Part shown: positions 1 through 64,000 of the stretch, piece after piece | Numbering within the stretch: the first letter of the stretch is position 1 | Layout of the letters: every line of letters starts with the position of its first letter | Source: Candidatus Latescibacterota bacterium | GTDB lineage: Bacteria; Latescibacterota; UBA2968; GCA-2709665 | DNA length: 64,000 bases | Direction of reading: 5' to 3' | NCBI GenBank assembly: GCA_965203805.1 | Contig: OZ241917.1 | Location: forward strand, 3,424,001-3,488,000 | The notes under the pieces: generated by a model | The model's input: only the letters and a program-made list of their open reading frames with translations | The model's database searches: none | What the model was told of the DNA's origin: nothing | Made by a program: the position numbers and the translations under genes

Positions 1-1833
1 GTGTTGTTCCATAAGCGTGGGTACTTCATCCGGGTCGCCGGTCGTCACCGGCACGAAGCCGACCTTCGACAGGGCTTCCCGAACGTTGCGCAATGTCTGC
101 GGGTCGTCGTCCACAACCAGGATGGATGTTCGAATGTGCCGCCCGGAGCGTCCATCACCGGCGTCCGATTCCGACCGGATCCGGGGACTATCTCCTGCGT
201 TCTCCGCAATGGGCAGGGTAAACGTCACACTCGTTCCCCGACCCACGCCATCGCTTTCAACCCGTATCCGGCCTCCGTGCGCTTCGACGATGCCCTTGCA
301 GATGGACAGGCCCCAGCCGGATCCCCCCTCCTTGCCGTGTCCCTCCTCCACGTCGTGCAGCGCCATTCTCCGGCAGAGGCGCGGCAGGCGTTCTGCAGAA
401 ATTCCGCGCCCCCTGTCAACCACGCGGAACGCCACGTGCATCCCCTCGTGCGAGGCCGTAATCCGCAGCGGTGAGTTTTCCGGTGAATGCCGGTCCGCGT
501 TCAAGAGCAGGTTTACCAGAACCTGAGCGATACGCCTCCGGTCCGCGTTCACCGGCGGAAGCTCGTGCGCCAGCTCGATCAGCACGTCGTTCTTGCCGCC
601 GCCGCTTGCAAACGTCTCCCGCGCCCGGTCCACCAGTGCGGTAACCGGCATGGGTTCGGGATTGACCTGAAGGGTTCCCGTCCGGATGCGCGCAACGTCC
701 ATCAGGTCGTTGACCAGGCCGCTCATCTGATCCGCGTGTTGGTTGATGATGCGGAAAAACTGGAGCATCTCGGACCGTTCCAGAGCAAGACTGTCACCCA
801 AAACCGTCGCGGCGGAGCCCTTGATGGCGGCAAGAGGCGCCCTCAGCTCGTGGCTTACGATGCCTAGAAAATCGGATCGCTGCTGTTCCAATTCCTGCAG
901 AAACGTCATGTCCTGTACCGTCACGACAAGAGATGCGACAGCGCCGTCCTCATCCGACATGATCGGGGTAATGTTGAGCAGGGCCGTGACCCGGTCGCCG
1001 TGGGGACCCTCGATGGTGATTTCTTCGGCGCGCACCAACTCGCCGCTGCCAAGCACCTTTGTCGCGGATAACTGTGCCGAAGACAGCTCACGCCCGTCGG
1101 CGCGGCGAACCCTGACCGCTTTCAGGAAATCTCCAAGGGTACGACTCTCCAACTTCAGGACCTGCATGAGCCGCGCCGACTCGCGGTTGGACGAGATCAA
1201 GTCTCCGGTCCTGGCGTTGAAGACCGTGACACTCACGGGAGAGGTCCTGATCAGCGCTTCGAGATCCGCTCTGGCCCGCTGTTCGTCGCGGTATCGCCGC
1301 ACGTTGGTTATGGCCAACGCCGAAAATGAGGCGAACATCACCAGCGTCTCTTCGTCTTCCGGTGTGAACGCCCTGCCTCCTTCCTTCTCCGCCAGAAAGA
1401 AAGTCCCGACCCGCTCGCCGCGGTGGCGGATCGGCACGGTCAGAAACGTCAGCGAAGAACTCACCGGCATTGGCGGTCGGAACCCGGACAGACCCAAACA
1501 ACGAACATGCCTGTTCAAATCCTGCAACCGCAGCGGTTCCTCGGTCAAACCGAGGTGTTTAAAGAGTTCTTCGTTATCCGGCTCCGTCCGTATCTGTTGC
1601 GCTTGACCGGGAGACAGCCCGGAAATCAGGCAGTTCTGCGTCCGCTCCCCGTCTTCCACCAGTGTCATCATCCCGTATCGGGCTTCCGTCAATGACCGGG
1701 CGCTGTCCAGGACGCTTTGCAAGACCGCCGTGAAATCCGGGTTTTCGTTGATTTGCAAAAACGCCTTGCCCATGCGGGTCAGGCGTTGTCGCAGTTGTTC
1801 GACCTCTCGTTCATCGTCCCTTGCTGAACGCAT
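1..1833 (-). CDS. Hybrid sensor histidine kinase (GAF-PAS-HisKA-HATPase-REC), 3' end beyond window
   Basis: Not in ORF track (no stop in window). Manual minus-strand translation from ATG 1833 (GGAGG upstream): MRSARDDEREVEQLRQR..., H-box VSHELRAPL, G-box GSGWGLSICKGIVEAHGG, receiver ILVVDDD. Confidence 0.92.
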   Translation of the reverse strand, partial: MRSARDDEREVEQLRQRLTRMGKAFLQINENPDFTAVLQSVLDSARSLTEARYGMMTLVEDGERTQNCLISGLSPGQAQQIRTEPDNEELFKHLGLTEEPLRLQDLNRHVRCLGLSGFRPPMPVSSSLTFLTVPIRHRGERVGTFFLAEKEGGRAFTPEDEETLVMFASFSALAITNVRRYRDEQRARADLEALIRTSPVSVTVFNARTGDLISSNRESARLMQVLKLESRTLGDFLKAVRVRRADGRELSSAQLSATKVLGSGELVRAEEITIEGPHGDRVTALLNITPIMSDEDGAVASLVVTVQDMTFLQELEQQRSDFLGIVSHELRAPLAAIKGSAATVLGDSLALERSEMLQFFRIINQHADQMSGLVNDLMDVARIRTGTLQVNPEPMPVTALVDRARETFASGGGKNDVLIELAHELPPVNADRRRIAQVLVNLLLNADRHSPENSPLRITASHEGMHVAFRVVDRGRGISAERLPRLCRRMALHDVEEGHGKEGGSGWGLSICKGIVEAHGGRIRVESDGVGRGTSVTFTLPIAENAGDSPRIRSESDAGDGRSGRHIRTSILVVDDDPQTLRNVREALSKVGFVPVTTGDPDEVPTLMEQH

Positions 1834-2248
1834 CCAATTCCTCCCGCCACGGCGGCGCGCCTCCCGTCCGGCCAAGTCTTCAGCAGACGGTTAAGGCGAT
1901 CTCCCGCGTCTACCCCTCTGATCCACAGACATCCCCACCCGGTGAAATTCCACTTATAAAGCACTGATACAGGTCGAAATACCACAGCAGCGTCACGCAT
2001 AGGCATGTTATATTGGTAATAAAAGACAAAGCGTGGCGTTGCGGTCGCGACAGGTCTGTTCATGCGTGATGGAACTGCGGAGGCAATATAACAATTTCTT
2101 ATTCTACATGTCAATTCGACCTGCACGCAGCGATCGGCTCTCTCACTTTTCGATAAAAAAACGGAAGATGGACGTCCGCGAATTCGCGCCAACACCCTGT
2201 GCCGGCTGGTTCGGAACGCCCGATCCTGAACTGCGAGAAGGGTCTTGA

Positions 2249-2499
2249 TAGCCTGAATAATTCACTAAACATGAACTTACATGGATGGACAGGATGAACA
2301 GGATAAAGACCAGGAGCAGGACAAATACTCACGATTCCGGGCCAAACCGATGGATCCGTACCTCCGTGGGCAACGAAACATCACCCTGACCAATCACTAT
2401 CGTAATTCATGAAATGCTGACGCGTAATATTTCGCAGAATCTATTGAAAAACAATCCTTTATACATCAAAACCAGGGTTTTCGTGAATAATACACCATA
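2249..2499. mobile_element. MITE-like element family A, copy 1
   Basis: Close match to 8516-8794; imperfect terminal IRs TAGCCTGAATAATTCAC / GTGAATAATACACCATA, TA at both ends; no transposase. Confidence 0.75.
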
Positions 2500-2511
2500 G
2501 GAGGTAACGCC

Positions 2512-3123
2512 ATGAAGTACCGAAATGGTCTCATGTTGTTGGGAGCAGTCGTCGTTTTCCTGCTGGGCCGTGCGGTAGCTGAGGAGGAAATGCTTTCCGT
2601 CCGCAATATCCAAATCGTCAATGGGGCTGGCGAGCCGGTCGTTGTTCTGGGTGTTGACGATCAGGGCCGCGGACAGATCTTCATTAACTCCGAGAATTCG
2701 GGACAAACCGTAATCGGTTTTCATGAAGGTCCGGTTATTCAACAAGATACGGCGGACGGTCTCTCGACACATCTGACAGGCGGCGGCGGCTTCGCACACC
2801 TGAATGAGGAATCAATCGACGTTGTCACCCTGGGCTTGAATGACGAGGGGACGGCGAGTCTGCGCCTGGGCGGTCACAACGGCGGGGTGAGTATCAACTC
2901 AAGAGAAGTCGCAGTGAACACCTTTGGTGAAATGGGAGATTTGCAGAACCTGGCGGTCGCGGGAACAAATGCGCAGGGTGACGGGATCTTCAAGAGTTAT
3001 ACATCCGACGGCGCGCCCGCGTGGGCAAGCGACGGATTGGTGGGGGACCTCAACGCGGACGGCGAGGTGGATTTTTCTGACTTTACCATTTTCGCGAGGC
3101 AGTTCGGGAAGTCGAGGCAATAA
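2512..3123 (+). CDS. Secreted protein with C-terminal dockerin-like EF-hand motif
   Basis: GGAGG RBS, signal peptide, C-terminal GDLNADGEVDFSDFTIFARQFGK. Confidence 0.85.
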   Translation: MKYRNGLMLLGAVVVFLLGRAVAEEEMLSVRNIQIVNGAGEPVVVLGVDDQGRGQIFINSENSGQTVIGFHEGPVIQQDTADGLSTHLTGGGGFAHLNEESIDVVTLGLNDEGTASLRLGGHNGGVSINSREVAVNTFGEMGDLQNLAVAGTNAQGDGIFKSYTSDGAPAWASDGLVGDLNADGEVDFSDFTIFARQFGKSRQ

Positions 3124-3411
3124 GCGCGTGCTCATCGATCGCAAGAAAGCCTGCAGCCTGTCTGCAACCTGATCGGCGGGGCCGGCAGGGGCTATGGATT
3201 GGAATCGGACAAGCGGGGGTATGCGGATGACGCGGACTCACTATCTGTTTCGCATGACAAACAAAGGGGGCTGAATGAAGGGACTCGATTGATTGCGTTA
3301 CCTGGCAATGGCTGAACCGGTTGCCGCCGTCGTGCTTCTTGCCCGCCGGTTGTCGCGCAAGAACATAGGGTGAATCCGAAAAGCCCAGGATGACTGATTC
3401 AGGTCACTTTA

Positions 3412-5214
3412 GTGACGATATCTTTCAAGGGGGGAACTGCAATGATCAAATTTGGTAAACTGTTCACTTCGGCATCCATGATTCCGGTTGTCTTCCTCTT
3501 CGTGCTGAGCGGCATTTTTTGCGGTACGCGCCACGCCGCGGCGCAGTCCCAGGAAGTTTGTATTCTCCCTGCCGGAGTGACGCCTCCCGCCGATCCGGAC
3601 GTAACGGCGCAACAGGTGGAAGACGGCAGCGCTACACTCAGGGAATTTGCGCTGTCCGCAAGAAACAATTATTGGGTACTGCATGGGGAATTTGATGAGT
3701 CACCCTACCTTACGCTGCACCTCCAATGTCTTACCAGGCAGGAAGGCAGCGCCTACCGTTCCGGTTCCACTTATCTTGTGTACATAGGGCCTGACGGCAG
3801 AGTCTTTCAACACGGGAAAGACATGGCATTGTCAGGCAGGCTGATCAAACCCGCAATTCATTTCGCAATCCTTCGGGCGTTGGGAATCAACCCTTCCGAC
3901 CTGGCCGATCACGCTTCCGCAGCCGCCGCTTTCGCGTCCATCGCAGACGGGGACGGCGGACCGTTTAACGTTCCGGATATTCCCGGCGCTTCCGGTTATG
4001 CCGTTCCGTTTTCAGCTTCGAATTTCTGGTTGGTCGGGTTCGACCTCGATGAAACTCACCTGATTCCCATTGCCGATGAAAACGTTGACTACGGCAACCC
4101 GTCCGTCACTGCCAGTGACGTCGTAGACCGCGAAAGCCTGAAGGCATTCGTTACAGCAGCGCAGGATCACATTCTCTCGTTGACCGACTTGAGCGCCCTC
4201 TCAAAAGTCAGGATTGCCTTCCGGGATGAGAACGGACCCTGGCGGCACGGTTCCGTGTATCTGTACGTCCTTGATACCGCTAGAAACGTCATCATGTTTC
4301 ACGCGGTTTTCCCGAACAGATTCGAGCTGAAGCCTCTGATACCGACGGTACGAGACGCGGTTACCGGAGAGCTCGTTCTGCCGCAGGTTATCGAAGCGGC
4401 GAAGAGCAGCCCGGAAGGCGGGTTTTTGGAATATTACTGGGATGATCCAACGGACGATACAGATCGCGCCGACGTCCCCAAAGTGGGTTATGCCCGCGAA
4501 TTCAGCGTTGCGGGATTACACCTCATCATTGGATCGGGTTTCTATGGGCGCGCCGCCGACGTCGGCCCGGGTCCCAGCACGGTCGTTGAGGCCACGGTCG
4601 TGGGAGACGCCGTCGAGGGGCTGACCGTCGAATTTTCCCGCGCTGTATCGGGCCGCCCGTCCAACTGGGCATGGAACACCGTGACCGATGCCGCCGGGCT
4701 GTTTTCCCTCTCCATTTCCGATATGGGCGGCGTAAGCGGCTACTATCGGGCCCGGGCTACCAACGCCGAAGGCGAAGTTGTGGGCAGTTGGAGCAGCATT
4801 GCGCTCAATCGCAATCATCGCCAGGTCCTGGAACTGACATTGGGCGGCGGCGCAAGGGTTGTGCGCGTCCAACCGTTGGCCGCATCCAGTCCCGAGGCCG
4901 CGGCCAAGCCCGCGTTCGCGGCGGAGACCTTGCCGGAAGCCAGCGGTCTGTTGCCGAATTCGCCCAATCCCTTCAACAGCGCCACACTGATCACGTACCA
5001 ACTGTCCAGCGCGGGTCCTGTGAAGCTGGTAATCTACAATGTACTGGGCCAGCCTGTGCGGACGCTGGTAAACGAGTCTCAGGCCAAGGGCTTATATCAA
5101 ATTCGTTGGGATGCGCGTAACCAGGCGGGCGTTTCGCTGTCGACGGGGGTGTACGTTGCCCGGCTGAGTTATCCGGGCGGCGTGGCGACGCAGCGGTTGC
5201 TCTACCTCAAGTGA
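3412..5214 (+). CDS. Secreted Cache-like domain protein with FlgD-Ig/T9SS-type C-terminal domain (start may be 3442)
   Basis: Signal peptide; Cache-like segments (GSVYLYVLD...GGFLEYYWDDP...KVGYAREF); tail PNSPNPFNSAT...IYNVLGQPVRTL...GVYVARL. Confidence 0.85.
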   Translation: MTISFKGGTAMIKFGKLFTSASMIPVVFLFVLSGIFCGTRHAAAQSQEVCILPAGVTPPADPDVTAQQVEDGSATLREFALSARNNYWVLHGEFDESPYLTLHLQCLTRQEGSAYRSGSTYLVYIGPDGRVFQHGKDMALSGRLIKPAIHFAILRALGINPSDLADHASAAAAFASIADGDGGPFNVPDIPGASGYAVPFSASNFWLVGFDLDETHLIPIADENVDYGNPSVTASDVVDRESLKAFVTAAQDHILSLTDLSALSKVRIAFRDENGPWRHGSVYLYVLDTARNVIMFHAVFPNRFELKPLIPTVRDAVTGELVLPQVIEAAKSSPEGGFLEYYWDDPTDDTDRADVPKVGYAREFSVAGLHLIIGSGFYGRAADVGPGPSTVVEATVVGDAVEGLTVEFSRAVSGRPSNWAWNTVTDAAGLFSLSISDMGGVSGYYRARATNAEGEVVGSWSSIALNRNHRQVLELTLGGGARVVRVQPLAASSPEAAAKPAFAAETLPEASGLLPNSPNPFNSATLITYQLSSAGPVKLVIYNVLGQPVRTLVNESQAKGLYQIRWDARNQAGVSLSTGVYVARLSYPGGVATQRLLYLK

Positions 5215-5330
5215 TGGCTCAGAACCGGAAACCAGGGAATGAGTAATCGATATTTTCCGCAATCTCTCCGGGTCGTGATGTATTACGGAATGAATCGGCG
5301 GACCCGCGAATTCTCCGGTCCTGCCGGAGC

Positions 5331-8300
5331 CTATTTTCTTCTCCCGTCCAATCCGTCCATCCTGATTGTGGCGACACCGCGGGTCGCTTCGTGGAAATTG
5401 TAGGTGCGCCCGTCGCCGTCCTCCGCCTCCATGGAGAACCAGGACACATCGGCGCTTACCGCATCCAACTGCTCACGAGTGGCGGGATGGTCCCGATCGA
5501 TGAGAAAGATTGCCGCGGCGCGGAAATCCTTCTGCGATTCGGTGAGACGGGGGTTCCGCACCCCGTACTCCCGCACGACGTCTTCGATCGTATAGGTCCT
5601 GATTCCCGTTGCGGTAAACACGGGTAACCCGTTTTCCAGAACCGGCCGCCCGTCCTGCCGCAGCCAGGAGGCGCCCTCTGCAACCAGCAGGTCCGGGACC
5701 CGGTCTGCTGCCAGGAAGCCTGCCAGGTATAATTCGATGGGACTGTAGGTCACGGTGTTATCCGCATATCCGGCCGTCACAACGTGGCCGGCCGTATAAC
5801 GGCCGTTGCCGAGTTCTACCAGGTCCTCGGCCGCGAATCCTCCCAGTTGTCCGTTTGCGCTGCTGAACCCCCAGTGTCCGCCGAACCCGGTGACGACGAC
5901 GTAGGCCGCCCATTGATGCATCAACTCGTGCAGCATCGGCCCATTTCTGATCCCGTCCCGCTCCTTCAGAAACAGAACACCTTTCAACATGCCGTTCGAA
6001 CCGAAGGTCCGTTCTTCATCCGAATGAAGCTGCAGGCCGATGCCGCGCACATGATTGCTGATCGGATAATTAGCCCCCAAAAAGGGATATTGCCCTTCGC
6101 CGGCGTGCAGATTGACAATGATAAACAGGAAGTCGAATTCGTCTCTGAAGCCTCCGTAAAAATCGTTTACGACTTCTCTCAGCCTGTCGCCGGTGAAGGA
6201 AGCAAAGGTCCTGAGATCGACCCCGGGCACGGGAACGACAAACACATTGTCGTTGTAAACCTGCGGTTCGGAATTGACCGTAATCAGGACTTCGTCGTAC
6301 AGGATGCGCACGCTTCTCGCCTGCAATGCCGGGATGTGTTCACGTATCGAGGTCTCGTTGAGCGGATTGCCCTTGAGATCGATCCTATCGCCCGCGCCCG
6401 TCAAGCCCGCGTTGGCAACCAGGGGCGAGATATCCGCTATTTCGTTTTGCCGGAGATTGACAATATCCAGTCGCGTCAGCCCCGCCAGTGGCGACAGACC
6501 CGTGATGAAGTTTGACGCCACGTCGAGTTCCCGCAGGTTTGCCAGCGATGCCAGCGGGGATATGTCGGACAGGCCGCTGCCGATGAAAAAGAGGCTCTCG
6601 AGATGGACCAATCCCGATAGGTGCGTGACAGCCGACGCGTGGTCCGCAAATCCCAGGTATAGCCTCTTAAGATTCGTCAGAGAGGCAAGCGCCGAGAAAT
6701 CCGTAACGGGGGTACTCTGCAGGTGCAGGTCCTCCAGAGCGGTAAGCCCGGTCAGCGCGGAAATTCCGCCGGAAGCGTCGCTGATCGGATTACCGTTGAT
6801 CCACAATATTCTGAGTCCGGTCAGGCCGGACAACGGAGAGATATCGCTGATGCGGTTGTAACCGAGATACAGGTGCTTCAGGTTGACCGCGTGTTGCAAG
6901 CCTTCCAGGTTCGCTATATTCGGATCGCCAGACCCAGTGGCCAGGCCTGTCAGCGAAGCCATTTCCTCGGCGTAAATTGGGGACTGTGAGCCCTTTTTCC
7001 CGAGAGCGGCCGCCAGAACGGAACGCAGGCCGCTGTCGGGGACGGCGATTTCACCCGTTGCCAGCGGGGTTCCTTCGGCCGGCGGCGACCAATCGCCGGC
7101 CCCCTCATCGCTGAGCGCGCGTACGCGCACGTAATAGGCCTTTTCGTTTGTCAGGCCCGTGAGAACGACGCTGGTATCCGCGGAATCCTCAGTGATCGGT
7201 CCCGGCGTCCAGTTCGCGTTGTCACTTCGGCGATACGAGACCTCGTATCCGATCACCGGGGGCTTGCCCGCTTCCCCGGGCGCCGCTTCCCATAAGATCG
7301 TCAGTGAACGGTAACCGGGTTTTGCGACAACTATTGCGCGCGGCGCCGAGGGGGGCTCGTCAACGTCAGTGACGGCTATGCCCACGCCAATGGAAGCGCG
7401 TCCCCCGCGTCCGTCGCTGGCGCGGACGTTTACCGAGAATCTCTCGCGCGCTTCATGGTCGTAGAAGATTCCCTCCTTCGTCCTGATCTGCCCCGTGGCT
7501 GCATCGATCGCGAAGTGCTCCGCGTCCGCGCCCCAGAGACTGTACGTCAACGTATCGCCGTCGGGGTCCCGGGCTGAGACCGGACCGCTGACCGGCCTTC
7601 CCGCGGGGGTGTTCTCGGGAACGGAACGGGTTACGGGCGGCGCCAGCGCGAAATTCGGCGCGCGATTGACCTCTTTGCCAAAGCTCCCGGCAAAGATCAC
7701 GAAATCTCCGAAGCCGACGTGGCCGTCTCCGTTCAGGTCGTATTTCGCCTCATATTTTCCGCTTCCCATCTCACGTCCGAACGCGCCGGCAAACAGGATG
7801 AAGTCGGCAAAACCCACGAGGCCGCTTCCGTCGAAATCCGCGGAAGGCGGCGCTGCACGGTGCAGGGCGACGCTGAGTGCGGGGACCAGAACCTCAATGC
7901 GATCCCTCCGGAGCAACTCTGTCCGGAACAGCCGGATCTCCGCTTCGGAAAACGCCTGGGTCACCCGAAAGCGCACGGTACCGATCAGGCCCGCGTTCAT
8001 CATTGCCGCTCGTCCAGGGGAGGAGAGCAGCCCGACCCAGACCCTTGCGGAATCCCATTCCGAAATCACAACTGCGCCGGGAAGGGCGGCGCCGCCTGCA
8101 TCGAAGCCTTCGTAGACCACCTGGATCGGGTCGTATTCGAAGTGCGCCTTAAAAAGGCTCGCGTCTTGTATCCCGGTACCGAAAACCTGAACGGCCACGA
8201 GCCGGCCGGCAGACACGTCGAGTGAAGAAACGGCCTGATTGCCATCGGCATCGTCCAGGTCCAGCGAGACGGTGTACGTGTCGGCAAAGGAGGATGCCGA

Positions 8301-8471
8301 CAACGGGTAGAGCAGCAGTACGAGGACCAGCAGACAAAAGGCGGCGGACGCACGGCCCGCGCATCGGGAACGGTGTTTGACACGCCCCGGTCGTCGGGTG
8401 TGTCGAAAACCGAAGGGATTGAATCGGCCGCAAGGGCGTGCGTTTACAACGTCAGGGAGTCTGTTTTCCAC
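5331..8471 (-). CDS. Multidomain surface protein: dockerin-like EF-hands, cadherin, FN3, internalin-type LRRs, HExxH domain
   Basis: DFDGSGLVGFADF and DLNGDGHVGFGDF; SVPENT...ARDPDGD...YDHE; YYVRVRA...GDWS; LxxLxLxxNxIxDISPL repeats; LHELMH. Confidence 0.9.
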   Translation of the reverse strand: MENRLPDVVNARPCGRFNPFGFRHTRRPGRVKHRSRCAGRASAAFCLLVLVLLLYPLSASSFADTYTVSLDLDDADGNQAVSSLDVSAGRLVAVQVFGTGIQDASLFKAHFEYDPIQVVYEGFDAGGAALPGAVVISEWDSARVWVGLLSSPGRAAMMNAGLIGTVRFRVTQAFSEAEIRLFRTELLRRDRIEVLVPALSVALHRAAPPSADFDGSGLVGFADFILFAGAFGREMGSGKYEAKYDLNGDGHVGFGDFVIFAGSFGKEVNRAPNFALAPPVTRSVPENTPAGRPVSGPVSARDPDGDTLTYSLWGADAEHFAIDAATGQIRTKEGIFYDHEARERFSVNVRASDGRGGRASIGVGIAVTDVDEPPSAPRAIVVAKPGYRSLTILWEAAPGEAGKPPVIGYEVSYRRSDNANWTPGPITEDSADTSVVLTGLTNEKAYYVRVRALSDEGAGDWSPPAEGTPLATGEIAVPDSGLRSVLAAALGKKGSQSPIYAEEMASLTGLATGSGDPNIANLEGLQHAVNLKHLYLGYNRISDISPLSGLTGLRILWINGNPISDASGGISALTGLTALEDLHLQSTPVTDFSALASLTNLKRLYLGFADHASAVTHLSGLVHLESLFFIGSGLSDISPLASLANLRELDVASNFITGLSPLAGLTRLDIVNLRQNEIADISPLVANAGLTGAGDRIDLKGNPLNETSIREHIPALQARSVRILYDEVLITVNSEPQVYNDNVFVVPVPGVDLRTFASFTGDRLREVVNDFYGGFRDEFDFLFIIVNLHAGEGQYPFLGANYPISNHVRGIGLQLHSDEERTFGSNGMLKGVLFLKERDGIRNGPMLHELMHQWAAYVVVTGFGGHWGFSSANGQLGGFAAEDLVELGNGRYTAGHVVTAGYADNTVTYSPIELYLAGFLAADRVPDLLVAEGASWLRQDGRPVLENGLPVFTATGIRTYTIEDVVREYGVRNPRLTESQKDFRAAAIFLIDRDHPATREQLDAVSADVSWFSMEAEDGDGRTYNFHEATRGVATIRMDGLDGRRK

Positions 8472-8515
8472 CGGGTTCTGAGGCCTTTGCTATCGGATTT
8501 CGCTTGCCGGGAACA

Positions 8516-8794
8516 TAGCCTGAATAATTCACCTAAACATGAACTAACATGGATGGACCTGCCTGCTGAAGCAGGCGAGGCAGGCAGGATGAACAGGATA
8601 AAGACCAAGAGCAGGACAAATGTTCACGATTCCGGGCCAAACCGATGGATCCTTGCCTCGGTGGGCTACAAAACATCTCCCTGACCAATCAATTTCATAA
8701 TTCATGAAATGCTGACGCGTGATATTTCGCAGAATCTATTGAAAAACAACCCGTTATACATCAAAACCAGGGTTTTCGTGAATAATCCACCATA
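8516..8794. mobile_element. MITE-like element family A, copy 2 (carries 27-bp hairpin insertion 8558-8584)
   Basis: Colinear with 2249-2499 apart from substitutions, a 1-bp indel and the 27-bp insert. Confidence 0.75.
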
Positions 8795-8988
8795 GAAGCT
8801 ACTTAGAAAATAACATTGGAAACTACGAAACACGCGAAAAAAACGAAAAAACCGTGGCTGATATTAATTGCCACAAGACGCGCAAAACCACAATGTTGCA
8901 GGTCAGCCTGGCAATGCAACGGTTTTCATCATTATGGGTGCCCCAAAGGGGCATGACAACTGTTTTAAAACTCCCAGCGGTCTTCGCG

Positions 8989-9015
8989 CCTGCCTGCTGC
9001 CGCAGGCAAGGCAGG
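8989..9015. repeat. 27-bp CCTGCC...GGCAGG hairpin element
   Basis: cctgcctgctgccgcaggcaaggcagg, nearly identical to 8558-8584. Confidence 0.7.
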
Positions 9016-9839
9016 CGGCTGCAGCCGTCTTCTGTTGAGAATTTCACGTAAAGACCATCCACTGTCAAGATGCCTGGCCCGTTGCGCACGACGCGGGCGG
9101 GCGGGAGAGGTTGTGGCGCCATCCGGACCACGAGGTTGTGCGCCGCACACGCCTCCGCCTGTAATGACCGGATGGACCGCAGGACGACGACCGGGTTCGC
9201 ACGGAGGAGCACCGGTCCAGGGTCGCCCGTTGCGGTCTTTCAACACGCTTTTGACGGTCCATCCGGCGTTTCGGGAGGTCGAGTCTCGACGGTATGATCT
9301 CATTGCCATCGAATAGCTTGCGGCATATCTTGCCCGAGCGAGAAAGACAAAAGGGCGGCAGGACAACGGCAGCTCCCAAAGGAGAACGTAAGGGGGCGCC
9401 GCCATTGGTTGCCCTTGGCGCCGGGTATGTCGTGCGCGTTTGACCGCCCTGGCCGCAGGACGATTTCGTCGACGGCGGCGCGTTGGGCCCCCCTCCTCGG
9501 CATCCGGGAGAGCCATCCGCCCGATGGAAGGCGGCACGGAATCATCTTCGGACTTCGCTCAGGCCTTCCGTCGAGGCGTAGCGCCGGGAATCCGGCCGCC
9601 GGTTCTTACCATCCTGGTGTGGCTGCTTCTCTATCTTACATCGCCCCGGTCGTCTTTCGCCGAGAGCAAAGTTTCATTTTCGACAAATTGAAGGGGCTGT
9701 TGCGAGTGAAACCGCGCGCACGGTCCTTTCTCAATCAAATTTAGCATTCTATGCGCGACACTTCTGTGGTATTTCGATCTCTATCAGTGATGCATGAGTG
9801 AAATATCGCCAATTATTCGACAGGTGGCGGGTACGGGGA

Positions 9840-9868
9840 TTGACAATTCGTGTGAATCGGTTTAATGT
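9840..9868 (+). promoter_or_regulatory. Putative sigma70 promoter of Cys-rich gene 1
   Basis: TTGACA-N17-TAATGT; aligns with the promoter of the paralog at 11704-11732. Confidence 0.55.
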
Positions 9869-9908
9869 ACGAATAACCCAGGGATTCTTTTCCACAAGGA
9901 GGCATCAA

Positions 9909-10124
9909 ATGGCTACTCCGTTTAAGTGGTACTGTTGCCGCTACATGCTTCGGGTTGTTTGTGTTGATCTCAGTTTCGCCGATACGCTCGCCAATGTATT
10001 TCACCGGTGCAGTGACAGATGCTACAAGCCGGACCGTCCAGGTCGATTGTGTGAGAAGGACAGTTGCGTAAATCCGAGAAAGCTGCAAGGAATACCGAAG
10101 ACGATTCATAAACATTACGCGTGA
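9909..10124 (+). CDS. Small Cys-rich protein, 71 aa (paralog 1), function unknown
   Basis: AAGGAGG RBS before ATG 9909; MATPFKWYCCRY...; 43/70 identities, ungapped, to 11466-11678 by hand count. Confidence 0.8.
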   Translation: MATPFKWYCCRYMLRVVCVDLSFADTLANVFHRCSDRCYKPDRPGRLCEKDSCVNPRKLQGIPKTIHKHYA

Positions 10125-10157
10125 GCGCCGTCGCGGCCACGAGATCCAGGCAAAATT

Positions 10158-10192
10158 CAACCCCAGGGTTCAACAACCCGGGGGTTGTTCTT
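10158..10192 (+). terminator. Hairpin terminator after Cys-rich gene 1
   Basis: caaccccagggtt-caac-aacccgggggttg followed by ttctt. Confidence 0.6.
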
Positions 10193-10330
10193 GTGATCCG
10201 TTTTGCGGATGCGCCCGTACGCCTGAAGCATTCCAACGTCCGGGTGGGCCGCGGCTGAACGAACTGAGCCCATCGGCGCAGGAGGTCCGATCAGGGTCTA
10301 CCTGTCATTCCCGATCTCAAAACTGCATTA

Positions 10331-10359
10331 TTGATTATTGTCGCGATAGCTGTGACAAT
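10331..10359 (+). promoter_or_regulatory. Putative promoter and palindromic operator of WYL gene
   Basis: TTGATT-N17-GACAAT overlapped by inverted repeat ATTGTCGC-N7-GTGACAAT (10337-10359). Confidence 0.55.
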
Positions 10360-10392
10360 CCTGTTGTACATTTCCACGGATGAAGATTTCAG

Positions 10393-11073
10393 ATGAGTCG
10401 CACGATGAGCCGCGCCGCGCGGCTGAAGGGCATTGAATCCTATCTCTATCGATCCTCGAGCGGAAGGACAGCGACCGAGATCGCCGCGCGATTCGGCGTC
10501 CATCGAAGTTCGGTGTATCGTGACATTCGGTCGCTGGAGGAAGGGGGATCGCCGATATGGGAGGAAAACGGCCGGTTCGGCGTGGTAAAGGACTGGTATC
10601 TGACCACGGTCCAGGTGAATCTGCACGAGGCGCTGTCGCTCTATCTTGCGGCGCGCCTCCTCTCCGCGCACAGCGACGAACACAATCCGCACGTGGTGTC
10701 CGCCCTTGAGAAGCTCGCAACCGCAATGCCGGAATCCATCGGCGAACACATCAATCGCACCGCCGCGGCTGCCGACCAGCGCAAGCCCGATCCCGACCGT
10801 ATCCGCATTCTGGAGACGCTGACCCGCGCCTGGTCGGAACGCCGGCAGGTGCGTATGGTCTATCACAATCCGGAAACCGGCGCGACCACCAAACGCACGC
10901 TGGACCCCTATTTCATCGAGCCCTCACCCGTTGGCTACGCCTGCTACGTCATTGGGTACGACCATTTGCGGCGGGACATTCGCGAATTCAAGGTGGAGCG
11001 CATCGAGCAAGCTGAATTGCTGCAGACGGCTTACGAACCGCGCGGCGGGGAGCGCGTATGGCGGGAACGGTAG
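10393..11073 (+). CDS. HTH-WYL transcriptional regulator (no C-terminal WCX domain)
   Basis: HTH EIAARFGVHRSSVYRDIRSL; WYL core RTLDPYFI...CYVIGYDHLRRDIREFKVERI. Confidence 0.92.
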   Translation: MSRTMSRAARLKGIESYLYRSSSGRTATEIAARFGVHRSSVYRDIRSLEEGGSPIWEENGRFGVVKDWYLTTVQVNLHEALSLYLAARLLSAHSDEHNPHVVSALEKLATAMPESIGEHINRTAAAADQRKPDPDRIRILETLTRAWSERRQVRMVYHNPETGATTKRTLDPYFIEPSPVGYACYVIGYDHLRRDIREFKVERIEQAELLQTAYEPRGGERVWRER

Positions 11074-11408
11074 AGGAAAAACCGAACGGGCGCCCGAATC
11101 GTCTCCTTTGAAAAGCGCATCCCGCATCCCTCCCGCGCAATGGTTGTCGCATGTCAGTCCATCCGCCAAGGAGAGAGACCTCGACAAGATACAATACGTA
11201 ATAATGAGTCACCCAGGGCCTATCGTTCACGAGTTCATGACACTCCTCCGGCGATGGCGTCCTGGTCGGCCCCGGAGGACTACGGCTGGTCCGAAGGGGC
11301 CATTTTCACGTTTTTACACGATGCTCCACACCCCGCCCCGCCGGAAAATTTCCCACCATCACTTTAGTGGTTAGTCTGTCCTACGCTGCCCGTCATTCCG
11401 GATCGGTC

Positions 11409-11451
11409 AAGGAAAAGGCCCAGGGGTGTTTTGCCCCTGGGCCTTTTCCTT
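11409..11451. terminator. Strong, likely bidirectional terminator
   Basis: Perfect 18-bp stem aaggaaaaggcccagggg / cccctgggccttttcctt just past the stop of Cys-rich gene 2. Confidence 0.8.
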
Positions 11452-11465
11452 CCAGTGTTCCTGGC

Positions 11466-11678
11466 TCAATAATACCGATGCGTTGTCTTTGGCAACCCAT
11501 GTTCCTTGTAGGTATTCGTACACACGCCCTTTTCACAAAGCAACCCCGGCCGATCCGGTTTGTATCTCCCGTCACGGCATTTGTGGAACACGTTTGCGGG
11601 TTTGTCGCCATAGCTGCAATCAACGCAGACAATGCGCAGGAGATAACGGCAACACCACCACTTGAACAGACGGTTCAT
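11466..11678 (-). CDS. Small Cys-rich protein, 70 aa (paralog 2), function unknown
   Basis: AAGGGGG RBS before ATG 11678; MNRLFKWWCCRY...YKPDRPGLLCEK; paralog of 9909-10124. Confidence 0.8.
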   Translation of the reverse strand: MNRLFKWWCCRYLLRIVCVDCSYGDKPANVFHKCRDGRYKPDRPGLLCEKGVCTNTYKEHGLPKTTHRYY

Positions 11679-11703
11679 TTTACACCCCCTTGTGTGTTCG
11701 GGG

Positions 11704-11732
11704 ATGTTAAGACAATTAGCGGAAATTGTCAA
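11704..11732 (-). promoter_or_regulatory. Putative sigma70 promoter with palindrome, Cys-rich gene 2
   Basis: Minus strand TTGACA-N17-TAACAT containing GACAATT-N6-AATTGTC. Confidence 0.6.
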
Positions 11733-11826
11733 CCCTATAATTCAGATATATTGAAATTTCTGAATTTCTACTTGACAGATCTTCTCATTATTCAAATGAT
11801 AATGAGAAGAAAAGACCGGGCCAACG

Positions 11827-12288
11827 CTACTCGGTGAATTCGTACACGAGGTCCTCGCCGGACACGCCCGTGATCCGCAGCACAACCTCTCCCGGACCGG
11901 GACCGTAGAACGTCTGGTAGCGGGTCCTGACCAGGCCGAGATCAAAACTGATGGATTCCGTCGGATATGCCTCGCAGGGATCACCGTTCCCGTGATGGGC
12001 GAGGACGGCCGAAAGCTGCACCGGATCCGACTCTCTGAAGGACTTCGAGATCACCAGGGTGAAGACGTGTTTTCGGCACCCGCCGGAGTACGAGACCGAG
12101 AGGTTCAGTTGGTCTCCTTCAACGGCTGCCGAGTTTACGACGTAGGGGTCGTCACCGTAGTCCCGACCGTCGTCGACCACCACGCTGTTTTCAGAGACGA
12201 CCGGCTCAGTCGGAGATTCGCGGCAGCCCGATGCGGCGAGCATTCCGAGCAGGAGTGCGGGCAGGATGGCGCGGTTGAGATCGATCAT
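11827..12288 (-). CDS. Lipoprotein, NigD-C-like hypothetical
   Basis: GAGGAG RBS; lipobox LAASGC; YSGGC...H...DPCEAY motif. Confidence 0.75.
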   Translation of the reverse strand: MIDLNRAILPALLLGMLAASGCRESPTEPVVSENSVVVDDGRDYGDDPYVVNSAAVEGDQLNLSVSYSGGCRKHVFTLVISKSFRESDPVQLSAVLAHHGNGDPCEAYPTESISFDLGLVRTRYQTFYGPGPGEVVLRITGVSGEDLVYEFTE

Positions 12289-12411
12289 GTCGGTCTCCTC
12301 TGTGGTTTGATACGTATCCTGGAAAGTTAACCTTGATTCGTCATTTTTCGGGGACGTTAATTCGAATTTGTGCAAGTGAATAAAGGCGATTTAACTGCTG
12401 ATTTCAATGAA

Positions 12412-12469
12412 CCTTCAGGTCACTGGACGTGAACGGAAGAAATGTGCTTCCGGACGACCTTTTCGGCCC
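12412..12469 (-). promoter_or_regulatory. Conserved non-coding element, copy 1 (ECF promoter or structured leader)
   Basis: Close match to ~55653-55709; both lie upstream of minus-strand lipoprotein genes. Confidence 0.55.
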
Positions 12470-12646
12470 AATTCGAAAGGTTTTGTCGCGACGCCGCGTT
12501 GCTGAATCTGTCGCATTAAGGTTAAATTACGTGCATTACAAATAGTAATTAACGGCATATTTGCAAGTAAGACAAGCGCAGATGCTGTTGTCTGCTTATA
12601 AGTATGCCGTAAACCATTAATTATAAACCACGGCGGATCATCAAGG

Positions 12647-15166
12647 ATGCAGGCGCCCAAAAAAGGTGGCAGATCCGGCTTACTCCGATGGCCGCGCGAC
12701 GTCATTGCCGTCATATCGGCGCTTGCCGCGTTGCTGATCTACTTTCAGTACACGACGCTCTTCAAGTTCGCCGTACTCGGCCCAAGCCATCGGTACGAAA
12801 GCCCGGGCGCATTTCTGCAGGCCGTAAGAATGCAAGTCCCGCTGGATATCGCAGATGCGATTGTGGCGGGCCTGATCCTTGCCGCATTCGTCAGCATCAT
12901 CGTACTGGAACTCCGGAAGAAGCGACTTTCTACGTTTCTTGACAAGGTATTTGAAACCGAGAAACGGACACGCTTCGCGTTGTTTCTGATCTGCCTGTTT
13001 TGCGCCCGGTTCTATTTTGCCCGCGGAGGATTGGCATGGGCCGCTGATGCGAACTTCCATATCGGCTATGCCTGGATTGCCTTTCAGGCCTTCTCACAGG
13101 GCGAAATTCCCATCTGGACGAATTACTTCGGCACAGGAAGTACCTATTGCCAGTTCTATGGGTTTCTCTTCTTCTATCTGACCGGCGCGGTCAATCTGCT
13201 TTTTTCCGATCTGGAGTTCTCGCTGAAGTTCGTGATGGGCGTGAGCCATGTGCTTTCGGGGATCGGGATGTACCTGTTCGTAAGGACACTCTTCAACAGA
13301 CAGGCAGGCTTTATAGCGGCGCTGGCGTACGTGATGTGTGTCTGGCACACGCAGCAGGTCCTCATCATGGGGCGTTACCCGCTCTCGTTGTTTTATGCCG
13401 TGCTTCCCTTTCCGTTCTACTTCTTCGAGAGTCTGAGGATACGTTCGCATAAGTTGGCGTACGCCATGGGAGGCGGGCTGACCCTGGGCATGCTGGCCTT
13501 CACGCATCCGGGCTACGCTTTTTGGGCGACGGCGCTGTTAGCGCTTTACGTGTGCATTCGGCTTTGGATGGGCAGAGGCCGTCACGCGAACCGCCACGTT
13601 TGGCGGCACAGCTTCCTGCTGTTGATGGGAGGCCTGGCCTTCGGAGCGTATCTCACACTTCCGATGTGGTTGGAACGGGAAAACGTCGGACTGGACTCAG
13701 GGGTCAACCTGTCGGGCCTGCCGGATCCAACATGGAGTCAGCTTCTCGTCTGGTCCAACTATCGCTTCAGGCTGTTCTTCATTGAGACCAGACACTGGTA
13801 CGGCGGCTATCTGGGGCTGTCGCTCATCGCGCTGTCCCTGGCGGGTTTGGGTGGTTCGCTGCTGTTGAGAAGGCGTCACGGGAGCCCGCATCCGCACGGG
13901 TCCGCGGAACAGGCAGATTTCAAGATGACGTTGGCTGCAGACCTGCCATCGAAAACGTGGCCGGCAGTTGCATGCCTGGCGGTCTCCTTTTTCCTGGTTT
14001 TCGGGTATCGGTGGCCGTTGGGTTCCCTGAGCGTCGTTCAGGCATTCAACGCCGGACGATACCTGCTCTTTGTTGTCTTCTTCCTGTCCGTGACCGCCGG
14101 CGCGGGTACCGTCGCCCTCGTCCACCTTTGTCGCGGTCGGGGAACGGGCTTCCGAATTTTCACGGTTCTGCTGTTGGTCGTGGTCGCAGATCTGGCGCCG
14201 GCAACCTTTCAACAGCCCTATCTCCCCTACAGTGAGCTGAAACGACCTCAAATCGTTGGTGCCAAAGCAACCCATCTGCTGCGAAGCGAGGCTGCTCAGT
14301 TCCCGAACGGCGAAATTCCCAACTACCGGATCTTCTTTGCTACGGACACTGAATATCGTCCATTTTCCATCTCGTATCTGTCGATCAAGACGGGCCTGGT
14401 GACACTTCTGGGCCTATATAACGAAGCGCCACTCGCCACGAAATTCTTCTGTCATCCTCTGGAGAGATCTTTGAATTCCGCAATCAGGGAGGCGGAGAAA
14501 CTCGAATCTCCAGCAGCTTATGAATTCGGTCCTCTTGGAGATGGGCTTTACCTGTCGAACACAAAGCGCATCATGGCTCACGACGCCACTAAGAAAACAC
14601 TGTTGAACTGGACGATATCGGCTTCTTCCCCCGTGGTCGTCTCCTCGAGGATCGTGAACCGGGATCTCTCGGACTCGAACCATGCAGAGGATCAGGCTCA
14701 GATGGAATTATCGCTTCTCATAGAGGCGATGGGCGTTAACCAGCTGGACAACACATGTGACCGGATTCTATTGACAGGGTATACGGGCAGCTAAGACCTG
14801 GGGACATCGCCTTCCGTGCAGGTAGCTGAGCACCGAACGTGGAATCAACGCGTGGAGATGGTCATCCGCACCTCCAGCCCCTGCTTTGCCCGCCTGGCCT
14901 ATGCCTATTATCCCTATCTCAACGTTACCGTCAGCGGCGAGAAGGTCATGCCATACCAGACGGCCGGGGGGTTTATCGCTCTGCGTTTGAGCGAGGGAGA
15001 GCACCGCATTGTTCTGAATCCGGTCCTGTCTCCACTGAGACGTGGATTGCTCGTGCTGAGCCTGGCGTTCGTTGCCGCCTGCCTTACATGCTTCGGATGG
15101 AGGGCTCGCCACAGTGGGGTCATCCGACGACTCCTCCATAACAACGGCACGGCCCGGCGGAAGTGA
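12647..15166 (+). pseudogene. Polytopic membrane protein (PTPS-related/YfhO-like GT-C) split by in-frame TAA at 14792-14794
   Basis: ORFs 12647-14794 and 14816-15166 are in the same frame (..YTGS*DLGTSPSVQVAEH..); motif W..YFGTG...QFYG; C-terminal AYYPYLNVTVSG plus TM helix. Confidence 0.7.
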
Positions 15167-15189
15167 GGGTGCCTGCCGGACAGCAAGAA

Positions 15190-15750
15190 GCTTTCAGCGG
15201 TCAGCATTCGGCAGTCAGCCGTCAGCAATCAGCTTGAGTCAAAAGCGAGAATCAAAAACAAGAGTCAAATTCAACTCACACAGAGACACGAAGGCACGAA
15301 GAAAACCAAAGCGGCCAAGAGCGAACCGCCCCCAGCCCCGCAAACCTCTCCCCCCGGCCCCCTCTCCCGGGGGGAGAGGGGGAGACAACCTGCTTCAACG
15401 GGGCGACGATAAGGCCTGGCGACATGGCCTCCCTGATGCGCAGACCTATCCCCCCTGCCTGCCGAAAAACCACCGCCAGGCAGGGACCCTTTCCTATAAG
15501 GAAAGGGTAACGAACGCCACGTGATAGGATCCGGGGGTGACCCTTCCGTCGGGAAGGGCGTAGGTCTCGAAAAGGGTAGACGTGAGACGGGAGATGATGT
15601 CAGTGCCCTATGGTTTTTCCAGTCGTTACCATTTCGGCAAAAAAACAGGCACGGTTAGCGTGAAAACACTGTGGTAACGTTATCATCTACCCTCTCACCG
15701 CTTTCAGGTTTTCATTCTTCCTTTTTCCCGTCTACCTTCTTACCGCCTTT
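15190..15750. repeat. Mosaic repeat island (heptamer runs, CCCTCTCCC hairpin, family B core)
   Basis: Shares cctgatgcgcagacc...cctataaggaaagggtaacgaacgcc with the islands at 25, 28, 32, 41 and 46 kb. Confidence 0.85.
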
Positions 15751-15867
15751 AGAATCGTCGCCGTAAGTGTCCCGTGCCTGAAATATGTCGCCCTTCATCC
15801 GCGGATTCATCCCGTCTCGCTACGATGGGCCGAATCCACAGATAGCCTCTTCATTATACGGATTTTC

Positions 15868-15896
15868 TTGACAGCATCTCTAGATTTAGTTACAAT
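15868..15896 (+). promoter_or_regulatory. Near-consensus sigma70 promoter
   Basis: TTGACA-N17-TACAAT. Confidence 0.75.
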
Positions 15897-15901
15897 CTGG
15901 T

Positions 15902-15964
15902 ATCCTCCCTCCAGAAGAATCACTCTGGAGCCCCCGGATTCCCAAGTGGGTCCGGGTTTTTTTT
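15902..15964 (+). ncRNA. Candidate small RNA (~63 nt) with anti-SD motif
   Basis: Follows the promoter; atcctccctcc, hairpin ctccaga/tctggag, terminator cccggattc/gggtccggg plus T8; no start codon inside. Confidence 0.6.
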
Positions 15965-16047
15965 GTTATCCATCCGCGATAAGCCTCCCGGTGTCTCCAA
16001 TTCTCACTGCGCATAGCCACATGACGTGCCAGATCGGCGGCCGCATT

Positions 16048-16228
16048 ATGCCTTTATGGCATCATAGGAATAATGATATGTCATTTTGGCATATATCGCC
16101 CGGTAAGTTATCCCTATTGCATCGTTCAAGTGGTTTGATTCTGCCGGTGGATTTTCCCTAACTATTTATAATATATTTGGTTATGTTCATTACACATTGC
16201 GTGGGGCGTAATTGGCACGGGGCTTGCG
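16048..16228 (+). promoter_or_regulatory. sigma54 promoter (16212-16228) with two putative enhancer palindromes
   Basis: TTGGCACGGGGCTTGC = TGGCAC-N5-TTGC; atgcctttatggcat (16048-62) and atgtcattttggcat (16078-92); AT-rich tract between. Confidence 0.75.
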
Positions 16229-16328
16229 AATAGTTGTTGGCACAGGCTCGAGGGCGAGCAGGCAGCTCTCGAGACCCGAAAAAACAACCGTTCGTCGGGA
16301 AAACCGTTCATCCAAAGGAGGATTTACC

Positions 16329-16763
16329 ATGACACTCACCAGGTGGCAACCCAGGCGGCGCTTTGGCTTCGTGCCCGAGATCGACCGGTTCTTCGACAGC
16401 TTCTGGAGAGGCCCGCAGCACGACTTTCGCGCGCTGTCCACGTGGAGCCCGGCAACCGACGTGCAGGAGACCGATACGGACCTGCTGGTCCACGTTGAGC
16501 TTCCCGGCTTGTCCAGGAAGGACATCAAGGTCAACATGGAAAACGGCGTGTTGTCGATTCAGGGCGAAAAGCAGAACGCGTCGGAGGAGAAGGAGCATCG
16601 GCATCACGTCTCCGAGCGGACCTACGGCCGCTTCGCCCGGTCGTTCACGCTCCCGTCCGAGGTGGACGCGGAGAAGATCAAGGCCGGATTCGAGGACGGC
16701 GTGCTCACGTTGACGCTGCCGAAAACGAAGGCGTCGGTTGCGCGGGCAATCGAAATCGCGTGA
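16329..16763 (+). CDS. Hsp20/alpha-crystallin small heat shock protein
   Basis: AAGGAGG RBS; ELPG, ERTYGRFARSFTLP, FEDGVLTLTLPK. Confidence 0.96.
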   Translation: MTLTRWQPRRRFGFVPEIDRFFDSFWRGPQHDFRALSTWSPATDVQETDTDLLVHVELPGLSRKDIKVNMENGVLSIQGEKQNASEEKEHRHHVSERTYGRFARSFTLPSEVDAEKIKAGFEDGVLTLTLPKTKASVARAIEIA

Positions 16764-16784
16764 TCAGGCGTCACGTTGACAGAG

Positions 16785-16823
16785 AAAAAGAGACCGACGG
16801 AAACACTGTCGGTCTCTTTTTTT
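16785..16823 (+). terminator. Rho-independent terminator
   Basis: aaaaagagaccgacgg-aaaca-ctgtcggtctcttttttt. Confidence 0.9.
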
Positions 16824-17006
16824 ATGCGCCTCGAGAGATCAGCCATCAGCTATCAGCCGTAAGCTGTCAGCTAAAGGCGAAAACCAAAATCAAGATCCAA
16901 CCCTCCTCCCTGCCCCAATGGGAGAGGGGGAGGAAAACCGGCCTCACACGGAGGCATGAGCTGTCAGAAAAAAACAAAAAACGAATCCCGTGACGTCAGC
17001 GGTATA

Positions 17007-17100
17007 CGGACGTGCGGTTTTCCTGCATCCGGCTCTCGGACAAGGATTCATGCAGTCGGCCATGGGACGTTCTGTGGCGCCATCTCCAACTGGACCACGC
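17007..17100 (-). mobile_element. Group II intron remnant (ORF tail plus truncated domain V)
   Basis: Minus strand ...WPTA-TGA atccttgtcc GAGAGCCGGATGCAGGAAAACCGCACGTCCG; closing GTTC and domain VI absent. Confidence 0.7.
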
Positions 17101-17175
17101 GCACCCTATCGTAGATCGTCATGCAACTGCGAAACTGTCTATGAGTTGAAAACGAAGTCCAAAGTAACCCCCATT

Positions 17176-18228
17176 TTACCATTGACACTTTGCTGGATTC
17201 AAGTTCCTAATTCCTTTTGTTCCTGATTCACCAAGCACGACTTCGAAACAACCTCCATCCCCACTTCTCAGTAAAGGGTTTTCTATTTCTTTTCCATAGT
17301 GAAATCTATGTCTTGAGGCAAAGGTGTCAACTGGTCCCTCGACAAACCACCTTCCATGCCTTCTTCCATAATTCATCTCGCCCGAACCGATTCGTATCGT
17401 TGTATCCTCAATAGTGTGTCCCTCAACCAGTCGAATCTTACCATAAATGGTTGTGTGCAACTTTCCCTTGCCATGTGGTATCCGCCCTGGGCATTCACCA
17501 AACCAGGAAGCTATGATTTCTGCATTGTTATGATCCCACAAGTAACAATTGTCTGGTTCTTTTAATAACTTCCAACAAGGTTCCCGTTTATGTTCCTTTC
17601 CACAAATGTCCTCTGGACGAATGGTTAAGGGATTTATTAGTTTTCGTCCTATTTGAAGTGGGTCTTTCTGTCCCTTCTTTACAACCCGGACCGATTTTTT
17701 CGGCGTAGGTATTCTGTCAATTTCTAGTTTAAACCAAAACTGATACACTTCAAGTGCGCCATCTATCAAAAACACTGCTCGAAATCCCAATTCCGGTTCA
17801 TGAAATTTTCCGGTTGTTAATTGGCCTATCAACCATAGTCTACCAAATTCCCCAAAGGCCACTTTTTCATCTGGGTCTGATAAGTCCAATGCTTGACCAA
17901 CGGGGAGTATTCGAACGGGAAATAAGGTATCCTCAGTATCTCCGGTTTCGAACGGATCACCTGTAAAATCAGTCAGGTATGATTTTTCCTGAATATAGAA
18001 TATGTCTTGTTTTAAACGATTGCGAATTTCAATAGCCAATTGATCATTTTCTACCAAACGAAAACTGATGGTAAATGCTTCTGTTCTGAATCGCGGATAG
18101 ATCCCTTTTAAGATCTCACCCTTTTCCGGTAACGAAACAACTCGAATCAGATCCAAAGTTTGTACTGTATCTACAGTCGCACATCCGATTAATGTAAAAG
18201 CAGCCCACGCTCTTATCCAATAAGCCAT
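17176..18228 (-). CDS. AT-rich putative lipoprotein with Cys/Trp and MORN-like C-terminal region
   Basis: MAYWIRAWAAFTLIGC lipobox-like; CWK...CYLWD...SWFGEC...HGKG...RHGRW. Confidence 0.7.
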   Translation of the reverse strand: MAYWIRAWAAFTLIGCATVDTVQTLDLIRVVSLPEKGEILKGIYPRFRTEAFTISFRLVENDQLAIEIRNRLKQDIFYIQEKSYLTDFTGDPFETGDTEDTLFPVRILPVGQALDLSDPDEKVAFGEFGRLWLIGQLTTGKFHEPELGFRAVFLIDGALEVYQFWFKLEIDRIPTPKKSVRVVKKGQKDPLQIGRKLINPLTIRPEDICGKEHKREPCWKLLKEPDNCYLWDHNNAEIIASWFGECPGRIPHGKGKLHTTIYGKIRLVEGHTIEDTTIRIGSGEMNYGRRHGRWFVEGPVDTFASRHRFHYGKEIENPLLRSGDGGCFEVVLGESGTKGIRNLNPAKCQW

Positions 18229-18353
18229 GCTCACATACCCCTTATCAGTACTGGGGGCTCTATCGGCCCCTCTCCTTTTTCTCCTCACTTTGGTTTATTG
18301 ACTTTTGTCCACTCTTCAATGAAAACATCCGATTCGGATGCCTCTAACCCGAA

Positions 18354-18728
18354 CTATTCACGAGTTGTAATATCTTCACCCGCATAGTATCCCAAAGGTC
18401 TTTGTCTATTATATCCGGAACCTGCTACAGCGATATCTAAACGCCCATCACCATTTAAGTCCCCAATATCGAAATCCTGGGCAGTGAAGAAAGTTGTATG
18501 GTCCTCCCAAACCTTTTCCAACTCATCATCAATAATTCGAAACTGGGTCAAACCCGCGAAGGTAGATGGATTAAATTCACGTTTCCAAAAACAGATCAGA
18601 TTTTCAAAACCATTTTCGTATTTCCAGGCTACCTTAATTGTCCCTTCCGGAACATTGAAATGATGTGTCTCGGCCGAAAGGGAAGTGCTCCAGAATATCC
18701 CAACGAGAGCCAACACGAGTCGCATCAT
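18354..18728 (-). CDS. Short secreted protein with one FG-GAP/VCBS repeat (possibly truncated)
   Basis: AGGAGG RBS, signal peptide, DIGDLNGDGRLDIAVAG. Confidence 0.65.
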   Translation of the reverse strand: MMRLVLALVGIFWSTSLSAETHHFNVPEGTIKVAWKYENGFENLICFWKREFNPSTFAGLTQFRIIDDELEKVWEDHTTFFTAQDFDIGDLNGDGRLDIAVAGSGYNRQRPLGYYAGEDITTRE

Positions 18729-19228
18729 TAACCTCCTATATTAGTAATCTTAAGTAAATTCAGTTTTGTAATCAATAGACCGAACTGAAGCTACTGAGTC
18801 ATACGCTCAGGGGGTCGTCCTGGTAGCTGGTAAATCCGACTTATCGCCTGGGTGTCAAAATCGGTTTTAAATTAGACAGAAACGACGGTTTAAAAATGGA
18901 CACTTCCGTGTAAGATCGCTGCAATACGCAACGAAGCCCTGCCTGTGCTTATAGTAGGGATATCCACACATATCCCAAAAAGCACAGGAGGGCTCGTACC
19001 CATGATATTAAGGGAGATGTCCATGCAGATCAAGTATTTGAGTGATGTTAATGATCGCCCATATGCGGCCAATGCGGGATCGGCATAATGAGGCCAGCTG
19101 AAGATCGCCCTAATGGGGCCACTTCAGGATCGGCCTAATGAGGCCACCTGGGATGCGATAAAGGTTTCGGACTATCCGGCAACGGTTCTACCTTCTTTCT
19201 GTCTCCCCGACAGTCAGGAGGGAAGGAC

Positions 19229-20802
19229 ATGGCCAACCGGAGGTTTGAGATGTATCAGTATCGCCAGGTATTGACGCGTATGCGGTTGGGCGATTCGGAT
19301 CGTGCGATCGCCCGTTCCGGGTTGATGGGTCGGCGGAAGGCCGGCGCGCTTCGTGAAGTGGCAGGCCGTGAGGGATGGCTGGACGCTTCCAACGTGTTGC
19401 CCGATGATGCCACGCTGGTGCAGGTGGTTCAGGTTCCAACCTCGCGGCCTCAGTCGGCCTCGTCGGTTTTGCCCTACCAGGACAAGGTGACAGCTTGGTG
19501 GCGTGAGGGTATCCGGGGTACCGTCATCCACCAGGCGTTGGTGGACACCTACGGCTATGCTGGCTCGTATGCTTCCATCCGTCGTTTTCTCCAGCAGCTC
19601 AAAGACGCTCATCCCGACGTCACCACCGTGTTGGACTTCGATCCGGGCGACGTGGCGCAGGTGGACTTCGGGCGGGGTCCCACGATAGAGGACGTCTTCA
19701 CCCACCAGACCATCGCGACGTGGATCTTCGTGATGGTACTGGCCTGGTCTCGCCACCAGTATGCCGAGATCGTGCCGGACCAGAAGGTCGAGACGTGGCT
19801 TTCCTGCCACAGAAGCGCCTTCGAGTTCTTCGGCGGAGTCCCGGCACGCGTGGTGATCGACAACCCCAAAAACGCCATCACCAGGGCCTGCTACCACGAT
19901 CCGGAGGTGCAGCGCGCCTACGGCGAGTGCGCCTGCCTGCGTCCCTCGGACAGGCAGGCCGAAGGCTATGGCTTCACCATCTCCCCGTGCCCCGTGCGAG
20001 ACCCGAAGAAGAAGGGGCGCGTGGAGGCGGCCGTGAAGGTTGTCAAGCGCAGCTTTGTTCCCCTGCGCCAGTTCCGTGACATCAGAGATGCCAACCGGCA
20101 GTTGCAGGACTGGATCCCGGGGTGGCCGGTAACCGCATTCACGGCACCACCCACGAACGACCCCTGACACGCTTTGCACAGACCGAGCGCGAGTTCCTCA
20201 AGCCGTTACCCGCCATTCCACCTGAGCAGGCGGCCTGGGCCAAGGTGAAGGTTCACGGCGACTGCCACGTCCAGTTCGAGAAGTGTCGATACTCCGTGCC
20301 CTATGCCCTGGTGCGCCAACAGCTCTGGTTGCGGGCCAGCCCAAAAACCGTGAGGATCTACCAGAACCACAACATGGTGGCCGTTCATCCCCGTAAAAAC
20401 ACACCTGGTGCACGCGCGACCGTTACCGAACATCTGCCGCCAGAGGCGCGCGCTTTCCTGATGCGCGATCCACAATGGTGCCTCAAACAGGCACAGCGTA
20501 TCGGTCCTTCCTGCCACCGCCTCATCAAGACCCTCTTCTCCGATCGCGTGCTGGACAACCTCCGCGCGGCGCAGGGCATCATCCGACTTTCCGAACGCTA
20601 CGGCGCAAGGCGCCTTGAGGCCGCCTGCGACCGCGCCCTGGCCTATGACAACCCCCGCTACCGGAGTGTGAAGAGCATCCTCGAAAAAGGTCTGGACCAA
20701 CATAAGCATCCAGACGAGACGTCCACAGACCCGCACACCCTCGCGTCAGCCTATACGGGAGAGGGACGTTTCTGTCGCGATGCCACAACCCTCTTCAGCT
20801 AA
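19229..20802 (+). pseudogene. istA: IS21 transposase IstA, frameshifted near 20120, with in-frame 27-bp insert at 19932-19958
   Basis: QVDFG, IDNPK and KGRVE in ORF 19229-20167; GNRIHGTT...YSVP continues in another frame (20122-20802). Confidence 0.88.
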
Positions 20803-20821
20803 AAAACGGGAGAACAACAAA

Positions 20822-21601
20822 ATGAACCCCATGCCTGAACTTGCCCCCATGCTCATAAGACTGCGCCTGTCCGGCATCCTTGAGACTCTGCCTGCCAGAA
20901 ACCAGGAAGCCATCGACAACAAACTCGCTTACAGCGAGTTCCTCGCCCTGCTTGTCCAGGACGAGGTCGCACGCAGAGAACACAAAAAGTTCAACCTGCG
21001 CCTGCGACGCGCGGGCTTCCGCGGCGAGAAAACCCTCGAGGGCTTCGACTTCGCCTTCAACCCCGCCATCAATCAGGCCTTCATCAAGGACCTGGCCACC
21101 TGTGCCTTCATCAAGGAAAAGGTCGCGGTACTGATTGCAGGACCCTGCGGCACTGGCAAAAGCCACATCGCACAAGCCCTGGGACACCTCGCCGTCAGAG
21201 CCGGCTACGACACCCTGTTCACCACACAAACCAAGCTGTTGGGACAACTCCACGCAGCCCGCGCCACAGATACCTTCCAGCGGCGCTTCCACAATGTTGT
21301 CAAAACCCCGCTGCTCATCATCGATGACTTCGGCCTCAAACCCTTAACGCCGCCACACGACGAGGACTTCCACGACCTCATCTCTGAACGCTATGAACGC
21401 GCCGCCACCATCGTCACCTCTAACCTCGACTTCTCCGAATGGGGCGACGCCTTCACCAATCGACTCCTCGGTGCCGCCACCCTCGACCGTCTCAGACACG
21501 GCGCCTATCGCGTCATCCTCGACGGCGAAAGCTTCCGTGCACCTAAACCCCTACCACAATCACCAAAAAAACACCTTGGAAAGGAGGCCCAAGAACACTA
21601 A
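20822..21601 (+). CDS. istB: IS21 helper AAA+ ATPase IstB
   Basis: GPCGTGKSH, LLIIDDFG, TSN, ATLDRLRH. Confidence 0.96.
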   Translation: MNPMPELAPMLIRLRLSGILETLPARNQEAIDNKLAYSEFLALLVQDEVARREHKKFNLRLRRAGFRGEKTLEGFDFAFNPAINQAFIKDLATCAFIKEKVAVLIAGPCGTGKSHIAQALGHLAVRAGYDTLFTTQTKLLGQLHAARATDTFQRRFHNVVKTPLLIIDDFGLKPLTPPHDEDFHDLISERYERAATIVTSNLDFSEWGDAFTNRLLGAATLDRLRHGAYRVILDGESFRAPKPLPQSPKKHLGKEAQEH

Positions 21602-21914
21602 TTATATGCCCCTTCCGAAACCCTGAAATCGACACTTCCAGGTGGCTCCATTATGCCGATCATGGGTGGCCTCATTAGGGCGATCCGTGACAAGTGAAGA
21701 CGGTGTTCCGAAGGCACGGATTGCCCGACAGTTGGGCGTCTCACGGCAGACGGTGTATAACCACCTGAACCGTGAGGGGGTGTTTCGCAAGGTGAGGGCG
21801 CCACGCGCCACGAAGCTGGATGCGTATAAGGGCGTGATCCGGACGCGTCTGGAGCAGTTCGATTTGCCCGGGACGGTGCTGTTGCGGGAACTGCGTTTGC
21901 AAGGCTATACCGGT

Positions 21915-22192
21915 CACCGGTCTTACGCGACCTCTCCCCCCGGCCCCCTCTCCCGGGGGGAGAGGGGGAGACAACCAGGAGACGCGTCCGGTGGTGTGGA
22001 AGGGGCTGTTGTTCGCGTCAAAAACCGCCGCTCACCATCAGCCACGAACGCAGTTCCAACGGGTGTATATCCGCCGGCAGGCGACCTGTCAGGACACGAT
22101 GGAAAAACCGCACGAGGACCAACCGGTTTCCATTCTTCCTTTTTCGTTCTTCCTTTTTCATTCTTCCCTTTCCCGTCTCACCTGGGAGAGGG
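21915..22192. repeat. Mosaic repeat island (CCCTCTCCCGGG hairpin, family C)
   Basis: gttccaacgggtgtat...cacgaggaccaacc shared with ~23765, ~25600 and ~46360 (reverse). Confidence 0.75.
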
Positions 22193-22522
22193 TTAAGTCT
22201 CAATGTCCAACGCGACGGCGAGCGCATTGTCGAGTTCGCGGACCTTATTGGGAGACAGGGTGCCGATAAAGCGGGTCAACGCGGACTTGGGAATGCTGAC
22301 CAGTTGGTCGCAGAAGATGCTGCTGTCATGCTTCAGGCCTTCGTTCGCCCCCACGGGGACCTGGGAGGAAAGGCCGTCAAAGGAGGAAAAGACCGGAGCA
22401 CAGACAACGGTCGAGAACTTCGAATCGATGAGAGCCTGGCGGCTGACGATGACAAAGACGCGATAGTCCCGGGGGTCCTCGCGCGACCCCTTATAGACCC
22501 TGTAGAGTTCCCCGCGCGTCAC
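22193..22522 (-). CDS. mazF: PemK/MazF-family toxin
   Basis: MTRGELY...RVFVIVSR...STVVCAP...[13 protein letters not shown]. Confidence 0.9.
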
Positions 22523-22758
22523 AGATGGGCCTGATAGGCAAGCACGTCATTCGCTTCATCGTTGAATTGCGACGCCTTGCGGTCGAGGATTTCCGCATCC
22601 CGGGAATCCCGAATCCTTCTTCTCAATAGAGCAACATATTGCTTCAACGCGGCCTCCAGGAACGCCGATCGGTTCGTCGGCGTATCGGGCGCACTCAAGA
22701 GGCTGTCCATCTCCCGGACCAGCCCTTCGGACAGGGTAATCGAGGTTTTGATTTTCAA
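22519..22758 (-). CDS. Ribbon-helix-helix antitoxin
   Basis: TTG start after GGAGG; KTSITLS...[10 protein letters not shown]; 4-bp overlap with the toxin. Confidence 0.85.
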
Positions 22759-22839
22759 CGGGACCTCCTTCACCAAATGCAATGGGTAGTATATTTATCT
22801 TACTAAAAGTAGTATAAATGGAGGCTTTTATCAAGAAGA

Positions 22840-23880
22840 TTGGCTATCGGCTTTCAGCAGTCAGCCATCAGCAATCAGCTTGAAGCAAGAGCGAGAATCA
22901 GCTCACACAAAGACACGAAGACACAAAGAAAACCAAACCAGAATCCAGCAGTCAGCTAAAAGCAAAAACGAAGACCAACAAGCCGCAAATCAAATTCAAC
23001 ATCCACATCTCCCCAAATTCCCTGCCTACGGCGTGTTCCTTTTGAAGCGACCAAAAGGAACCAAAAGTCGCCACTGGGCGTGGGGCCTGCTATATGCATT
23101 GCGCGAACACGCTCACAGGATACACGGGATACGCTGGCCTGGCACCCTGCGTAGCACGTCGGGCCGCGTCGCTGGACGGAACCGCGCGCTCTGCTCTGGG
23201 TGCCCTCCGGTCGGGAAATGCTCTTCGTAGACCGATGAGTGCCTTGATGATGAGCACAGCGGTTAGCTCTCAGCGATCAGCGTGAGTCAAGAGCGCCCTC
23301 ACCCCCAACCCCGCAGACCTCTCCCCCCTGCCTGCCGAAAAACCACCGCCAGGCAGGGACCCTCTCCTGTGAGGAGAGGGTAACGAACGCCACGCGATAG
23401 GATCCCGCTATCCCCCTTCCTTGCAGGAAGGGGGATAGCGGGTAGGTTGGTGGGGGTGGGACCGGAAGCGCATAATTGTCAAGATCGCAAATGCATCAAA
23501 CCTCGCGCAGTTCACTCAAGCGCACGGCGGTGTGGAAGGGGCTTTTCCGCGCGAGTCCGTCCAGCAACGTCGTGCGGGAATGCCTGCGAGGGTTTCAGGG
23601 CAACGTCTCCCGGTGTCTCCACTGAAGCGGTTCGCGGAAAAGCAGCCCCGCGGCGTTTGAGCGGCACGCTTCTTTTTGGTCCTTTTTCTTACGTGGATAA
23701 GAAAAAGGACGAAGAGAAAATGAAAGTTGGTGGGAGAGGTTAAGTTTCGGTCCCCCAGGAGGTTAGTTCCAACGGGTGTATGTCCGCCGACGGGCATTTT
23801 TTCGGGATGTTATGGACAATCCCCACGAGGATCAACCCGTTTCCGTTCTTCCTTTTTCCTTCTTCCTTCTTCCCTTTTAC
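22840..23880. repeat. Large mosaic repeat island (families E, partial B, D, C)
   Basis: Blocks match ~32840-33030, ~25220-25340, ~28770-28985 and ~22050-22170. Confidence 0.85.
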
Positions 23881-24851
23881 GTCTCCCCGCCTTTAACCAT
23901 CGGTCCCATCGCCTGGATGTGCTCCGGGCCGGTCGCGCAGCAGCCGCCGATGATTTGCGCGCCCATGGCCTTCCACTGGCCGGCGTACGCGGCAAGCCGT
24001 TCGGGCGTGTTGTCGCCCCACTGCAGGATTTCGGCCGGCCCATCCGGAGATTCCGCGGATTCCAGGGGCGCGAGCGGACGATATCCGATATTCGGATACG
24101 CGCCAACGCAGCCGTCGAAGGCCTGCCTGAGTAGCGGAAGTCCGGCCGAAACCTCTTCCGGCGCCGTGCACATGATCAGGACCCCGGTGACGCCACGAAA
24201 GCCCAGCGCGTCGACGAGGTCCTCAAGGCGTTCTTCGTATTGCATGGTCCCGTCTTCCCGGATATGCCGGATACCCAGAAACACCGGCAGGCCTGTCTCC
24301 GCGCACGCATCCGCGGCCGCCACGCAGTCGGCGATATGTCCGATGTACTCCACCCAGATCGCGTCTACGCCGACCCCGGCAAGCAGCCTGGCATGGTCGC
24401 CGATCTCCTTCCGGTACGCCTCGGCTCCCATGATGTCCACGTCGGGCGGGGTTCCTTCGGCGCGCCGCTGAAGACACGGCGCCGAGATCCCGCCGGCGAC
24501 AAACGCACCCGGCTTGACCGCATCGCGCGCGGCGATCGCGTTTTCCCCTGCCGCGCGGGCGTACGCCTCCCACCGGTCCCCGAGTCCGATGGGCGTCATT
24601 CGGGCAGGGCTCGTCCAGAAGTTGTTGCTGATGATGATATCGGCGCCCGCGCGGAGGTAGTCGGCGTGGACTTCCCTGACCGACTCCGGCGCGTCGATAT
24701 TGGCCGTGGCCGACCAGGCCTGGAGTCCGCCCTCGGCCGTTGCGCCTTTCAACACGTCGACGCCTCTCCGTTGCAACTCGGAGCCTGTTCCTCCGTCCAG
24801 GAGAAGCGTCTCCCCGCTCTCGATCCGATCCGCAATTCGTTTTGAAGACAT
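23877..24851 (-). CDS. Homocysteine S-methyltransferase family protein
   Basis: LLDGGTGSEL, HADYLRAGADII, IIGGCCATGPEHI. Confidence 0.93.
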   Translation of the reverse strand: MSSKRIADRIESGETLLLDGGTGSELQRRGVDVLKGATAEGGLQAWSATANIDAPESVREVHADYLRAGADIIISNNFWTSPARMTPIGLGDRWEAYARAAGENAIAARDAVKPGAFVAGGISAPCLQRRAEGTPPDVDIMGAEAYRKEIGDHARLLAGVGVDAIWVEYIGHIADCVAAADACAETGLPVFLGIRHIREDGTMQYEERLEDLVDALGFRGVTGVLIMCTAPEEVSAGLPLLRQAFDGCVGAYPNIGYRPLAPLESAESPDGPAEILQWGDNTPERLAAYAGQWKAMGAQIIGGCCATGPEHIQAMGPMVKGGET

Positions 24852-24869
24852 TTCTTCCTCCTTCTCGTA

Positions 24870-25770
24870 AGTCAGCGGTCAGCCATCAGCATTCAGCTTG
24901 AGTCAAGAGCGAGAATCAGCTCACACAAAGACGCGAAGACACAAAGGAAACCAAACCAGAAACCAGCAGTCAGCTTGAAGCAAAAGCGCCCTCGCCCCCA
25001 GGCCCGCAGACCTCTCCCCCCAACCCCCTCTCCCGGGGGGAGAGGGGGAGTAGAATCAGCCTGAAGCCGTCAGCATGAAGCGAAAGATTAGAATCAAATT
25101 CAACATCCACATCTCCCCAAATTCCATAAAGGCGGGGAGACGGGAGAGGTGAGACGTGAGATGATCACTCGCGGCCACGGGACGACGATATGGCCGGGCG
25201 AGACCTCCTCCCTGATGCGCAGACCTCTCCCCCCTGCCTGCCGAAAAACCACCGCCAGGCAGGGACCCTCTCCTATAAGGAAAGGGTAACGAACGCCTCG
25301 CGATAGGATCCCGCTTTCCCCCTTCCTCACAGGAAGGGGGTAGGTCTGAAAGGCGGGGAGAGGGAAGACGTGAGACGGGAGATGATATCAGTGCCTTATG
25401 GTTTTTCTTGATTGTTACGATATCGGTAAATAATCAGGCACGGTTTATGTAGAAACACAGCTGTAAATGTCTTCATCTACCGTCTACCCTCTTACGTCTC
25501 ACCGCCTTCAACTACCGTCTACCCTCTCACCGCTTTTTGAAAAGGACGAAGAAGAAAATAGTAAGTTAGAGATGTGAAGTTTGGGACCGCCCGGAACGCT
25601 GTTCCAACGGGTATCTGTCCGCCGCCAGGCGCCCTGTCAGGACATGATGGATAATCCCCACGCGGACCAACCCGTTTTCCTTCTTCCTTCCTCCCTCTCC
25701 CCTCTCACCGCCTTCAGGTTTTCATTCTTAATTCTTCATTCTTAATTTTTCCTTCTTCCTTTCCCGTCTC
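24870..25770. repeat. Mosaic repeat island (family B core plus family C)
   Basis: ~25095-25345 near identical to ~32440-32695 and ~28200-28435. Confidence 0.88.
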
Positions 25771-27031
25771 ACCGCTCCTGCGCCGGATCGGTTGCCGGTA
25801 GCGTAAATCGCACCCGATCGAACCGCCGCGCCATGGCCATCGCGCGGTCCCGGGCGCCCTCGGGATCCCGTTCGCTGAGCACGTCCAGAATACAGCCGGC
25901 GATTTCGGGGGCGTCCGACTCCGTCATGCCGTACCGGGTCACCTCCTGCACGCCGATTCGCAGGCCGTGCCTGCCCAGCCCCTCCGGAGCGCCGGCCGCA
26001 TTGACGAGAATGTGGCACGCTTCCAGCTTTCTGACCAGCGGCCCGCTCTCGCCGAACGCATCCACGACTGGAAGCACCGTGTGCGATTCCGTATAGCCCC
26101 GGTCGGCGCCCACCAACGGCACGCCCTGTTCGTGGAAGGCCCGGCCCAGCGCTTTGGCATTGCCCACGATCGCATCCGCATGCGCCTCCCCGCACGCCAT
26201 CCACTCCAGGAACGTCCCCGCGAGCGACGGCAGGCGGCTCAGGTGATGGTTGGCGATCATCAGCGGGGATATGGCTTTCGCTATCCGCTCCGCGACGTCA
26301 CGGTCGTTGGTCAGGACCATCCCCCCCTGCGGCCCGGCCAGCGTTTTGTGCGTGCTCGTCACCATTGCGTCCGCGCCTTCCGCCAGGGGAGACTGAAACC
26401 GCCCGCCCGCAATCAGGCCCATCACGTGGGCCGCGTCGTAAACGAGGAACGAACCGGGACAATAGCGGTCCATCGCCTCCCTCAGCTCCCGGACGGGCTG
26501 GGGAAAGAGGAACTGCGCCGATCCGATGCTCACCAGCGCGGGACGGTGCTCGCGGATCAGCGAAACCGTGCGGTCCAGGTCGATATTGGAATTCAACCCG
26601 TCCCATGGGATCGGAATCGAATTCAGATCCACCTTCAAGCCGGAGTTCGCCAGCTTCGCGGCATACATGTGCCCGTTATGCGCCTCGAGCACCGTATCTC
26701 CAGGACCGGCAAGCGCAAACAGGGCGATCAGGCCGGCGATATTTCCGGACAGGGGTCGCAGGTCCACGTACGCGGCTCCGAAGAGCTGTTTCGCCAGGTC
26801 CTGGGCCATCTCTTCGATCTGCGTCAGAAACGCATTCCCCGGGTACCCCCGGTTTCGCGGATCGATACCGGTATAGGAGCCGTACCTGTGGTCCAGATCG
26901 TTCACGATCAGCCGCTCCACCAGCGGGCTCGGCCGGGTCTCCGACGCAATCAGATTCAGGCAGCGTTCCCGAAACGTCGTATGCGCTTCGACCAGCGTAT
27001 CGATTTCCCGGACCTTGCGGGCGAAATCCAT
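25769..27031 (-). CDS. SHMT-like PLP enzyme (non-canonical GlyA paralog)
   Basis: LNLIASE, YDAAHVMGLIAG, STHKTLAGPQGG, GLRIG. Confidence 0.88.
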   Translation of the reverse strand: MDFARKVREIDTLVEAHTTFRERCLNLIASETRPSPLVERLIVNDLDHRYGSYTGIDPRNRGYPGNAFLTQIEEMAQDLAKQLFGAAYVDLRPLSGNIAGLIALFALAGPGDTVLEAHNGHMYAAKLANSGLKVDLNSIPIPWDGLNSNIDLDRTVSLIREHRPALVSIGSAQFLFPQPVRELREAMDRYCPGSFLVYDAAHVMGLIAGGRFQSPLAEGADAMVTSTHKTLAGPQGGMVLTNDRDVAERIAKAISPLMIANHHLSRLPSLAGTFLEWMACGEAHADAIVGNAKALGRAFHEQGVPLVGADRGYTESHTVLPVVDAFGESGPLVRKLEACHILVNAAGAPEGLGRHGLRIGVQEVTRYGMTESDAPEIAGCILDVLSERDPEGARDRAMAMARRFDRVRFTLPATDPAQER

Positions 27032-27044
27032 GGGAATTTCCCTT

Positions 27045-28091
27045 CTATGTTAACGCATCGATCAGGTCGACTTCGCTGTAAAGCAGCGCCCGCGCAAAGG
27101 CGCCCTGCCCCAGATAGTCGGGCGCATTCCACGCTCCGGGCGCGCAGTAACAGGCCGTCACCAGCCGCTCTCCCAGCCTCACGCTCGAGGGGTACCCCAG
27201 GTCGCTGTCGCCCAGGTCGTCGCATACGATGAACGGACCGCTCCAGCTCCGCCCCCCGTCTTTGCTCACCCGGGCCTGCATGCCGAACGGGTCGTGCCGC
27301 ACGCCGTAGACCATCAGGATCCAGCCGTTGGATAGCAGCGTGAGGTCCGCCGGGTGTTCCCGTCCCCCGGTCACCTCAAGCGGCGCATCCCATGTATGCC
27401 CAAGGTCCGTCGAACGGCACACCGAGATCAAGCCCCCATCGTGGACCGAACGCATTGCGGCGATCAGAACGCCGTCGCCGGTCGAAAGCAGCGCCGTTTC
27501 ATTGTATCCATCGGCAATAAGCGATGGGCGATCCCACGTCCTGCCGCAGTCGTCGGAACGCAGAATATACGCGCAATCGCCCGTGTCGTCTCCTGAAGGG
27601 GTATCGGAGCCGTAAAGGGGCAGCAGCATCGCACCGCCCGGCAGGGTGACGATCCTCCCGAACGCGGAGTGCTTCTCCATCCCCGCGAAGTCCAGGGGTT
27701 CGGAGTCTTGCCAGGTTCGCCCTCCGTCGCGGGAGCGGGTCTGGCGCATCTGCACCCGGCACAACTGCGGCATCCAGCTTCCGTCATCGCCATAGGACCC
27801 CTGTGCGTGGTACGCCAGCACAACCGTGCCGTCGGGCGCCACCCCCACCGCCGGATTCCGGTCGTCCGCACCGGAGTCGACGATCACGACCGGCGCTTCC
27901 CAGGTACGGCCGGCGTCGGGCGAACGAATCGCTTCCAGGCGGCCGGTAACGCCCACGTGACCCGCACCGGCGCGCACTACGGCCAGGATTTCTTCGCCGC
28001 CCACGCTGGCGAGTACCGGGAAATAGCCCCGGTCGCGGCAGATGAGCACCTCGGCGGCCGAAGGAAACCGGCGAAAATCGATCGTGTTCAT
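27045..28091 (-). CDS. BNR/Asp-box sialidase-family protein
   Basis: Repeated SxDxGxTW boxes, YFP motif, DLGYPSSV. Confidence 0.88.
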   Translation of the reverse strand: MNTIDFRRFPSAAEVLICRDRGYFPVLASVGGEEILAVVRAGAGHVGVTGRLEAIRSPDAGRTWEAPVVIVDSGADDRNPAVGVAPDGTVVLAYHAQGSYGDDGSWMPQLCRVQMRQTRSRDGGRTWQDSEPLDFAGMEKHSAFGRIVTLPGGAMLLPLYGSDTPSGDDTGDCAYILRSDDCGRTWDRPSLIADGYNETALLSTGDGVLIAAMRSVHDGGLISVCRSTDLGHTWDAPLEVTGGREHPADLTLLSNGWILMVYGVRHDPFGMQARVSKDGGRSWSGPFIVCDDLGDSDLGYPSSVRLGERLVTACYCAPGAWNAPDYLGQGAFARALLYSEVDLIDALT

Positions 28092-28109
28092 GGCAAAACC
28101 TCCAAAAGC

Positions 28110-28990
28110 GGGGAGAGGGGAATAGCAGCAGTCAGCGGTCAGCAGTCAGCCTTCAGCAATCAGCTTGAGTCAAGAGCGAGAATCAAAAACAAGAGTCAAA
28201 TTCAACTTCCACATCTCCCCAAATTCCCTGAAGGCGGGGAGACGGGAGATGATCACTCGCGGCCACGGGACGACGATATGGCCGGGCGAGACCTCCTCCC
28301 TGATGCGCAGACCTCTCCCCCCTGCCTGCCGAAAAACCACCGCCAGGCAGGGACCCTCTCCTATAAGGAAAGGGTAACGAACGCCTCGCGATAGGATCCC
28401 GCTTTCCCCCTTCCTCACAGGAAGGGGGTAGGTCTCGAAAGGGGTAGACGTGAGATGAATGCCCTATGGTCTTTCTCGTCGTTACCATAGTCGGTAAAGA
28501 AACAGGCACGGTTAGCGTGAAAACACTGTGGTAACGTTTTCATCTACCGTCTACCGTCTTACGTCTCACCGAATTTACGCGTGCCGGTCATCTATAGATA
28601 CTCTGATTGACAGGAAATCGCCACCCGGCACATTTGCATGCCCAGTCCATCGACCCGTCACCGTTCCCCCTTCCTCGCAGGAAGGGGGTAGGTTGGTGGG
28701 TCTTTAAACGCTCCAGCGCGCAGGAACATCGCCGTACGGTTCCTTGTAAGTTCCTATCAAGCGAACGGTGGTGGTGTGGGGGGTTTTTCCGTGCAAATCC
28801 GTCCAGCAACATAGTTCCGGCAGGGCTGGTCCGGTGACAGGGCACCCAAATTCCAATTGCGCCACTGAGGTGGTTCACGGAAAAACCGGCCCCGCGCCGA
28901 GCGGCCTGCCTGCGCCGAAGCCTGCTCGGCAGGCAGGCGCCGTTCTTTTTGGTCCTTTTTCTTGGGCGCACAAGAAAAAGGACGTAAGTA
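28110..28990. repeat. Mosaic repeat island (B+G+D), approximate inverted copy of 40610-41630
   Basis: Direct sequence comparison; includes 33-bp hairpin 28905-28937. Confidence 0.88.
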
Positions 28991-29081
28991 TAATATTAAT
29001 AACAGGTTATTACGAAAAAAATGACCTCGCGGACCCTGAGCGAAAAATCCCGTTGGTTTTATCCCCGCGTTTTCGGAGACA

Positions 29082-32000
29082 TCAATGGTACCAAACGTCC
29101 GCTATTCGCCATGTGTCCCCGGGCGCGACGTCGTAGATGTAAAATGGTTGCCCCGAAAACGACGACGCCTCGGCGGAATCGGCGAGCGTGAGCTTTCCCT
29201 TCTCGGCGGTCTTCAATCGAGTCCCGGTCTGTCCGCGGGTATGCGAAATCGTCTTCCCATCGAACAGGTCACGCACCACCTCCAGCTTCAGCATCGGGGT
29301 ATCCGTCAACAGCGTCGCGCCCTCTGCACCGGTAATCCGTCCCTCGCTCAGCAGAAAGTCCAACCTGTCCACGGAGATCCGGTACCGGCCCTCGCCGGCT
29401 TGCGCTATGTCCGTGATCTCGTATGACGAATTGCAGATGTAGTCCGGATGCGCGAGCACGATTGTCTGCCCCGTCAATGAACCGTCCACCGGCAGGGGGG
29501 CGCGGGACGTGACGACGATCCGCCGATCCTCGATCTCCACGGCATCCAGCTCCCCCGCCCATTCTCCCGCACCCTCCATCCCGACGTCTCCGAACCGGAA
29601 CGCCTTTCCATTCACCACCTGCGCCCGCGTGATGGAATCGCCATCCCGCTCCACAAACGCCCAGTCGCCCTCGAATCGATACGGCAGGCCGTCCGCCTCG
29701 CCTGCCACCACCCCGTCCGTTCCGTGTACGATATAGTGGACCCGTTCGCCGATCGCCACCCTCAGGCCCATGTCCTTGCCGCCGGCACGAAGCGCCGCGA
29801 CACTGTCAATATACGGCGTTCCGCAATACGGCTCGAGTACGCCCGTGAACCGGTTCTCCCTTCCTTCCCCGCCCGGTCGTCTCACGATCACGTGCCGGTC
29901 CCAGGGACTGTGGCCCTGAAGACCCGTCCCTTCGGCGAGCCCGGTAATGACCGTCGAACCCGCCCCACCGGTCATGTGGAGCCTGATGCCGGCGCCCGTT
30001 GCTTCCGTCCGCCAGGTTGCGTTGAACCCGCCAGCCGTCCGGACCCTCGCCACGTCCTTCACGAACCCGTACCCGGGCGCCTCACCGAACGGGACGTCCG
30101 CCCCGGCCAGTGTCCCGTCCGCCTGCATGTCCGCGGACCCGCCATCCTCCAGTTCGATTTCGAACCGTTCCGCGTTGTCTCCCGCCCAGCTGTGGAAGGT
30201 GTAATCGTGTTCCGTCCCGCCCGCAATCCGGAATAGATCGACCATATATGCCCGCTCTTCGTCCACCGGGACGAGCGCCACCGCCCTGCGGTACAGGTCC
30301 GCGAGACCGGGGTAGGCCCGCTCGCCCGACGCATCGGCCAGGCGCACCCACGGTCCGTCCGCGAACAGATTCAGACTGCCCGTTGCGAACACCTGGTTCC
30401 GGCCGTCGATCAGCGCGGTGCAGTGACTGGCCGTATGGGTTTCCCATCCGTCCTTTTTAGGCGCCACCCAGCTCGGCGGATATCCCAGGTCGGCGGACAG
30501 ATCGTACCCGTACGCGATCAGATTCACCGCCAGTTTGTCCATATGTCCGTGACCCCGGTTCCCCTTCCCGTAGTTCAGGACCACGTGCCGGCGGCTGGAT
30601 TGTTCATCGCCCGCGCGCAAGATGCAAAATCCCGAATCGTGCAGCACGTCGCTCCCGGGCGATAGATCTTCCGGCGCCCGTGTTTCGCTCCACGGTTCGC
30701 AATGGAACAACAGGTAGAGGTCGCCGCCCTTGCGCGCGGCGTCCGGATCTCCGCCCGTGCCCGAAAGGATACGCCGGGCATAATGGTCGCGCGCCTCGGG
30801 CAGGCGCAGGTAGCCAATCTCGTCTTCCAGCGAATAGGGCGTCCGCAACACGCTGCTCCTTCCACCGCCCGTATCCCCGATCAGCGGGACGCGCCCGTCG
30901 CAGTCCACCGCGCGGGCGAAGTCCATCATCTCCCGCAGCCGGAACCCGGGATCGCGATACAGGTCTACCGGCGACGCAACGTCCTGAAACCCAAGGGTCC
31001 ATTCGGCGGCATTCAGCGCCCCCCGTATATTGCCCGCGCCGTAGCCGATCGAGTCGTACCAGAACTTCCCGTCCCGGAAGAAACTGTTGGACATCACGTT
31101 GTAGAGACCCGTCGGCGCCTCCAGGGCCTGTCTGATCATCGCCCCGTTCTGCAGGCAGGCCCCAACCTCGAGTAACGCGTAGAGCGACGACGTCAGGAAA
31201 TCGCCGCCAGCGAGGGGCAGCGTCCGGTCCAGAAACTCATAGGCATACGCGAACAGGTTCCGGTGGATATTAAATATGATATCTCCTGTTGTCGCCGGTC
31301 CGTTCGCGACGTCTCGCGTCTGGAAGAACCCCACGAGGTCCTCGTCCTCCCGCATCGCCTCGAAGACCAGATCGTACGTCACCGCCACGTTATGCAGGAA
31401 GGACTGCTCCCGCCCCGACGCCTCGCCAACGTACCCCCGGATCGGGTCCTTGCTCCGGTCGTAGGCCTCGTATCCCTCCTTGATGCCCCGCAACCTCCCG
31501 TAAACGTCGGCCAGACGGTTCAACAGGATCCCCGCCTTGTGCGCGTACTTCCGTTCGCCCGTAAATGCGTAGGCCAGGGCCAGCGCCTGCGAGGCCGACC
31601 GCCCCTGGTGGCCCTCCCCGGTCTGCGGGGCATACGGGCTGGAGAACAGACGGTAGAGCAGGTAGCACCGGTACGCCCCCGTGAAATAGTACGTGACGCC
31701 GGCGTTCGGAAACCCCTCGGGGGCCACCCACCCCGGCCCGTCGTCCACCATTTGTACTGGTTCTCCCGTGCCCGGATTGACGATCTCGACGCCCTGGTAC
31801 CACCATTCGTCCCCCAGATTGCACCGCCACTGGTATGGATGCAGAAGATCCGCCTCGAACGTGGACCGGTTGCCGCCGTGAATCGGACACCCGTCGTACT
31901 GGGCCACGGTCAGCGCCATCGGATTCTGCGTGGGCACCATCGCATAGAGCGTCTCATCGGAGAATCCCGCCCAGAAGTCGGCGTCCCTCACGATCTCGTC

Positions 32001-32249
32001 CACCATGTCGCGCGCCCAATCCAGCCGCTCCGCGTTGCGCCGTGCCCGGTTGAGGTCCTCCCGGTTGTAGATCCCTACCAGCCCCTCCCGCTTGCCGGCG
32101 CCGATCACGTCCTTATAGAATCCCGCCGCGCGCGTGTATCGATCCGGTTCGCGGTCCGGCAGCGGGTCCCGCAGATGCAGATCCTCGTAGAGCGCCCGCA
32201 ACGCCGCTTCATCCTCGACGATCTCGCCCTTCACAGGCATCTTGATCAT
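29082..32249 (-). CDS. Heparinase II/III-like polysaccharide lyase family protein
   Basis: ALAYAFTGERKYA, DGKFWYDSIGY, GHGHMDKL, DLGYP, TASHCTALIDG. Confidence 0.85.
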   Translation of the reverse strand: MIKMPVKGEIVEDEAALRALYEDLHLRDPLPDREPDRYTRAAGFYKDVIGAGKREGLVGIYNREDLNRARRNAERLDWARDMVDEIVRDADFWAGFSDETLYAMVPTQNPMALTVAQYDGCPIHGGNRSTFEADLLHPYQWRCNLGDEWWYQGVEIVNPGTGEPVQMVDDGPGWVAPEGFPNAGVTYYFTGAYRCYLLYRLFSSPYAPQTGEGHQGRSASQALALAYAFTGERKYAHKAGILLNRLADVYGRLRGIKEGYEAYDRSKDPIRGYVGEASGREQSFLHNVAVTYDLVFEAMREDEDLVGFFQTRDVANGPATTGDIIFNIHRNLFAYAYEFLDRTLPLAGGDFLTSSLYALLEVGACLQNGAMIRQALEAPTGLYNVMSNSFFRDGKFWYDSIGYGAGNIRGALNAAEWTLGFQDVASPVDLYRDPGFRLREMMDFARAVDCDGRVPLIGDTGGGRSSVLRTPYSLEDEIGYLRLPEARDHYARRILSGTGGDPDAARKGGDLYLLFHCEPWSETRAPEDLSPGSDVLHDSGFCILRAGDEQSSRRHVVLNYGKGNRGHGHMDKLAVNLIAYGYDLSADLGYPPSWVAPKKDGWETHTASHCTALIDGRNQVFATGSLNLFADGPWVRLADASGERAYPGLADLYRRAVALVPVDEERAYMVDLFRIAGGTEHDYTFHSWAGDNAERFEIELEDGGSADMQADGTLAGADVPFGEAPGYGFVKDVARVRTAGGFNATWRTEATGAGIRLHMTGGAGSTVITGLAEGTGLQGHSPWDRHVIVRRPGGEGRENRFTGVLEPYCGTPYIDSVAALRAGGKDMGLRVAIGERVHYIVHGTDGVVAGEADGLPYRFEGDWAFVERDGDSITRAQVVNGKAFRFGDVGMEGAGEWAGELDAVEIEDRRIVVTSRAPLPVDGSLTGQTIVLAHPDYICNSSYEITDIAQAGEGRYRISVDRLDFLLSEGRITGAEGATLLTDTPMLKLEVVRDLFDGKTISHTRGQTGTRLKTAEKGKLTLADSAEASSFSGQPFYIYDVAPGDTWRIADVWYH

Positions 32250-32399
32250 TTTCGCGCCTCCATTACATTAGCGGGGAAACCGACAATCCCGTCAGGATAG
32301 ATTCCTTTGGGTATGCATATCAGGCAGAATGAAAAAACGCTTTAAGATCGAAGAACTTCCAGTTATTTTTCGTACTCCGAGCGGCGCAGTCGAGAGGCA

Positions 32400-33120
32400 G
32401 CCGTCAGCTTGAAGCAAAATCGAAAACCAACAAGACGTAAATCAAATTCAACTTCCACATCTCCCCAAATTCCATAAAGGCGGGGAGACGGGAGAGGTGA
32501 GACGTGAGATGATCACTCGCGGCCACGGGACGACGATATGGCCGGGCGAGACCTCCTCCCTGATGCGCAGACCTCTCCCCCCTGCCTGCCGAAAAACCAC
32601 CGCCAGGCAGGGACCCTCTCCTATAAGGAAAGGGTAACGAACGCCTCGCGATAGGATCCCGCTTTCCCCCTTCCTCACAGGAAGGGGGTAGGTCTCGAAA
32701 GGAGTAGACGTGAGATGAATGCCCTATGGTCTTTCTCGTCGTTACCATATCGGTAAAAAAACAGGCACGGTTAGCGTGAAAACACTGTGGTAACGTTTTC
32801 ATCTACCGTCTACCGTCTTACGTCTCACCGGTTTTAAAATAGTCGCCACTGGGCGTGGGGCCTGCTATATGCATAGCGCGAATACCCTCACAGGATGCAC
32901 GGGATACTCTGGCCTGTCACCCTGCGTAGCACGTCGAGCCGTGTAGCTGGACGGATCAGCGCGCTCTGCTCTGGTAGTCCTCCGGTCAGGAAATACGTTT
33001 GTAGACCGATTGGCGTCTGAATGATGAGGACAGCCCTTAGCTATTTGCCGACAGCTGTCAGCTCGAATCAAAGACGAACCGCCCCCGGCCCCCTCTCCTG
33101 TGAGGAGAGGGGGAGAAAAG
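32400..33120. repeat. Mosaic repeat island (B+E)
   Basis: Matches 28200-28570 and 23066-23260. Confidence 0.88.
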
Positions 33121-33139
33121 TCAGGAGACCCTGTAGTCG

Positions 33140-34216
33140 ATGCATAAACCTTTGAAACTCGCGGTTGTGGGTGTGGGCCGAATCGGCGTGTTCCACGCCA
33201 GGCACGTCCAGGAACTGGGCGAAGCCGGCGGGACCTGCGAACTGGCCGCCGTGGCGGACCGCTACGGAAGCACCGCGGAGACGGTTGCCCGGGAACTCCA
33301 GCGAAACCAGACGGCCGAAATCCGCGCCTTCAAAAGCACCTCCGACCTGACGGACGCAGGTCTGATCGACGCGGCCGTGGTGGCCTCCAGGACCGAGGAC
33401 CACGAAGCGGACGCGCGGACGCTGATTGACGCCGGCCATCGCGTAATGCTGGAGAAACCGCTCGCCCACTCGCTCGATTCCGCCGCCGACTTCGTCAGAT
33501 ATCTGTCGCACGATAATACGAAAAAGCAAGCGCTCATGCAGGCCTTTATGAGGCGCTTCGACGAACCTCTGTGCCATGCGAAAGCCCTGCTGGACGGGAA
33601 TGCGGTCGGCGCGCCGTTCAAGGTCGTTTCCGTCCTCGAAGACCCGCATCCGCCGCCGGTCGGATACAACAGCCCCGGCATCCTGCCGGATATGTCCGTA
33701 CACAACATCGACGAAGCGATCTGGCTTCTGGGATCGCGCCCGGTACGGGCAAGCGCCATGGGCGCCAACCTGCATAACTACAGAATCACGACCGTGAAGG
33801 AAGACTTCGACGACGCGTTCCTGCAGTTGGCGTTTCCCGACGAGGTAATCGCGCAGGTCCAGGTAAGCAGAAACCACGTGGCGGGGTATCGCAACGAAAC
33901 GTGGATCTACGGCCGGAGCGGCCTGATCCACGTGGGCCATTTCCAGGAAGATCCGCTGCAGGTATCGGTGGAAGCGTACAGCCGGGAGGGCGCCGTCGAA
34001 AAGAGGGGCTTCCGGATGAGAGATTACGGCGGGGAAGTCCCCGTGTTCATCGAACGCTTCGGCCCGGCCTACAAGCGGGAACTCGCGCATTTTGTCGACC
34101 GGTGCCTGAAGGACGAACCCTTCCGCGTGACGCAGGAGGCCGGCCTCCAGGCGATGCGTGTGGCCGAAGCGGGAGTCCGGTCGCTGCGGGCAGGCGCGAC
34201 GGCGGTAACGATTTAA
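33140..34216 (+). CDS. Gfo/Idh/MocA oxidoreductase (inositol dehydrogenase-like)
   Basis: GVGRIG, LEKPLA, FMRRFD, DMSVHNID. Confidence 0.92.
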   Translation: MHKPLKLAVVGVGRIGVFHARHVQELGEAGGTCELAAVADRYGSTAETVARELQRNQTAEIRAFKSTSDLTDAGLIDAAVVASRTEDHEADARTLIDAGHRVMLEKPLAHSLDSAADFVRYLSHDNTKKQALMQAFMRRFDEPLCHAKALLDGNAVGAPFKVVSVLEDPHPPPVGYNSPGILPDMSVHNIDEAIWLLGSRPVRASAMGANLHNYRITTVKEDFDDAFLQLAFPDEVIAQVQVSRNHVAGYRNETWIYGRSGLIHVGHFQEDPLQVSVEAYSREGAVEKRGFRMRDYGGEVPVFIERFGPAYKRELAHFVDRCLKDEPFRVTQEAGLQAMRVAEAGVRSLRAGATAVTI

Positions 34217-34240
34217 ACGAAACGCTAATCCGGCGATCCC

Positions 34241-35299
34241 TCACGACAGGGGGAAGTCGACCCGGCAATTCCCGCCGTGGTGCGACTTCAGGATCCCCAT
34301 CATGATCTCCACCGTCTTGCGCGCCTCCCGCGCGGGAGAGACCAGATCGCCGCCTCCCTCCAGAACCCGGATCAGTTCCGCCACCGCCGCGGTCTGGTTT
34401 TCCATCGCGTATTTCCCGGACAAAATGGGCGACGCGGACGACTCGAAATGCGATCTGCCCCGGATCAGGGTTGCGCCCTGGTCTGAAATCTCGATGCGCC
34501 CGTCCTCGCACGTCAGCGCGAATTTCGAACCGGGGAAATCCACCTTGTACGCGTTGTAGAAGGCCCTCACGCCGTTGTCGAACCGGATGTACGCCGACGC
34601 GTACGGATCGACCGCGGGATCTTTCCCGCCGTCCCCCCTGTATTCGGTGAAATGCTCGAAGCCCTCTTCAAGTTCAGCCGCCAGCCACAGTGGATCGGCC
34701 TCGGCAAAGAAGCAGATCATGTCAAGCAGGTGGGTGCCGTTCCGGAACATCATCGCCCGACGGCTGAACTGCTCGCACACAACCGTCCGCAACGGGCCGA
34801 TCTCTCCGCTGCGAATGATGTCACGCGCCTTGAGATAGCTGGAATTCCAGCGCCGGGTGTGTTCGATCGAAAGCAGTACGCCGTTGGCTTCGGCGGCGGC
34901 GATCATCCGGTCCGCGTCTTCCAGCGAGGTGGCGATCGGCTTCTCGCAGAGAATGGCGCGCGCCCCGCTCTCGGCGGCCGCCACGGTCATATCGGCGTGT
35001 ACATGGTCCGACGTGGCCACGCTCACCAGGTCCGGTTTCTCCGCCGCCAGCATTTCCCGGTAGTCCGTGTAGAGCCGCACGCCGGGCCACACGTCTCCCC
35101 ATTGCGCCTTGAAATCGGCCAGCGCTTCCTCCCGCAGGTCGCACACACCCGCCACTTCCGTTTGCGGATGCCGGTCGTAGGCCCCGGCGTGGGAGCCGGG
35201 CATGGCGCCGTACACCGGAATCTGCCCGTCTTCTTCGGGCCGCCTGGCGCCAATGCCGGTCAGTCCGATAATTACCGCACGGTACTCGGGTTTTGACAT
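34241..35299 (-). CDS. Gfo/Idh/MocA oxidoreductase
   Basis: CEKPIA, HTRRW, NGTHLLD. Confidence 0.92.
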   Translation of the reverse strand: MSKPEYRAVIIGLTGIGARRPEEDGQIPVYGAMPGSHAGAYDRHPQTEVAGVCDLREEALADFKAQWGDVWPGVRLYTDYREMLAAEKPDLVSVATSDHVHADMTVAAAESGARAILCEKPIATSLEDADRMIAAAEANGVLLSIEHTRRWNSSYLKARDIIRSGEIGPLRTVVCEQFSRRAMMFRNGTHLLDMICFFAEADPLWLAAELEEGFEHFTEYRGDGGKDPAVDPYASAYIRFDNGVRAFYNAYKVDFPGSKFALTCEDGRIEISDQGATLIRGRSHFESSASPILSGKYAMENQTAAVAELIRVLEGGGDLVSPAREARKTVEIMMGILKSHHGGNCRVDFPLS

Positions 35300-35389
35300 G
35301 GTCGTTCCCTCCCCGGCGCGGCTTCGCGATGCCGGCGACGTTTCCGCGCCAATGTGTTTACCGCGTTGCTGTGTTCAGGACGATCGCCA

Positions 35390-35730
35390 AATCTGTCATC
35401 CTGAGGAACCTGAGGAAGCCGTTTTGAGGGTGGGGCAGACATTCCTGTCTGCCTGCCTCGCGTTGTACGTGCTGCCTGAATACGGGCATTTCGACAAGCT
35501 CAATGACCACGTTTTGGTAGTTTCAATATACGTCATTGAGCCGTGAACGGGATCCCGTTCAATACCCTGATCCGATCCCTGAGCATGCGGTGCCCTGAGC
35601 TTGTCGAAGGGTCGAAGGGCCGGCGAAGGGATTGCGAATGGTTTACGGGCTGCCTGAATGCGGGCATTTCGACAAGCTCAATGACCACGCGTTCGTAGGC
35701 AATCTTGGATTTCGCTCAGAATGACATGTG
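35390..35730. repeat. Palindromic repeat cluster (family F/REP-like)
   Basis: gtggggcagacattcctgtctgcc, ttcgacaagctcaatgacc x2 and ctcagaatgaca shared with the 44.2-45.3 kb array. Confidence 0.8.
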
Positions 35731-35752
35731 TGCCGATCGTCTTCTTCAACAC

Positions 35753-36904
35753 CTACTCCAGTTTCTCAAGCGCTTTTCGCGCGCCCTCGTGTTTTTCGTT
35801 CAATTTCAGAACCTGCCTGTAGGCATCGCGGGCAAGTTTCCGTTCTCCCCGGCGCGCGTATATACGGCCGAGCCTGTAGAGTCCGTTTATGCGTGCAAAC
35901 TTCCATCGCGCCGGCAGTTGGCGAAGATAGGTCGTCAACGATTCCAGTCCCAGGTCAAGTTCCGTCCCGGTCAGGGCGGCAAACCTGCCGATCGCATAGA
36001 GCGCCTGTAGCCGATCTCCCTCGGCCGTGAGCGCACTCTCGAAGGTTTCTGCGCTCGGGTCTGAATCGGACGCCAGCGCTGCAAGAGAATCCATCGCCGC
36101 CTCCAGGCTGCGGCGTGCGGCCTCGAATGCTTTTTCGTTTTCCTTCTCCAGACGGTACAGGTTGCTCAATCGCCGCAGGATCGAACTATTGTCGGGAGAG
36201 GTCTGCAGAAAGGCCTCGTAGACCCGAATCGCGTCCAGGCGCCGTTCATCGCGCAGGTAGAGCGACGCCAGGGAAATGACGGGGCGCACGTCGCCATTCG
36301 CCAATGCGACCGCCGCAAGATAGGCTTTCTCCCGTTTGTCCCGGGCCTTTTCTTTGGCGTGGATGAGCCCCCACGCCAGATGACCTTCCATCGGATTCCG
36401 GGATTCTATTTCCCTGGCCTGCTCAATTGCTTTTTCCTTTTTACCGCCCAGAATCCCCGGCGCGAAAAGGTGGTACTCCAGCAGCTTCCTCCGGCCGTCG
36501 AGGTGATCGGGGTCGAGCAGAACGGCCTTCTCGAACGCCTTGCGCGCGCGGCGGGCCTTGCCGGGCTTCCCGAAGATGTTGGCGCGCTGCGCCCTGGCGC
36601 CGTACATCATTCCCAGCCAGCACTGATAGTCGGCCGTTTCAGGGTCCGCCTTAACGGCTTTCTCGAACCAGTCGAACGCCGCCTCGATGTCCCTCTCCCA
36701 GGTATTGATGCGACCCAGCAGATAGAAGATTTCCGGCCGGCCGGTCCCCTGACGCGCGAGGTGCGTTTTCAGACTGTCTTCGGCATCGGCGTATCGGCCG
36801 TCAATGAACGCCGACAGGCCCGGTCGTATCTCCGCTGACGCTACCTCGAAGGTCGGCGACAGGAACACCAGAATAATTATAAAGATTACCGCCCGCCTTG
36901 CCAA
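35753..36904 (-). CDS. Exported TPR protein
   Basis: TTG start after AAGGAGG; signal peptide; TPR helices; APGILGG motif. Confidence 0.85.
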   Translation of the reverse strand: MARRAVIFIIILVFLSPTFEVASAEIRPGLSAFIDGRYADAEDSLKTHLARQGTGRPEIFYLLGRINTWERDIEAAFDWFEKAVKADPETADYQCWLGMMYGARAQRANIFGKPGKARRARKAFEKAVLLDPDHLDGRRKLLEYHLFAPGILGGKKEKAIEQAREIESRNPMEGHLAWGLIHAKEKARDKREKAYLAAVALANGDVRPVISLASLYLRDERRLDAIRVYEAFLQTSPDNSSILRRLSNLYRLEKENEKAFEAARRSLEAAMDSLAALASDSDPSAETFESALTAEGDRLQALYAIGRFAALTGTELDLGLESLTTYLRQLPARWKFARINGLYRLGRIYARRGERKLARDAYRQVLKLNEKHEGARKALEKLE

Positions 36905-36978
36905 TTCATCCTCCTTTATTTCTTTCTCGTTCCCTCGTTCCCTCGTTCCCTCGTCTTCTCGTTCCCTCGTCTTCTCGC

Positions 36979-38670
36979 CTATTGCCACAGTCCGTGAAAG
37001 TCCGCGTACAGCGCGTGCCGGCGCAGCAGTTCGTCATGGCTGCCGACGTCGACGCCCGAACCGTCCATGACCAGAACCGTACGCGCGCGGCGGGTGGCCG
37101 CCATGCGGTGCGCGACAACGACCAATGTGCAACCCAGCGCCATAAAGGCCCGCTCCGCGCGTTCCTCGGCCGCGGGGTCCAGGTGACAGGTGGCCTCGTC
37201 CAGCACGACAACGGGCGATGCCGCCAGGTGCGCCCGCGCCAGCGTCACAAGTTGCCGCTCCCCCTCGGACAGACCGGACTTCGTCAGGTTGACTTCGGCG
37301 TCCAGGCCGCCCAGCCGGTCCAGTACACGATCCAGCCCCACGGCCGCGGCGGACGCGGCGACTTCCTCGTCGGTCGCGGAGGGCCGCAGGTAAATCAGAT
37401 TTTCTCGTAACGAACCCGCGAAGACATACGACTCCTGCGGTACCATCGAGACGAGCCGCGGGCGGTCCGGACGCAGAAAACAGGGCTGTCCGTCGACCGT
37501 GATCTTGCCGCTGTCGGGGCGAAGCACCCCGGCCAGGAGGGCGGCCAGCGTGGACTTGCCAATGCCGCTGGGTCCCACAATCGCCAGGTGATCGCCGTGT
37601 GCGACGTCCAGAGAAAATCCCCGGACGATGGGCTCGCCCGCGCCGTACGCAAAGGTCAGGTCGCGTACGGCCACAGTCGGTTCTTCGGACGGCGCGGGCG
37701 CGCACGCTTCGCCATCCATCGTCTCCGTCGTCTCTTTCCCGCCGGTTTCCCGCAGGCGGGCGTGGTAAACGCGCAACGTCACCAACCTGGCCAGCCCGTA
37801 CGTGACGAAAGCCGTCGCGGCGGGCAGACCGGCAAGAAGGTAGGTGAATGAACCGACGACCTCTCCCGCGGTCAGTAGCTCGCTGCGGACCAGGTACGGG
37901 ACGAAGCCGAGAGCCGTCAGGGCCGGTAGCGCGGTGGCGACCGCGTTCACCAATCCGAATCCGACCGACTGATGGTCGCGATCCCTGAGCGACGCCCTGA
38001 TGGTATGCTCAATCCGTTTTTCGACACGGTCCATGGCGAAACCCTTCGCGCCCGCCGCCACCAGATCGCGCACCGACTGAAGCGCCCGGGTCGTTTCGCC
38101 ATGCGTATCCTCCTCGGCGAGCATGGCCGCCGTCTCGTTGCGAACTTTGAGGCGCACGACCACGACCTGCATCACGGCGCCGATAACCAGCCAGGGGAGA
38201 ACGAGGGCCAGAAGCGTCCACGACAACGTCGCGAGTCCGATTGCCGAACCGATGGCGAAAAGACCGCTCGGGCCCAGGCGTAAGAAGTGCGCCAGAACGT
38301 CGACGAGTGCCGGCACGTGCTGGGTGAGTTCCGCTCCGGAACGCAGAACCCGGTCTGAATGCACCGCATCTCCAAGTGTATGCCGAACGACGTCGCGGGT
38401 CAGATCGAACTGCACCCGCGACGTCAGTATCGCCGTCCAGTGATAGAGACGCAGCAGCGACCAGACACCCACCGCACCCACGCCCAGAAGCCCGCCGATC
38501 CACGCCAGGGATGCTGTCAGGTCGCCCGCGCGCGCCGCATCCACGGCGCTGGCGATCAAACGACCGGAGAGCGCCGGCGCGAGTGTCACCCCCACGCTGC
38601 ACACGGCGATACGAAACAGGCAACCGCGATGCCTCGACACGTAGCCGTATAGCGGCAGGATGTGCGTCAT
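36979..38670 (-). CDS. ABC exporter (TMD+NBD), RamAB/AmfAB-like subunit 2
   Basis: True start MTHILP at 38670 (ATGA overlap); GPSGIGKST, LSEGERQ, LDEATCHLDPAAEERAERAF. Confidence 0.9.
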   Translation of the reverse strand: MTHILPLYGYVSRHRGCLFRIAVCSVGVTLAPALSGRLIASAVDAARAGDLTASLAWIGGLLGVGAVGVWSLLRLYHWTAILTSRVQFDLTRDVVRHTLGDAVHSDRVLRSGAELTQHVPALVDVLAHFLRLGPSGLFAIGSAIGLATLSWTLLALVLPWLVIGAVMQVVVVRLKVRNETAAMLAEEDTHGETTRALQSVRDLVAAGAKGFAMDRVEKRIEHTIRASLRDRDHQSVGFGLVNAVATALPALTALGFVPYLVRSELLTAGEVVGSFTYLLAGLPAATAFVTYGLARLVTLRVYHARLRETGGKETTETMDGEACAPAPSEEPTVAVRDLTFAYGAGEPIVRGFSLDVAHGDHLAIVGPSGIGKSTLAALLAGVLRPDSGKITVDGQPCFLRPDRPRLVSMVPQESYVFAGSLRENLIYLRPSATDEEVAASAAAVGLDRVLDRLGGLDAEVNLTKSGLSEGERQLVTLARAHLAASPVVVLDEATCHLDPAAEERAERAFMALGCTLVVVAHRMAATRRARTVLVMDGSGVDVGSHDELLRRHALYADFHGLWQ

Positions 38671-40421
38671 GGGGCCGCCTCCTGCGCCGGGTCGCCCTGA
38701 AACGCGGCGCGGTAGGCAGGGTCTCGCCACAGTTCGATATGCGGCGCCACCCGCCGGACCTCGCCTCTGTAGAGCCAGGCGACGAGATCGGCCGCGGCGG
38801 CCGTACTCGTACGGTGGGCAATGACGACGGTCGTGCGTGAGACACCGAGCCTTCGCAGCGCGGCCAGGACGCGCGCCTCGGTAGCCACGTCCAGACTGCT
38901 GAGCGCGTCGTCCAGAATCAGAATGGGCGTATCCCCGAGCGCGGCCCTTGCGAGGCCCAGCCGCTGGTGTTCGCCGCCGGACATGGGCGCATCGCCAAGG
39001 GGTGTGTCGTAGCCCTTCGGCAGACGCTCGATGAACGCATCCGCTTCGACGTACCGCGCAGCGGACCGCACCTCCTCGTGCGTGGCTTCCGCGCCCAGCA
39101 GGATCACGTCGCGAATCGTGTCGCCGAAAAGCGCGGGCCGCTCGAATGCGTAGCCCACCCGGCGCGAGAGCTCGTCGCGCGACATTTCCGCGACCGGCGT
39201 GCCGTCGATGCAAACGATGCCGCTGTCCGGGTCCTGAAGCCGGCCGATCAGCCCGGCAAGCGTGGTCTTGCCGACCCCCGATTCGCCGACCAGCGCAACC
39301 GTCTTTCCGGCGGGTATGCGGAGGTCCACGTGCCGGAGAACTTCCCTTTCCGGCGCACCCAGAGATACGTCTTCGATGCTGATCTCGCCGGGCCCCGCGG
39401 CGCCGGACGCGTCCGACCGGGGTTCCGGAACCGCGGCCGGAGATCGAAGAACGGCCAGCACCCGGGCCGCGTGGGCGCGAAAGATGGCGATCTGGAACCA
39501 GCCGTTGTCCAACACGCCGGCGACGCTTGAATATGTCATCTGCGCGTAACGGATCGCGGCCATCAGCGCGCCCACGGTCAGGCCGCCTGCCGCCAGGAGA
39601 CAAACGCCGGTGACCGCGGTAACCGTCAGAACGACGTGGTTGGCGCTTGTCACCGTCACGGCGCCGCGGCCGAAGCTCTCCAGGATCTCGCGCGTTTTGT
39701 CAGCCAAATCCGGAAGGGGCCGCGTGATCCGTTCGACTTCACGTTCCAGGGTTCCGGCCGCCCGTATCGTGCGCCTTCCCGCGAGGGCGCCGGTGTACGC
39801 GTTCACCATTCGGCTGTTCAGTTCGTCATGCGCGGTCTGTCCGGCGGTTAACGTACCCATCAGTCGACGCATGAACAGGATGACGGCCCCCACCCCGCAA
39901 AGCGCAACCGCGACAAACACCCAGTGTACGTACAGCAGCGCGACGAGGCTGCCCGCCGCCGTGAGGATTCCCGTGCCGATTCTCAACAGGGTCTCCGGGT
40001 AACGCGGCAGGTGCGTCGCCTCGAAGCGAATCCGGTTCTGCAGGTCTCCGTCGTCGAACGGCCGGCGGCCGGGCAAGCCGAGATCCAGCGCATGGTCGAC
40101 CATTTCGCGCGTGAGCCGCCTTTCCGCGGCGGCGCGGAATCTGGCCCTCACGGGATCGGTGACGATTTCGGTAATCACCGAAACGACCATCGCCACGGCC
40201 AGGCTGGAAAACCCCCATCCTATGTGTCCTTCCACTGCCTCGTCGATCGTCACGGCGGCCAGGGCCGGCGCTGCCAGACCCGCGGCGACGGCCAGCATGC
40301 TGATCAGGGCGTCGAGCGCGAGCCAGTGCCACGCCCCGCGGGCATAGGGGCGCAGAAACGCCATCACCTCGATGATACCCGGTACCGCCGGATCGGCCGC
40401 CTGACTGTTCGTGTCCTTCAT
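38667..40421 (-). CDS. ABC exporter (TMD+NBD), RamAB/AmfAB-like subunit 1
   Basis: GESGVGKTT, YAFERP, MSGGEHQRLGLARA, LDDALSSLD. Confidence 0.9.
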   Translation of the reverse strand: MKDTNSQAADPAVPGIIEVMAFLRPYARGAWHWLALDALISMLAVAAGLAAPALAAVTIDEAVEGHIGWGFSSLAVAMVVSVITEIVTDPVRARFRAAAERRLTREMVDHALDLGLPGRRPFDDGDLQNRIRFEATHLPRYPETLLRIGTGILTAAGSLVALLYVHWVFVAVALCGVGAVILFMRRLMGTLTAGQTAHDELNSRMVNAYTGALAGRRTIRAAGTLEREVERITRPLPDLADKTREILESFGRGAVTVTSANHVVLTVTAVTGVCLLAAGGLTVGALMAAIRYAQMTYSSVAGVLDNGWFQIAIFRAHAARVLAVLRSPAAVPEPRSDASGAAGPGEISIEDVSLGAPEREVLRHVDLRIPAGKTVALVGESGVGKTTLAGLIGRLQDPDSGIVCIDGTPVAEMSRDELSRRVGYAFERPALFGDTIRDVILLGAEATHEEVRSAARYVEADAFIERLPKGYDTPLGDAPMSGGEHQRLGLARAALGDTPILILDDALSSLDVATEARVLAALRRLGVSRTTVVIAHRTSTAAAADLVAWLYRGEVRRVAPHIELWRDPAYRAAFQGDPAQEAAP

Positions 40422-40469
40422 ACGATTCTCTTCTGCCACTACGTCACAACCATTTCAAAAGGCCGTGAG

Positions 40470-41680
40470 ACGGGAGAAAGGTCGTTCCTCTCGCGGTTTA
40501 TCCATAGTGTCCCGACAGCGTGCCTTCCGACGGAATTGGGGCGGGGAACAGGAGAATGACGGGTTTTGCTGTGTGTACGCCGATGTATTTCACAATAAAT
40601 CTTTTATTTTCATTTTCTTACGTCCTTTTTCTTGTACGCCCAAGAAAAAGGACCAAAAAGAACGGCGCCTGCCTGCCGAGCAGGCTTCGGCGCAGGCAGG
40701 CCGCTCGGCGCGGGGCCGGTTTTTCCGTGAACCACCTCAGTGGCGGAAACGGGAGTCGGCTGCCCTGTCACCGGACCAGCCCATCCCGAACTAAGTTGCT
40801 GGACGGATTTGCACGGAAAAACCCCACACACCACCACCGTTCGCTTGATAGGAACTTACAAAGCACCGTACGGCGATGTTCCTGCGCGCTGGAGCGTCTA
40901 CAGACCCCCCAACACCCCCACCAACCTACCCCCTATCCCCCTTCCCGGGGGAAGGGGGGACCCCGGATCCTATTACGTGATCCGCGTTGCCCTTTCCTTT
41001 AGGAAAGGGTCCTGTCTGCCGGTGATTTTTCGGCAGGCAGGGGGATAGGTCTGCGCATCCGCGCGGTAATGTCGCCAGGCCTCATCGTCGTCCCGTCGAC
41101 GCAGGTTGTCATCTCCCGTCTCACGTCTCCCCTCTCCCCGCCTTTCAGACCTACCCCCTATCCCCCTTCCTGTGAGGAAGGGGGAACGGTGATGGGTCGA
41201 TGGACCGGGCATGCAAATGTGCCGGGTGGCGATTTCCTGTCAATCAGAGTATCTATAGATCACCGGCACGCGTAAATTCGGTGAGACGGTAGAGGGTAGA
41301 CGGTAGATGAAGACATTCACAGCAGTGTTTCTTCATAAACCGTGCCTGCTAATTTACCGTTATCGTAACGACTGGAAAGACCATAGTGCACTCACGGTAT
41401 CTCCCGTCTCACGTCTTGCGTCTCCCCGCTTTTGCGAGACCTACCCCCTATCGCGTGGCGTTCGTTACCCTTTCCTTATAGGAAAGGGTCCCTGCCTGGC
41501 GGTGGTTTTTCGGCAGGCAGGGGGGATAGGTCTGCGCATCAGGGAGGAGGTCTCGCCCGGCCATATCGTCGTCCCGTGGCCGCGAGTGATCATCTCCCGT
41601 CTCACGTCTACCCTCTCCCCGCTTCTGAGGGGTTGGGGGTGAGGGCGCTTTAGCTTCCAGCCGACCGCTGGTTTTGATCC
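40470..41680. repeat. Mosaic repeat island (D, two B copies, G) in reverse orientation
   Basis: Reverse complement of the 28.2-29.0 kb blocks; 33-bp hairpin 40668-40700. Confidence 0.88.
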
Positions 41681-41686
41681 CCGCTT

Positions 41687-42850
41687 TCAATACATATGTA
41701 TAGACCCGTCAGGCCCTTCGTAGCGACGGGGAGGCAGCGGCCGATATGGACGGGACTTCACCAGATCCATATCCAGTTCGACGCCCAGCCCCGGGCGCCG
41801 CTCCAGTTCGTCTGCGTCCACGTACCCGCCCGAAATCGGCACCCGCAGCGTCTGCACGTCGTCAAACCACGGGCGCAGCCTGCAGTGCTCGAGGATTTCG
41901 AAATTCTGCATCGCGGCAGCCGCGTGGGCGGCGGCGGCAAGCGCCACCGGCCCATACGGATTGTGCGGCGCGATTCCGATCCCGTACACCTCCGCGAAAT
42001 GCGCCACCTTCATCAGTTCGCTGACGCCGCCCACGTGGCAGATATCCACCTGGCAAACGTCCACCGCCTGCCTCTCGAACCACTCCCGGCAGTCCCACCG
42101 GGTGATCCAACGCTCGCCCGCGGCAATCCGCATCCCCGGGAAGTCCCGTTTCAATCTTACGTACGGCTCAACCGTGCTCTGCTCGACCGGCTCTTCCACG
42201 AAGAACATGTCCTGCGCCTGTAATTCCCGCATGAGGCGATGGGCCGCCGCGGGCGAGAACACCCCGCCGCAGTCGATCATCAGCGCCGCGTCCGGTCCCA
42301 GCGCCTCCCGCAGCCGGGTCATCTCCTTGACCGCCACGTCCACCTGCGCGTCCATATCGAACGGCGCGACCGCCGGCCCGTGTCCGTGCTTGAACGCATC
42401 GAAGCCCTCCTCCAGGGCCTGCGCCGCGTGCGCCTCCAGCGAATCCAGACCCAGGTCCGCCCGCGCATAGCATCGCACCCTGTTTCGAACCCGGCCGCCC
42501 AGCAGCCTGAACACGGGCTGTCCGGTCGCCTTGCCCGCGATATCCCAGAGCGCCATGTCGATGCCGCTGACCGCGCTGGTATGAACCACGCCCCGCTTCC
42601 ACCAGTAGTCCCGGTATCCCAGTTGCCAGACCTGCTCCACGTCCATTGGATTCATCCCCAGCAGCCTGGTTTTCAGCGCCGTTTCCACCTGCGTAGCGAC
42701 GGCCATTTCGTGGTGTTCCGTGGTGGCCTCGCCGACCCCCGTGATGCCCGCGTCCGTCTCCACCTCCACGAAGATCCAGTTGCGCCTGGGTGTATGGCCG
42801 TCCGCCGCCGGGATGTTCATGACGTGCGCCCTGATGTCCGTGATCTTCAT
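41687..42850 (-). CDS. Mandelate racemase-family dehydratase (DgoD-like)
   Basis: SAVSGIDMALWDIAGK, FVEEP, AAGER, APHNPYGP. Confidence 0.9.
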   Translation of the reverse strand: MKITDIRAHVMNIPAADGHTPRRNWIFVEVETDAGITGVGEATTEHHEMAVATQVETALKTRLLGMNPMDVEQVWQLGYRDYWWKRGVVHTSAVSGIDMALWDIAGKATGQPVFRLLGGRVRNRVRCYARADLGLDSLEAHAAQALEEGFDAFKHGHGPAVAPFDMDAQVDVAVKEMTRLREALGPDAALMIDCGGVFSPAAAHRLMRELQAQDMFFVEEPVEQSTVEPYVRLKRDFPGMRIAAGERWITRWDCREWFERQAVDVCQVDICHVGGVSELMKVAHFAEVYGIGIAPHNPYGPVALAAAAHAAAAMQNFEILEHCRLRPWFDDVQTLRVPISGGYVDADELERRPGLGVELDMDLVKSRPYRPLPPRRYEGPDGSIHMY

Positions 42851-42853
42851 CCT

Positions 42854-44083
42854 TCAGTCCTCTTTTTCCATGAACGCCCCCTCACGTTGGACGCGTTCGT
42901 AGACCCGGGCGAACGCCTCGGACCCGTCGTCCTCCCACACCTCCGAATTCACGCCGCGGATGGCCCCCTCCTCGAATCCGGTCAGCCTCCGCACGTCCGG
43001 AATGCTCGGCGCGTACATCCGGTTCCCGCCCGGAAGGTAGAGCACGCCCACGTGTTTCGGCATCTCCGTGGGCCCCACCGCCGCCAGGCGCGCGAGCTTC
43101 TCTTCGTCCACGTCGAATCCCAGTCCGGGTCCCTCCGGAACCGGCGAACATCCGCCCGAAATCTGGATCCGCTTTGTTGTGATATCCTCCTCGTACTGAT
43201 CGTCCAGATTGATGGAATGCCCCGCGGTGGGCAGCACGGCCCCCAGGTGCATCGCCAGCGCCTTCGTGAGGGTGCCCCCTGTCAGCTGTACCACCGCCTG
43301 CACGTTCGCCTTTCCGTACGCGAAACCGCGGAACAGCGCGTCTCCGAACCCGCCGCAATACTCGCCGATTATATAGGCGTCCGCCATGCCGAGGATCATC
43401 TCGTGTAGCCCTCCCAGCGGAGGCAGGTGCATCACCAGGGGCACGTTGCACTGCGCCCGCAGCCGCCGCCAGCCGTCCACGTCGGTCAACAGCAGCGGGT
43501 CCTCAATAAACCCCGTGATCCGCGACCGCTCAAGGGCCTTCACGATGGGCAGCACCGTGGCCATCGCCCGGTTGTGGTTCATATCCCACTGCATCAGGAA
43601 TCCCTCGGGCGCCACGTCCTCCACCGCACGTTGCTGTTCGAGCACGTCGTAATGCTGGCAGGTATGCATCTTGAACAACATATAGCCCTGTTCCACCGCG
43701 CGCACGATCTCCTTGCTCAGGTCCTCGGGCGACGCCGGCCGTGTCCAGGCCATCACCGGCACCCGGTCCCTGACCTTCTGTCCCATCAGCTTGTAGGCGG
43801 GCAGGCCCAGGTGCTTGCCCATCACGTCGTACAGCGCGCCTCCCAGGGCCAGGTGCAACGTCTCATGGTTGAGAAAGTCGAACGGATTGCGGTCGATCAG
43901 TGGCGCCACGCTCTCCTTCGGCGGCGCGGCCGACCGGTAGTCGCCGTAGCCCACGATCCCGTTGTCCGTGACAACCTTGAAAATGGTCCGCTGGTCGATG
44001 GCGCGAAAACGCACCGTGTGATCCGCGTTCCGGGCCGCGAGTCCCGGATTGATCGGAATGATGTCGATATCGACGATTTTCAT
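42854..44083 (-). CDS. Mandelate racemase/muconate lactonizing enzyme family protein
   Basis: ALYDVMGK...KLMG, FIEDP, VPEGPGLGFDVDE. Confidence 0.85.
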   Translation of the reverse strand: MKIVDIDIIPINPGLAARNADHTVRFRAIDQRTIFKVVTDNGIVGYGDYRSAAPPKESVAPLIDRNPFDFLNHETLHLALGGALYDVMGKHLGLPAYKLMGQKVRDRVPVMAWTRPASPEDLSKEIVRAVEQGYMLFKMHTCQHYDVLEQQRAVEDVAPEGFLMQWDMNHNRAMATVLPIVKALERSRITGFIEDPLLLTDVDGWRRLRAQCNVPLVMHLPPLGGLHEMILGMADAYIIGEYCGGFGDALFRGFAYGKANVQAVVQLTGGTLTKALAMHLGAVLPTAGHSINLDDQYEEDITTKRIQISGGCSPVPEGPGLGFDVDEEKLARLAAVGPTEMPKHVGVLYLPGGNRMYAPSIPDVRRLTGFEEGAIRGVNSEVWEDDGSEAFARVYERVQREGAFMEKED

Positions 44084-44190
44084 CTCAGTGCTCCTTATCA
44101 GGATCAGGATTCACAGGATTATAGGATTTGCAGGATTAAGAACCAAGAGCAGGATCAGGACCGAGTGGTTCCGTCACGCCTGCTCCCGAC

Positions 44191-45330
44191 TGTCATCCTG
44201 AGGCGGCGCGAGGGAAACCGGGCCTCCGCGCATAAGGGTCGGCGAAGGCTTTCGCTGTACGTCAAGCCCAGAAGACGGGAGATTCTTCGCTACGCTCAGA
44301 ATGACATGTTTAGCGATAACCTTTGACGAAGTGTATCAATCACACCGTCGCCGAACTGTGAGGAACCCGCTGTGAGGTTGGGGCAGACATTCCTGTCTGC
44401 CTGCCTTGCTGTCATCCTGAGGTAGCGCGTGGGAAACCAGGCCTCCGCGCATACGGGGTGGCGAAGGCTTGCGCTGTACGTCAAGCCCAGAAGACGGGAG
44501 ATTCTTCGCTACGCTCAGAATGGCATGTTTTGTAATGGTCATAAGCGAAGTGTTTCGATGATGCCTTCTTCCGACCGTCACGCTAAAGAACCCGCTGCGA
44601 GGGTGGGGCGGACATTCCTGTCTGCCTGCCTCGCTGTCATCCGGAGGTAGCGCGAGGGAAAACAGGCCTCCGCGCATACGGGGTGGCGAAGGCTTTCGCT
44701 GTACGTCAAGCCCAGAAGACGGGAGATTCTTCGCTACGCTCAGAATGACATGTTTAGCGATAACCTTTGACGAAGTGTATCAATCACACCGTTGCCGAAC
44801 TGTGAGGAACCCGCTGTGAGGGTGGGGCGGACATTCCTGTCTGCCTGCCTTGCGTGAATTGGGCTTCCTGAATACGGGCATTTCGACAAGCTCAATGACC
44901 ACGTATGGAAATGTTCAATAAACGTCATTGAACCGCGAATTGGTTCCGTCACACCTTCTCCCGATTGTCATCCTGAGGCAGCGCGAGGGAGACCAGGCCT
45001 CCGCGCATACGGGTCGGTGAAGGCTTCCGCCGCACGTCGAGCCCAGAAGACGGGAGATTCTTCGCTCCGCTCAGAATGACATGGTTTGTAATAGCCATTA
45101 GCGAAGTGTTTCGATGATGCCTTCTTCCGACCGTCACGTTAAAGAACCCGCTGTGAGGGTGGGGCGGACATTCCTGTCTGCCTGCCTCGCGTGAATTGGG
45201 CTGCCTGAATACGGGCATTTCGACAAGCTCAATGACCACGTTTTGATAGGGACTTTTTGACGTCACTCAGAATGACATGTTTAGCGATAACCTTTGACGA
45301 AGTGTATCAGTCACACCGTTGCCGAACTGT
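44191..45330. repeat. Tandem array of four ~116-bp palindrome-bounded units with alternating linkers (BIME-like)
   Basis: Units at 44191, 44410, 44635 and 44966 bounded by TGTCATCCTGAG / CTCAGAATGACA (minor variants); linkers recur A,B,A,B,A. Confidence 0.9.
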
Positions 45331-45376
45331 TCATCCTGTTCATCCTGTCCATCCATGTCAGTTAATGTTGTTGTAT

Positions 45377-46288
45377 TCAGATCAGCCCTTTCGACCGGAA
45401 GAATTCTCTAAGCCCTTCCATCTCTTCGTCGCTCAGCGAATAGTACGGCTTCCGGCGCCAGCGCCCGGCCACGCCGAAGATCTCCATCGCTCCGTGGAAA
45501 CCGGCGTTCCACCCGCCGGTCAGCGTGCCGATGTAGTCGAAAAACGGCATGTCGTAGTCCCGGATCATCCGGCGCGCCGTCTCCAGGTCGTTTTTCTCGA
45601 TCGCGCTCCAGTACCGTCGCGCGACCTCGGGCTTGAACGTGATGTACGACGACATATACCCGTCGCATCCGTACGGCCACATATTGATGTGGTTCACCTT
45701 CTGTCCTCCGGCAAACACGGCCACCCGCTCGTGGGCGGCAAGGCACAGCCGGCGTGCGAAGTCCCCGCACATGTCGTCTTTGATGGCCACCACGTTTTCG
45801 AAACGGTCCAGCGTGTTGTCGATCACCTCCAGCCCGAACGCCGGCCCCTGGGCGGAGAACGCCCCCGTGACGATCATCACGGGCATCGTGCGCGACACCT
45901 CGCCGTAGTGTTCCACCAGCGTCCCGGCAGTACTCGAAGCCCCCCATGCCGGAGGAAGCACCATCAGCACGTCGGCTCCCAGTTCTTTTGCGAACGATGC
46001 GAACGCAACCGAACGCCGCGTATCGTAATACCGGTCCGCCGCCACCACCATTCCGCGGCCGGCGGTATGCTCGCACGCAACCTTCGTCACCTCGGCGATT
46101 TCCGCTTCGGACATACAGATATAGTGGCTGTCCCCGGCCGTCAGCAGCACGGTGCGGCTGCCTCCCGCCAGCACGAAATCGATCTGGTGGCGCAACCCGT
46201 CGTAGTCCACGCTGCCGTCTTCGCTGAACGGCGTCGCGATCGATGAAATGATGCCCGTCAGGTGCGCTCGAACCTCGTCACGATCCAT
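45377..46288 (-). CDS. Dihydrodipicolinate synthase-family aldolase
   Basis: ATPFSEDGSVDYDGL, GADVLMVLPP, VAIKDD; the ORF extension upstream of 46288 is repeat sequence. Confidence 0.88.
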   Translation of the reverse strand: MDRDEVRAHLTGIISSIATPFSEDGSVDYDGLRHQIDFVLAGGSRTVLLTAGDSHYICMSEAEIAEVTKVACEHTAGRGMVVAADRYYDTRRSVAFASFAKELGADVLMVLPPAWGASSTAGTLVEHYGEVSRTMPVMIVTGAFSAQGPAFGLEVIDNTLDRFENVVAIKDDMCGDFARRLCLAAHERVAVFAGGQKVNHINMWPYGCDGYMSSYITFKPEVARRYWSAIEKNDLETARRMIRDYDMPFFDYIGTLTGGWNAGFHGAMEIFGVAGRWRRKPYYSLSDEEMEGLREFFRSKGLI

Positions 46289-46299
46289 AGAAGACCCCA

Positions 46300-46875
46300 G
46301 GGTAAGAGGGGAGAGGGAAGACGGTAGATGAAGGCTGAATGAAGAATTAAGAATGAAAACGGGATGGTCCTCGTGGGGATTATCCATAGCATCCCCAAAG
46401 GGCGCCTGGCGGCGGACAGACACCCGTTGGAACGGCGTTCCGGTAGGACAGTAACTTAACCTCTCCCATCAGTTTTTATTTTTTCCGTGAACCGCTTCAG
46501 TGGAGACAACGGGAGACGTTGCCCTGAAACCGTTGCAGGCGTTCCCGGACGGACTTGCACGGAAAAGCCCCACCCCACCACCGGACGCGTGATAGGTATG
46601 TCGTGAAGGACAATGGTGAGGATTCGCGGTGTTGGCGCGTCGAGGTCTGTAGAGGCGTCTCCTGGTTGTCTCCCCCCTTTCCTTATAGGAAAGGGTCCCT
46701 GCCTGGCGGTGGTTTTTCGGCAGGCAGGGGGGAGAGGTCTGCGCATCAGGGAGGAGGTCTCGCCCGGCCATATCGTCGTCCCGTGGCCGCGAGTGATCAT
46801 CTCACGTCTCACGTCTTACGTCTACCCCGGGGTTGAGGGGCGCGGGGTGATCCTCTCCCGTCTCACCGCTCTCAG
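46300..46875. repeat. Mosaic repeat island (C, D, B; reverse)
   Basis: Reverse-complement matches to the 23.5-23.9 kb and 25.15-25.3 kb blocks. Confidence 0.85.
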
Positions 46876-46891
46876 GTTTTTCCTGTACCGT

Positions 46892-47302
46892 CTACAATGG
46901 CCTGACGTCAAACCCCATCTGCCGGAAATGGTGGTCCAACGTCAACACACGACTTATTCGCAATTCCCTCATGAGAACAAAGCTGCAGCAATCCGTAAAA
47001 GAGAATTCCTTGTCACGATATCCAAAGAAGAGTGTCCGCGCCTGCTCTCTTCGCGCTTCGTCGATAGACTCGATCCTCAGGCGGGATGAACCTTCGATTT
47101 GCACCCACCAGGCTTCGGCGGCATCGAGACCGAGTCGGGACCGGATGGTTGTCAGCGTTTCGTCGATGACGTAGTCGGAGGTCGTCAGCAACCCTCCCGA
47201 CGACAGCCAGTGGTCACGGGATTCCCTGACTGCCGACCCCTTCGCGTCGCGGCTGTCGGCGGCCGCAACCCATCCTGCAGTATCCACGAACATTTCTTTC
47301 AC
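46892..47302 (-). CDS. vapC: PIN-domain VapC toxin
   Basis: FVDTAGW, VIDETLT, SFTDCCSF, TLDHHF. Confidence 0.93.
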   Translation of the reverse strand: MKEMFVDTAGWVAAADSRDAKGSAVRESRDHWLSSGGLLTTSDYVIDETLTTIRSRLGLDAAEAWWVQIEGSSRLRIESIDEARREQARTLFFGYRDKEFSFTDCCSFVLMRELRISRVLTLDHHFRQMGFDVRPL

Positions 47303-47547
47303 TGGTACAACACCTCGTCATGCCGCTCGGCAACGTCGCCCGATTCCGACGCACCGACAGGGGGCGCCTGGTAAAGAGGATCCGCCTGCAGCGGTGTGCT
47401 TCCCCGTGGCGGACTGCCGACGGGGACGATGTCGAAAGCAGGCCGACTGCGATAGAGAACGGTAAACCGCTCGCCGTGACGGACCTTTTCAACGACCTCC
47501 CGGAGTCTCGCGCGGAGCTGTTTGGCATTGATTATCTCGGGCATCAC
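47299..47547 (-). CDS. Phd/YefM-family antitoxin
   Basis: INAKQLRARLREVVEKVRHGERFTV; overlaps the toxin start; aagttaaactt palindrome upstream. Confidence 0.88.
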   Translation of the reverse strand: MMPEIINAKQLRARLREVVEKVRHGERFTVLYRSRPAFDIVPVGSPPRGSTPLQADPLYQAPPVGASESGDVAERHDEVLYQ

Positions 47548-47891
47548 GGATCCTTTCTAAAGTTAAACTTAAGATAAACTGTTTCGATAAGAAAAGCAAG
47601 ACGGTAGCGCGCAGACTACGACGATCAGTCGTCAGCAAAGATCAAAAACGACAATCAGCTCACACAAAGACACGAAGACACAAAGGGAAACCATCGAAAG
47701 GCGGGCAACCACAAGGGCTGGCCGTACAAATGCGACGACGGCGCGGACGACTCAACGGATATCTATAGTTCCGATGGGAGGTATTGTCGCGGGGGCGGCT
47801 CGCAGGCGCGTCAGGCACCGGGGTATGCAGCAGGAGTACCGGAAGCAGCCAAGCGCTCGTCTTCGAACGGGAACGGTTCGGACAGATGGGA

Positions 47892-48116
47892 TTAGCCGAT
47901 CAACGACTTTACAAGCGGAATGGCGACACAGGCCAGGACAACGCCAAGCATCCACTTCAAAAGCCTGATATCGCCCTCGATGTTCTGGAGGCGGGACTCA
48001 ATTCCCGTCCGGTGGTGTTCGAAGTCGGCGATTTCTTCACCGGCTTCGCGGGCATGTGCGTCAGGGGTGCCAGCGGCAACAAAGGCTGCGTAGGTCTTGG
48101 AGAGCATAATCGGCAT
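47892..48116 (-). CDS. Small coiled-coil/TM protein (DUF1640-like)
   Basis: TYAAFVAAG...AREA...IRLLKWMLG plus C-terminal TM helix. Confidence 0.65.
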   Translation of the reverse strand: MPIMLSKTYAAFVAAGTPDAHAREAGEEIADFEHHRTGIESRLQNIEGDIRLLKWMLGVVLACVAIPLVKSLIG

Positions 48117-48321
48117 TGTGCAGCTCTTAGGTGAACGGTTGAAGATGGTTTAAGTTAACTTACGTTCACGTATGCCTGATTTACCTTTGAGGATGCTTGT
48201 AGCTCGCACTCAAATATGATCGCGGAAACGGCAGACAATGGCAAGTCAAAAATTGTCGGTAAGACGGTCTTGATGAATCGCGGCTGTCTGCTGCCGCGAT
48301 GCCGATTCGCGTTATCCGCCT

Positions 48322-48909
48322 TTAATGGTGCCTCTTTTCCTTCCCGTCGTCATCGTCCGCTCCGTCGGCATGCTCTTTCTTTCCCTCACCGTCCACGTCC
48401 TTTTTCCCATTGTGTTCTTTCGTTCCCTCGCCGTGTTCGTGCCCTTTCCCGCTCGGTCCTCCGATGCGCAGAATATGCCCGTCTTTGTCGGCGACAAGCA
48501 TCTCCCGCGCCCCCCAGGGCCGGTCGACGGGCTTTTGCCTGATTTCCGCCCCCGCCCGTGCGTATTTCTCGTGCAGTTCGTCCACATCGTTGACGCTGTA
48601 ATAGATCCACACCGGCCGGGCGCCCTGCCCGTTTTCGCTCAGAAAGACGTTGACTTCGCCGTTGGAAATCGAGGCAAAGGTCTTGTCTTCTTTTTCGTCA
48701 GGCCAGTCCCAGTCCTTTCTGAATCCGAGAACCGCGGTATAGTGCGCGATGCTTGCTTCAACGCTTTGAACGTTCAGAATCGGCGTGACCGCGGTGAATG
48801 CCGTGGATTCGGGACCGGAACCCCTGTCGCGATTCTCGTGCGCAGATGCGACGAGACTCAAGCCGATGGCGAATCCTGCAACGACTGCTGCGATTCCGGG
48901 ACGCGTCAT
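48322..48909 (-). CDS. Exported VOC/glyoxalase-family protein with His/acidic tail
   Basis: AGGAGG RBS, signal peptide, HYTAVLGF, DRPWGAREMLVADKDGH. Confidence 0.88.
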   Translation of the reverse strand: MTRPGIAAVVAGFAIGLSLVASAHENRDRGSGPESTAFTAVTPILNVQSVEASIAHYTAVLGFRKDWDWPDEKEDKTFASISNGEVNVFLSENGQGARPVWIYYSVNDVDELHEKYARAGAEIRQKPVDRPWGAREMLVADKDGHILRIGGPSGKGHEHGEGTKEHNGKKDVDGEGKKEHADGADDDDGKEKRHH

Positions 48910-49134
48910 GGTATTCCTCCTGGGGTGAGCTGATTCAAGTTGCGTTGCAAGATGCGTCTGTGGCGCAATCTGCGACGCATCCGCTGAGTCCTGTGCGAGG
49001 ATGTCCCTTAACTTATTTGTTAACAGATAGTTGAAGTCGGCCCGGGCGTCAGGACGGTTTCGGTGGGATACCTGGTGGGTTGCAATCTGCGACGTCTGCC
49101 CCTGTGCCAGCTTACCCTATCATAATTTAATCTA

Positions 49135-50004
49135 TTGTTTTTTAACAGGTTGTATATAGACGCCGACATCGGCACGGATTTTGTATTTATTCGAGGACAC
49201 GCTTCCGCAGGGGAACCGTGCGGGTCAACCCTCATGGAAACCCGTGCGTACATTGCACACTTCCAATTGGCAGACGACGTCGTCCATGGGAGGGAAACCA
49301 TGCCGTCTTCCGAAAACGGACTCGCACGCCAGATCGCGAGGTTGTTCAAGGAGTTGGTGGAACGGGAACTGATAAGCGTCGAACGGACTATTGAGGGGCG
49401 AAAACGGAATCTGCGCCGAAAGATCGAAGCGCGGGAATCGGAATTGAAAGACGACGGTGGACTGGAGACCCGGTTCGATCAATACAAAGCCGGCCTGTCG
49501 GAAACGGAGCGGCCGGAGAGTCGGGTGCAGGAACGTCGCCTCTATTACAACTGGGAAGGCCGGCTCAGGTCGGAACTGGGCAGGTGGAGAATAGAGCTGG
49601 CGGAACTGAAAAGCCGTTCCAGCGATTCGCAGGCGACTCTGACGAACGCGCGGAGAAAGGTCATGCGCCTGCTGCTGCGTGAGACGCTGGCGGTAGCCGG
49701 TCCGGAAGACAATCATGAACCGGAATCGGGTGCGGACGTGTATGACAGCCTCAAGGACTGTCTCATCCCGGTTATCCGGCACATGAAGAAAGGCAAAAGC
49801 CATTCCGAGGCTTTCCGGATGGTTGCCGAAGAACTGGGGATCCAGGAAACGACGGTTGCCGCTCGATGTACCGGCTACCTGGACCTGACAACGGAACAAT
49901 TCGTTGAACACGTTGCCAACGGCGGGATCGTTCAGGTCGCAAAGAAGAAACACCCGGATCAGACAGAACTGATCTGCCGCGAACTGGCGCCGCTATACCG
50001 GTAA
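49135..50004 (+). CDS. Hypothetical coiled-coil protein with possible C-terminal HTH (start probably 49300)
   Basis: GGGAGG before ATG 49300; EAFRMVAEELGIQETTVAARC. Confidence 0.6.
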   Translation: MFFNRLYIDADIGTDFVFIRGHASAGEPCGSTLMETRAYIAHFQLADDVVHGRETMPSSENGLARQIARLFKELVERELISVERTIEGRKRNLRRKIEARESELKDDGGLETRFDQYKAGLSETERPESRVQERRLYYNWEGRLRSELGRWRIELAELKSRSSDSQATLTNARRKVMRLLLRETLAVAGPEDNHEPESGADVYDSLKDCLIPVIRHMKKGKSHSEAFRMVAEELGIQETTVAARCTGYLDLTTEQFVEHVANGGIVQVAKKKHPDQTELICRELAPLYR

Positions 50005-50107
50005 TGCTCACATCCCCCTGCAGGATCCAATTTGCGAGCGGATCCCCGCGAGTCCGCGCGCATTCTCCACTTTCCGTCGGAAAACCGGGCGCCGGGAGGC
50101 GTGGGGG

Positions 50108-51628
50108 CTAACTCTCCAAGGCCTCCAATCCGAACCGTTCCGAGGTCTCGAGCGTCTCCCTCACGTCGTCCCACGTGGTATTGTGGTTGAGGATGCACAT
50201 CCTCAGCGAAAACGTCCCGTGAAGAAGCGTCGACGAATAAAACGCCCGATCTTCCCAGAACACGCGCGCAAGCACCTTCCTGTTGATATCTTCCAGCGCC
50301 TCTTCATCCAGTTCCTCGTTGGATGGATTCACGCGAAAACAAACCACGCCCAGCGACACGGGCGTCAGAAGTTCCAGGTTCGGACGCTCCTCCACGTACG
50401 CGCCGGCGCGGTCGGCAAGCTCCATCCCTCTGGAAACGGCGCGACGAAACGCCGCCATCCCGAATGTCTGCACCGACATCCAGATCTTCAGCGCGCGCAT
50501 CGACCGGCTCAATTGCAGGCCCCGGTCCGCGATGTTGGGATGGTTTGCGCCCCATACCGTATCCTGCAGGATATCGGGATGCACACCGAAGGCGCGCTCG
50601 AGAGTGCCCGCGTCCTTGACGAGGAGGCCGCCAGCCTCGTACGGCTGGAAGAACCACTTGTGGGCATCCAGACCGATCGAATCGGCCCGCGCGATGCCGC
50701 GCAGCAGCTTCCTGCCGCGCTCCGTCACCGCCGCGAAGCCGCCGTAGGCCGCATCCACGTGAAGCCAGATCCCTTCCGCCTCGCAGAAATCCGCCATCGC
50801 CTCCAATGGGTCGATCGCCCCTGTGCTGCTGGTTCCCGCGTTGGCGCAAACCGCGACGGGATTGAACCCCCCTGCGATGTCTTCCGCGACGGACCGCGCC
50901 AGCGCGCTCATGTCCAGCCGGTACCGCTCATCGCTGGAGATCATTCGAATACATTCCCCGCGGACGCCCACGATCCCGGCCGCCCGGACCTGCGCGCTGT
51001 GGCTCTGGTCGCTCATGTACACGGTCGCGCGCTCGGGATGTCCTGCGGCCTCCCGCGCCGCAACGAACGCGTTTATACTGGCGGCTGAACCCCCGCTCGT
51101 GAGCAGGCCTCCCGCGCACTCAGGATAGCCGATCCAGCGTCGCAGCCAGTCAACGACAACCAGTTCAAGCTGGCTGGGACCGCTGGCAACCAGCCAGGTG
51201 CACACGTTGAGATTGTATCCCGCCGCCAGAAAGTCGGCGAGCACGCCAGGCCACGTGGGCGACGAGGGAATGAATCCGAAGGATCTCGGATGGTCGAGCC
51301 GAGTCGCGAATGACAGGATCTCCTTTGCGGCCTGTTCCATAACCGCGGCGGCGGGACGTCCCTCTTCGGGAGGCGCCTTCATCAACCGGTCTCCGAGTTC
51401 GCGCCGAAACTCGCCTTCCCATGCGTCTTCTTCGGGCAGGTCTTCGGTCCGTGCAACCAGGAGTTCGGCAGCTTTACGCGCCAGTTCGAGCATCGCCTCG
51501 GACGACATCTGAAGATCGCCGCGCACGCCGTTGTTTTTTTTCTTGTCGGATCCTATGTCGCCGTCTCGCTGTTCTTTATCTGCTTTCGGGAATTTCGCCG
51601 TTTGAGCCGTCTTCTCGCATCCTGGCAT
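50108..51628 (-). CDS. Group II PLP decarboxylase (aromatic-L-amino-acid decarboxylase-like); start uncertain
   Basis: SGGSAA, AGTSSTGAIDPL, LHVDAAYGG, DAHKW. Confidence 0.92.
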   Translation of the reverse strand: MPGCEKTAQTAKFPKADKEQRDGDIGSDKKKNNGVRGDLQMSSEAMLELARKAAELLVARTEDLPEEDAWEGEFRRELGDRLMKAPPEEGRPAAAVMEQAAKEILSFATRLDHPRSFGFIPSSPTWPGVLADFLAAGYNLNVCTWLVASGPSQLELVVVDWLRRWIGYPECAGGLLTSGGSAASINAFVAAREAAGHPERATVYMSDQSHSAQVRAAGIVGVRGECIRMISSDERYRLDMSALARSVAEDIAGGFNPVAVCANAGTSSTGAIDPLEAMADFCEAEGIWLHVDAAYGGFAAVTERGRKLLRGIARADSIGLDAHKWFFQPYEAGGLLVKDAGTLERAFGVHPDILQDTVWGANHPNIADRGLQLSRSMRALKIWMSVQTFGMAAFRRAVSRGMELADRAGAYVEERPNLELLTPVSLGVVCFRVNPSNEELDEEALEDINRKVLARVFWEDRAFYSSTLLHGTFSLRMCILNHNTTWDDVRETLETSERFGLEALES

Positions 51629-51782
51629 GATCTGCGACCGGCGTACGACATGCTTTCAATGATCGTTGAACGTCCCGCCTGAATAGATCATGACAGGAAG
51701 CCAAGACCCGGAAAGTTCATTTAATTGCACGAAATGAGTTGACATCTCGCAATGAATCCGGCATATATATCGCACGGGAGAC

Positions 51783-51977
51783 GTGGTCGTGCAAACCAAT
51801 TCGATACAGATCCGGCGCCGGCTGGAAAGGGACGGATGGCGCCTTGCACGCCATGGCTCCGGTCACGACATCTATCGACATCCAGTCATCAGAGGTATCA
51901 TCACCCTCCCCGGACACAGAACAGTTTCTCCGGGCGTTGCCCGGTCCATCGCGAGAAAAGCAGGCTGGCTGGAATGA
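51783..51977 (+). CDS. hicA: HicA-family toxin
   Basis: LERDGW...GHDIYRHP...LPGH...SIARKAGW. Confidence 0.9.
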   Translation: MVVQTNSIQIRRRLERDGWRLARHGSGHDIYRHPVIRGIITLPGHRTVSPGVARSIARKAGWLE

Positions 51978-52001
51978 ACGCATGCCACGGAGGACCCGTA
52001 C

Positions 52002-52388
52002 ATGGTTCGATATGCCGCGCTGATCGATGGCGAAATCGGCGCTTACGGTGTGACGTTTCCCGACCTTCCCGGCATCGTCGCAATGGGAAAAACCGTGGAC
52101 GAGGCGCTCATGAACGCCGAGGAAGCGCTTCGCGATTATGTGATCGAGGCCGAGAAGGACGGTGAGACGATACCACCGCCAGGCGCTCTGGAACGGGTGG
52201 AGGTCCCGAACGGACAGGCGCTTGTGTCCGTCCCCATGATTCGAATCTCCGGCCGGAACGTACGCGCCCACATGACGCTGGATGAAGGCGTCGCGGCTTT
52301 TATCGACAGCGAAGCGCGGAGGCGACGCATGACCCGAAAAGCCTATGTCGAATGGATGGTCCGACGAATCGCGGAGATGGGCGGATAG
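52002..52388 (+). CDS. hicB: HicB-family antitoxin
   Basis: YGVTFPDLPG...GKTVDEALMNAEEAL; C-terminal RHH. Confidence 0.92.
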   Translation: MVRYAALIDGEIGAYGVTFPDLPGIVAMGKTVDEALMNAEEALRDYVIEAEKDGETIPPPGALERVEVPNGQALVSVPMIRISGRNVRAHMTLDEGVAAFIDSEARRRRMTRKAYVEWMVRRIAEMGG

Positions 52389-52421
52389 GCGCCGCAAACG
52401 CACGCCCGGATACGCGGACAC

Positions 52422-53951
52422 TTATTCGAAAACGACCAGTTCGCCGTTCCTTACAACCAGCACGACCGAATCGTAAACCGCGTCGCCACTGTCGTCGAAG
52501 GAGAACGAGCCCAGAACCGTATCCAGGTCCCTCGTACCCGCCATCGCGTCTCGAATCGCGCCCGCATCGGTTGACCAGGCCCCGGCGATTGCCTCCGTGA
52601 GAATGTACATGGCGGCGTACGACTGCGCGGCCCACGTGTCAGGTTCAGTACCGTATTTCGCTACGTAATTCTCCACAAAAGCGTCATTTCCCGGCGTGGA
52701 TGCCGCGCCGGACCAGCTGACAAATGAAATCGCGCCCTCCGCAGCGTCACCCGCGGCATCGACTTCAGCCCTCGACAGAGCGGGAACAATAAAGGGTACG
52801 TTCGAAGCGATGCCGACCTCGCGCGCCTGAATCAATATCTCCGATAGTTCGGTACCCAGGGCCGAGACAAAGACGGCATGCGGATTCAACGCCTTGATGC
52901 GCGTTAACTGTTCCGTAAAGGTGGTATCGCCAGTGCCGATGGTTTCTCGTGCCAGGATTTCGACGTCGATTTCGGCCAGTGTGTTTCCGATCGCCTCGTC
53001 GCTGCTGCGGGAGAAGACGTCATTCTCGTCCACGATCAGGGCGACTCTGCGATACCTCAGCTTTTCCTGTGTCTCCCTGACGGAGCCGGGGACCAGCGCA
53101 TTGACGCTCAATCCGGCGCGGAAGATATAGTCACCTATCGCGCTCAGGCCGGCCGCAGTCGACGTGGAACTGAACGCAATGACCTCGTTCCGCTGGGCGA
53201 TCGGAAAGGCTTCGCTGGCGGCGGTGGAAATCACAGGACCGAGTATAGCAGACACACCGTCCTTGTCGATCAGTCTGTTGAACGCTTCCACAGCTCCGTC
53301 CGCGGTACCTCGTGAATCCTCGACAATGAAGCTGATGCGCGCGCCGCCCAGTTTCGTTGAACCGTTGATTTCGTTCTGCGCCAGCACAAACCCGTCTCGC
53401 GCGGGAAATCCGTATCGCGTCTGCGGGCCCGTCAGAGGAAGAACGACACCGATCGCAATCTCTGCCGGAAGCCCGCCGGGCGCCAGCATGATCGAACCCG
53501 CCACGCGGGCTCTGTCGCCGACCGGCAGTTCAACCGTCGTTTCGTAACCGCCGTTAACGGGAATACTTGACCAGGTTCCCAGCACACGACCGCCACGTAT
53601 CGCGCGCGCGCGGTAATAACCGGTCACCCGGTCATCTCCGATATTGATCCTCGCCAGGCCGCGGGCGTTGGTTGTGCCCGACCACATGTACTCTGCGGCC
53701 CTCCCCGATACGGATCGTCCGAGTTCCACGGTGACGCCGCTTACGGGCGCCTGACCCTGCGTTGCGCGGGCCACCACAACCGCCAACGCCCGGTCCCCGC
53801 CTGAAGCCAGTTTGCCCAGCGGCCGCACCGCCTGCCCGTCGGCCTCCGGCAATTGAGACGTCGTCATACGATCGCCGGCGCAGCCCCATGCCGCACATAC
53901 GGCTAGAAGCGGCATTAACACAGCGCGGATGGAGAAAGTCAGGTTACGCAT
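52422..53951 (-). CDS. LivJ-type solute-binding lipoprotein (type A) with extra N-terminal module
   Basis: Lipobox WGC; IGVVLPLTG, YIFR, FSFDDSGD. Confidence 0.9.
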   Translation of the reverse strand: MRNLTFSIRAVLMPLLAVCAAWGCAGDRMTTSQLPEADGQAVRPLGKLASGGDRALAVVVARATQGQAPVSGVTVELGRSVSGRAAEYMWSGTTNARGLARINIGDDRVTGYYRARAIRGGRVLGTWSSIPVNGGYETTVELPVGDRARVAGSIMLAPGGLPAEIAIGVVLPLTGPQTRYGFPARDGFVLAQNEINGSTKLGGARISFIVEDSRGTADGAVEAFNRLIDKDGVSAILGPVISTAASEAFPIAQRNEVIAFSSTSTAAGLSAIGDYIFRAGLSVNALVPGSVRETQEKLRYRRVALIVDENDVFSRSSDEAIGNTLAEIDVEILARETIGTGDTTFTEQLTRIKALNPHAVFVSALGTELSEILIQAREVGIASNVPFIVPALSRAEVDAAGDAAEGAISFVSWSGAASTPGNDAFVENYVAKYGTEPDTWAAQSYAAMYILTEAIAGAWSTDAGAIRDAMAGTRDLDTVLGSFSFDDSGDAVYDSVVLVVRNGELVVFE

Positions 53952-53973
53952 TGAATCTCCTCGTTTCCTGGAG

Positions 53974-55599
53974 TTACGGTACAAACCGATAGACCACCGG
54001 CAATTGCGAAGGGTCGGTGACGTTCGGATCCGTGTGGTGATAGATATTGATGCGCCCGGTTCCGCAATCTCCAAACTCATCGCTGGAGATCGTGCCGATC
54101 AGACCCTCGAATCCGGACGTGGCGAAGAGCTCCCGGCGCAGCGCGTTGCGGTCCACGATCAGCTTTCCGTCCCTTGCAAGCGCCACGGACTCAATGGCGC
54201 TGAGCAGCAGCGTCGTGGCGTCGTAGGAGTGCGCCCAGTACGGCGTGCCCGGAAACCCGCCGTGCGCGGCTTCATAGGCGGTCAGGACGTCCTCAACGCT
54301 TCTTCCGGTTACCCCATTGACATTTGTGCCCAGGTCTGCCTCCGGCCCGGCAGCGTAAACGCCCTCGGACTGCGGGGTGGCCAGAAATTCCGAATCGAGA
54401 AGGGCCGCGCCCGTGATAAGCGTCACGCCTTCCAGGCCGTCGAATTCCTTCGCCTGCCTCGCAAATGGTATTCCTTCCTCGTCGAATAGCGGGAAGAAGA
54501 TTCCGTCCGGCCCTGTCTCGGCAAACTGCGCGAGGACGGAGGTCATGTCCTCTTGCCCCTTGTCTATCCGGGCGCTGACCGGTACCTCGCCTCCCACGGC
54601 GGCGAACGCATCGCCGAACGCACTGACGAGGGCCGTCGTGTACGGGTCGCCGTCGTCCAGCGCTACCATGCGCCTCAGACCCAGTTCATTGTACGCGAAG
54701 TCAGCCACAGCCCGTGCCTGGTAGAGGTCGTTAACCGCAACGCGAAAGTATCCGGGGTGGTAGTCGGAACTTGCGTTGCCCGCCAGATCGGACGTCAGCC
54801 TCGGCGACGTATTGGACGGCGAGATCATCACGAGCCCGGCTTCGCTGATCACCGGCGAGGCGGCCACGGCCGCCCCGGAGCAGGAGGTCCCGATAACCCC
54901 CAGCACCCGCGAATCCGCGACAATCTGTTCCGCCCCCGCGCGTCCGCCGTCGGGACCGCACATGCCGTCGATTGCCTCACCGAGTTCGACGCCGTGACCA
55001 TGGATCATTCCAAAATCGGCAACGGCCAGTTCAACGGCATTTCGCGACGGATTGCCAAGCGACGCGGCGATGGTATGCGTGAGCAACGAACGAATGTGCA
55101 CGGCCTCGCCTCCGTCAATCGTCACCGGGGTCCGAACGTATGTACCCGTTACGCGAGCGTTTCCGCCAACGGGCAGATCGACCATGACTTCGTACCCCAT
55201 GTTAACGGGTATGCTCGACCACGAACCGAGCAGGCTCCCGGCATCCATGGCGCGTACCTGATAGTAACCGCCGCCCGACCCGACTTCGATCCGCGCCAGG
55301 CCGTTCGCGTCGGTGGCGCCCGACGACTGGAAACTGGCCGCCCGTCCTGAAATCGATCGCGCGATTTCCACCGTAACGCCGCCTAACGGCATTTGACCAT
55401 CCAGCACCCGGCCCACGACCAGGGCCGGAGTCACGTCCCCGCCGGAAGCCAGTTTGCCCAGCGGCTGACCGCCCGGTTCGCCGGACTCAGGCGCCTGCGA
55501 CGTCGTCACGCGTTCCCCGCCGCAGCCCCAGGTTACTGCTGCGACGAGTGTCAGCGCCAATAGACTGCGAGCCCAGTTAAACATGCCAAGTCCCTCCAT
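53974..55599 (-). CDS. LivJ-type solute-binding lipoprotein (type B) with extra N-terminal module
   Basis: Lipobox WGC; GTSCSG, SPSNTSP, DDGDPYT, HSYDA. Confidence 0.9.
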   Translation of the reverse strand: MEGLGMFNWARSLLALTLVAAVTWGCGGERVTTSQAPESGEPGGQPLGKLASGGDVTPALVVGRVLDGQMPLGGVTVEIARSISGRAASFQSSGATDANGLARIEVGSGGGYYQVRAMDAGSLLGSWSSIPVNMGYEVMVDLPVGGNARVTGTYVRTPVTIDGGEAVHIRSLLTHTIAASLGNPSRNAVELAVADFGMIHGHGVELGEAIDGMCGPDGGRAGAEQIVADSRVLGVIGTSCSGAAVAASPVISEAGLVMISPSNTSPRLTSDLAGNASSDYHPGYFRVAVNDLYQARAVADFAYNELGLRRMVALDDGDPYTTALVSAFGDAFAAVGGEVPVSARIDKGQEDMTSVLAQFAETGPDGIFFPLFDEEGIPFARQAKEFDGLEGVTLITGAALLDSEFLATPQSEGVYAAGPEADLGTNVNGVTGRSVEDVLTAYEAAHGGFPGTPYWAHSYDATTLLLSAIESVALARDGKLIVDRNALRRELFATSGFEGLIGTISSDEFGDCGTGRINIYHHTDPNVTDPSQLPVVYRFVP

Positions 55600-55652
55600 T
55601 CTGGCGATAATCCGCGAATTGGAAACGAAAAGGGTTCGGGCGTTTCGGAGAC

Positions 55653-55709
55653 CCTTCAGGTCGCGGGACGTGAACGGGAAAATGTCCTTCCGGACGACCT
55701 TTTAGGCCC
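55653..55709 (-). promoter_or_regulatory. Conserved non-coding element, copy 2
   Basis: Match to 12412-12469. Confidence 0.55.
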
Positions 55710-55981
55710 GGTGAGAAAATAACTGCAGGGTCACCGCGTTACCACACACGCCGCTTTGCATGGATACTTTTGGTGCCTTTTGTGCTTTTTGTGGCCAATT
55801 TTTCGGTTTTCTTTTTTCAAATTGAGGTTAAGCACTCTGGCACTCTATATTGCGGGACCCGAGAGAACGGCTCCGGTTATGCTGTTGTGTACAGACCCGA
55901 AAATGACAGGCAGCGATCACTGCCTGTCATTTTCGCGGAACATTTACCACGTTAAGTGCTTCGAAACCGCGAAACGCGGGC

Positions 55982-56095
55982 TCACTCGAGAATCTGGAAT
56001 TTACGGTCCCTCACAATCACTGTAATCGGATCGTTCACCGCGTCCCCGTCAGCATCGAAAGAGAACGCGCCCGGAGTGGTCTCCCGAGCGCCGCG
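55982..56095 (-). pseudogene. C-terminal remnant of a type A binding-protein gene
   Basis: Translates ...TTPGAFSFDADGDAVNDPITVIVRDRKFQILE*, compared with GRFSFNDDGDAVYDPIVLIVRDGAFELFE* of 57866-59383. Confidence 0.75.
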
Positions 56096-56102
56096 GAGCG
56101 CA

Positions 56103-57719
56103 TCACGGTCCGAACCGATAGACCACGGGCAACTCAGCCGGGTCGATGACGCTCGTGTCCGTGTGGTGATAGATGTTTACACGTCCGGTACCGCAGTCTC
56201 CGAACTCGTCGCATGTGAGTTCCCCGATGAGACCGGGGAAGCCGGCTGTGGCCCCGATTTCCGCGCGTAGCGCAACGCGGTCAATGTACAATTTCCCGCC
56301 ATCGGTCACCGCGACGGCGTTGATGGCGCTCAGCAGCAGCGCCGTCGCGTCGTAGGAGTGCGCCCAGAAGGGATTGGTGTGGATTCCGGGAAAAAAGGAC
56401 TCGATCTCTGCAAGAACCGCACTTCCGCTCTTGCCGGTGGCGATATTGACGTTTTCGCCGTGAACCGGCTCCGGCCCGGCAAAATAGACGCCCTCGGACT
56501 GCGGCGTGCCGAGGAACTCCGAAAGAAGGAGGGCCGCGTCCGTGAGTAGCGTCGCGTCTTTCAGACCGTCGACCTCCCGCATCTGCTCGGCGAATCGTGA
56601 GCCCTCTGCGATAAAGAGAGGAAAGAAGATGCCGTCGGGTTCGGCATCCGAAAATTCCGCAAGGACGGACGTCATGTCCGTCTGTTCTTTCTCGATCCGT
56701 GAATTGACCGGGACCTCGCCGCCCAATTCACGGAACGCATTGCCGAACGCAGTGGTGAGACCCATGGTATACGGGTCGCCGTCGTCGATGGATACCATCC
56801 GCCGAAGGCCCAGTTCGTTGTATGCGAAGTCGGCGACGGCCTGCCCCTGGTACAGGTCGTTGTTCGCCGTGCGAAAATAGCCCGGGTGATAGTCCGGACT
56901 GGCGTTGCCGAAGAGGTCGGAAGTGAGCGTCGGCGACGTGTTGGCCGGCGAGACTATCACCAGGCCCGCCGCACTCAGCAGAGGTGAAGCCGCCACCGCG
57001 GATCCGGAACACAACGTGCCGATGATGCCGAGCACCTGTGGATTGGCGATGACCTGCTGTGCGCTGGCGCGACCGCCTTCCGCCGAACACATGCCGTCTA
57101 TGGGATCGCCGAGCTCAACCTCGCGACCGTGGATCGGACCGAAATCCCGAATGGCCAACTCGGCGCTGTACCGCGCCCAATCCGAAACCGAAGGCACGAT
57201 GACGTGCGCAAGCACTGTACGGATCTGTACGGCCTCGCCCCGGCCAAACGTGACCACGTCCCGAACGCTTGAACCCGTCACGAGCGCCCCGGCGTCAACG
57301 GACAGTTCGACCTGCGTTTCATATCCGTCGTTAACCGGAATGCTCGACCACGAACCCAGAACGTTGTCGTCCTGCATCGCCCGCGCCTGGTAGTATCCCC
57401 CCACCCGGGCGCCGCCGATAACAACCCTTGCCCGGCCGCGGGCATCGGTTGTGCCCGACCACTCAAAGTTCGCGGACCGGCCCGATACCGAACGCGAGAA
57501 CGCCACGGTGACGCCTTCGACCGCCGTCTCGCCATCTTGCACGCGGGCCAGAACCGCGGCCTGCTCGACGTCTCCGCCGGGAGCCAGTTTTCCGAGCGCA
57601 TGCCCCGGCTGATCCTCTGCCTCAGGCATCTGTGACGTCGTCACGCGCTCACCACCGCAGCCCCACGCCAGAACTGCGACAAGCGCCGGCAAAAACAAAT
57701 TGCCGTTTCGTGAGAACAT
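56103..57719 (-). CDS. LivJ-type solute-binding lipoprotein (type B) with extra N-terminal module
   Basis: Lipobox WGC; paralog of 53974-55599. Confidence 0.9.
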   Translation of the reverse strand: MFSRNGNLFLPALVAVLAWGCGGERVTTSQMPEAEDQPGHALGKLAPGGDVEQAAVLARVQDGETAVEGVTVAFSRSVSGRSANFEWSGTTDARGRARVVIGGARVGGYYQARAMQDDNVLGSWSSIPVNDGYETQVELSVDAGALVTGSSVRDVVTFGRGEAVQIRTVLAHVIVPSVSDWARYSAELAIRDFGPIHGREVELGDPIDGMCSAEGGRASAQQVIANPQVLGIIGTLCSGSAVAASPLLSAAGLVIVSPANTSPTLTSDLFGNASPDYHPGYFRTANNDLYQGQAVADFAYNELGLRRMVSIDDGDPYTMGLTTAFGNAFRELGGEVPVNSRIEKEQTDMTSVLAEFSDAEPDGIFFPLFIAEGSRFAEQMREVDGLKDATLLTDAALLLSEFLGTPQSEGVYFAGPEPVHGENVNIATGKSGSAVLAEIESFFPGIHTNPFWAHSYDATALLLSAINAVAVTDGGKLYIDRVALRAEIGATAGFPGLIGELTCDEFGDCGTGRVNIYHHTDTSVIDPAELPVVYRFGP

Positions 57720-57818
57720 AACGAGTCACCTTCATTTTCGAAGACGTCGAAAAACGGAATACATACCCGAAAGCGGCGACTATGGACGCCGGAACCTGCC
57801 GGCGATTTTAACGTAAAA

Positions 57819-57850
57819 CAGCCTCCGGACACATTGGCATCCGGAGGCTG
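57819..57850. terminator. Hairpin terminator between binding-protein genes
   Basis: cagcctccgga-cacattggca-tccggaggctg with a T-run on the minus strand. Confidence 0.7.
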
Positions 57851-57865
57851 GAGACGTGTACTTGA

Positions 57866-59383
57866 TTACTCGAACAACTCGAATGCGCCGTCCCTGACGA
57901 TCAGCACGATGGGATCGTAGACCGCGTCGCCGTCGTCATTGAACGAGAACCGGCCCAGAATCGTGTCGACATCCCGGGTAGCAGCCATTGCATCCTTAAT
58001 TGCGCTCGGGTCCGTCGATCCGGCGTGCGCGATAGCATCCGCAAGTATGTTCAGCGAGGCGTACGAAAGCGCGGCCCACGGACTCGGTTCACTATCGTGT
58101 TCCATCATATAACTGTCAATGAAGGTCTGATTCCCGGGCGTGGAAGCGTTGGTTGCCCAACTCGTAATGCTGATCACACGTTCCGCGGCCTCTCCGGCGG
58201 CGGCCACTTCAGCCAACGTCATTTCGGGAATGACGATGGGGATGTTCGAGGGTATGCCAACTTCGCGGGCCTGGATCATTATGTCAATCATCTCTGATGC
58301 CAGACACGAGACAAAGATGGCGTGCGGATTCAGCTCTTTGATGTTGTTCAACTGGGCCGCGAACGAGGTATCTCCCGTCGCAAAGGTCTCCCGGCCCAGA
58401 ATCTCCACATCGCCTTCCGCAAGGGAATTGCTCACCGCCTCGTCCAGACTCCGGGAATAGACGTCGGCGTCGTCTACCATTGTGGCGACCCTGCTAAACC
58501 TCAGTTTCTCCTGCAGTTCCTTGACTGCGCCCGGGACGAGCGTACCCACGTTGAGACCGGAGCGGAAAATATAGTCCCCGATCGCGCTCAGGCCAACGGC
58601 GGTGGAGGTCGAACTGAATGCCAGAACTTCGTTCTGTTGGGCGATTGGGAACACTTCCTTTGCCACGGTGGAAATGCCGGGGCCCAGGATGACGGTGACA
58701 CCGTCTTCGTTGATGAGTTTGTTGAACGCCGCGGTGGCAGCGTCGATCGTGCCCTCCGTATCCTCGACGATAAATTCGATACTTGCGCCGCCGAGTCTCT
58801 GAGAGTCGTTTATTTCTCCTTGAGCCAACTCAAAGCCTTCCAACGCCGGCACGCCGTACACCTCTTGCGGACCCGTCAGCGGCACAGCCACGCCGATCGC
58901 GATCTTCGCGGGCAGACCGCCGGGCGTCAGCGCGATAGAACCTGACACGCCTGGCTTGTCGCCGATCGGCAGTTCAATTGTCGACTGATAACCGCTGTTG
59001 ACCGGTATGCTCAGCCACGAACCGATCTCGCTTCCGCCGCTCATGGCCCGCGCCGTATAGTAGCCGGTTACGCCGGCGCCGCCGATATCCAGGTACGCCC
59101 TGCCTCGCACATTGGTCGTTCCGGACCATTTGTAATCGGCCGGCCGGCCGGAAACCGATCGCGAGAACTCCACGGTAGCGCCGCTTACGTGCATCCCGCC
59201 GTCATGCACGTGCGCTACGACCACGGCCCGCATCATGCCATTCAGGGCCAGCTTGCCCAGGGGTTGGCCGGCGCCGTCCCCTGCCTCCGGTACCTGAGAC
59301 GTTGTCAGGCGCTCGCCGCCGCAACCCCATATCAGGCCTGTGGAAAGCGCAAACAGCAACACAGTGCGAAAACTACGAAACAT
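57866..59383 (-). CDS. LivJ-type solute-binding lipoprotein (type A) with extra N-terminal module
   Basis: Lipobox WGC; paralog of 52422-53951. Confidence 0.9.
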   Translation of the reverse strand: MFRSFRTVLLFALSTGLIWGCGGERLTTSQVPEAGDGAGQPLGKLALNGMMRAVVVAHVHDGGMHVSGATVEFSRSVSGRPADYKWSGTTNVRGRAYLDIGGAGVTGYYTARAMSGGSEIGSWLSIPVNSGYQSTIELPIGDKPGVSGSIALTPGGLPAKIAIGVAVPLTGPQEVYGVPALEGFELAQGEINDSQRLGGASIEFIVEDTEGTIDAATAAFNKLINEDGVTVILGPGISTVAKEVFPIAQQNEVLAFSSTSTAVGLSAIGDYIFRSGLNVGTLVPGAVKELQEKLRFSRVATMVDDADVYSRSLDEAVSNSLAEGDVEILGRETFATGDTSFAAQLNNIKELNPHAIFVSCLASEMIDIMIQAREVGIPSNIPIVIPEMTLAEVAAAGEAAERVISITSWATNASTPGNQTFIDSYMMEHDSEPSPWAALSYASLNILADAIAHAGSTDPSAIKDAMAATRDVDTILGRFSFNDDGDAVYDPIVLIVRDGAFELFE

Positions 59384-59741
59384 AACGAACCCTCCCAATG
59401 TTGTGGACTACCGGTGATATAGAGCCAGGAAGCAGCAAACGGCGAGCGCAGGAAACGCACCCATCCGAATTGGCCCCTGACTCGTCGACACATTCGGATA
59501 TAAGCAGAATGCCACAACCTGAACAAAGAACATCCTGCCGACAGCGTTCGAGTGCGCTGCGGTGATTGGCAGTATTATTGAATATAAGTTCATTTCGCGT
59601 GAAGACAAGGGCATACGGGAGTTTCTTTTAAAAAATATGACGGTTTCCGGGGGCTGGCGCTACCGGAGACACGATTGGACGCCCACCAAGTTCGGGGCGA
59701 CCAAAGCGCCCCGGATCGGGTAAAGTGCCCGATTTCATGTA

Positions 59742-61364
59742 TCAAATGCCAAGGATCCCTCGCGCTGCCTGGCGCGCTTCTTCCAGCGTTTCGACAACGC
59801 GGTGCCTGGGTAGATGTCTCAGGATGCCGAGCGCGTTCAGGGTTCGCTGAACCAGGCCGGGCAGTCCCATGACAATGCATTCGGTCTGCTCGCCTTTGGC
59901 GATCTCCATGAGTTGCCCGATGACCATGGCTGCGCTGTCGTCGAGATAGGTGGCGCCCGAGAAATCGAAGATGACCACGTCGTGGTCTTTGATGTCCGCG
60001 CCAATGACGCCGGCCAGCTTGTGGGAGGATGCGACGGTGAGACTTCCTCTGAGCGCGACCAGGCCGACCCGCGCCGAGTACGGACTCAGCGCGTCGGCGT
60101 CCATGTCTTCCTCCTCGGCGAAGAACGTCCGGTCCAGCAGCGGCACGGAGACCACGCTGTCCAGCTCCAGTCGTTCCAGTTGCCGTGCGTGCACCATTCC
60201 GGCGGCGATCAGACCGATCGCCACGGCCGTTACCAGATCGACAAATACCGTGAGTCCAAGCGTAATCATCATGACGATGAGATGCTCCCGCCGCAGCCGG
60301 TGAACGCGGGCAAGAAGACGCCAGTCGACGACGTCCCATCCGACCTTAATCAGAATGCCGGCGAGAACCGCATGGGGAATCGGCTCCACGTACCGCCCGA
60401 GACCCAGCATCAGAACCAGCAGGAGTACCGCGTACAACGTACCGGAGACCGGCGTCACCCCGCCGGCGCGTATGTTGGTTACCGTCCCGGTGGTGGAACC
60501 CGCGCCGGGCAGCCCGCCGAACAATCCCGATACCATATTTCCGATCCCCTGCCCGACGAGTTCCCGGCTCGCGTCGTGCCTCGTGCCGGTCAGTGAATCG
60601 GCAACCAGTGAGGTGAGGAGGCTGTCCACCGAACCCAGAAGCGCGAGGATGAGCGCAGGTTCCAACGCCGTCATCAAGAAGGAGACCGTGGGCGGCATCA
60701 GTTGCAGATCGGGCAATCCCGTGGGTATCCGGCCGATAACCGGTACGTCTCTCAGCCAGACGACGCCGAGCAACGTCCCGGCAAGCAGCGCCAGGAGCGG
60801 GCCGGGCAGATATCTTGCGAAGCGTCGCGGCCAGAGCGCTCCGACGACGAGCGCGACCGTCGCAATGGCCAGCGCGTTGTAATTGACGTTGTCCACCGCA
60901 TCGGACACGGCGTGAATCGTGCCCAGGACGCCGCCCGGCGCCGTAGGGGATCCGAGAAACGGCAGGATGTGAATCACCATGATGATGATCCCGATTCCGG
61001 ACATGAACCCGGAGATGACCACGTGCGGCGTATAGGCGACGAAACGCCCGATCCTCGACAAGCCGAGGAGCACCTGCAGCAGACCGGCCATCACGACCAC
61101 TGTCAGGGCTTCTGAGAGGTTGGATGTGTAGCCCGAAACAATGACCACAAGGGCAACGGTCATCGGCGCCGTGGGGCCCGAAATCTGCGTCCGGGTGCCG
61201 CCGAATACCGCCGCGAAGAAGCCGACCGCGATCGCCCCGTACATCCCCGCAGCCGCGCCCATTCCCGATGCGACGCCAAGGGCCAACGCCACGGGCAGCG
61301 CCACCACGGTTGCCGTGATGCCGCCGAATACGTCGCCCCGCAACGCACTCAAGTCATATTTCAT
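59742..61364 (-). CDS. SulP-family anion transporter with STAS domain
   Basis: GDVFGG...ALPVALA, QISGPTAP, ELVGQGIGN, FDFSGATYLD. Confidence 0.95.
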   Translation of the reverse strand: MKYDLSALRGDVFGGITATVVALPVALALGVASGMGAAAGMYGAIAVGFFAAVFGGTRTQISGPTAPMTVALVVIVSGYTSNLSEALTVVVMAGLLQVLLGLSRIGRFVAYTPHVVISGFMSGIGIIIMVIHILPFLGSPTAPGGVLGTIHAVSDAVDNVNYNALAIATVALVVGALWPRRFARYLPGPLLALLAGTLLGVVWLRDVPVIGRIPTGLPDLQLMPPTVSFLMTALEPALILALLGSVDSLLTSLVADSLTGTRHDASRELVGQGIGNMVSGLFGGLPGAGSTTGTVTNIRAGGVTPVSGTLYAVLLLVLMLGLGRYVEPIPHAVLAGILIKVGWDVVDWRLLARVHRLRREHLIVMMITLGLTVFVDLVTAVAIGLIAAGMVHARQLERLELDSVVSVPLLDRTFFAEEEDMDADALSPYSARVGLVALRGSLTVASSHKLAGVIGADIKDHDVVIFDFSGATYLDDSAAMVIGQLMEIAKGEQTECIVMGLPGLVQRTLNALGILRHLPRHRVVETLEEARQAARGILGI

Positions 61365-61499
61365 TGAATCGTGTCCTTATTGTCCTGTCGTGTCGCCTGA
61401 CGGCGGATAAACACCCATTGGAACTGCGTTCCGTGCGGACGCGGGCACTCTCTAACACCAACTCGATTGTTCTCAATAGAGTTTTCTCCCTTACCCCTC

Positions 61500-61920
61500 A
61501 AAATTCCCCTGTTTCCTTGCCCTTTTTCTTGCTTCGCCCAAGAAAAAGGGCGAAAAAGAAGGGCGCCGCTCAGACGCCGCGGGGCTGCTTTTCCGCGAAC
61601 CGCCTTCGTGGAGAGAACCTGCGCCGTTGCCCTGAAACCCTCGAAGACTATCCCGCACTACGTTGCTGGACGGCCTCGCGCGGAAAAGCCCCCACACAAC
61701 CCAAACCGGACGGTGATGAATATGACCCGATATTACCGCCGTCTGGGTTTGTTGTTACCCCGTTGATCGCTGTTTGTCTTTCTTGGCGTCTTTGTGTCTC
61801 CGTGTGAGTTGATTTTGTGCGCCGGGGGAGCGGACCGCGTATCAGCGAGGTAATATCGCCCGGCCCTATGGATTTCCCATCGCGCGATGTCATCATCTCA
61901 CCTCTTACGTCTCACGTCTC
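61500..61920. repeat. Mosaic repeat island (family D, reverse)
   Basis: Reverse match to 23530-23710; lacks the 33-bp hairpin insert. Confidence 0.75.
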
Positions 61921-62026
61921 CCTCGGAGGGGCGGTGCCGGGCGGCGATGTCCCAGGCTTGACAAGGCCGCAGCATACCGTATCATTATTGTTGCACGTTA
62001 TCCTTCAACACTGAAAGGAAGGGCCG

Positions 62027-62683
62027 ATGCTGAGATTTCCCGAAGAACTCATGCTCCTGATACTCGACGACGAGAACGGGAGGTTCGCCCGTGTTCCGGA
62101 CCAGTCCCTGCGCTATGCGCTCGCCGGCGGGGTGCTGATGGATCTCGCGATGGAGAACCGAATTGACACCGATCCCAAGCAACTGGTTCTTTTGGATTCG
62201 ACGCCCGTAAACGACAGCCTGCTCGATCCGACGCTCGCCGACGTTTCGCAGGCAGACGAAACCCACGACGCACGCTATTGGGTGGAACGCACCGCCATTC
62301 GCAGCGCCACGGGCATTCGAGAGGCGTCTCTGGACCGGCTGGTTGAAAAAGGTATCCTGGAACGCCGCGACGACCGGTTTTTGTGGGTATTCAGGTCACG
62401 GCGGTATCCCGTGGTGGATGACCAGGCCGAACGGGAGGTCAAGCTCAGGATTATGGAGATCCTGTTCAGCGACCAGATCCCGGACCCTCGCGACGTCGTG
62501 ATCATCAGCCTTGCGCACGCCTGCAACCTCTTCAGCCAGATCCTGTCCGCCAGGGAGCTGGCGCGCGTGGCCCCCCGAATCAACCAGGTGCGCAAACTCG
62601 ATCTGATCGGCCAGGCGACGTTCCGGGCGATTACGGAAATCGAACTGTCGCTCGCTCTGGCCGTACAGATGCGTCCGTATTAG
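62027..62683 (+). CDS. GPP34/GOLPH3-family protein
   Basis: EELMLLILDD, ALAGGVLMDLA, LVEKGIL...FLWVFRSRRYP. Confidence 0.9.
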   Translation: MLRFPEELMLLILDDENGRFARVPDQSLRYALAGGVLMDLAMENRIDTDPKQLVLLDSTPVNDSLLDPTLADVSQADETHDARYWVERTAIRSATGIREASLDRLVEKGILERRDDRFLWVFRSRRYPVVDDQAEREVKLRIMEILFSDQIPDPRDVVIISLAHACNLFSQILSARELARVAPRINQVRKLDLIGQATFRAITEIELSLALAVQMRPY

Positions 62684-62721
62684 CCTTAATGCGACAAAAT
62701 CAGCAGCCCCGTTCGCCGCCA

Positions 62722-64000
62722 CTACGACGCGTCCTCCACCCGTACGGTAACGATGTCCAGATCGTGATATTTCTGGTGGCGCACCGACGAGGCGTAATGG
62801 CGTAACAGCCTGAACGAGATTTCATGCTCGTCCAGGATCTCCGGCTGTTCACTCAGATACGCCAGCCTGTCTTCCAGATTTTCTCCCGCCGCAGCCGCCA
62901 GAAACTCCAGTTCCGCAGTCTCCTCCACGTGCCGGACGGTGATGACGAGCAGCCGCCCACCCTCACGCGCACGCTCACCGGCCTGTTCTATCAGAATCGA
63001 CAGGGTCTCTTCGCCCGCGGCGCACAGCCGGCCGGTTGCCGGCTCCGTCCAGCCGATACCTGCCGCAAACCTGCGGAGGAACTTGTCGATCCCGGGAAGT
63101 GATCCGGCGGACAATTCGACCTGGAGGCGCTTCCGGCGGCGCGCCGTCAATTCCAGGAAAGCGGTCAGCAGGATGGCCGCGAGACCGCCCGCGGTCATCC
63201 CGTTGCCAAGCAACGTCCCCCACGTCCCGCCAATCAAATCAGGAAAGATCACCTGATGCTGAAAACCCACACCCAGCCAGAACGCCAGCCCGACCACCGT
63301 GGCCTTCCGGTGATCGACGCCGTCCTCGACAATCAGCTTCATGCCCTGTACGAATAACAGGCCGATCAGCAGCGTGACATAGGCAGCTGCGACGGGATTG
63401 GGAATGGCGATCACGAGGGCGGTTACTTTGGGGGACAGGGCCAGCAGGACGAATAAGACTCCGATATATATCCCGACGCGGCGCGCCGCGACTCCGGTCA
63501 GTTCGGCAAGCGATATGCTGGTCGAATAGGTGGTATTGGGAGGCGTGCCGATGAGACCCGAGAGCAGATTACCCATGCCGTCGGCGTTGAGGGCGCCCTG
63601 CACCAGGCGGAAGTCGGTTGCACGGGGCCGGCGCCGGGAGACCCGTTGAATGGCGACGCCGTCGCCGACGGTCTCGATCGCCCCGACGACCGTAACGACC
63701 ACGAATGCCGGAAGCAAAGCCCAGAATTCCGCGCTCATCGAGAGGTCCAGCCCCGGCCAGGCGTAAGCGGGAAAGCCGATCCAGGGTGCTTCGAGAACAG
63801 GACGTACGTCGTACAGTCCGAGCGGCGCGGCAACCGCGCATCCGACGCCAATTCCGATCAGCGGCGCCCACAGCCGCAGTACCGCGGGGGCCCGCAGCGC
63901 CAGCACGACGAGCGTCACAAACGCCGCACCGGCCGCGGCCGGCGGCGCCGCCGCCGGCGTCCCCTCGGGCACGTCCTTCAACAGGCCGAAAACCACAGGC
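62722..64000 (-). CDS. NCS2 xanthine/uracil permease-family protein with HATPase-like C-terminal extension, 5' end beyond window
   Basis: GAIETVGD, ADG, PNTTYS, TGVAARRVG; soluble C-terminal ~130 aa. Confidence 0.88.
   Translation of the reverse strand, partial: PVVFGLLKDVPEGTPAAAPPAAAGAAFVTLVVLALRAPAVLRLWAPLIGIGVGCAVAAPLGLYDVRPVLEAPWIGFPAYAWPGLDLSMSAEFWALLPAFVVVTVVGAIETVGDGVAIQRVSRRRPRATDFRLVQGALNADGMGNLLSGLIGTPPNTTYSTSISLAELTGVAARRVGIYIGVLFVLLALSPKVTALVIAIPNPVAAAYVTLLIGLLFVQGMKLIVEDGVDHRKATVVGLAFWLGVGFQHQVIFPDLIGGTWGTLLGNGMTAGGLAAILLTAFLELTARRRKRLQVELSAGSLPGIDKFLRRFAAGIGWTEPATGRLCAAGEETLSILIEQAGERAREGGRLLVITVRHVEETAELEFLAAAAGENLEDRLAYLSEQPEILDEHEISFRLLRHYASSVRHQKYHDLDIVTVRVEDAS

Follow-up and report, generated by a model that had tools for sequence, protein, structure and literature searches.

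Can a hairpin of some 30 nucleotides be a mobile element in its own right, and if so, what moves it? The question is raised by a 64-kb stretch of contig OZ241917.1, referred to below as the window, from the Candidatus Latescibacterota genome under study (G000). A first-pass annotation of the window had proposed that 27- and 33-bp elements with CCTGCC...GGCAGG ends are inserted precisely, that filled and empty sites are both visible, and that the elements are moved in trans. The filled and empty sites are real and more extensive than was claimed. Approximately 227 hairpins with the termini CCTG(C/T)CTG...CAG(G/A)CAGG are found genome-wide, and an unbiased self-comparison of the genome's repeats yields 164 clean indels of 12-120 bp, 70 of which carry both hairpin termini, the remaining classes being mostly indels of tandem units; the further filled/empty polymorphisms whose absence would have told against the proposal are therefore many. 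The proposed very small, precisely inserting hairpin, moved by an enzyme that it does not itself encode, is supported. The elements are non-autonomous micro-transposons, imperfect hairpins that are inserted whole, and the verdict reached here is that the CCTG...CAGG hairpins constitute a new, tag-less class of micro-transposons resembling REPs and SDRs.

Hairpins and empty sites in the window

The regular expression CCTG[CT]C.{10,25}G[GA]CAGG produces 21 matches in the window, some of them overlapping, at 15 distinct places; the mean over 100 dinucleotide-preserving shuffles of the window is 0.29 matches and the maximum 2. The principal features are collected in Table 1, where a bar marks a junction. 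Alignment of MITE copy 2 (8368-8860) with copy 1 (2100-2560) contains a single clean gap of 27 columns, at the empty site ggatgga|caggatg, exactly as annotated, and the family as a whole is represented in the genome by 3 filled and 4 empty copies. The element annotated at 8989 is indeed a 27-bp member of the same subfamily, and since its flanks have no second copy in the genome it has no empty counterpart there. The placement of another element inside istA is borne out by the flanking frames, which match Pfam rve and Mu-transpos_C_2; two of the three IS21 copies are filled and one is empty. The family D alignment likewise agrees with the annotated pattern of two filled and two empty copies. 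The 31-bp version noticed in family B is present, in 8 copies in the window, but its independent insertion did not stand: the 29 copies in the genome are confined to 2 flank contexts, and are for this reason regarded as hitch-hikers in a larger repeat. The regular-expression match at 3157-3189 lacks the terminal stem and was rejected as a chance match.

Table 1. Hairpin elements and corresponding empty sites in the 64-kb window
Feature	Position	Strand	Evidence
27-bp hairpin in MITE copy 2, filled	8558..8584		Clean 27-column gap against copy 1; self-comparison indel
MITE copy 1, empty target, gga|cagg	2289..2290		Alignment with copy 2
27-bp lone copy, subfamily of 8558-8584	8989..9015		DNA fold -9.7 kcal/mol
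27-bp element, in frame in IS21 istA transposase gene	19932..19958		Indel against another IS21 copy
33-bp element in family D repeat, filled	28905..28937		Alignment and self-comparison indel
33-bp element in inverted family D repeat, filled	40668..40700		Alignment and indel; DNA fold -11.4 kcal/mol
Empty family D site, gagcgg|cac	23664..23665		Family D alignment
Empty family D site, inverted copy	61565..61566		Family D alignment
31-bp version in composite family B repeat	15454..15484		Regular-expression match
Identical 31-bp copies of 15454-15484	23327-23357, 25233-25263, 28321-28351, 32581-32611		Regular-expression matches
Reverse-oriented 31-bp variants, family B	41011-41041, 41491-41521, 46698-46728	reverse	Regular-expression matches
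Doubtful 33-bp copy in heparinase-II/III-like ORF	31127..31159		8-nt termini correct, interior weak, fold -3.9 kcal/mol

Architecture of the hairpin

The hairpins range in length from 19 to 45 bp, with a mode of 33 bp. An outer stem of 7 bp (CCTGCCT/AGGCAGG) is followed by a GC bulge of 2 nt and then by an inner stem-loop whose sequence varies. The ends CCTG(C/T)CTG...CAG(G/A)CAGG are invariant, and the C...G pair outside CTG...CAG is kept in 220 of 232 elements, so that the annotated combination of conserved termini and varying loops holds. Of 88 distinct 33-mers, 71 have C-G at the inner pair 10-22 and 10 have A-T, and the sole common change in the arms, present in 60 of the 227 hairpins, is C to T, which yields a G.T wobble on one strand; this covariation and the wobble-type change suggest that the fold is under selection. 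The termini contain no stop codon in any reading frame, and Rfam RNA models gave no match at the gathering threshold in the window. Lengths had been described as multiples of 3, which is the case for 61 of the 70 hairpin indels and for 48 of 80 distinct simple sequences; this is a tendency and not a strict rule.

Insertion of the hairpins

The most detailed record of insertion is provided by an IS with a DDE_Tnp_1_4 transposase that is present in 8 copies. The first insert is found in 4 of these copies, the second in 2 and the third in 1, while the fourth is scored as filled in 1 copy, the alignment of a second copy ending at the site where the same 33-mer is listed. The filled copies are those closest to the reference copy, none of the 4 sites is occupied in the 4 most divergent copies, and the IS has acquired its four hairpins stepwise. 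Hairpin residues also interrupt the Pfam profile of the transposase, whose consensus has no such inserts. At the orthologous site in the 3' flank of the gene RAYT-B, the hairpin is present in G000 and absent from the sister species G001 and G013; it is a lineage-specific insertion beside this gene. The first-pass annotation had recognized that outgroups might reveal an ancestral filled state; the IS copies, the sister species and HsdR homologues (see below) all give the empty state as ancestral. The order of events among the three IS21 copies is unclear, the empty copy showing no clear excess of divergence over a filled one, and no excision event could be shown.

The elements are also nested and widely dispersed. 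One family D site occurs in three states, empty, with 33 bp and with 63 bp (the latter including a nested 30-mer), and hairpins inside other hairpins are seen in the self-comparison. Identical copies of one 33-mer number 15 and are spread over 11 flank contexts, and the distinct, unrelated flank contexts number 98 in G000 and 89 across phyla. Documented insertions have sizes of 19-33 nt, the 19-bp insertion being backed by filled/empty pairs in 4 cases. The mobile unit of REPs is still debated, and no enzyme is known to move cyanobacterial SDRs; because of the stepwise gain, the nesting and the orthologous empty sites, the mobile unit in the present case can be identified as the single hairpin, and this is among the cleanest cases known to us in which that role falls to one hairpin of some 30 nt, or of as little as 19 nt.

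Target sites and junctions

Target-site duplication (TSD) is absent wherever the boundaries are unambiguous (gatc|caca, acag|taag, acga|cgca and tgga|cagg), as had been noted. Insertion occurs preferentially between a purine and a pyrimidine. Across the 98 contexts in G000 the base at -1 is G in 68 and the base at +1 is C in 70, with both in 54, compared to a frequency of 8.5% for the GC dinucleotide in the genome; across phyla, 75 of 89 contexts have a purine at -1 and 67 a pyrimidine at +1. Flank logos display R at -1 and Y at +1 and no other preference. G is missing at -1 and C at +1 in 14 of the 98 sites, one of which is the filled/empty pair gcca|tcgg that was verified. The hairpins show no preferred orientation relative to the replichores (16 vs 18 and 14 vs 12).

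Distribution and genes affected

The 33-nt form is present in no fewer than 113 stretches of a genome contig collection, spread over many phyla, and the same 20 terminal bases recur in Latescibacterota, PVC phyla, Desulfobacterota, CPR, a cultured gammaproteobacterium and phage contigs, with hairpins on 11 viral contigs. Close relatives have anything from 0 to about 290 copies, and three genomes of other phyla have 53, 32 and 28. The 53 copies are those of Thiorhodospira sibirica ATCC 700588, which makes the question experimentally tractable.

The targets of insertion include other repeats, IS elements, the hairpins themselves and protein-coding genes. Within genes, copies with a length divisible by 3 contribute 7-13 residues, often of the form LPA...QAG. 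The inserts in the DDE_Tnp_1_4 transposase, which measure 21, 21 and 33 bp, are in frame and leave the frame open; restriction-modification genes are often hit in frame, hairpins being present in hsdR, hsdM, hsdS and methylase genes, and HsdR homologues from 4 phyla have in-frame inserts at 5 sites. Proteins, and in particular restriction-modification subunits, are thus remodelled in frame, and IS and repeat families are broken up, which bears on annotation, on repeat-based strain typing and on the decay or diversification of defence genes.

Alternatives to transposition of the hairpin

Three other accounts of these patterns can be given. If the filled state were ancestral, empty sites would be produced by precise deletion of hairpins through slippage or hairpin processing, and palindromes are indeed known to be prone to deletion; the one empty IS21 copy, whose distance does not clearly exceed that of a filled one, is also compatible with this. 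The hierarchical gain in the IS with its 4 empty distant copies, the Pfam consensus without inserts, the RAYT-B flank that is empty in two sister species, the HsdR homologues of different phyla that lack one another's inserts, the existence of nested copies and the lack of flanking direct repeats to drive slippage all oppose it, and this account, which is largely refuted, retains a very small probability. The possibility that no dedicated transposition takes place, and that a few ancient insertions were spread by gene conversion and by hitch-hiking on larger repeats, IS copies and horizontally transferred defence genes, is somewhat less remote and nonetheless improbable. Such passive spread does occur in places, as the two contexts of the 31-mer indicate, along with the 12 of 20 sampled T. 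sibirica copies that lie in one context, the insert that two HsdR genes (L159 and L172) have in common and the unclear order of events in IS21. It does not account for the 98 and 89 unrelated flank contexts, for identical 33-mers in 11 of them, or for the hits in unique genes and at 5 different HsdR positions, and conversion between homologous flanks cannot yield nesting or a consistent R|Y target.

The junctions bear on the third account, under which the hairpins would be MITEs derived from a DDE transposon, or else sites at which a tyrosine or serine recombinase acts with GC as its crossover dinucleotide. The termini do hold TG...CA two bases in, and the G|C found at 54 of the 98 sites can be read as a 2-bp GC repeat around CTG...CAG. 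This reading is contradicted by the non-GC sites that lack a TSD, by the 14 sites with neither flanking base (gcca|tcgg among them) and by the first C and last G, which are fixed regardless of the flank in 220 of 232 elements; no longer element with hairpin ends was found in G000. It is the least probable of the three.

Candidate enzymes and mechanism

The preferred reading is that mobile micro-hairpins are moved in trans, as single strands, in an HUH-like manner; it is the best explanation overall, with a probability of roughly 55%. We infer a single-strand hairpin mechanism, in which the element would travel as one folded strand of DNA. A structure-specific nuclease or transposase acting in trans would cut the foot of the stem at R|CCTG and CAGG|Y, which are both purine-pyrimidine steps, and would rejoin the cut hairpin to target DNA that is single-stranded, at an R|Y step. 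Such movement would be akin to the peel-and-paste of IS200/IS605-type HUH (Y1) enzymes. The recurrence of the same 20 terminal bases across phyla implies that a conserved trans-acting enzyme should exist and be findable. The search for co-occurring nuclease or HUH genes that the first-pass annotation had suggested did bring out candidates, namely RAYT-like Y1, DUF559 and GIY-YIG proteins, but none of these matches all carrier genomes.

RAYT-like Y1 proteins are the first candidate, and a tentative one. TnpB and Y2 transposase matches are absent from G000, and its only two Y1 genes, both RAYT-like, each have a hairpin at a distance of about 10-30 bp from the ORF, while only about 2% of random positions in this genome lie within 300 bp of a hairpin; Y1 matches are also present in all 5 carriers from other phyla. 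No hairpin is found near any of the 11 RAYT loci of relatives (L004-L014) or within 1.5 kb of the 10 Y1 loci in the five other-phylum genomes, and the repeats that flank RAYT-B in G000 and the RAYT of T. sibirica are different ones, each gene having its own. The genome G007, with 139 hairpins, has no PF01797 match, and G024, with 133, has broken matches only. Among 41 relatives, at least 10 hairpins occur in 11 of 27 with a Y1 match vs 3 of 14 without, so that the presence of Y1 barely predicts hairpins, and in two genomes 32 and 75 IS200-type matches are accompanied by 2 and 1 hairpins. The preferred reading is further weakened by a target of R|Y in place of a tetra- or pentanucleotide, by the even orientation across replichores and by the excision that could not be shown.

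The other candidates belong to a rival account in which a small stand-alone nicking or homing-type nuclease, either a DUF559/Vsr-like PD-(D/E)XK enzyme or a GIY-YIG enzyme, nicks R|Y and the hairpin is copied or ligated during repair. This is unlikely, though less so than the alternatives considered above. DUF559 tracks hairpin counts better than Y1: at least 10 hairpins are found in 13 of 20 relatives with a strong match vs 1 of 21 without, in a tally of 41 relatives whose thresholds were chosen post hoc and whose members, being kin, are not independent. There are 5 stand-alone DUF559 genes in G000, several of them in hairpin-rich repeat arrays, where the adjacency is accounted for by a composite repeat that contains both the gene and the hairpin. 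At two loci of other genomes, 17 bp separate the end of a DUF559 ORF from a hairpin (L178) and 12 bp that of a GIY-YIG ORF (L193). Yet DUF559 has no match in G024 or in G044 (32 hairpins) and only weak matches in T. sibirica, and G041 combines a strong match with 4 hairpins. A small GIY-YIG gene is lacking in G000, where the 2 matches fall in frames of 629 and 678 aa, and across the 113 loci DUF559 occurs at 2 and GIY-YIG at 4. To our knowledge no Vsr-type enzyme transposes DNA, which also counts against this account. DUF559 nucleases rank as the second candidate, and an enzyme as yet unrecognised is no less probable than either Y1 or DUF559. A broader scenario, which is speculative, is that the hairpins are the smallest known mobile DNA, pan-bacterial and moved by unrecognised chemistry: a structure-specific enzyme (DUF559/Vsr-like, or a RAYT acting on non-cognate hairpins) would cut and rejoin purine-pyrimidine steps at the stem foot, restriction-modification and defence genes and phages would carry the elements between phyla, and peptides of the LPA...QAG type would be written into proteins.

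Relation to known repeats

Among the closest known systems are REPs, GC-rich imperfect palindromes of 20-40 bp with tens to hundreds of copies and a patchy distribution (Di Nocera et al. 2013, PMC3733652; Bertels & Rainey 2011, PMC3116915). The former paper distinguishes GTAG- and CGTC-tagged superfamilies and places some REPs in frame in uvrA, recBCD, DNA polymerase and helicase genes. The hairpins resemble the REP/REPIN-RAYT system in their short GC-rich imperfect palindromes, high copy number (227 in G000), subfamilies with compensatory stem changes and patchiness, in their in-frame copies in DNA-processing genes (here hsdR, hsdM, hsdS and methylase) and in the presumed single-strand hairpin mechanism; overlap with a minor family listed in PMC3733652 is possible. 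They differ in having no GTAG or CGTC tag, both ends being CCTG/CAGG, and in being single or nested where REPINs are inverted doublets with a spacer, with the single hairpin as the indel unit and clean filled/empty sites to establish it as the mobile one. REPs are mainly extragenic, whereas the hairpins are found in frame in transposase and restriction-modification genes; in a REPtron the RAYT gene is flanked by cognate REPs, whereas the repeats flanking RAYT genes here differ from the hairpins, whose 20 terminal bases, unlike those of REPs, are kept across phyla.

Palindromic elements of Rickettsia, to which the annotation had likened the hairpins, are about 100-150 bp in size and confined to that genus, whereas the hairpins are 19-45 bp, have another sequence and cross phyla. 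The analogy is apt for the in-frame insertions but fails in that the hairpin family spans phyla and phage and is not limited to one genome. The background section of PMC3733652 mentions the Rickettsia palindromes as lying in frame in genes. In both cases the palindromes occupy conserved ORFs whose genes are probably still functional, and the ends of the hairpins are stop-free.

Elements of the IS200/IS605 type have two different subterminal hairpins and insert, with a strand bias, 3' of a specific 4-5-nt target; here one hairpin is the whole element, the target is R|Y with no 4-5-nt motif, and the replichore bias of IS608-type elements is lacking. PATEs are described by Quentin et al. 2018 (PMC6006769) as gene-less IS200/IS605 derivatives moved by the Y1 HUH TnpA. 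Elements of this family share with the hairpins the lack of a TSD, seamless junctions, dependence on DNA hairpins and mobilisation in trans, but G000 has no resident full-length tnpA IS with matching ends, and genomes with many IS200 copies are nearly hairpin-free. Bacterial MITEs such as Correia, Nezha and ERIC are, according to the review PMC3184786, elements of 70-400 bp with the terminal inverted repeats of a parent IS and flanking direct repeats. By the same account they too are non-autonomous, have inverted-repeat ends and have been recognised as mobile from filled and empty sites; the hairpins have neither a TSD nor a parent element.

A likeness in size is seen to SDR4-6 of Nostoc punctiforme, which are said to be hairpins of 21-27 nt that are regarded as mobile, to sit in other repeats and mobile elements, and to be confined to a few heterocystous cyanobacteria. 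On this description both are tiny hairpins inserted in repeats and mobile elements, with no known enzyme; the present hairpins are set apart by their sequence, by their phylum, by a range that takes in many phyla and phage contigs, and by a 19-bp insertion documented through filled/empty pairs. Genomes bearing SDRs are reportedly rich in tandem heptamer repeats, and heptamer arrays also adjoin the composite repeats of G000.

Occurrence of the hairpins in the window and the genome

The genome under study (G000) is a single contig of 5.87 Mb with 59% G+C, and the public genomes nearest to it, judged by a conserved protein and, among the matches listed, by the hairpin repeat, are metagenome-assembled genomes (MAGs) labelled Candidatus Latescibacterota; near-identical contigs are contained in public sponge, coral and marine metagenome runs. 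The window covers bases 3,424,001-3,488,000 of this contig; it is rich in composite repeats and tandem heptamers, and also carries an IS21 copy and ordinary genes. The hairpins, elements of 19-45 bp with the ends CCTG(C/T)CTG...CAG(G/A)CAGG, are a real feature of this DNA. The regular expression suggested in the first-pass annotation finds 21 matches in the window where 0.29 would be expected, and alignment upheld the filled and empty sites reported there, which comprise a 27-bp gap between two MITE copies, 33-bp inserts in two copies of family D with two others empty, and a 27-bp insert in the IS21 gene istA. With the stricter requirement of 8-nt termini, the genome holds 227 hairpins of 87 distinct sequences, mainly 33, 31, 30, 27 and 36 bp long. 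Rfam returned no matches for the 64-kb window.

Further filled/empty polymorphisms, whose absence would have told against the first-pass annotation, were found by comparing G000 with itself by BLASTN and collecting every clean gap of 12-120 bp with 25 well-aligned columns on either side. Among the 164 distinct inserted segments between repeat copies, 70 are hairpins with CCTGYC...GRCAGG at both ends; of the rest, 7 have one such end and 87 have none. Since these 87 are mostly tandem-unit length changes (for example of 14-bp and 13-bp units), essentially every clean indel of non-tandem origin that separates repeat copies in G000 is a hairpin. The 14-bp unit TCGGCCACAATGAC, which copies of another repeat family contain once or twice (about 20 sites), explains much of the 31 14-bp indels.

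Public runs gave no usable sign of polymorphism within the natural population. Logan contigs from 4 public runs, compared with window positions 22001-42000, display 33-bp “skips” at two hairpins (see the table), and these derive from other repeat copies, because their sides are short (21-27 letters) and their depth is high.

Insertion rather than deletion

Four lines of evidence favour insertion of the hairpins over their deletion. A transposon of the DDE_Tnp_1_4 type is present in 8 copies. In the four that share about 86% identity with the reference copy, none of its four hairpin sites is filled; one insert is found in the copy at 88% identity, two in that at 96% and four in the reference itself. 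The copy at 98% carries the insert of the 88% copy and lacks one at a second site, and its alignment ends at the 33-bp site. The alignment of this transposase with its Pfam profile runs across the inserts, where the transposase has extra residues to match. The empty sites sought in related genomes were also found: a 33-bp hairpin that lies directly after the stop codon of the RAYT-like gene RAYT-B, one of two Y1 transposase genes in G000, is absent from the same site in two sister species. One family D site is known in three states, empty, filled by a 33-mer, and filled by 63 bp in which a 30-mer sits inside the 33-mer, and nested hairpins also occur in relatives and in Thiorhodospira sibirica ATCC 700588, a cultured gammaproteobacterium. 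In HsdR proteins of four phyla, hairpin-encoded inserts lie at five positions, four of them private and one common to the two closest sequences.

Deletion from an ancestral filled state would require repeated exact loss without flanking direct repeats, and is very improbable. In the corresponding comparison for precise excision from IS21, the three copies are mutually equidistant (1.4-1.7%, with 14, 11 and 10 informative sites). The case for mobility is an unusually clean one.

Anatomy, junctions and target

The consensus of the 33-bp form, taken over 88 distinct 33-mers from G000 and other genomes, consists of CCTGCCT, GC, an inner stem-loop, a GC bulge and AGGCAGG. Covariation is seen in the inner pairs (71 of the 88 have C-G at pair 10-22 and 10 have A-T), and the outer C and G are constant in 220 of 232 hairpins, whatever the flank. 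The sole frequent arm variant, present in 30 + 30 of 227 hairpins, replaces C by T and leaves one strand with a G.T wobble; no arm of G000 showed both changes together (T/A). The pattern suggests a need for one of the strands to fold. A replichore bias was rejected, since the G.T wobble strand, the stronger-folding strand and the GCGC-3' end are all divided about 50:50 on both GC-skew arms.

The earlier impression that target-site duplications (TSDs) are lacking proved correct at unambiguous junctions, none of which has a duplication (tgga|cagg, gatc|caca, acag|taag, acga|cgca, gcca|tcgg and ttcg|aagg). Of 98 unrelated contexts in G000, 68 have G at position -1, 70 have C at position +1 and 54 have both, against a GC dinucleotide frequency of 8.5%; other genomes supplied 89 contexts, with a purine at -1 in 75 of them and a pyrimidine at +1 in 67. 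The junctions of the element are R|C and G|Y and the target is R|Y, and all are therefore purine-pyrimidine steps. A model with a 2-bp GC duplication or crossover dinucleotide fails at non-GC sites. The site G|CAGACATT is a repeated target of different hairpin subfamilies.

Anecdotes prompted the idea that hairpins insert at the apex of other palindromes, and this was rejected: 26 of 109 sites (24%) have their junction in an apical loop, versus 30% and 23% in controls. The joined flanks of these 109 sites fold at -7.9 kcal/mol versus -5.5 and -4.9 kcal/mol in controls, which is to say that empty sites fold better.

Hairpins within genes

The suggestion that lengths are multiples of 3 stood as a tendency and failed as a rule: it holds for 61 of the 70 hairpin indels, but for only 48 of 80 distinct simple sequences, and it yields no independent statistic because hairpin subfamilies share descent. 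The inserts inside verified genes are multiples of 3 that keep the frame open, namely 21 + 21 + 33 bp in one copy of the DDE_Tnp_1_4 transposase, 27 bp in istA, 33 bp in DUF772 transposases and 27-39 bp in HsdR; the 19-bp insert of the DDE_Tnp_1_4 element lies upstream of the Pfam profile match. As the sequence itself shows, the termini are free of stop codons in all frames of both strands.

A Pfam scan of the longest hairpin-containing open frames, covering 53 of 84 frames (at least 150 aa), gave 30 frames with matches. Restriction-modification (R-M) or defence-type genes account for 13 of these 30 (HsdR four times, HsdM, HsdS, an N6_N4 methylase and a DUF1156 methylase twice each, SNF2/PLD, AAA_21 and SLFN-AlbA_2), a share that is inflated because the first nine frames were chosen from a cluster.

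Distribution among genomes

Counts of CCTGYCTG-N3-30-CAGRCAGG in 41 relatives range from 0 to 292, with 66-292 in nine genomes. The hairpin-rich relative G024 belongs to another family than G000, and its 15 other sampled genus-mates have 0-10; the dominant hairpin subfamily differs in each rich genome. A scan across phyla with one genome per species, using a 33-mer frame with 20 fixed bases, found the frame in at least 113 stretches, where calculation gives about 1-8 by chance. The matches listed come from Verrucomicrobiota, Lentisphaerota, Kiritimatiellia, Planctomycetota, Omnitrophota, Methylomirabilota, Nitrospirota, Desulfobacterota, Acidobacteriota, Patescibacteria and Proteobacteria, and the inner hairpin plan is identical in all of them. 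Whole-genome counts in five carriers from other phyla are 4, 7, 53 (T. sibirica), 32 and 28. Eleven IMG/VR contigs have a hairpin, in one case in frame in a capsid-fusion ORF.

Candidate enzymes and proposed mechanism

No convincing long pairs of hairpin ends that would mark an autonomous full-length element were found in G000, where the orphan 8-mers (354 and 387) are near chance by a rough calculation. A trans-acting, structure-specific enzyme would be expected to act on a folded single strand, and a Y1/HUH-type reaction is the nearest mechanistic analogue because of the scarless junctions, the dependence on a hairpin and the mobilisation of elements without genes.

It is possible, though rather doubtful, that a RAYT-like protein moves the hairpins. 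A hairpin lies some 10-30 bp from each of the two RAYT-like Y1 genes of G000, and the one beside RAYT-B is an insertion specific to G000. No hairpin was found at 11 RAYT loci of relatives or at 10 Y1 loci of carriers from other phyla, and RAYT-B and the RAYT of T. sibirica are flanked by their own, different repeats. A Y1 match is also a poor predictor of at least 10 hairpins (11 of 27 relatives with a match versus 3 of 14 without); the relative G007 has no Y1 match and G024 only broken ones. Searches of G000 for TnpB and for a Y2 transposase gave no match, the control of the Y2 search likewise being without one. REP-C (GGCAGACAGGAATGTCTGCC), a classical REP/REPIN family, has a 10-mer in common with the hairpin end, and the RAYT type paired with it was rejected as the mover, since its presence does not follow hairpin counts.

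A DUF559 or GIY-YIG nuclease is a less likely candidate. G000 has five stand-alone DUF559 genes, and among the 41 relatives at least 10 hairpins occur in 13 of 20 with a strong DUF559 match versus 1 of 21 without, a comparison in which the thresholds are post hoc and the genomes related. DUF559 tracks hairpin counts in the relatives better than Y1, but the association breaks down in G024, in the genome G044 and largely in T. sibirica. Small GIY-YIG genes adjoin hairpins in a few other genomes, and none was found in G000.

Comparison with known systems

The hairpins behave most like REPs and cyanobacterial SDRs. They differ from the REP/REPtron system in having no GTAG or CGTC tag, in not being RAYT-flanking repeats and in not forming doublets, and from MITEs in having neither a TSD nor a parent IS. 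Their in-frame copies resemble the Rickettsia palindromic elements to which they had been likened, and scarless insertion is their sole likeness to IS200/IS605 derivatives. No description of the sequence family was found in the literature searched, part of which gave solely unrelated matches of primer type. The hairpins are probably a new tag-less, cross-phylum variant of small-palindrome mobile DNA, with some chance of overlap with a minor family named in Elhai 2008 or in the supplementary tables of PMC3733652.

Other repeats and genes

The L001 locus, with its RAYT-like gene between GTAG-tagged REPs (GTAGGGCAGGGATGCCCTC, a palindrome with 29 copies genome-wide), is an ordinary REPtron. G000 retains 32 copies of REP-C without a RAYT of the third type, which REP-C flanks in the relatives G002, G005 and G006 (L010-L012); the 10-mer GGCAGACAGG of this family is a variant 3' end of the hairpin.

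Location of repeats and genes
Feature	Location	Strand	Size or remark
Apparent 33-bp skips in Logan contigs	window 28902-28936, 40666-40700		
DUF1156-type DNA methylase with RAYT-like Y1 domain in frame (L002/L003)	G000:C1:4546926-4550681, outside the window		1252-aa open frame
Locus L001, with the second RAYT-like gene	G000:C1:4532312-4535533		201 aa
REP-C, examples	window 35435-35452, 44383-44400		
Composite-repeat arrays	window 15195-15282, 22841-22928, 28126-28213; G000 3.33-3.35 Mb		~300-bp units
14-bp unit, examples	G000 515158, 963959, 5535243		
Repeat family of TTCGACAAGCTCAG-type modules	window 35411-35737, 44190-45288		23-bp modules, number varies between copies
IS21 istA	window 19229-20802		two overlapping frames, 312 + 226 aa
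Indel against another IS21 copy	window 19760-19808		49 bp
Pyridoxal-dependent decarboxylase	window 50108-51628	-	
Tandem 12-bp repeat CGTCCTTCCTGC (L232, T. sibirica)	about 2140-2240 of reoriented locus		~9 units, downstream of RAYT locus

The Y1-in-methylase arrangement recurs in open frames of 1203-1441 aa in the genomes G008, G011 (twice) and G016, and in one of 1381 aa in a Lentisphaeria genome (L176); this last frame also has several other small in-frame palindrome-encoded inserts. Type I R-M loci are crowded with small selfish genes: at L178 (Latescibacterota) hsdS contains an in-frame DUF559 domain, and another DUF559, a GIY-YIG gene and 3 hairpins share the same 8 kb, and at L172 (Syntrophaceae) a GIY-YIG gene and 4 hairpins surround hsdR. 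The composite repeats consist of tandem heptamers (such as CGGTCAG), A-rich “caagagtcaaa” modules and C/G-run palindromes (CCTCTCCCCCCGG...), and one unit contains a DUF559 gene. The split istA frames and the indel indicate that the IS21 copy of the window is probably dead. Homologues of the decarboxylase with 70-88% protein identity occur in MAGs of many labelled phyla (Gemmatimonadota, Binatia, Nitrospirales, Spirochaetia, Gammaproteobacteria and others), which suggests horizontal spread inside one kind of community.
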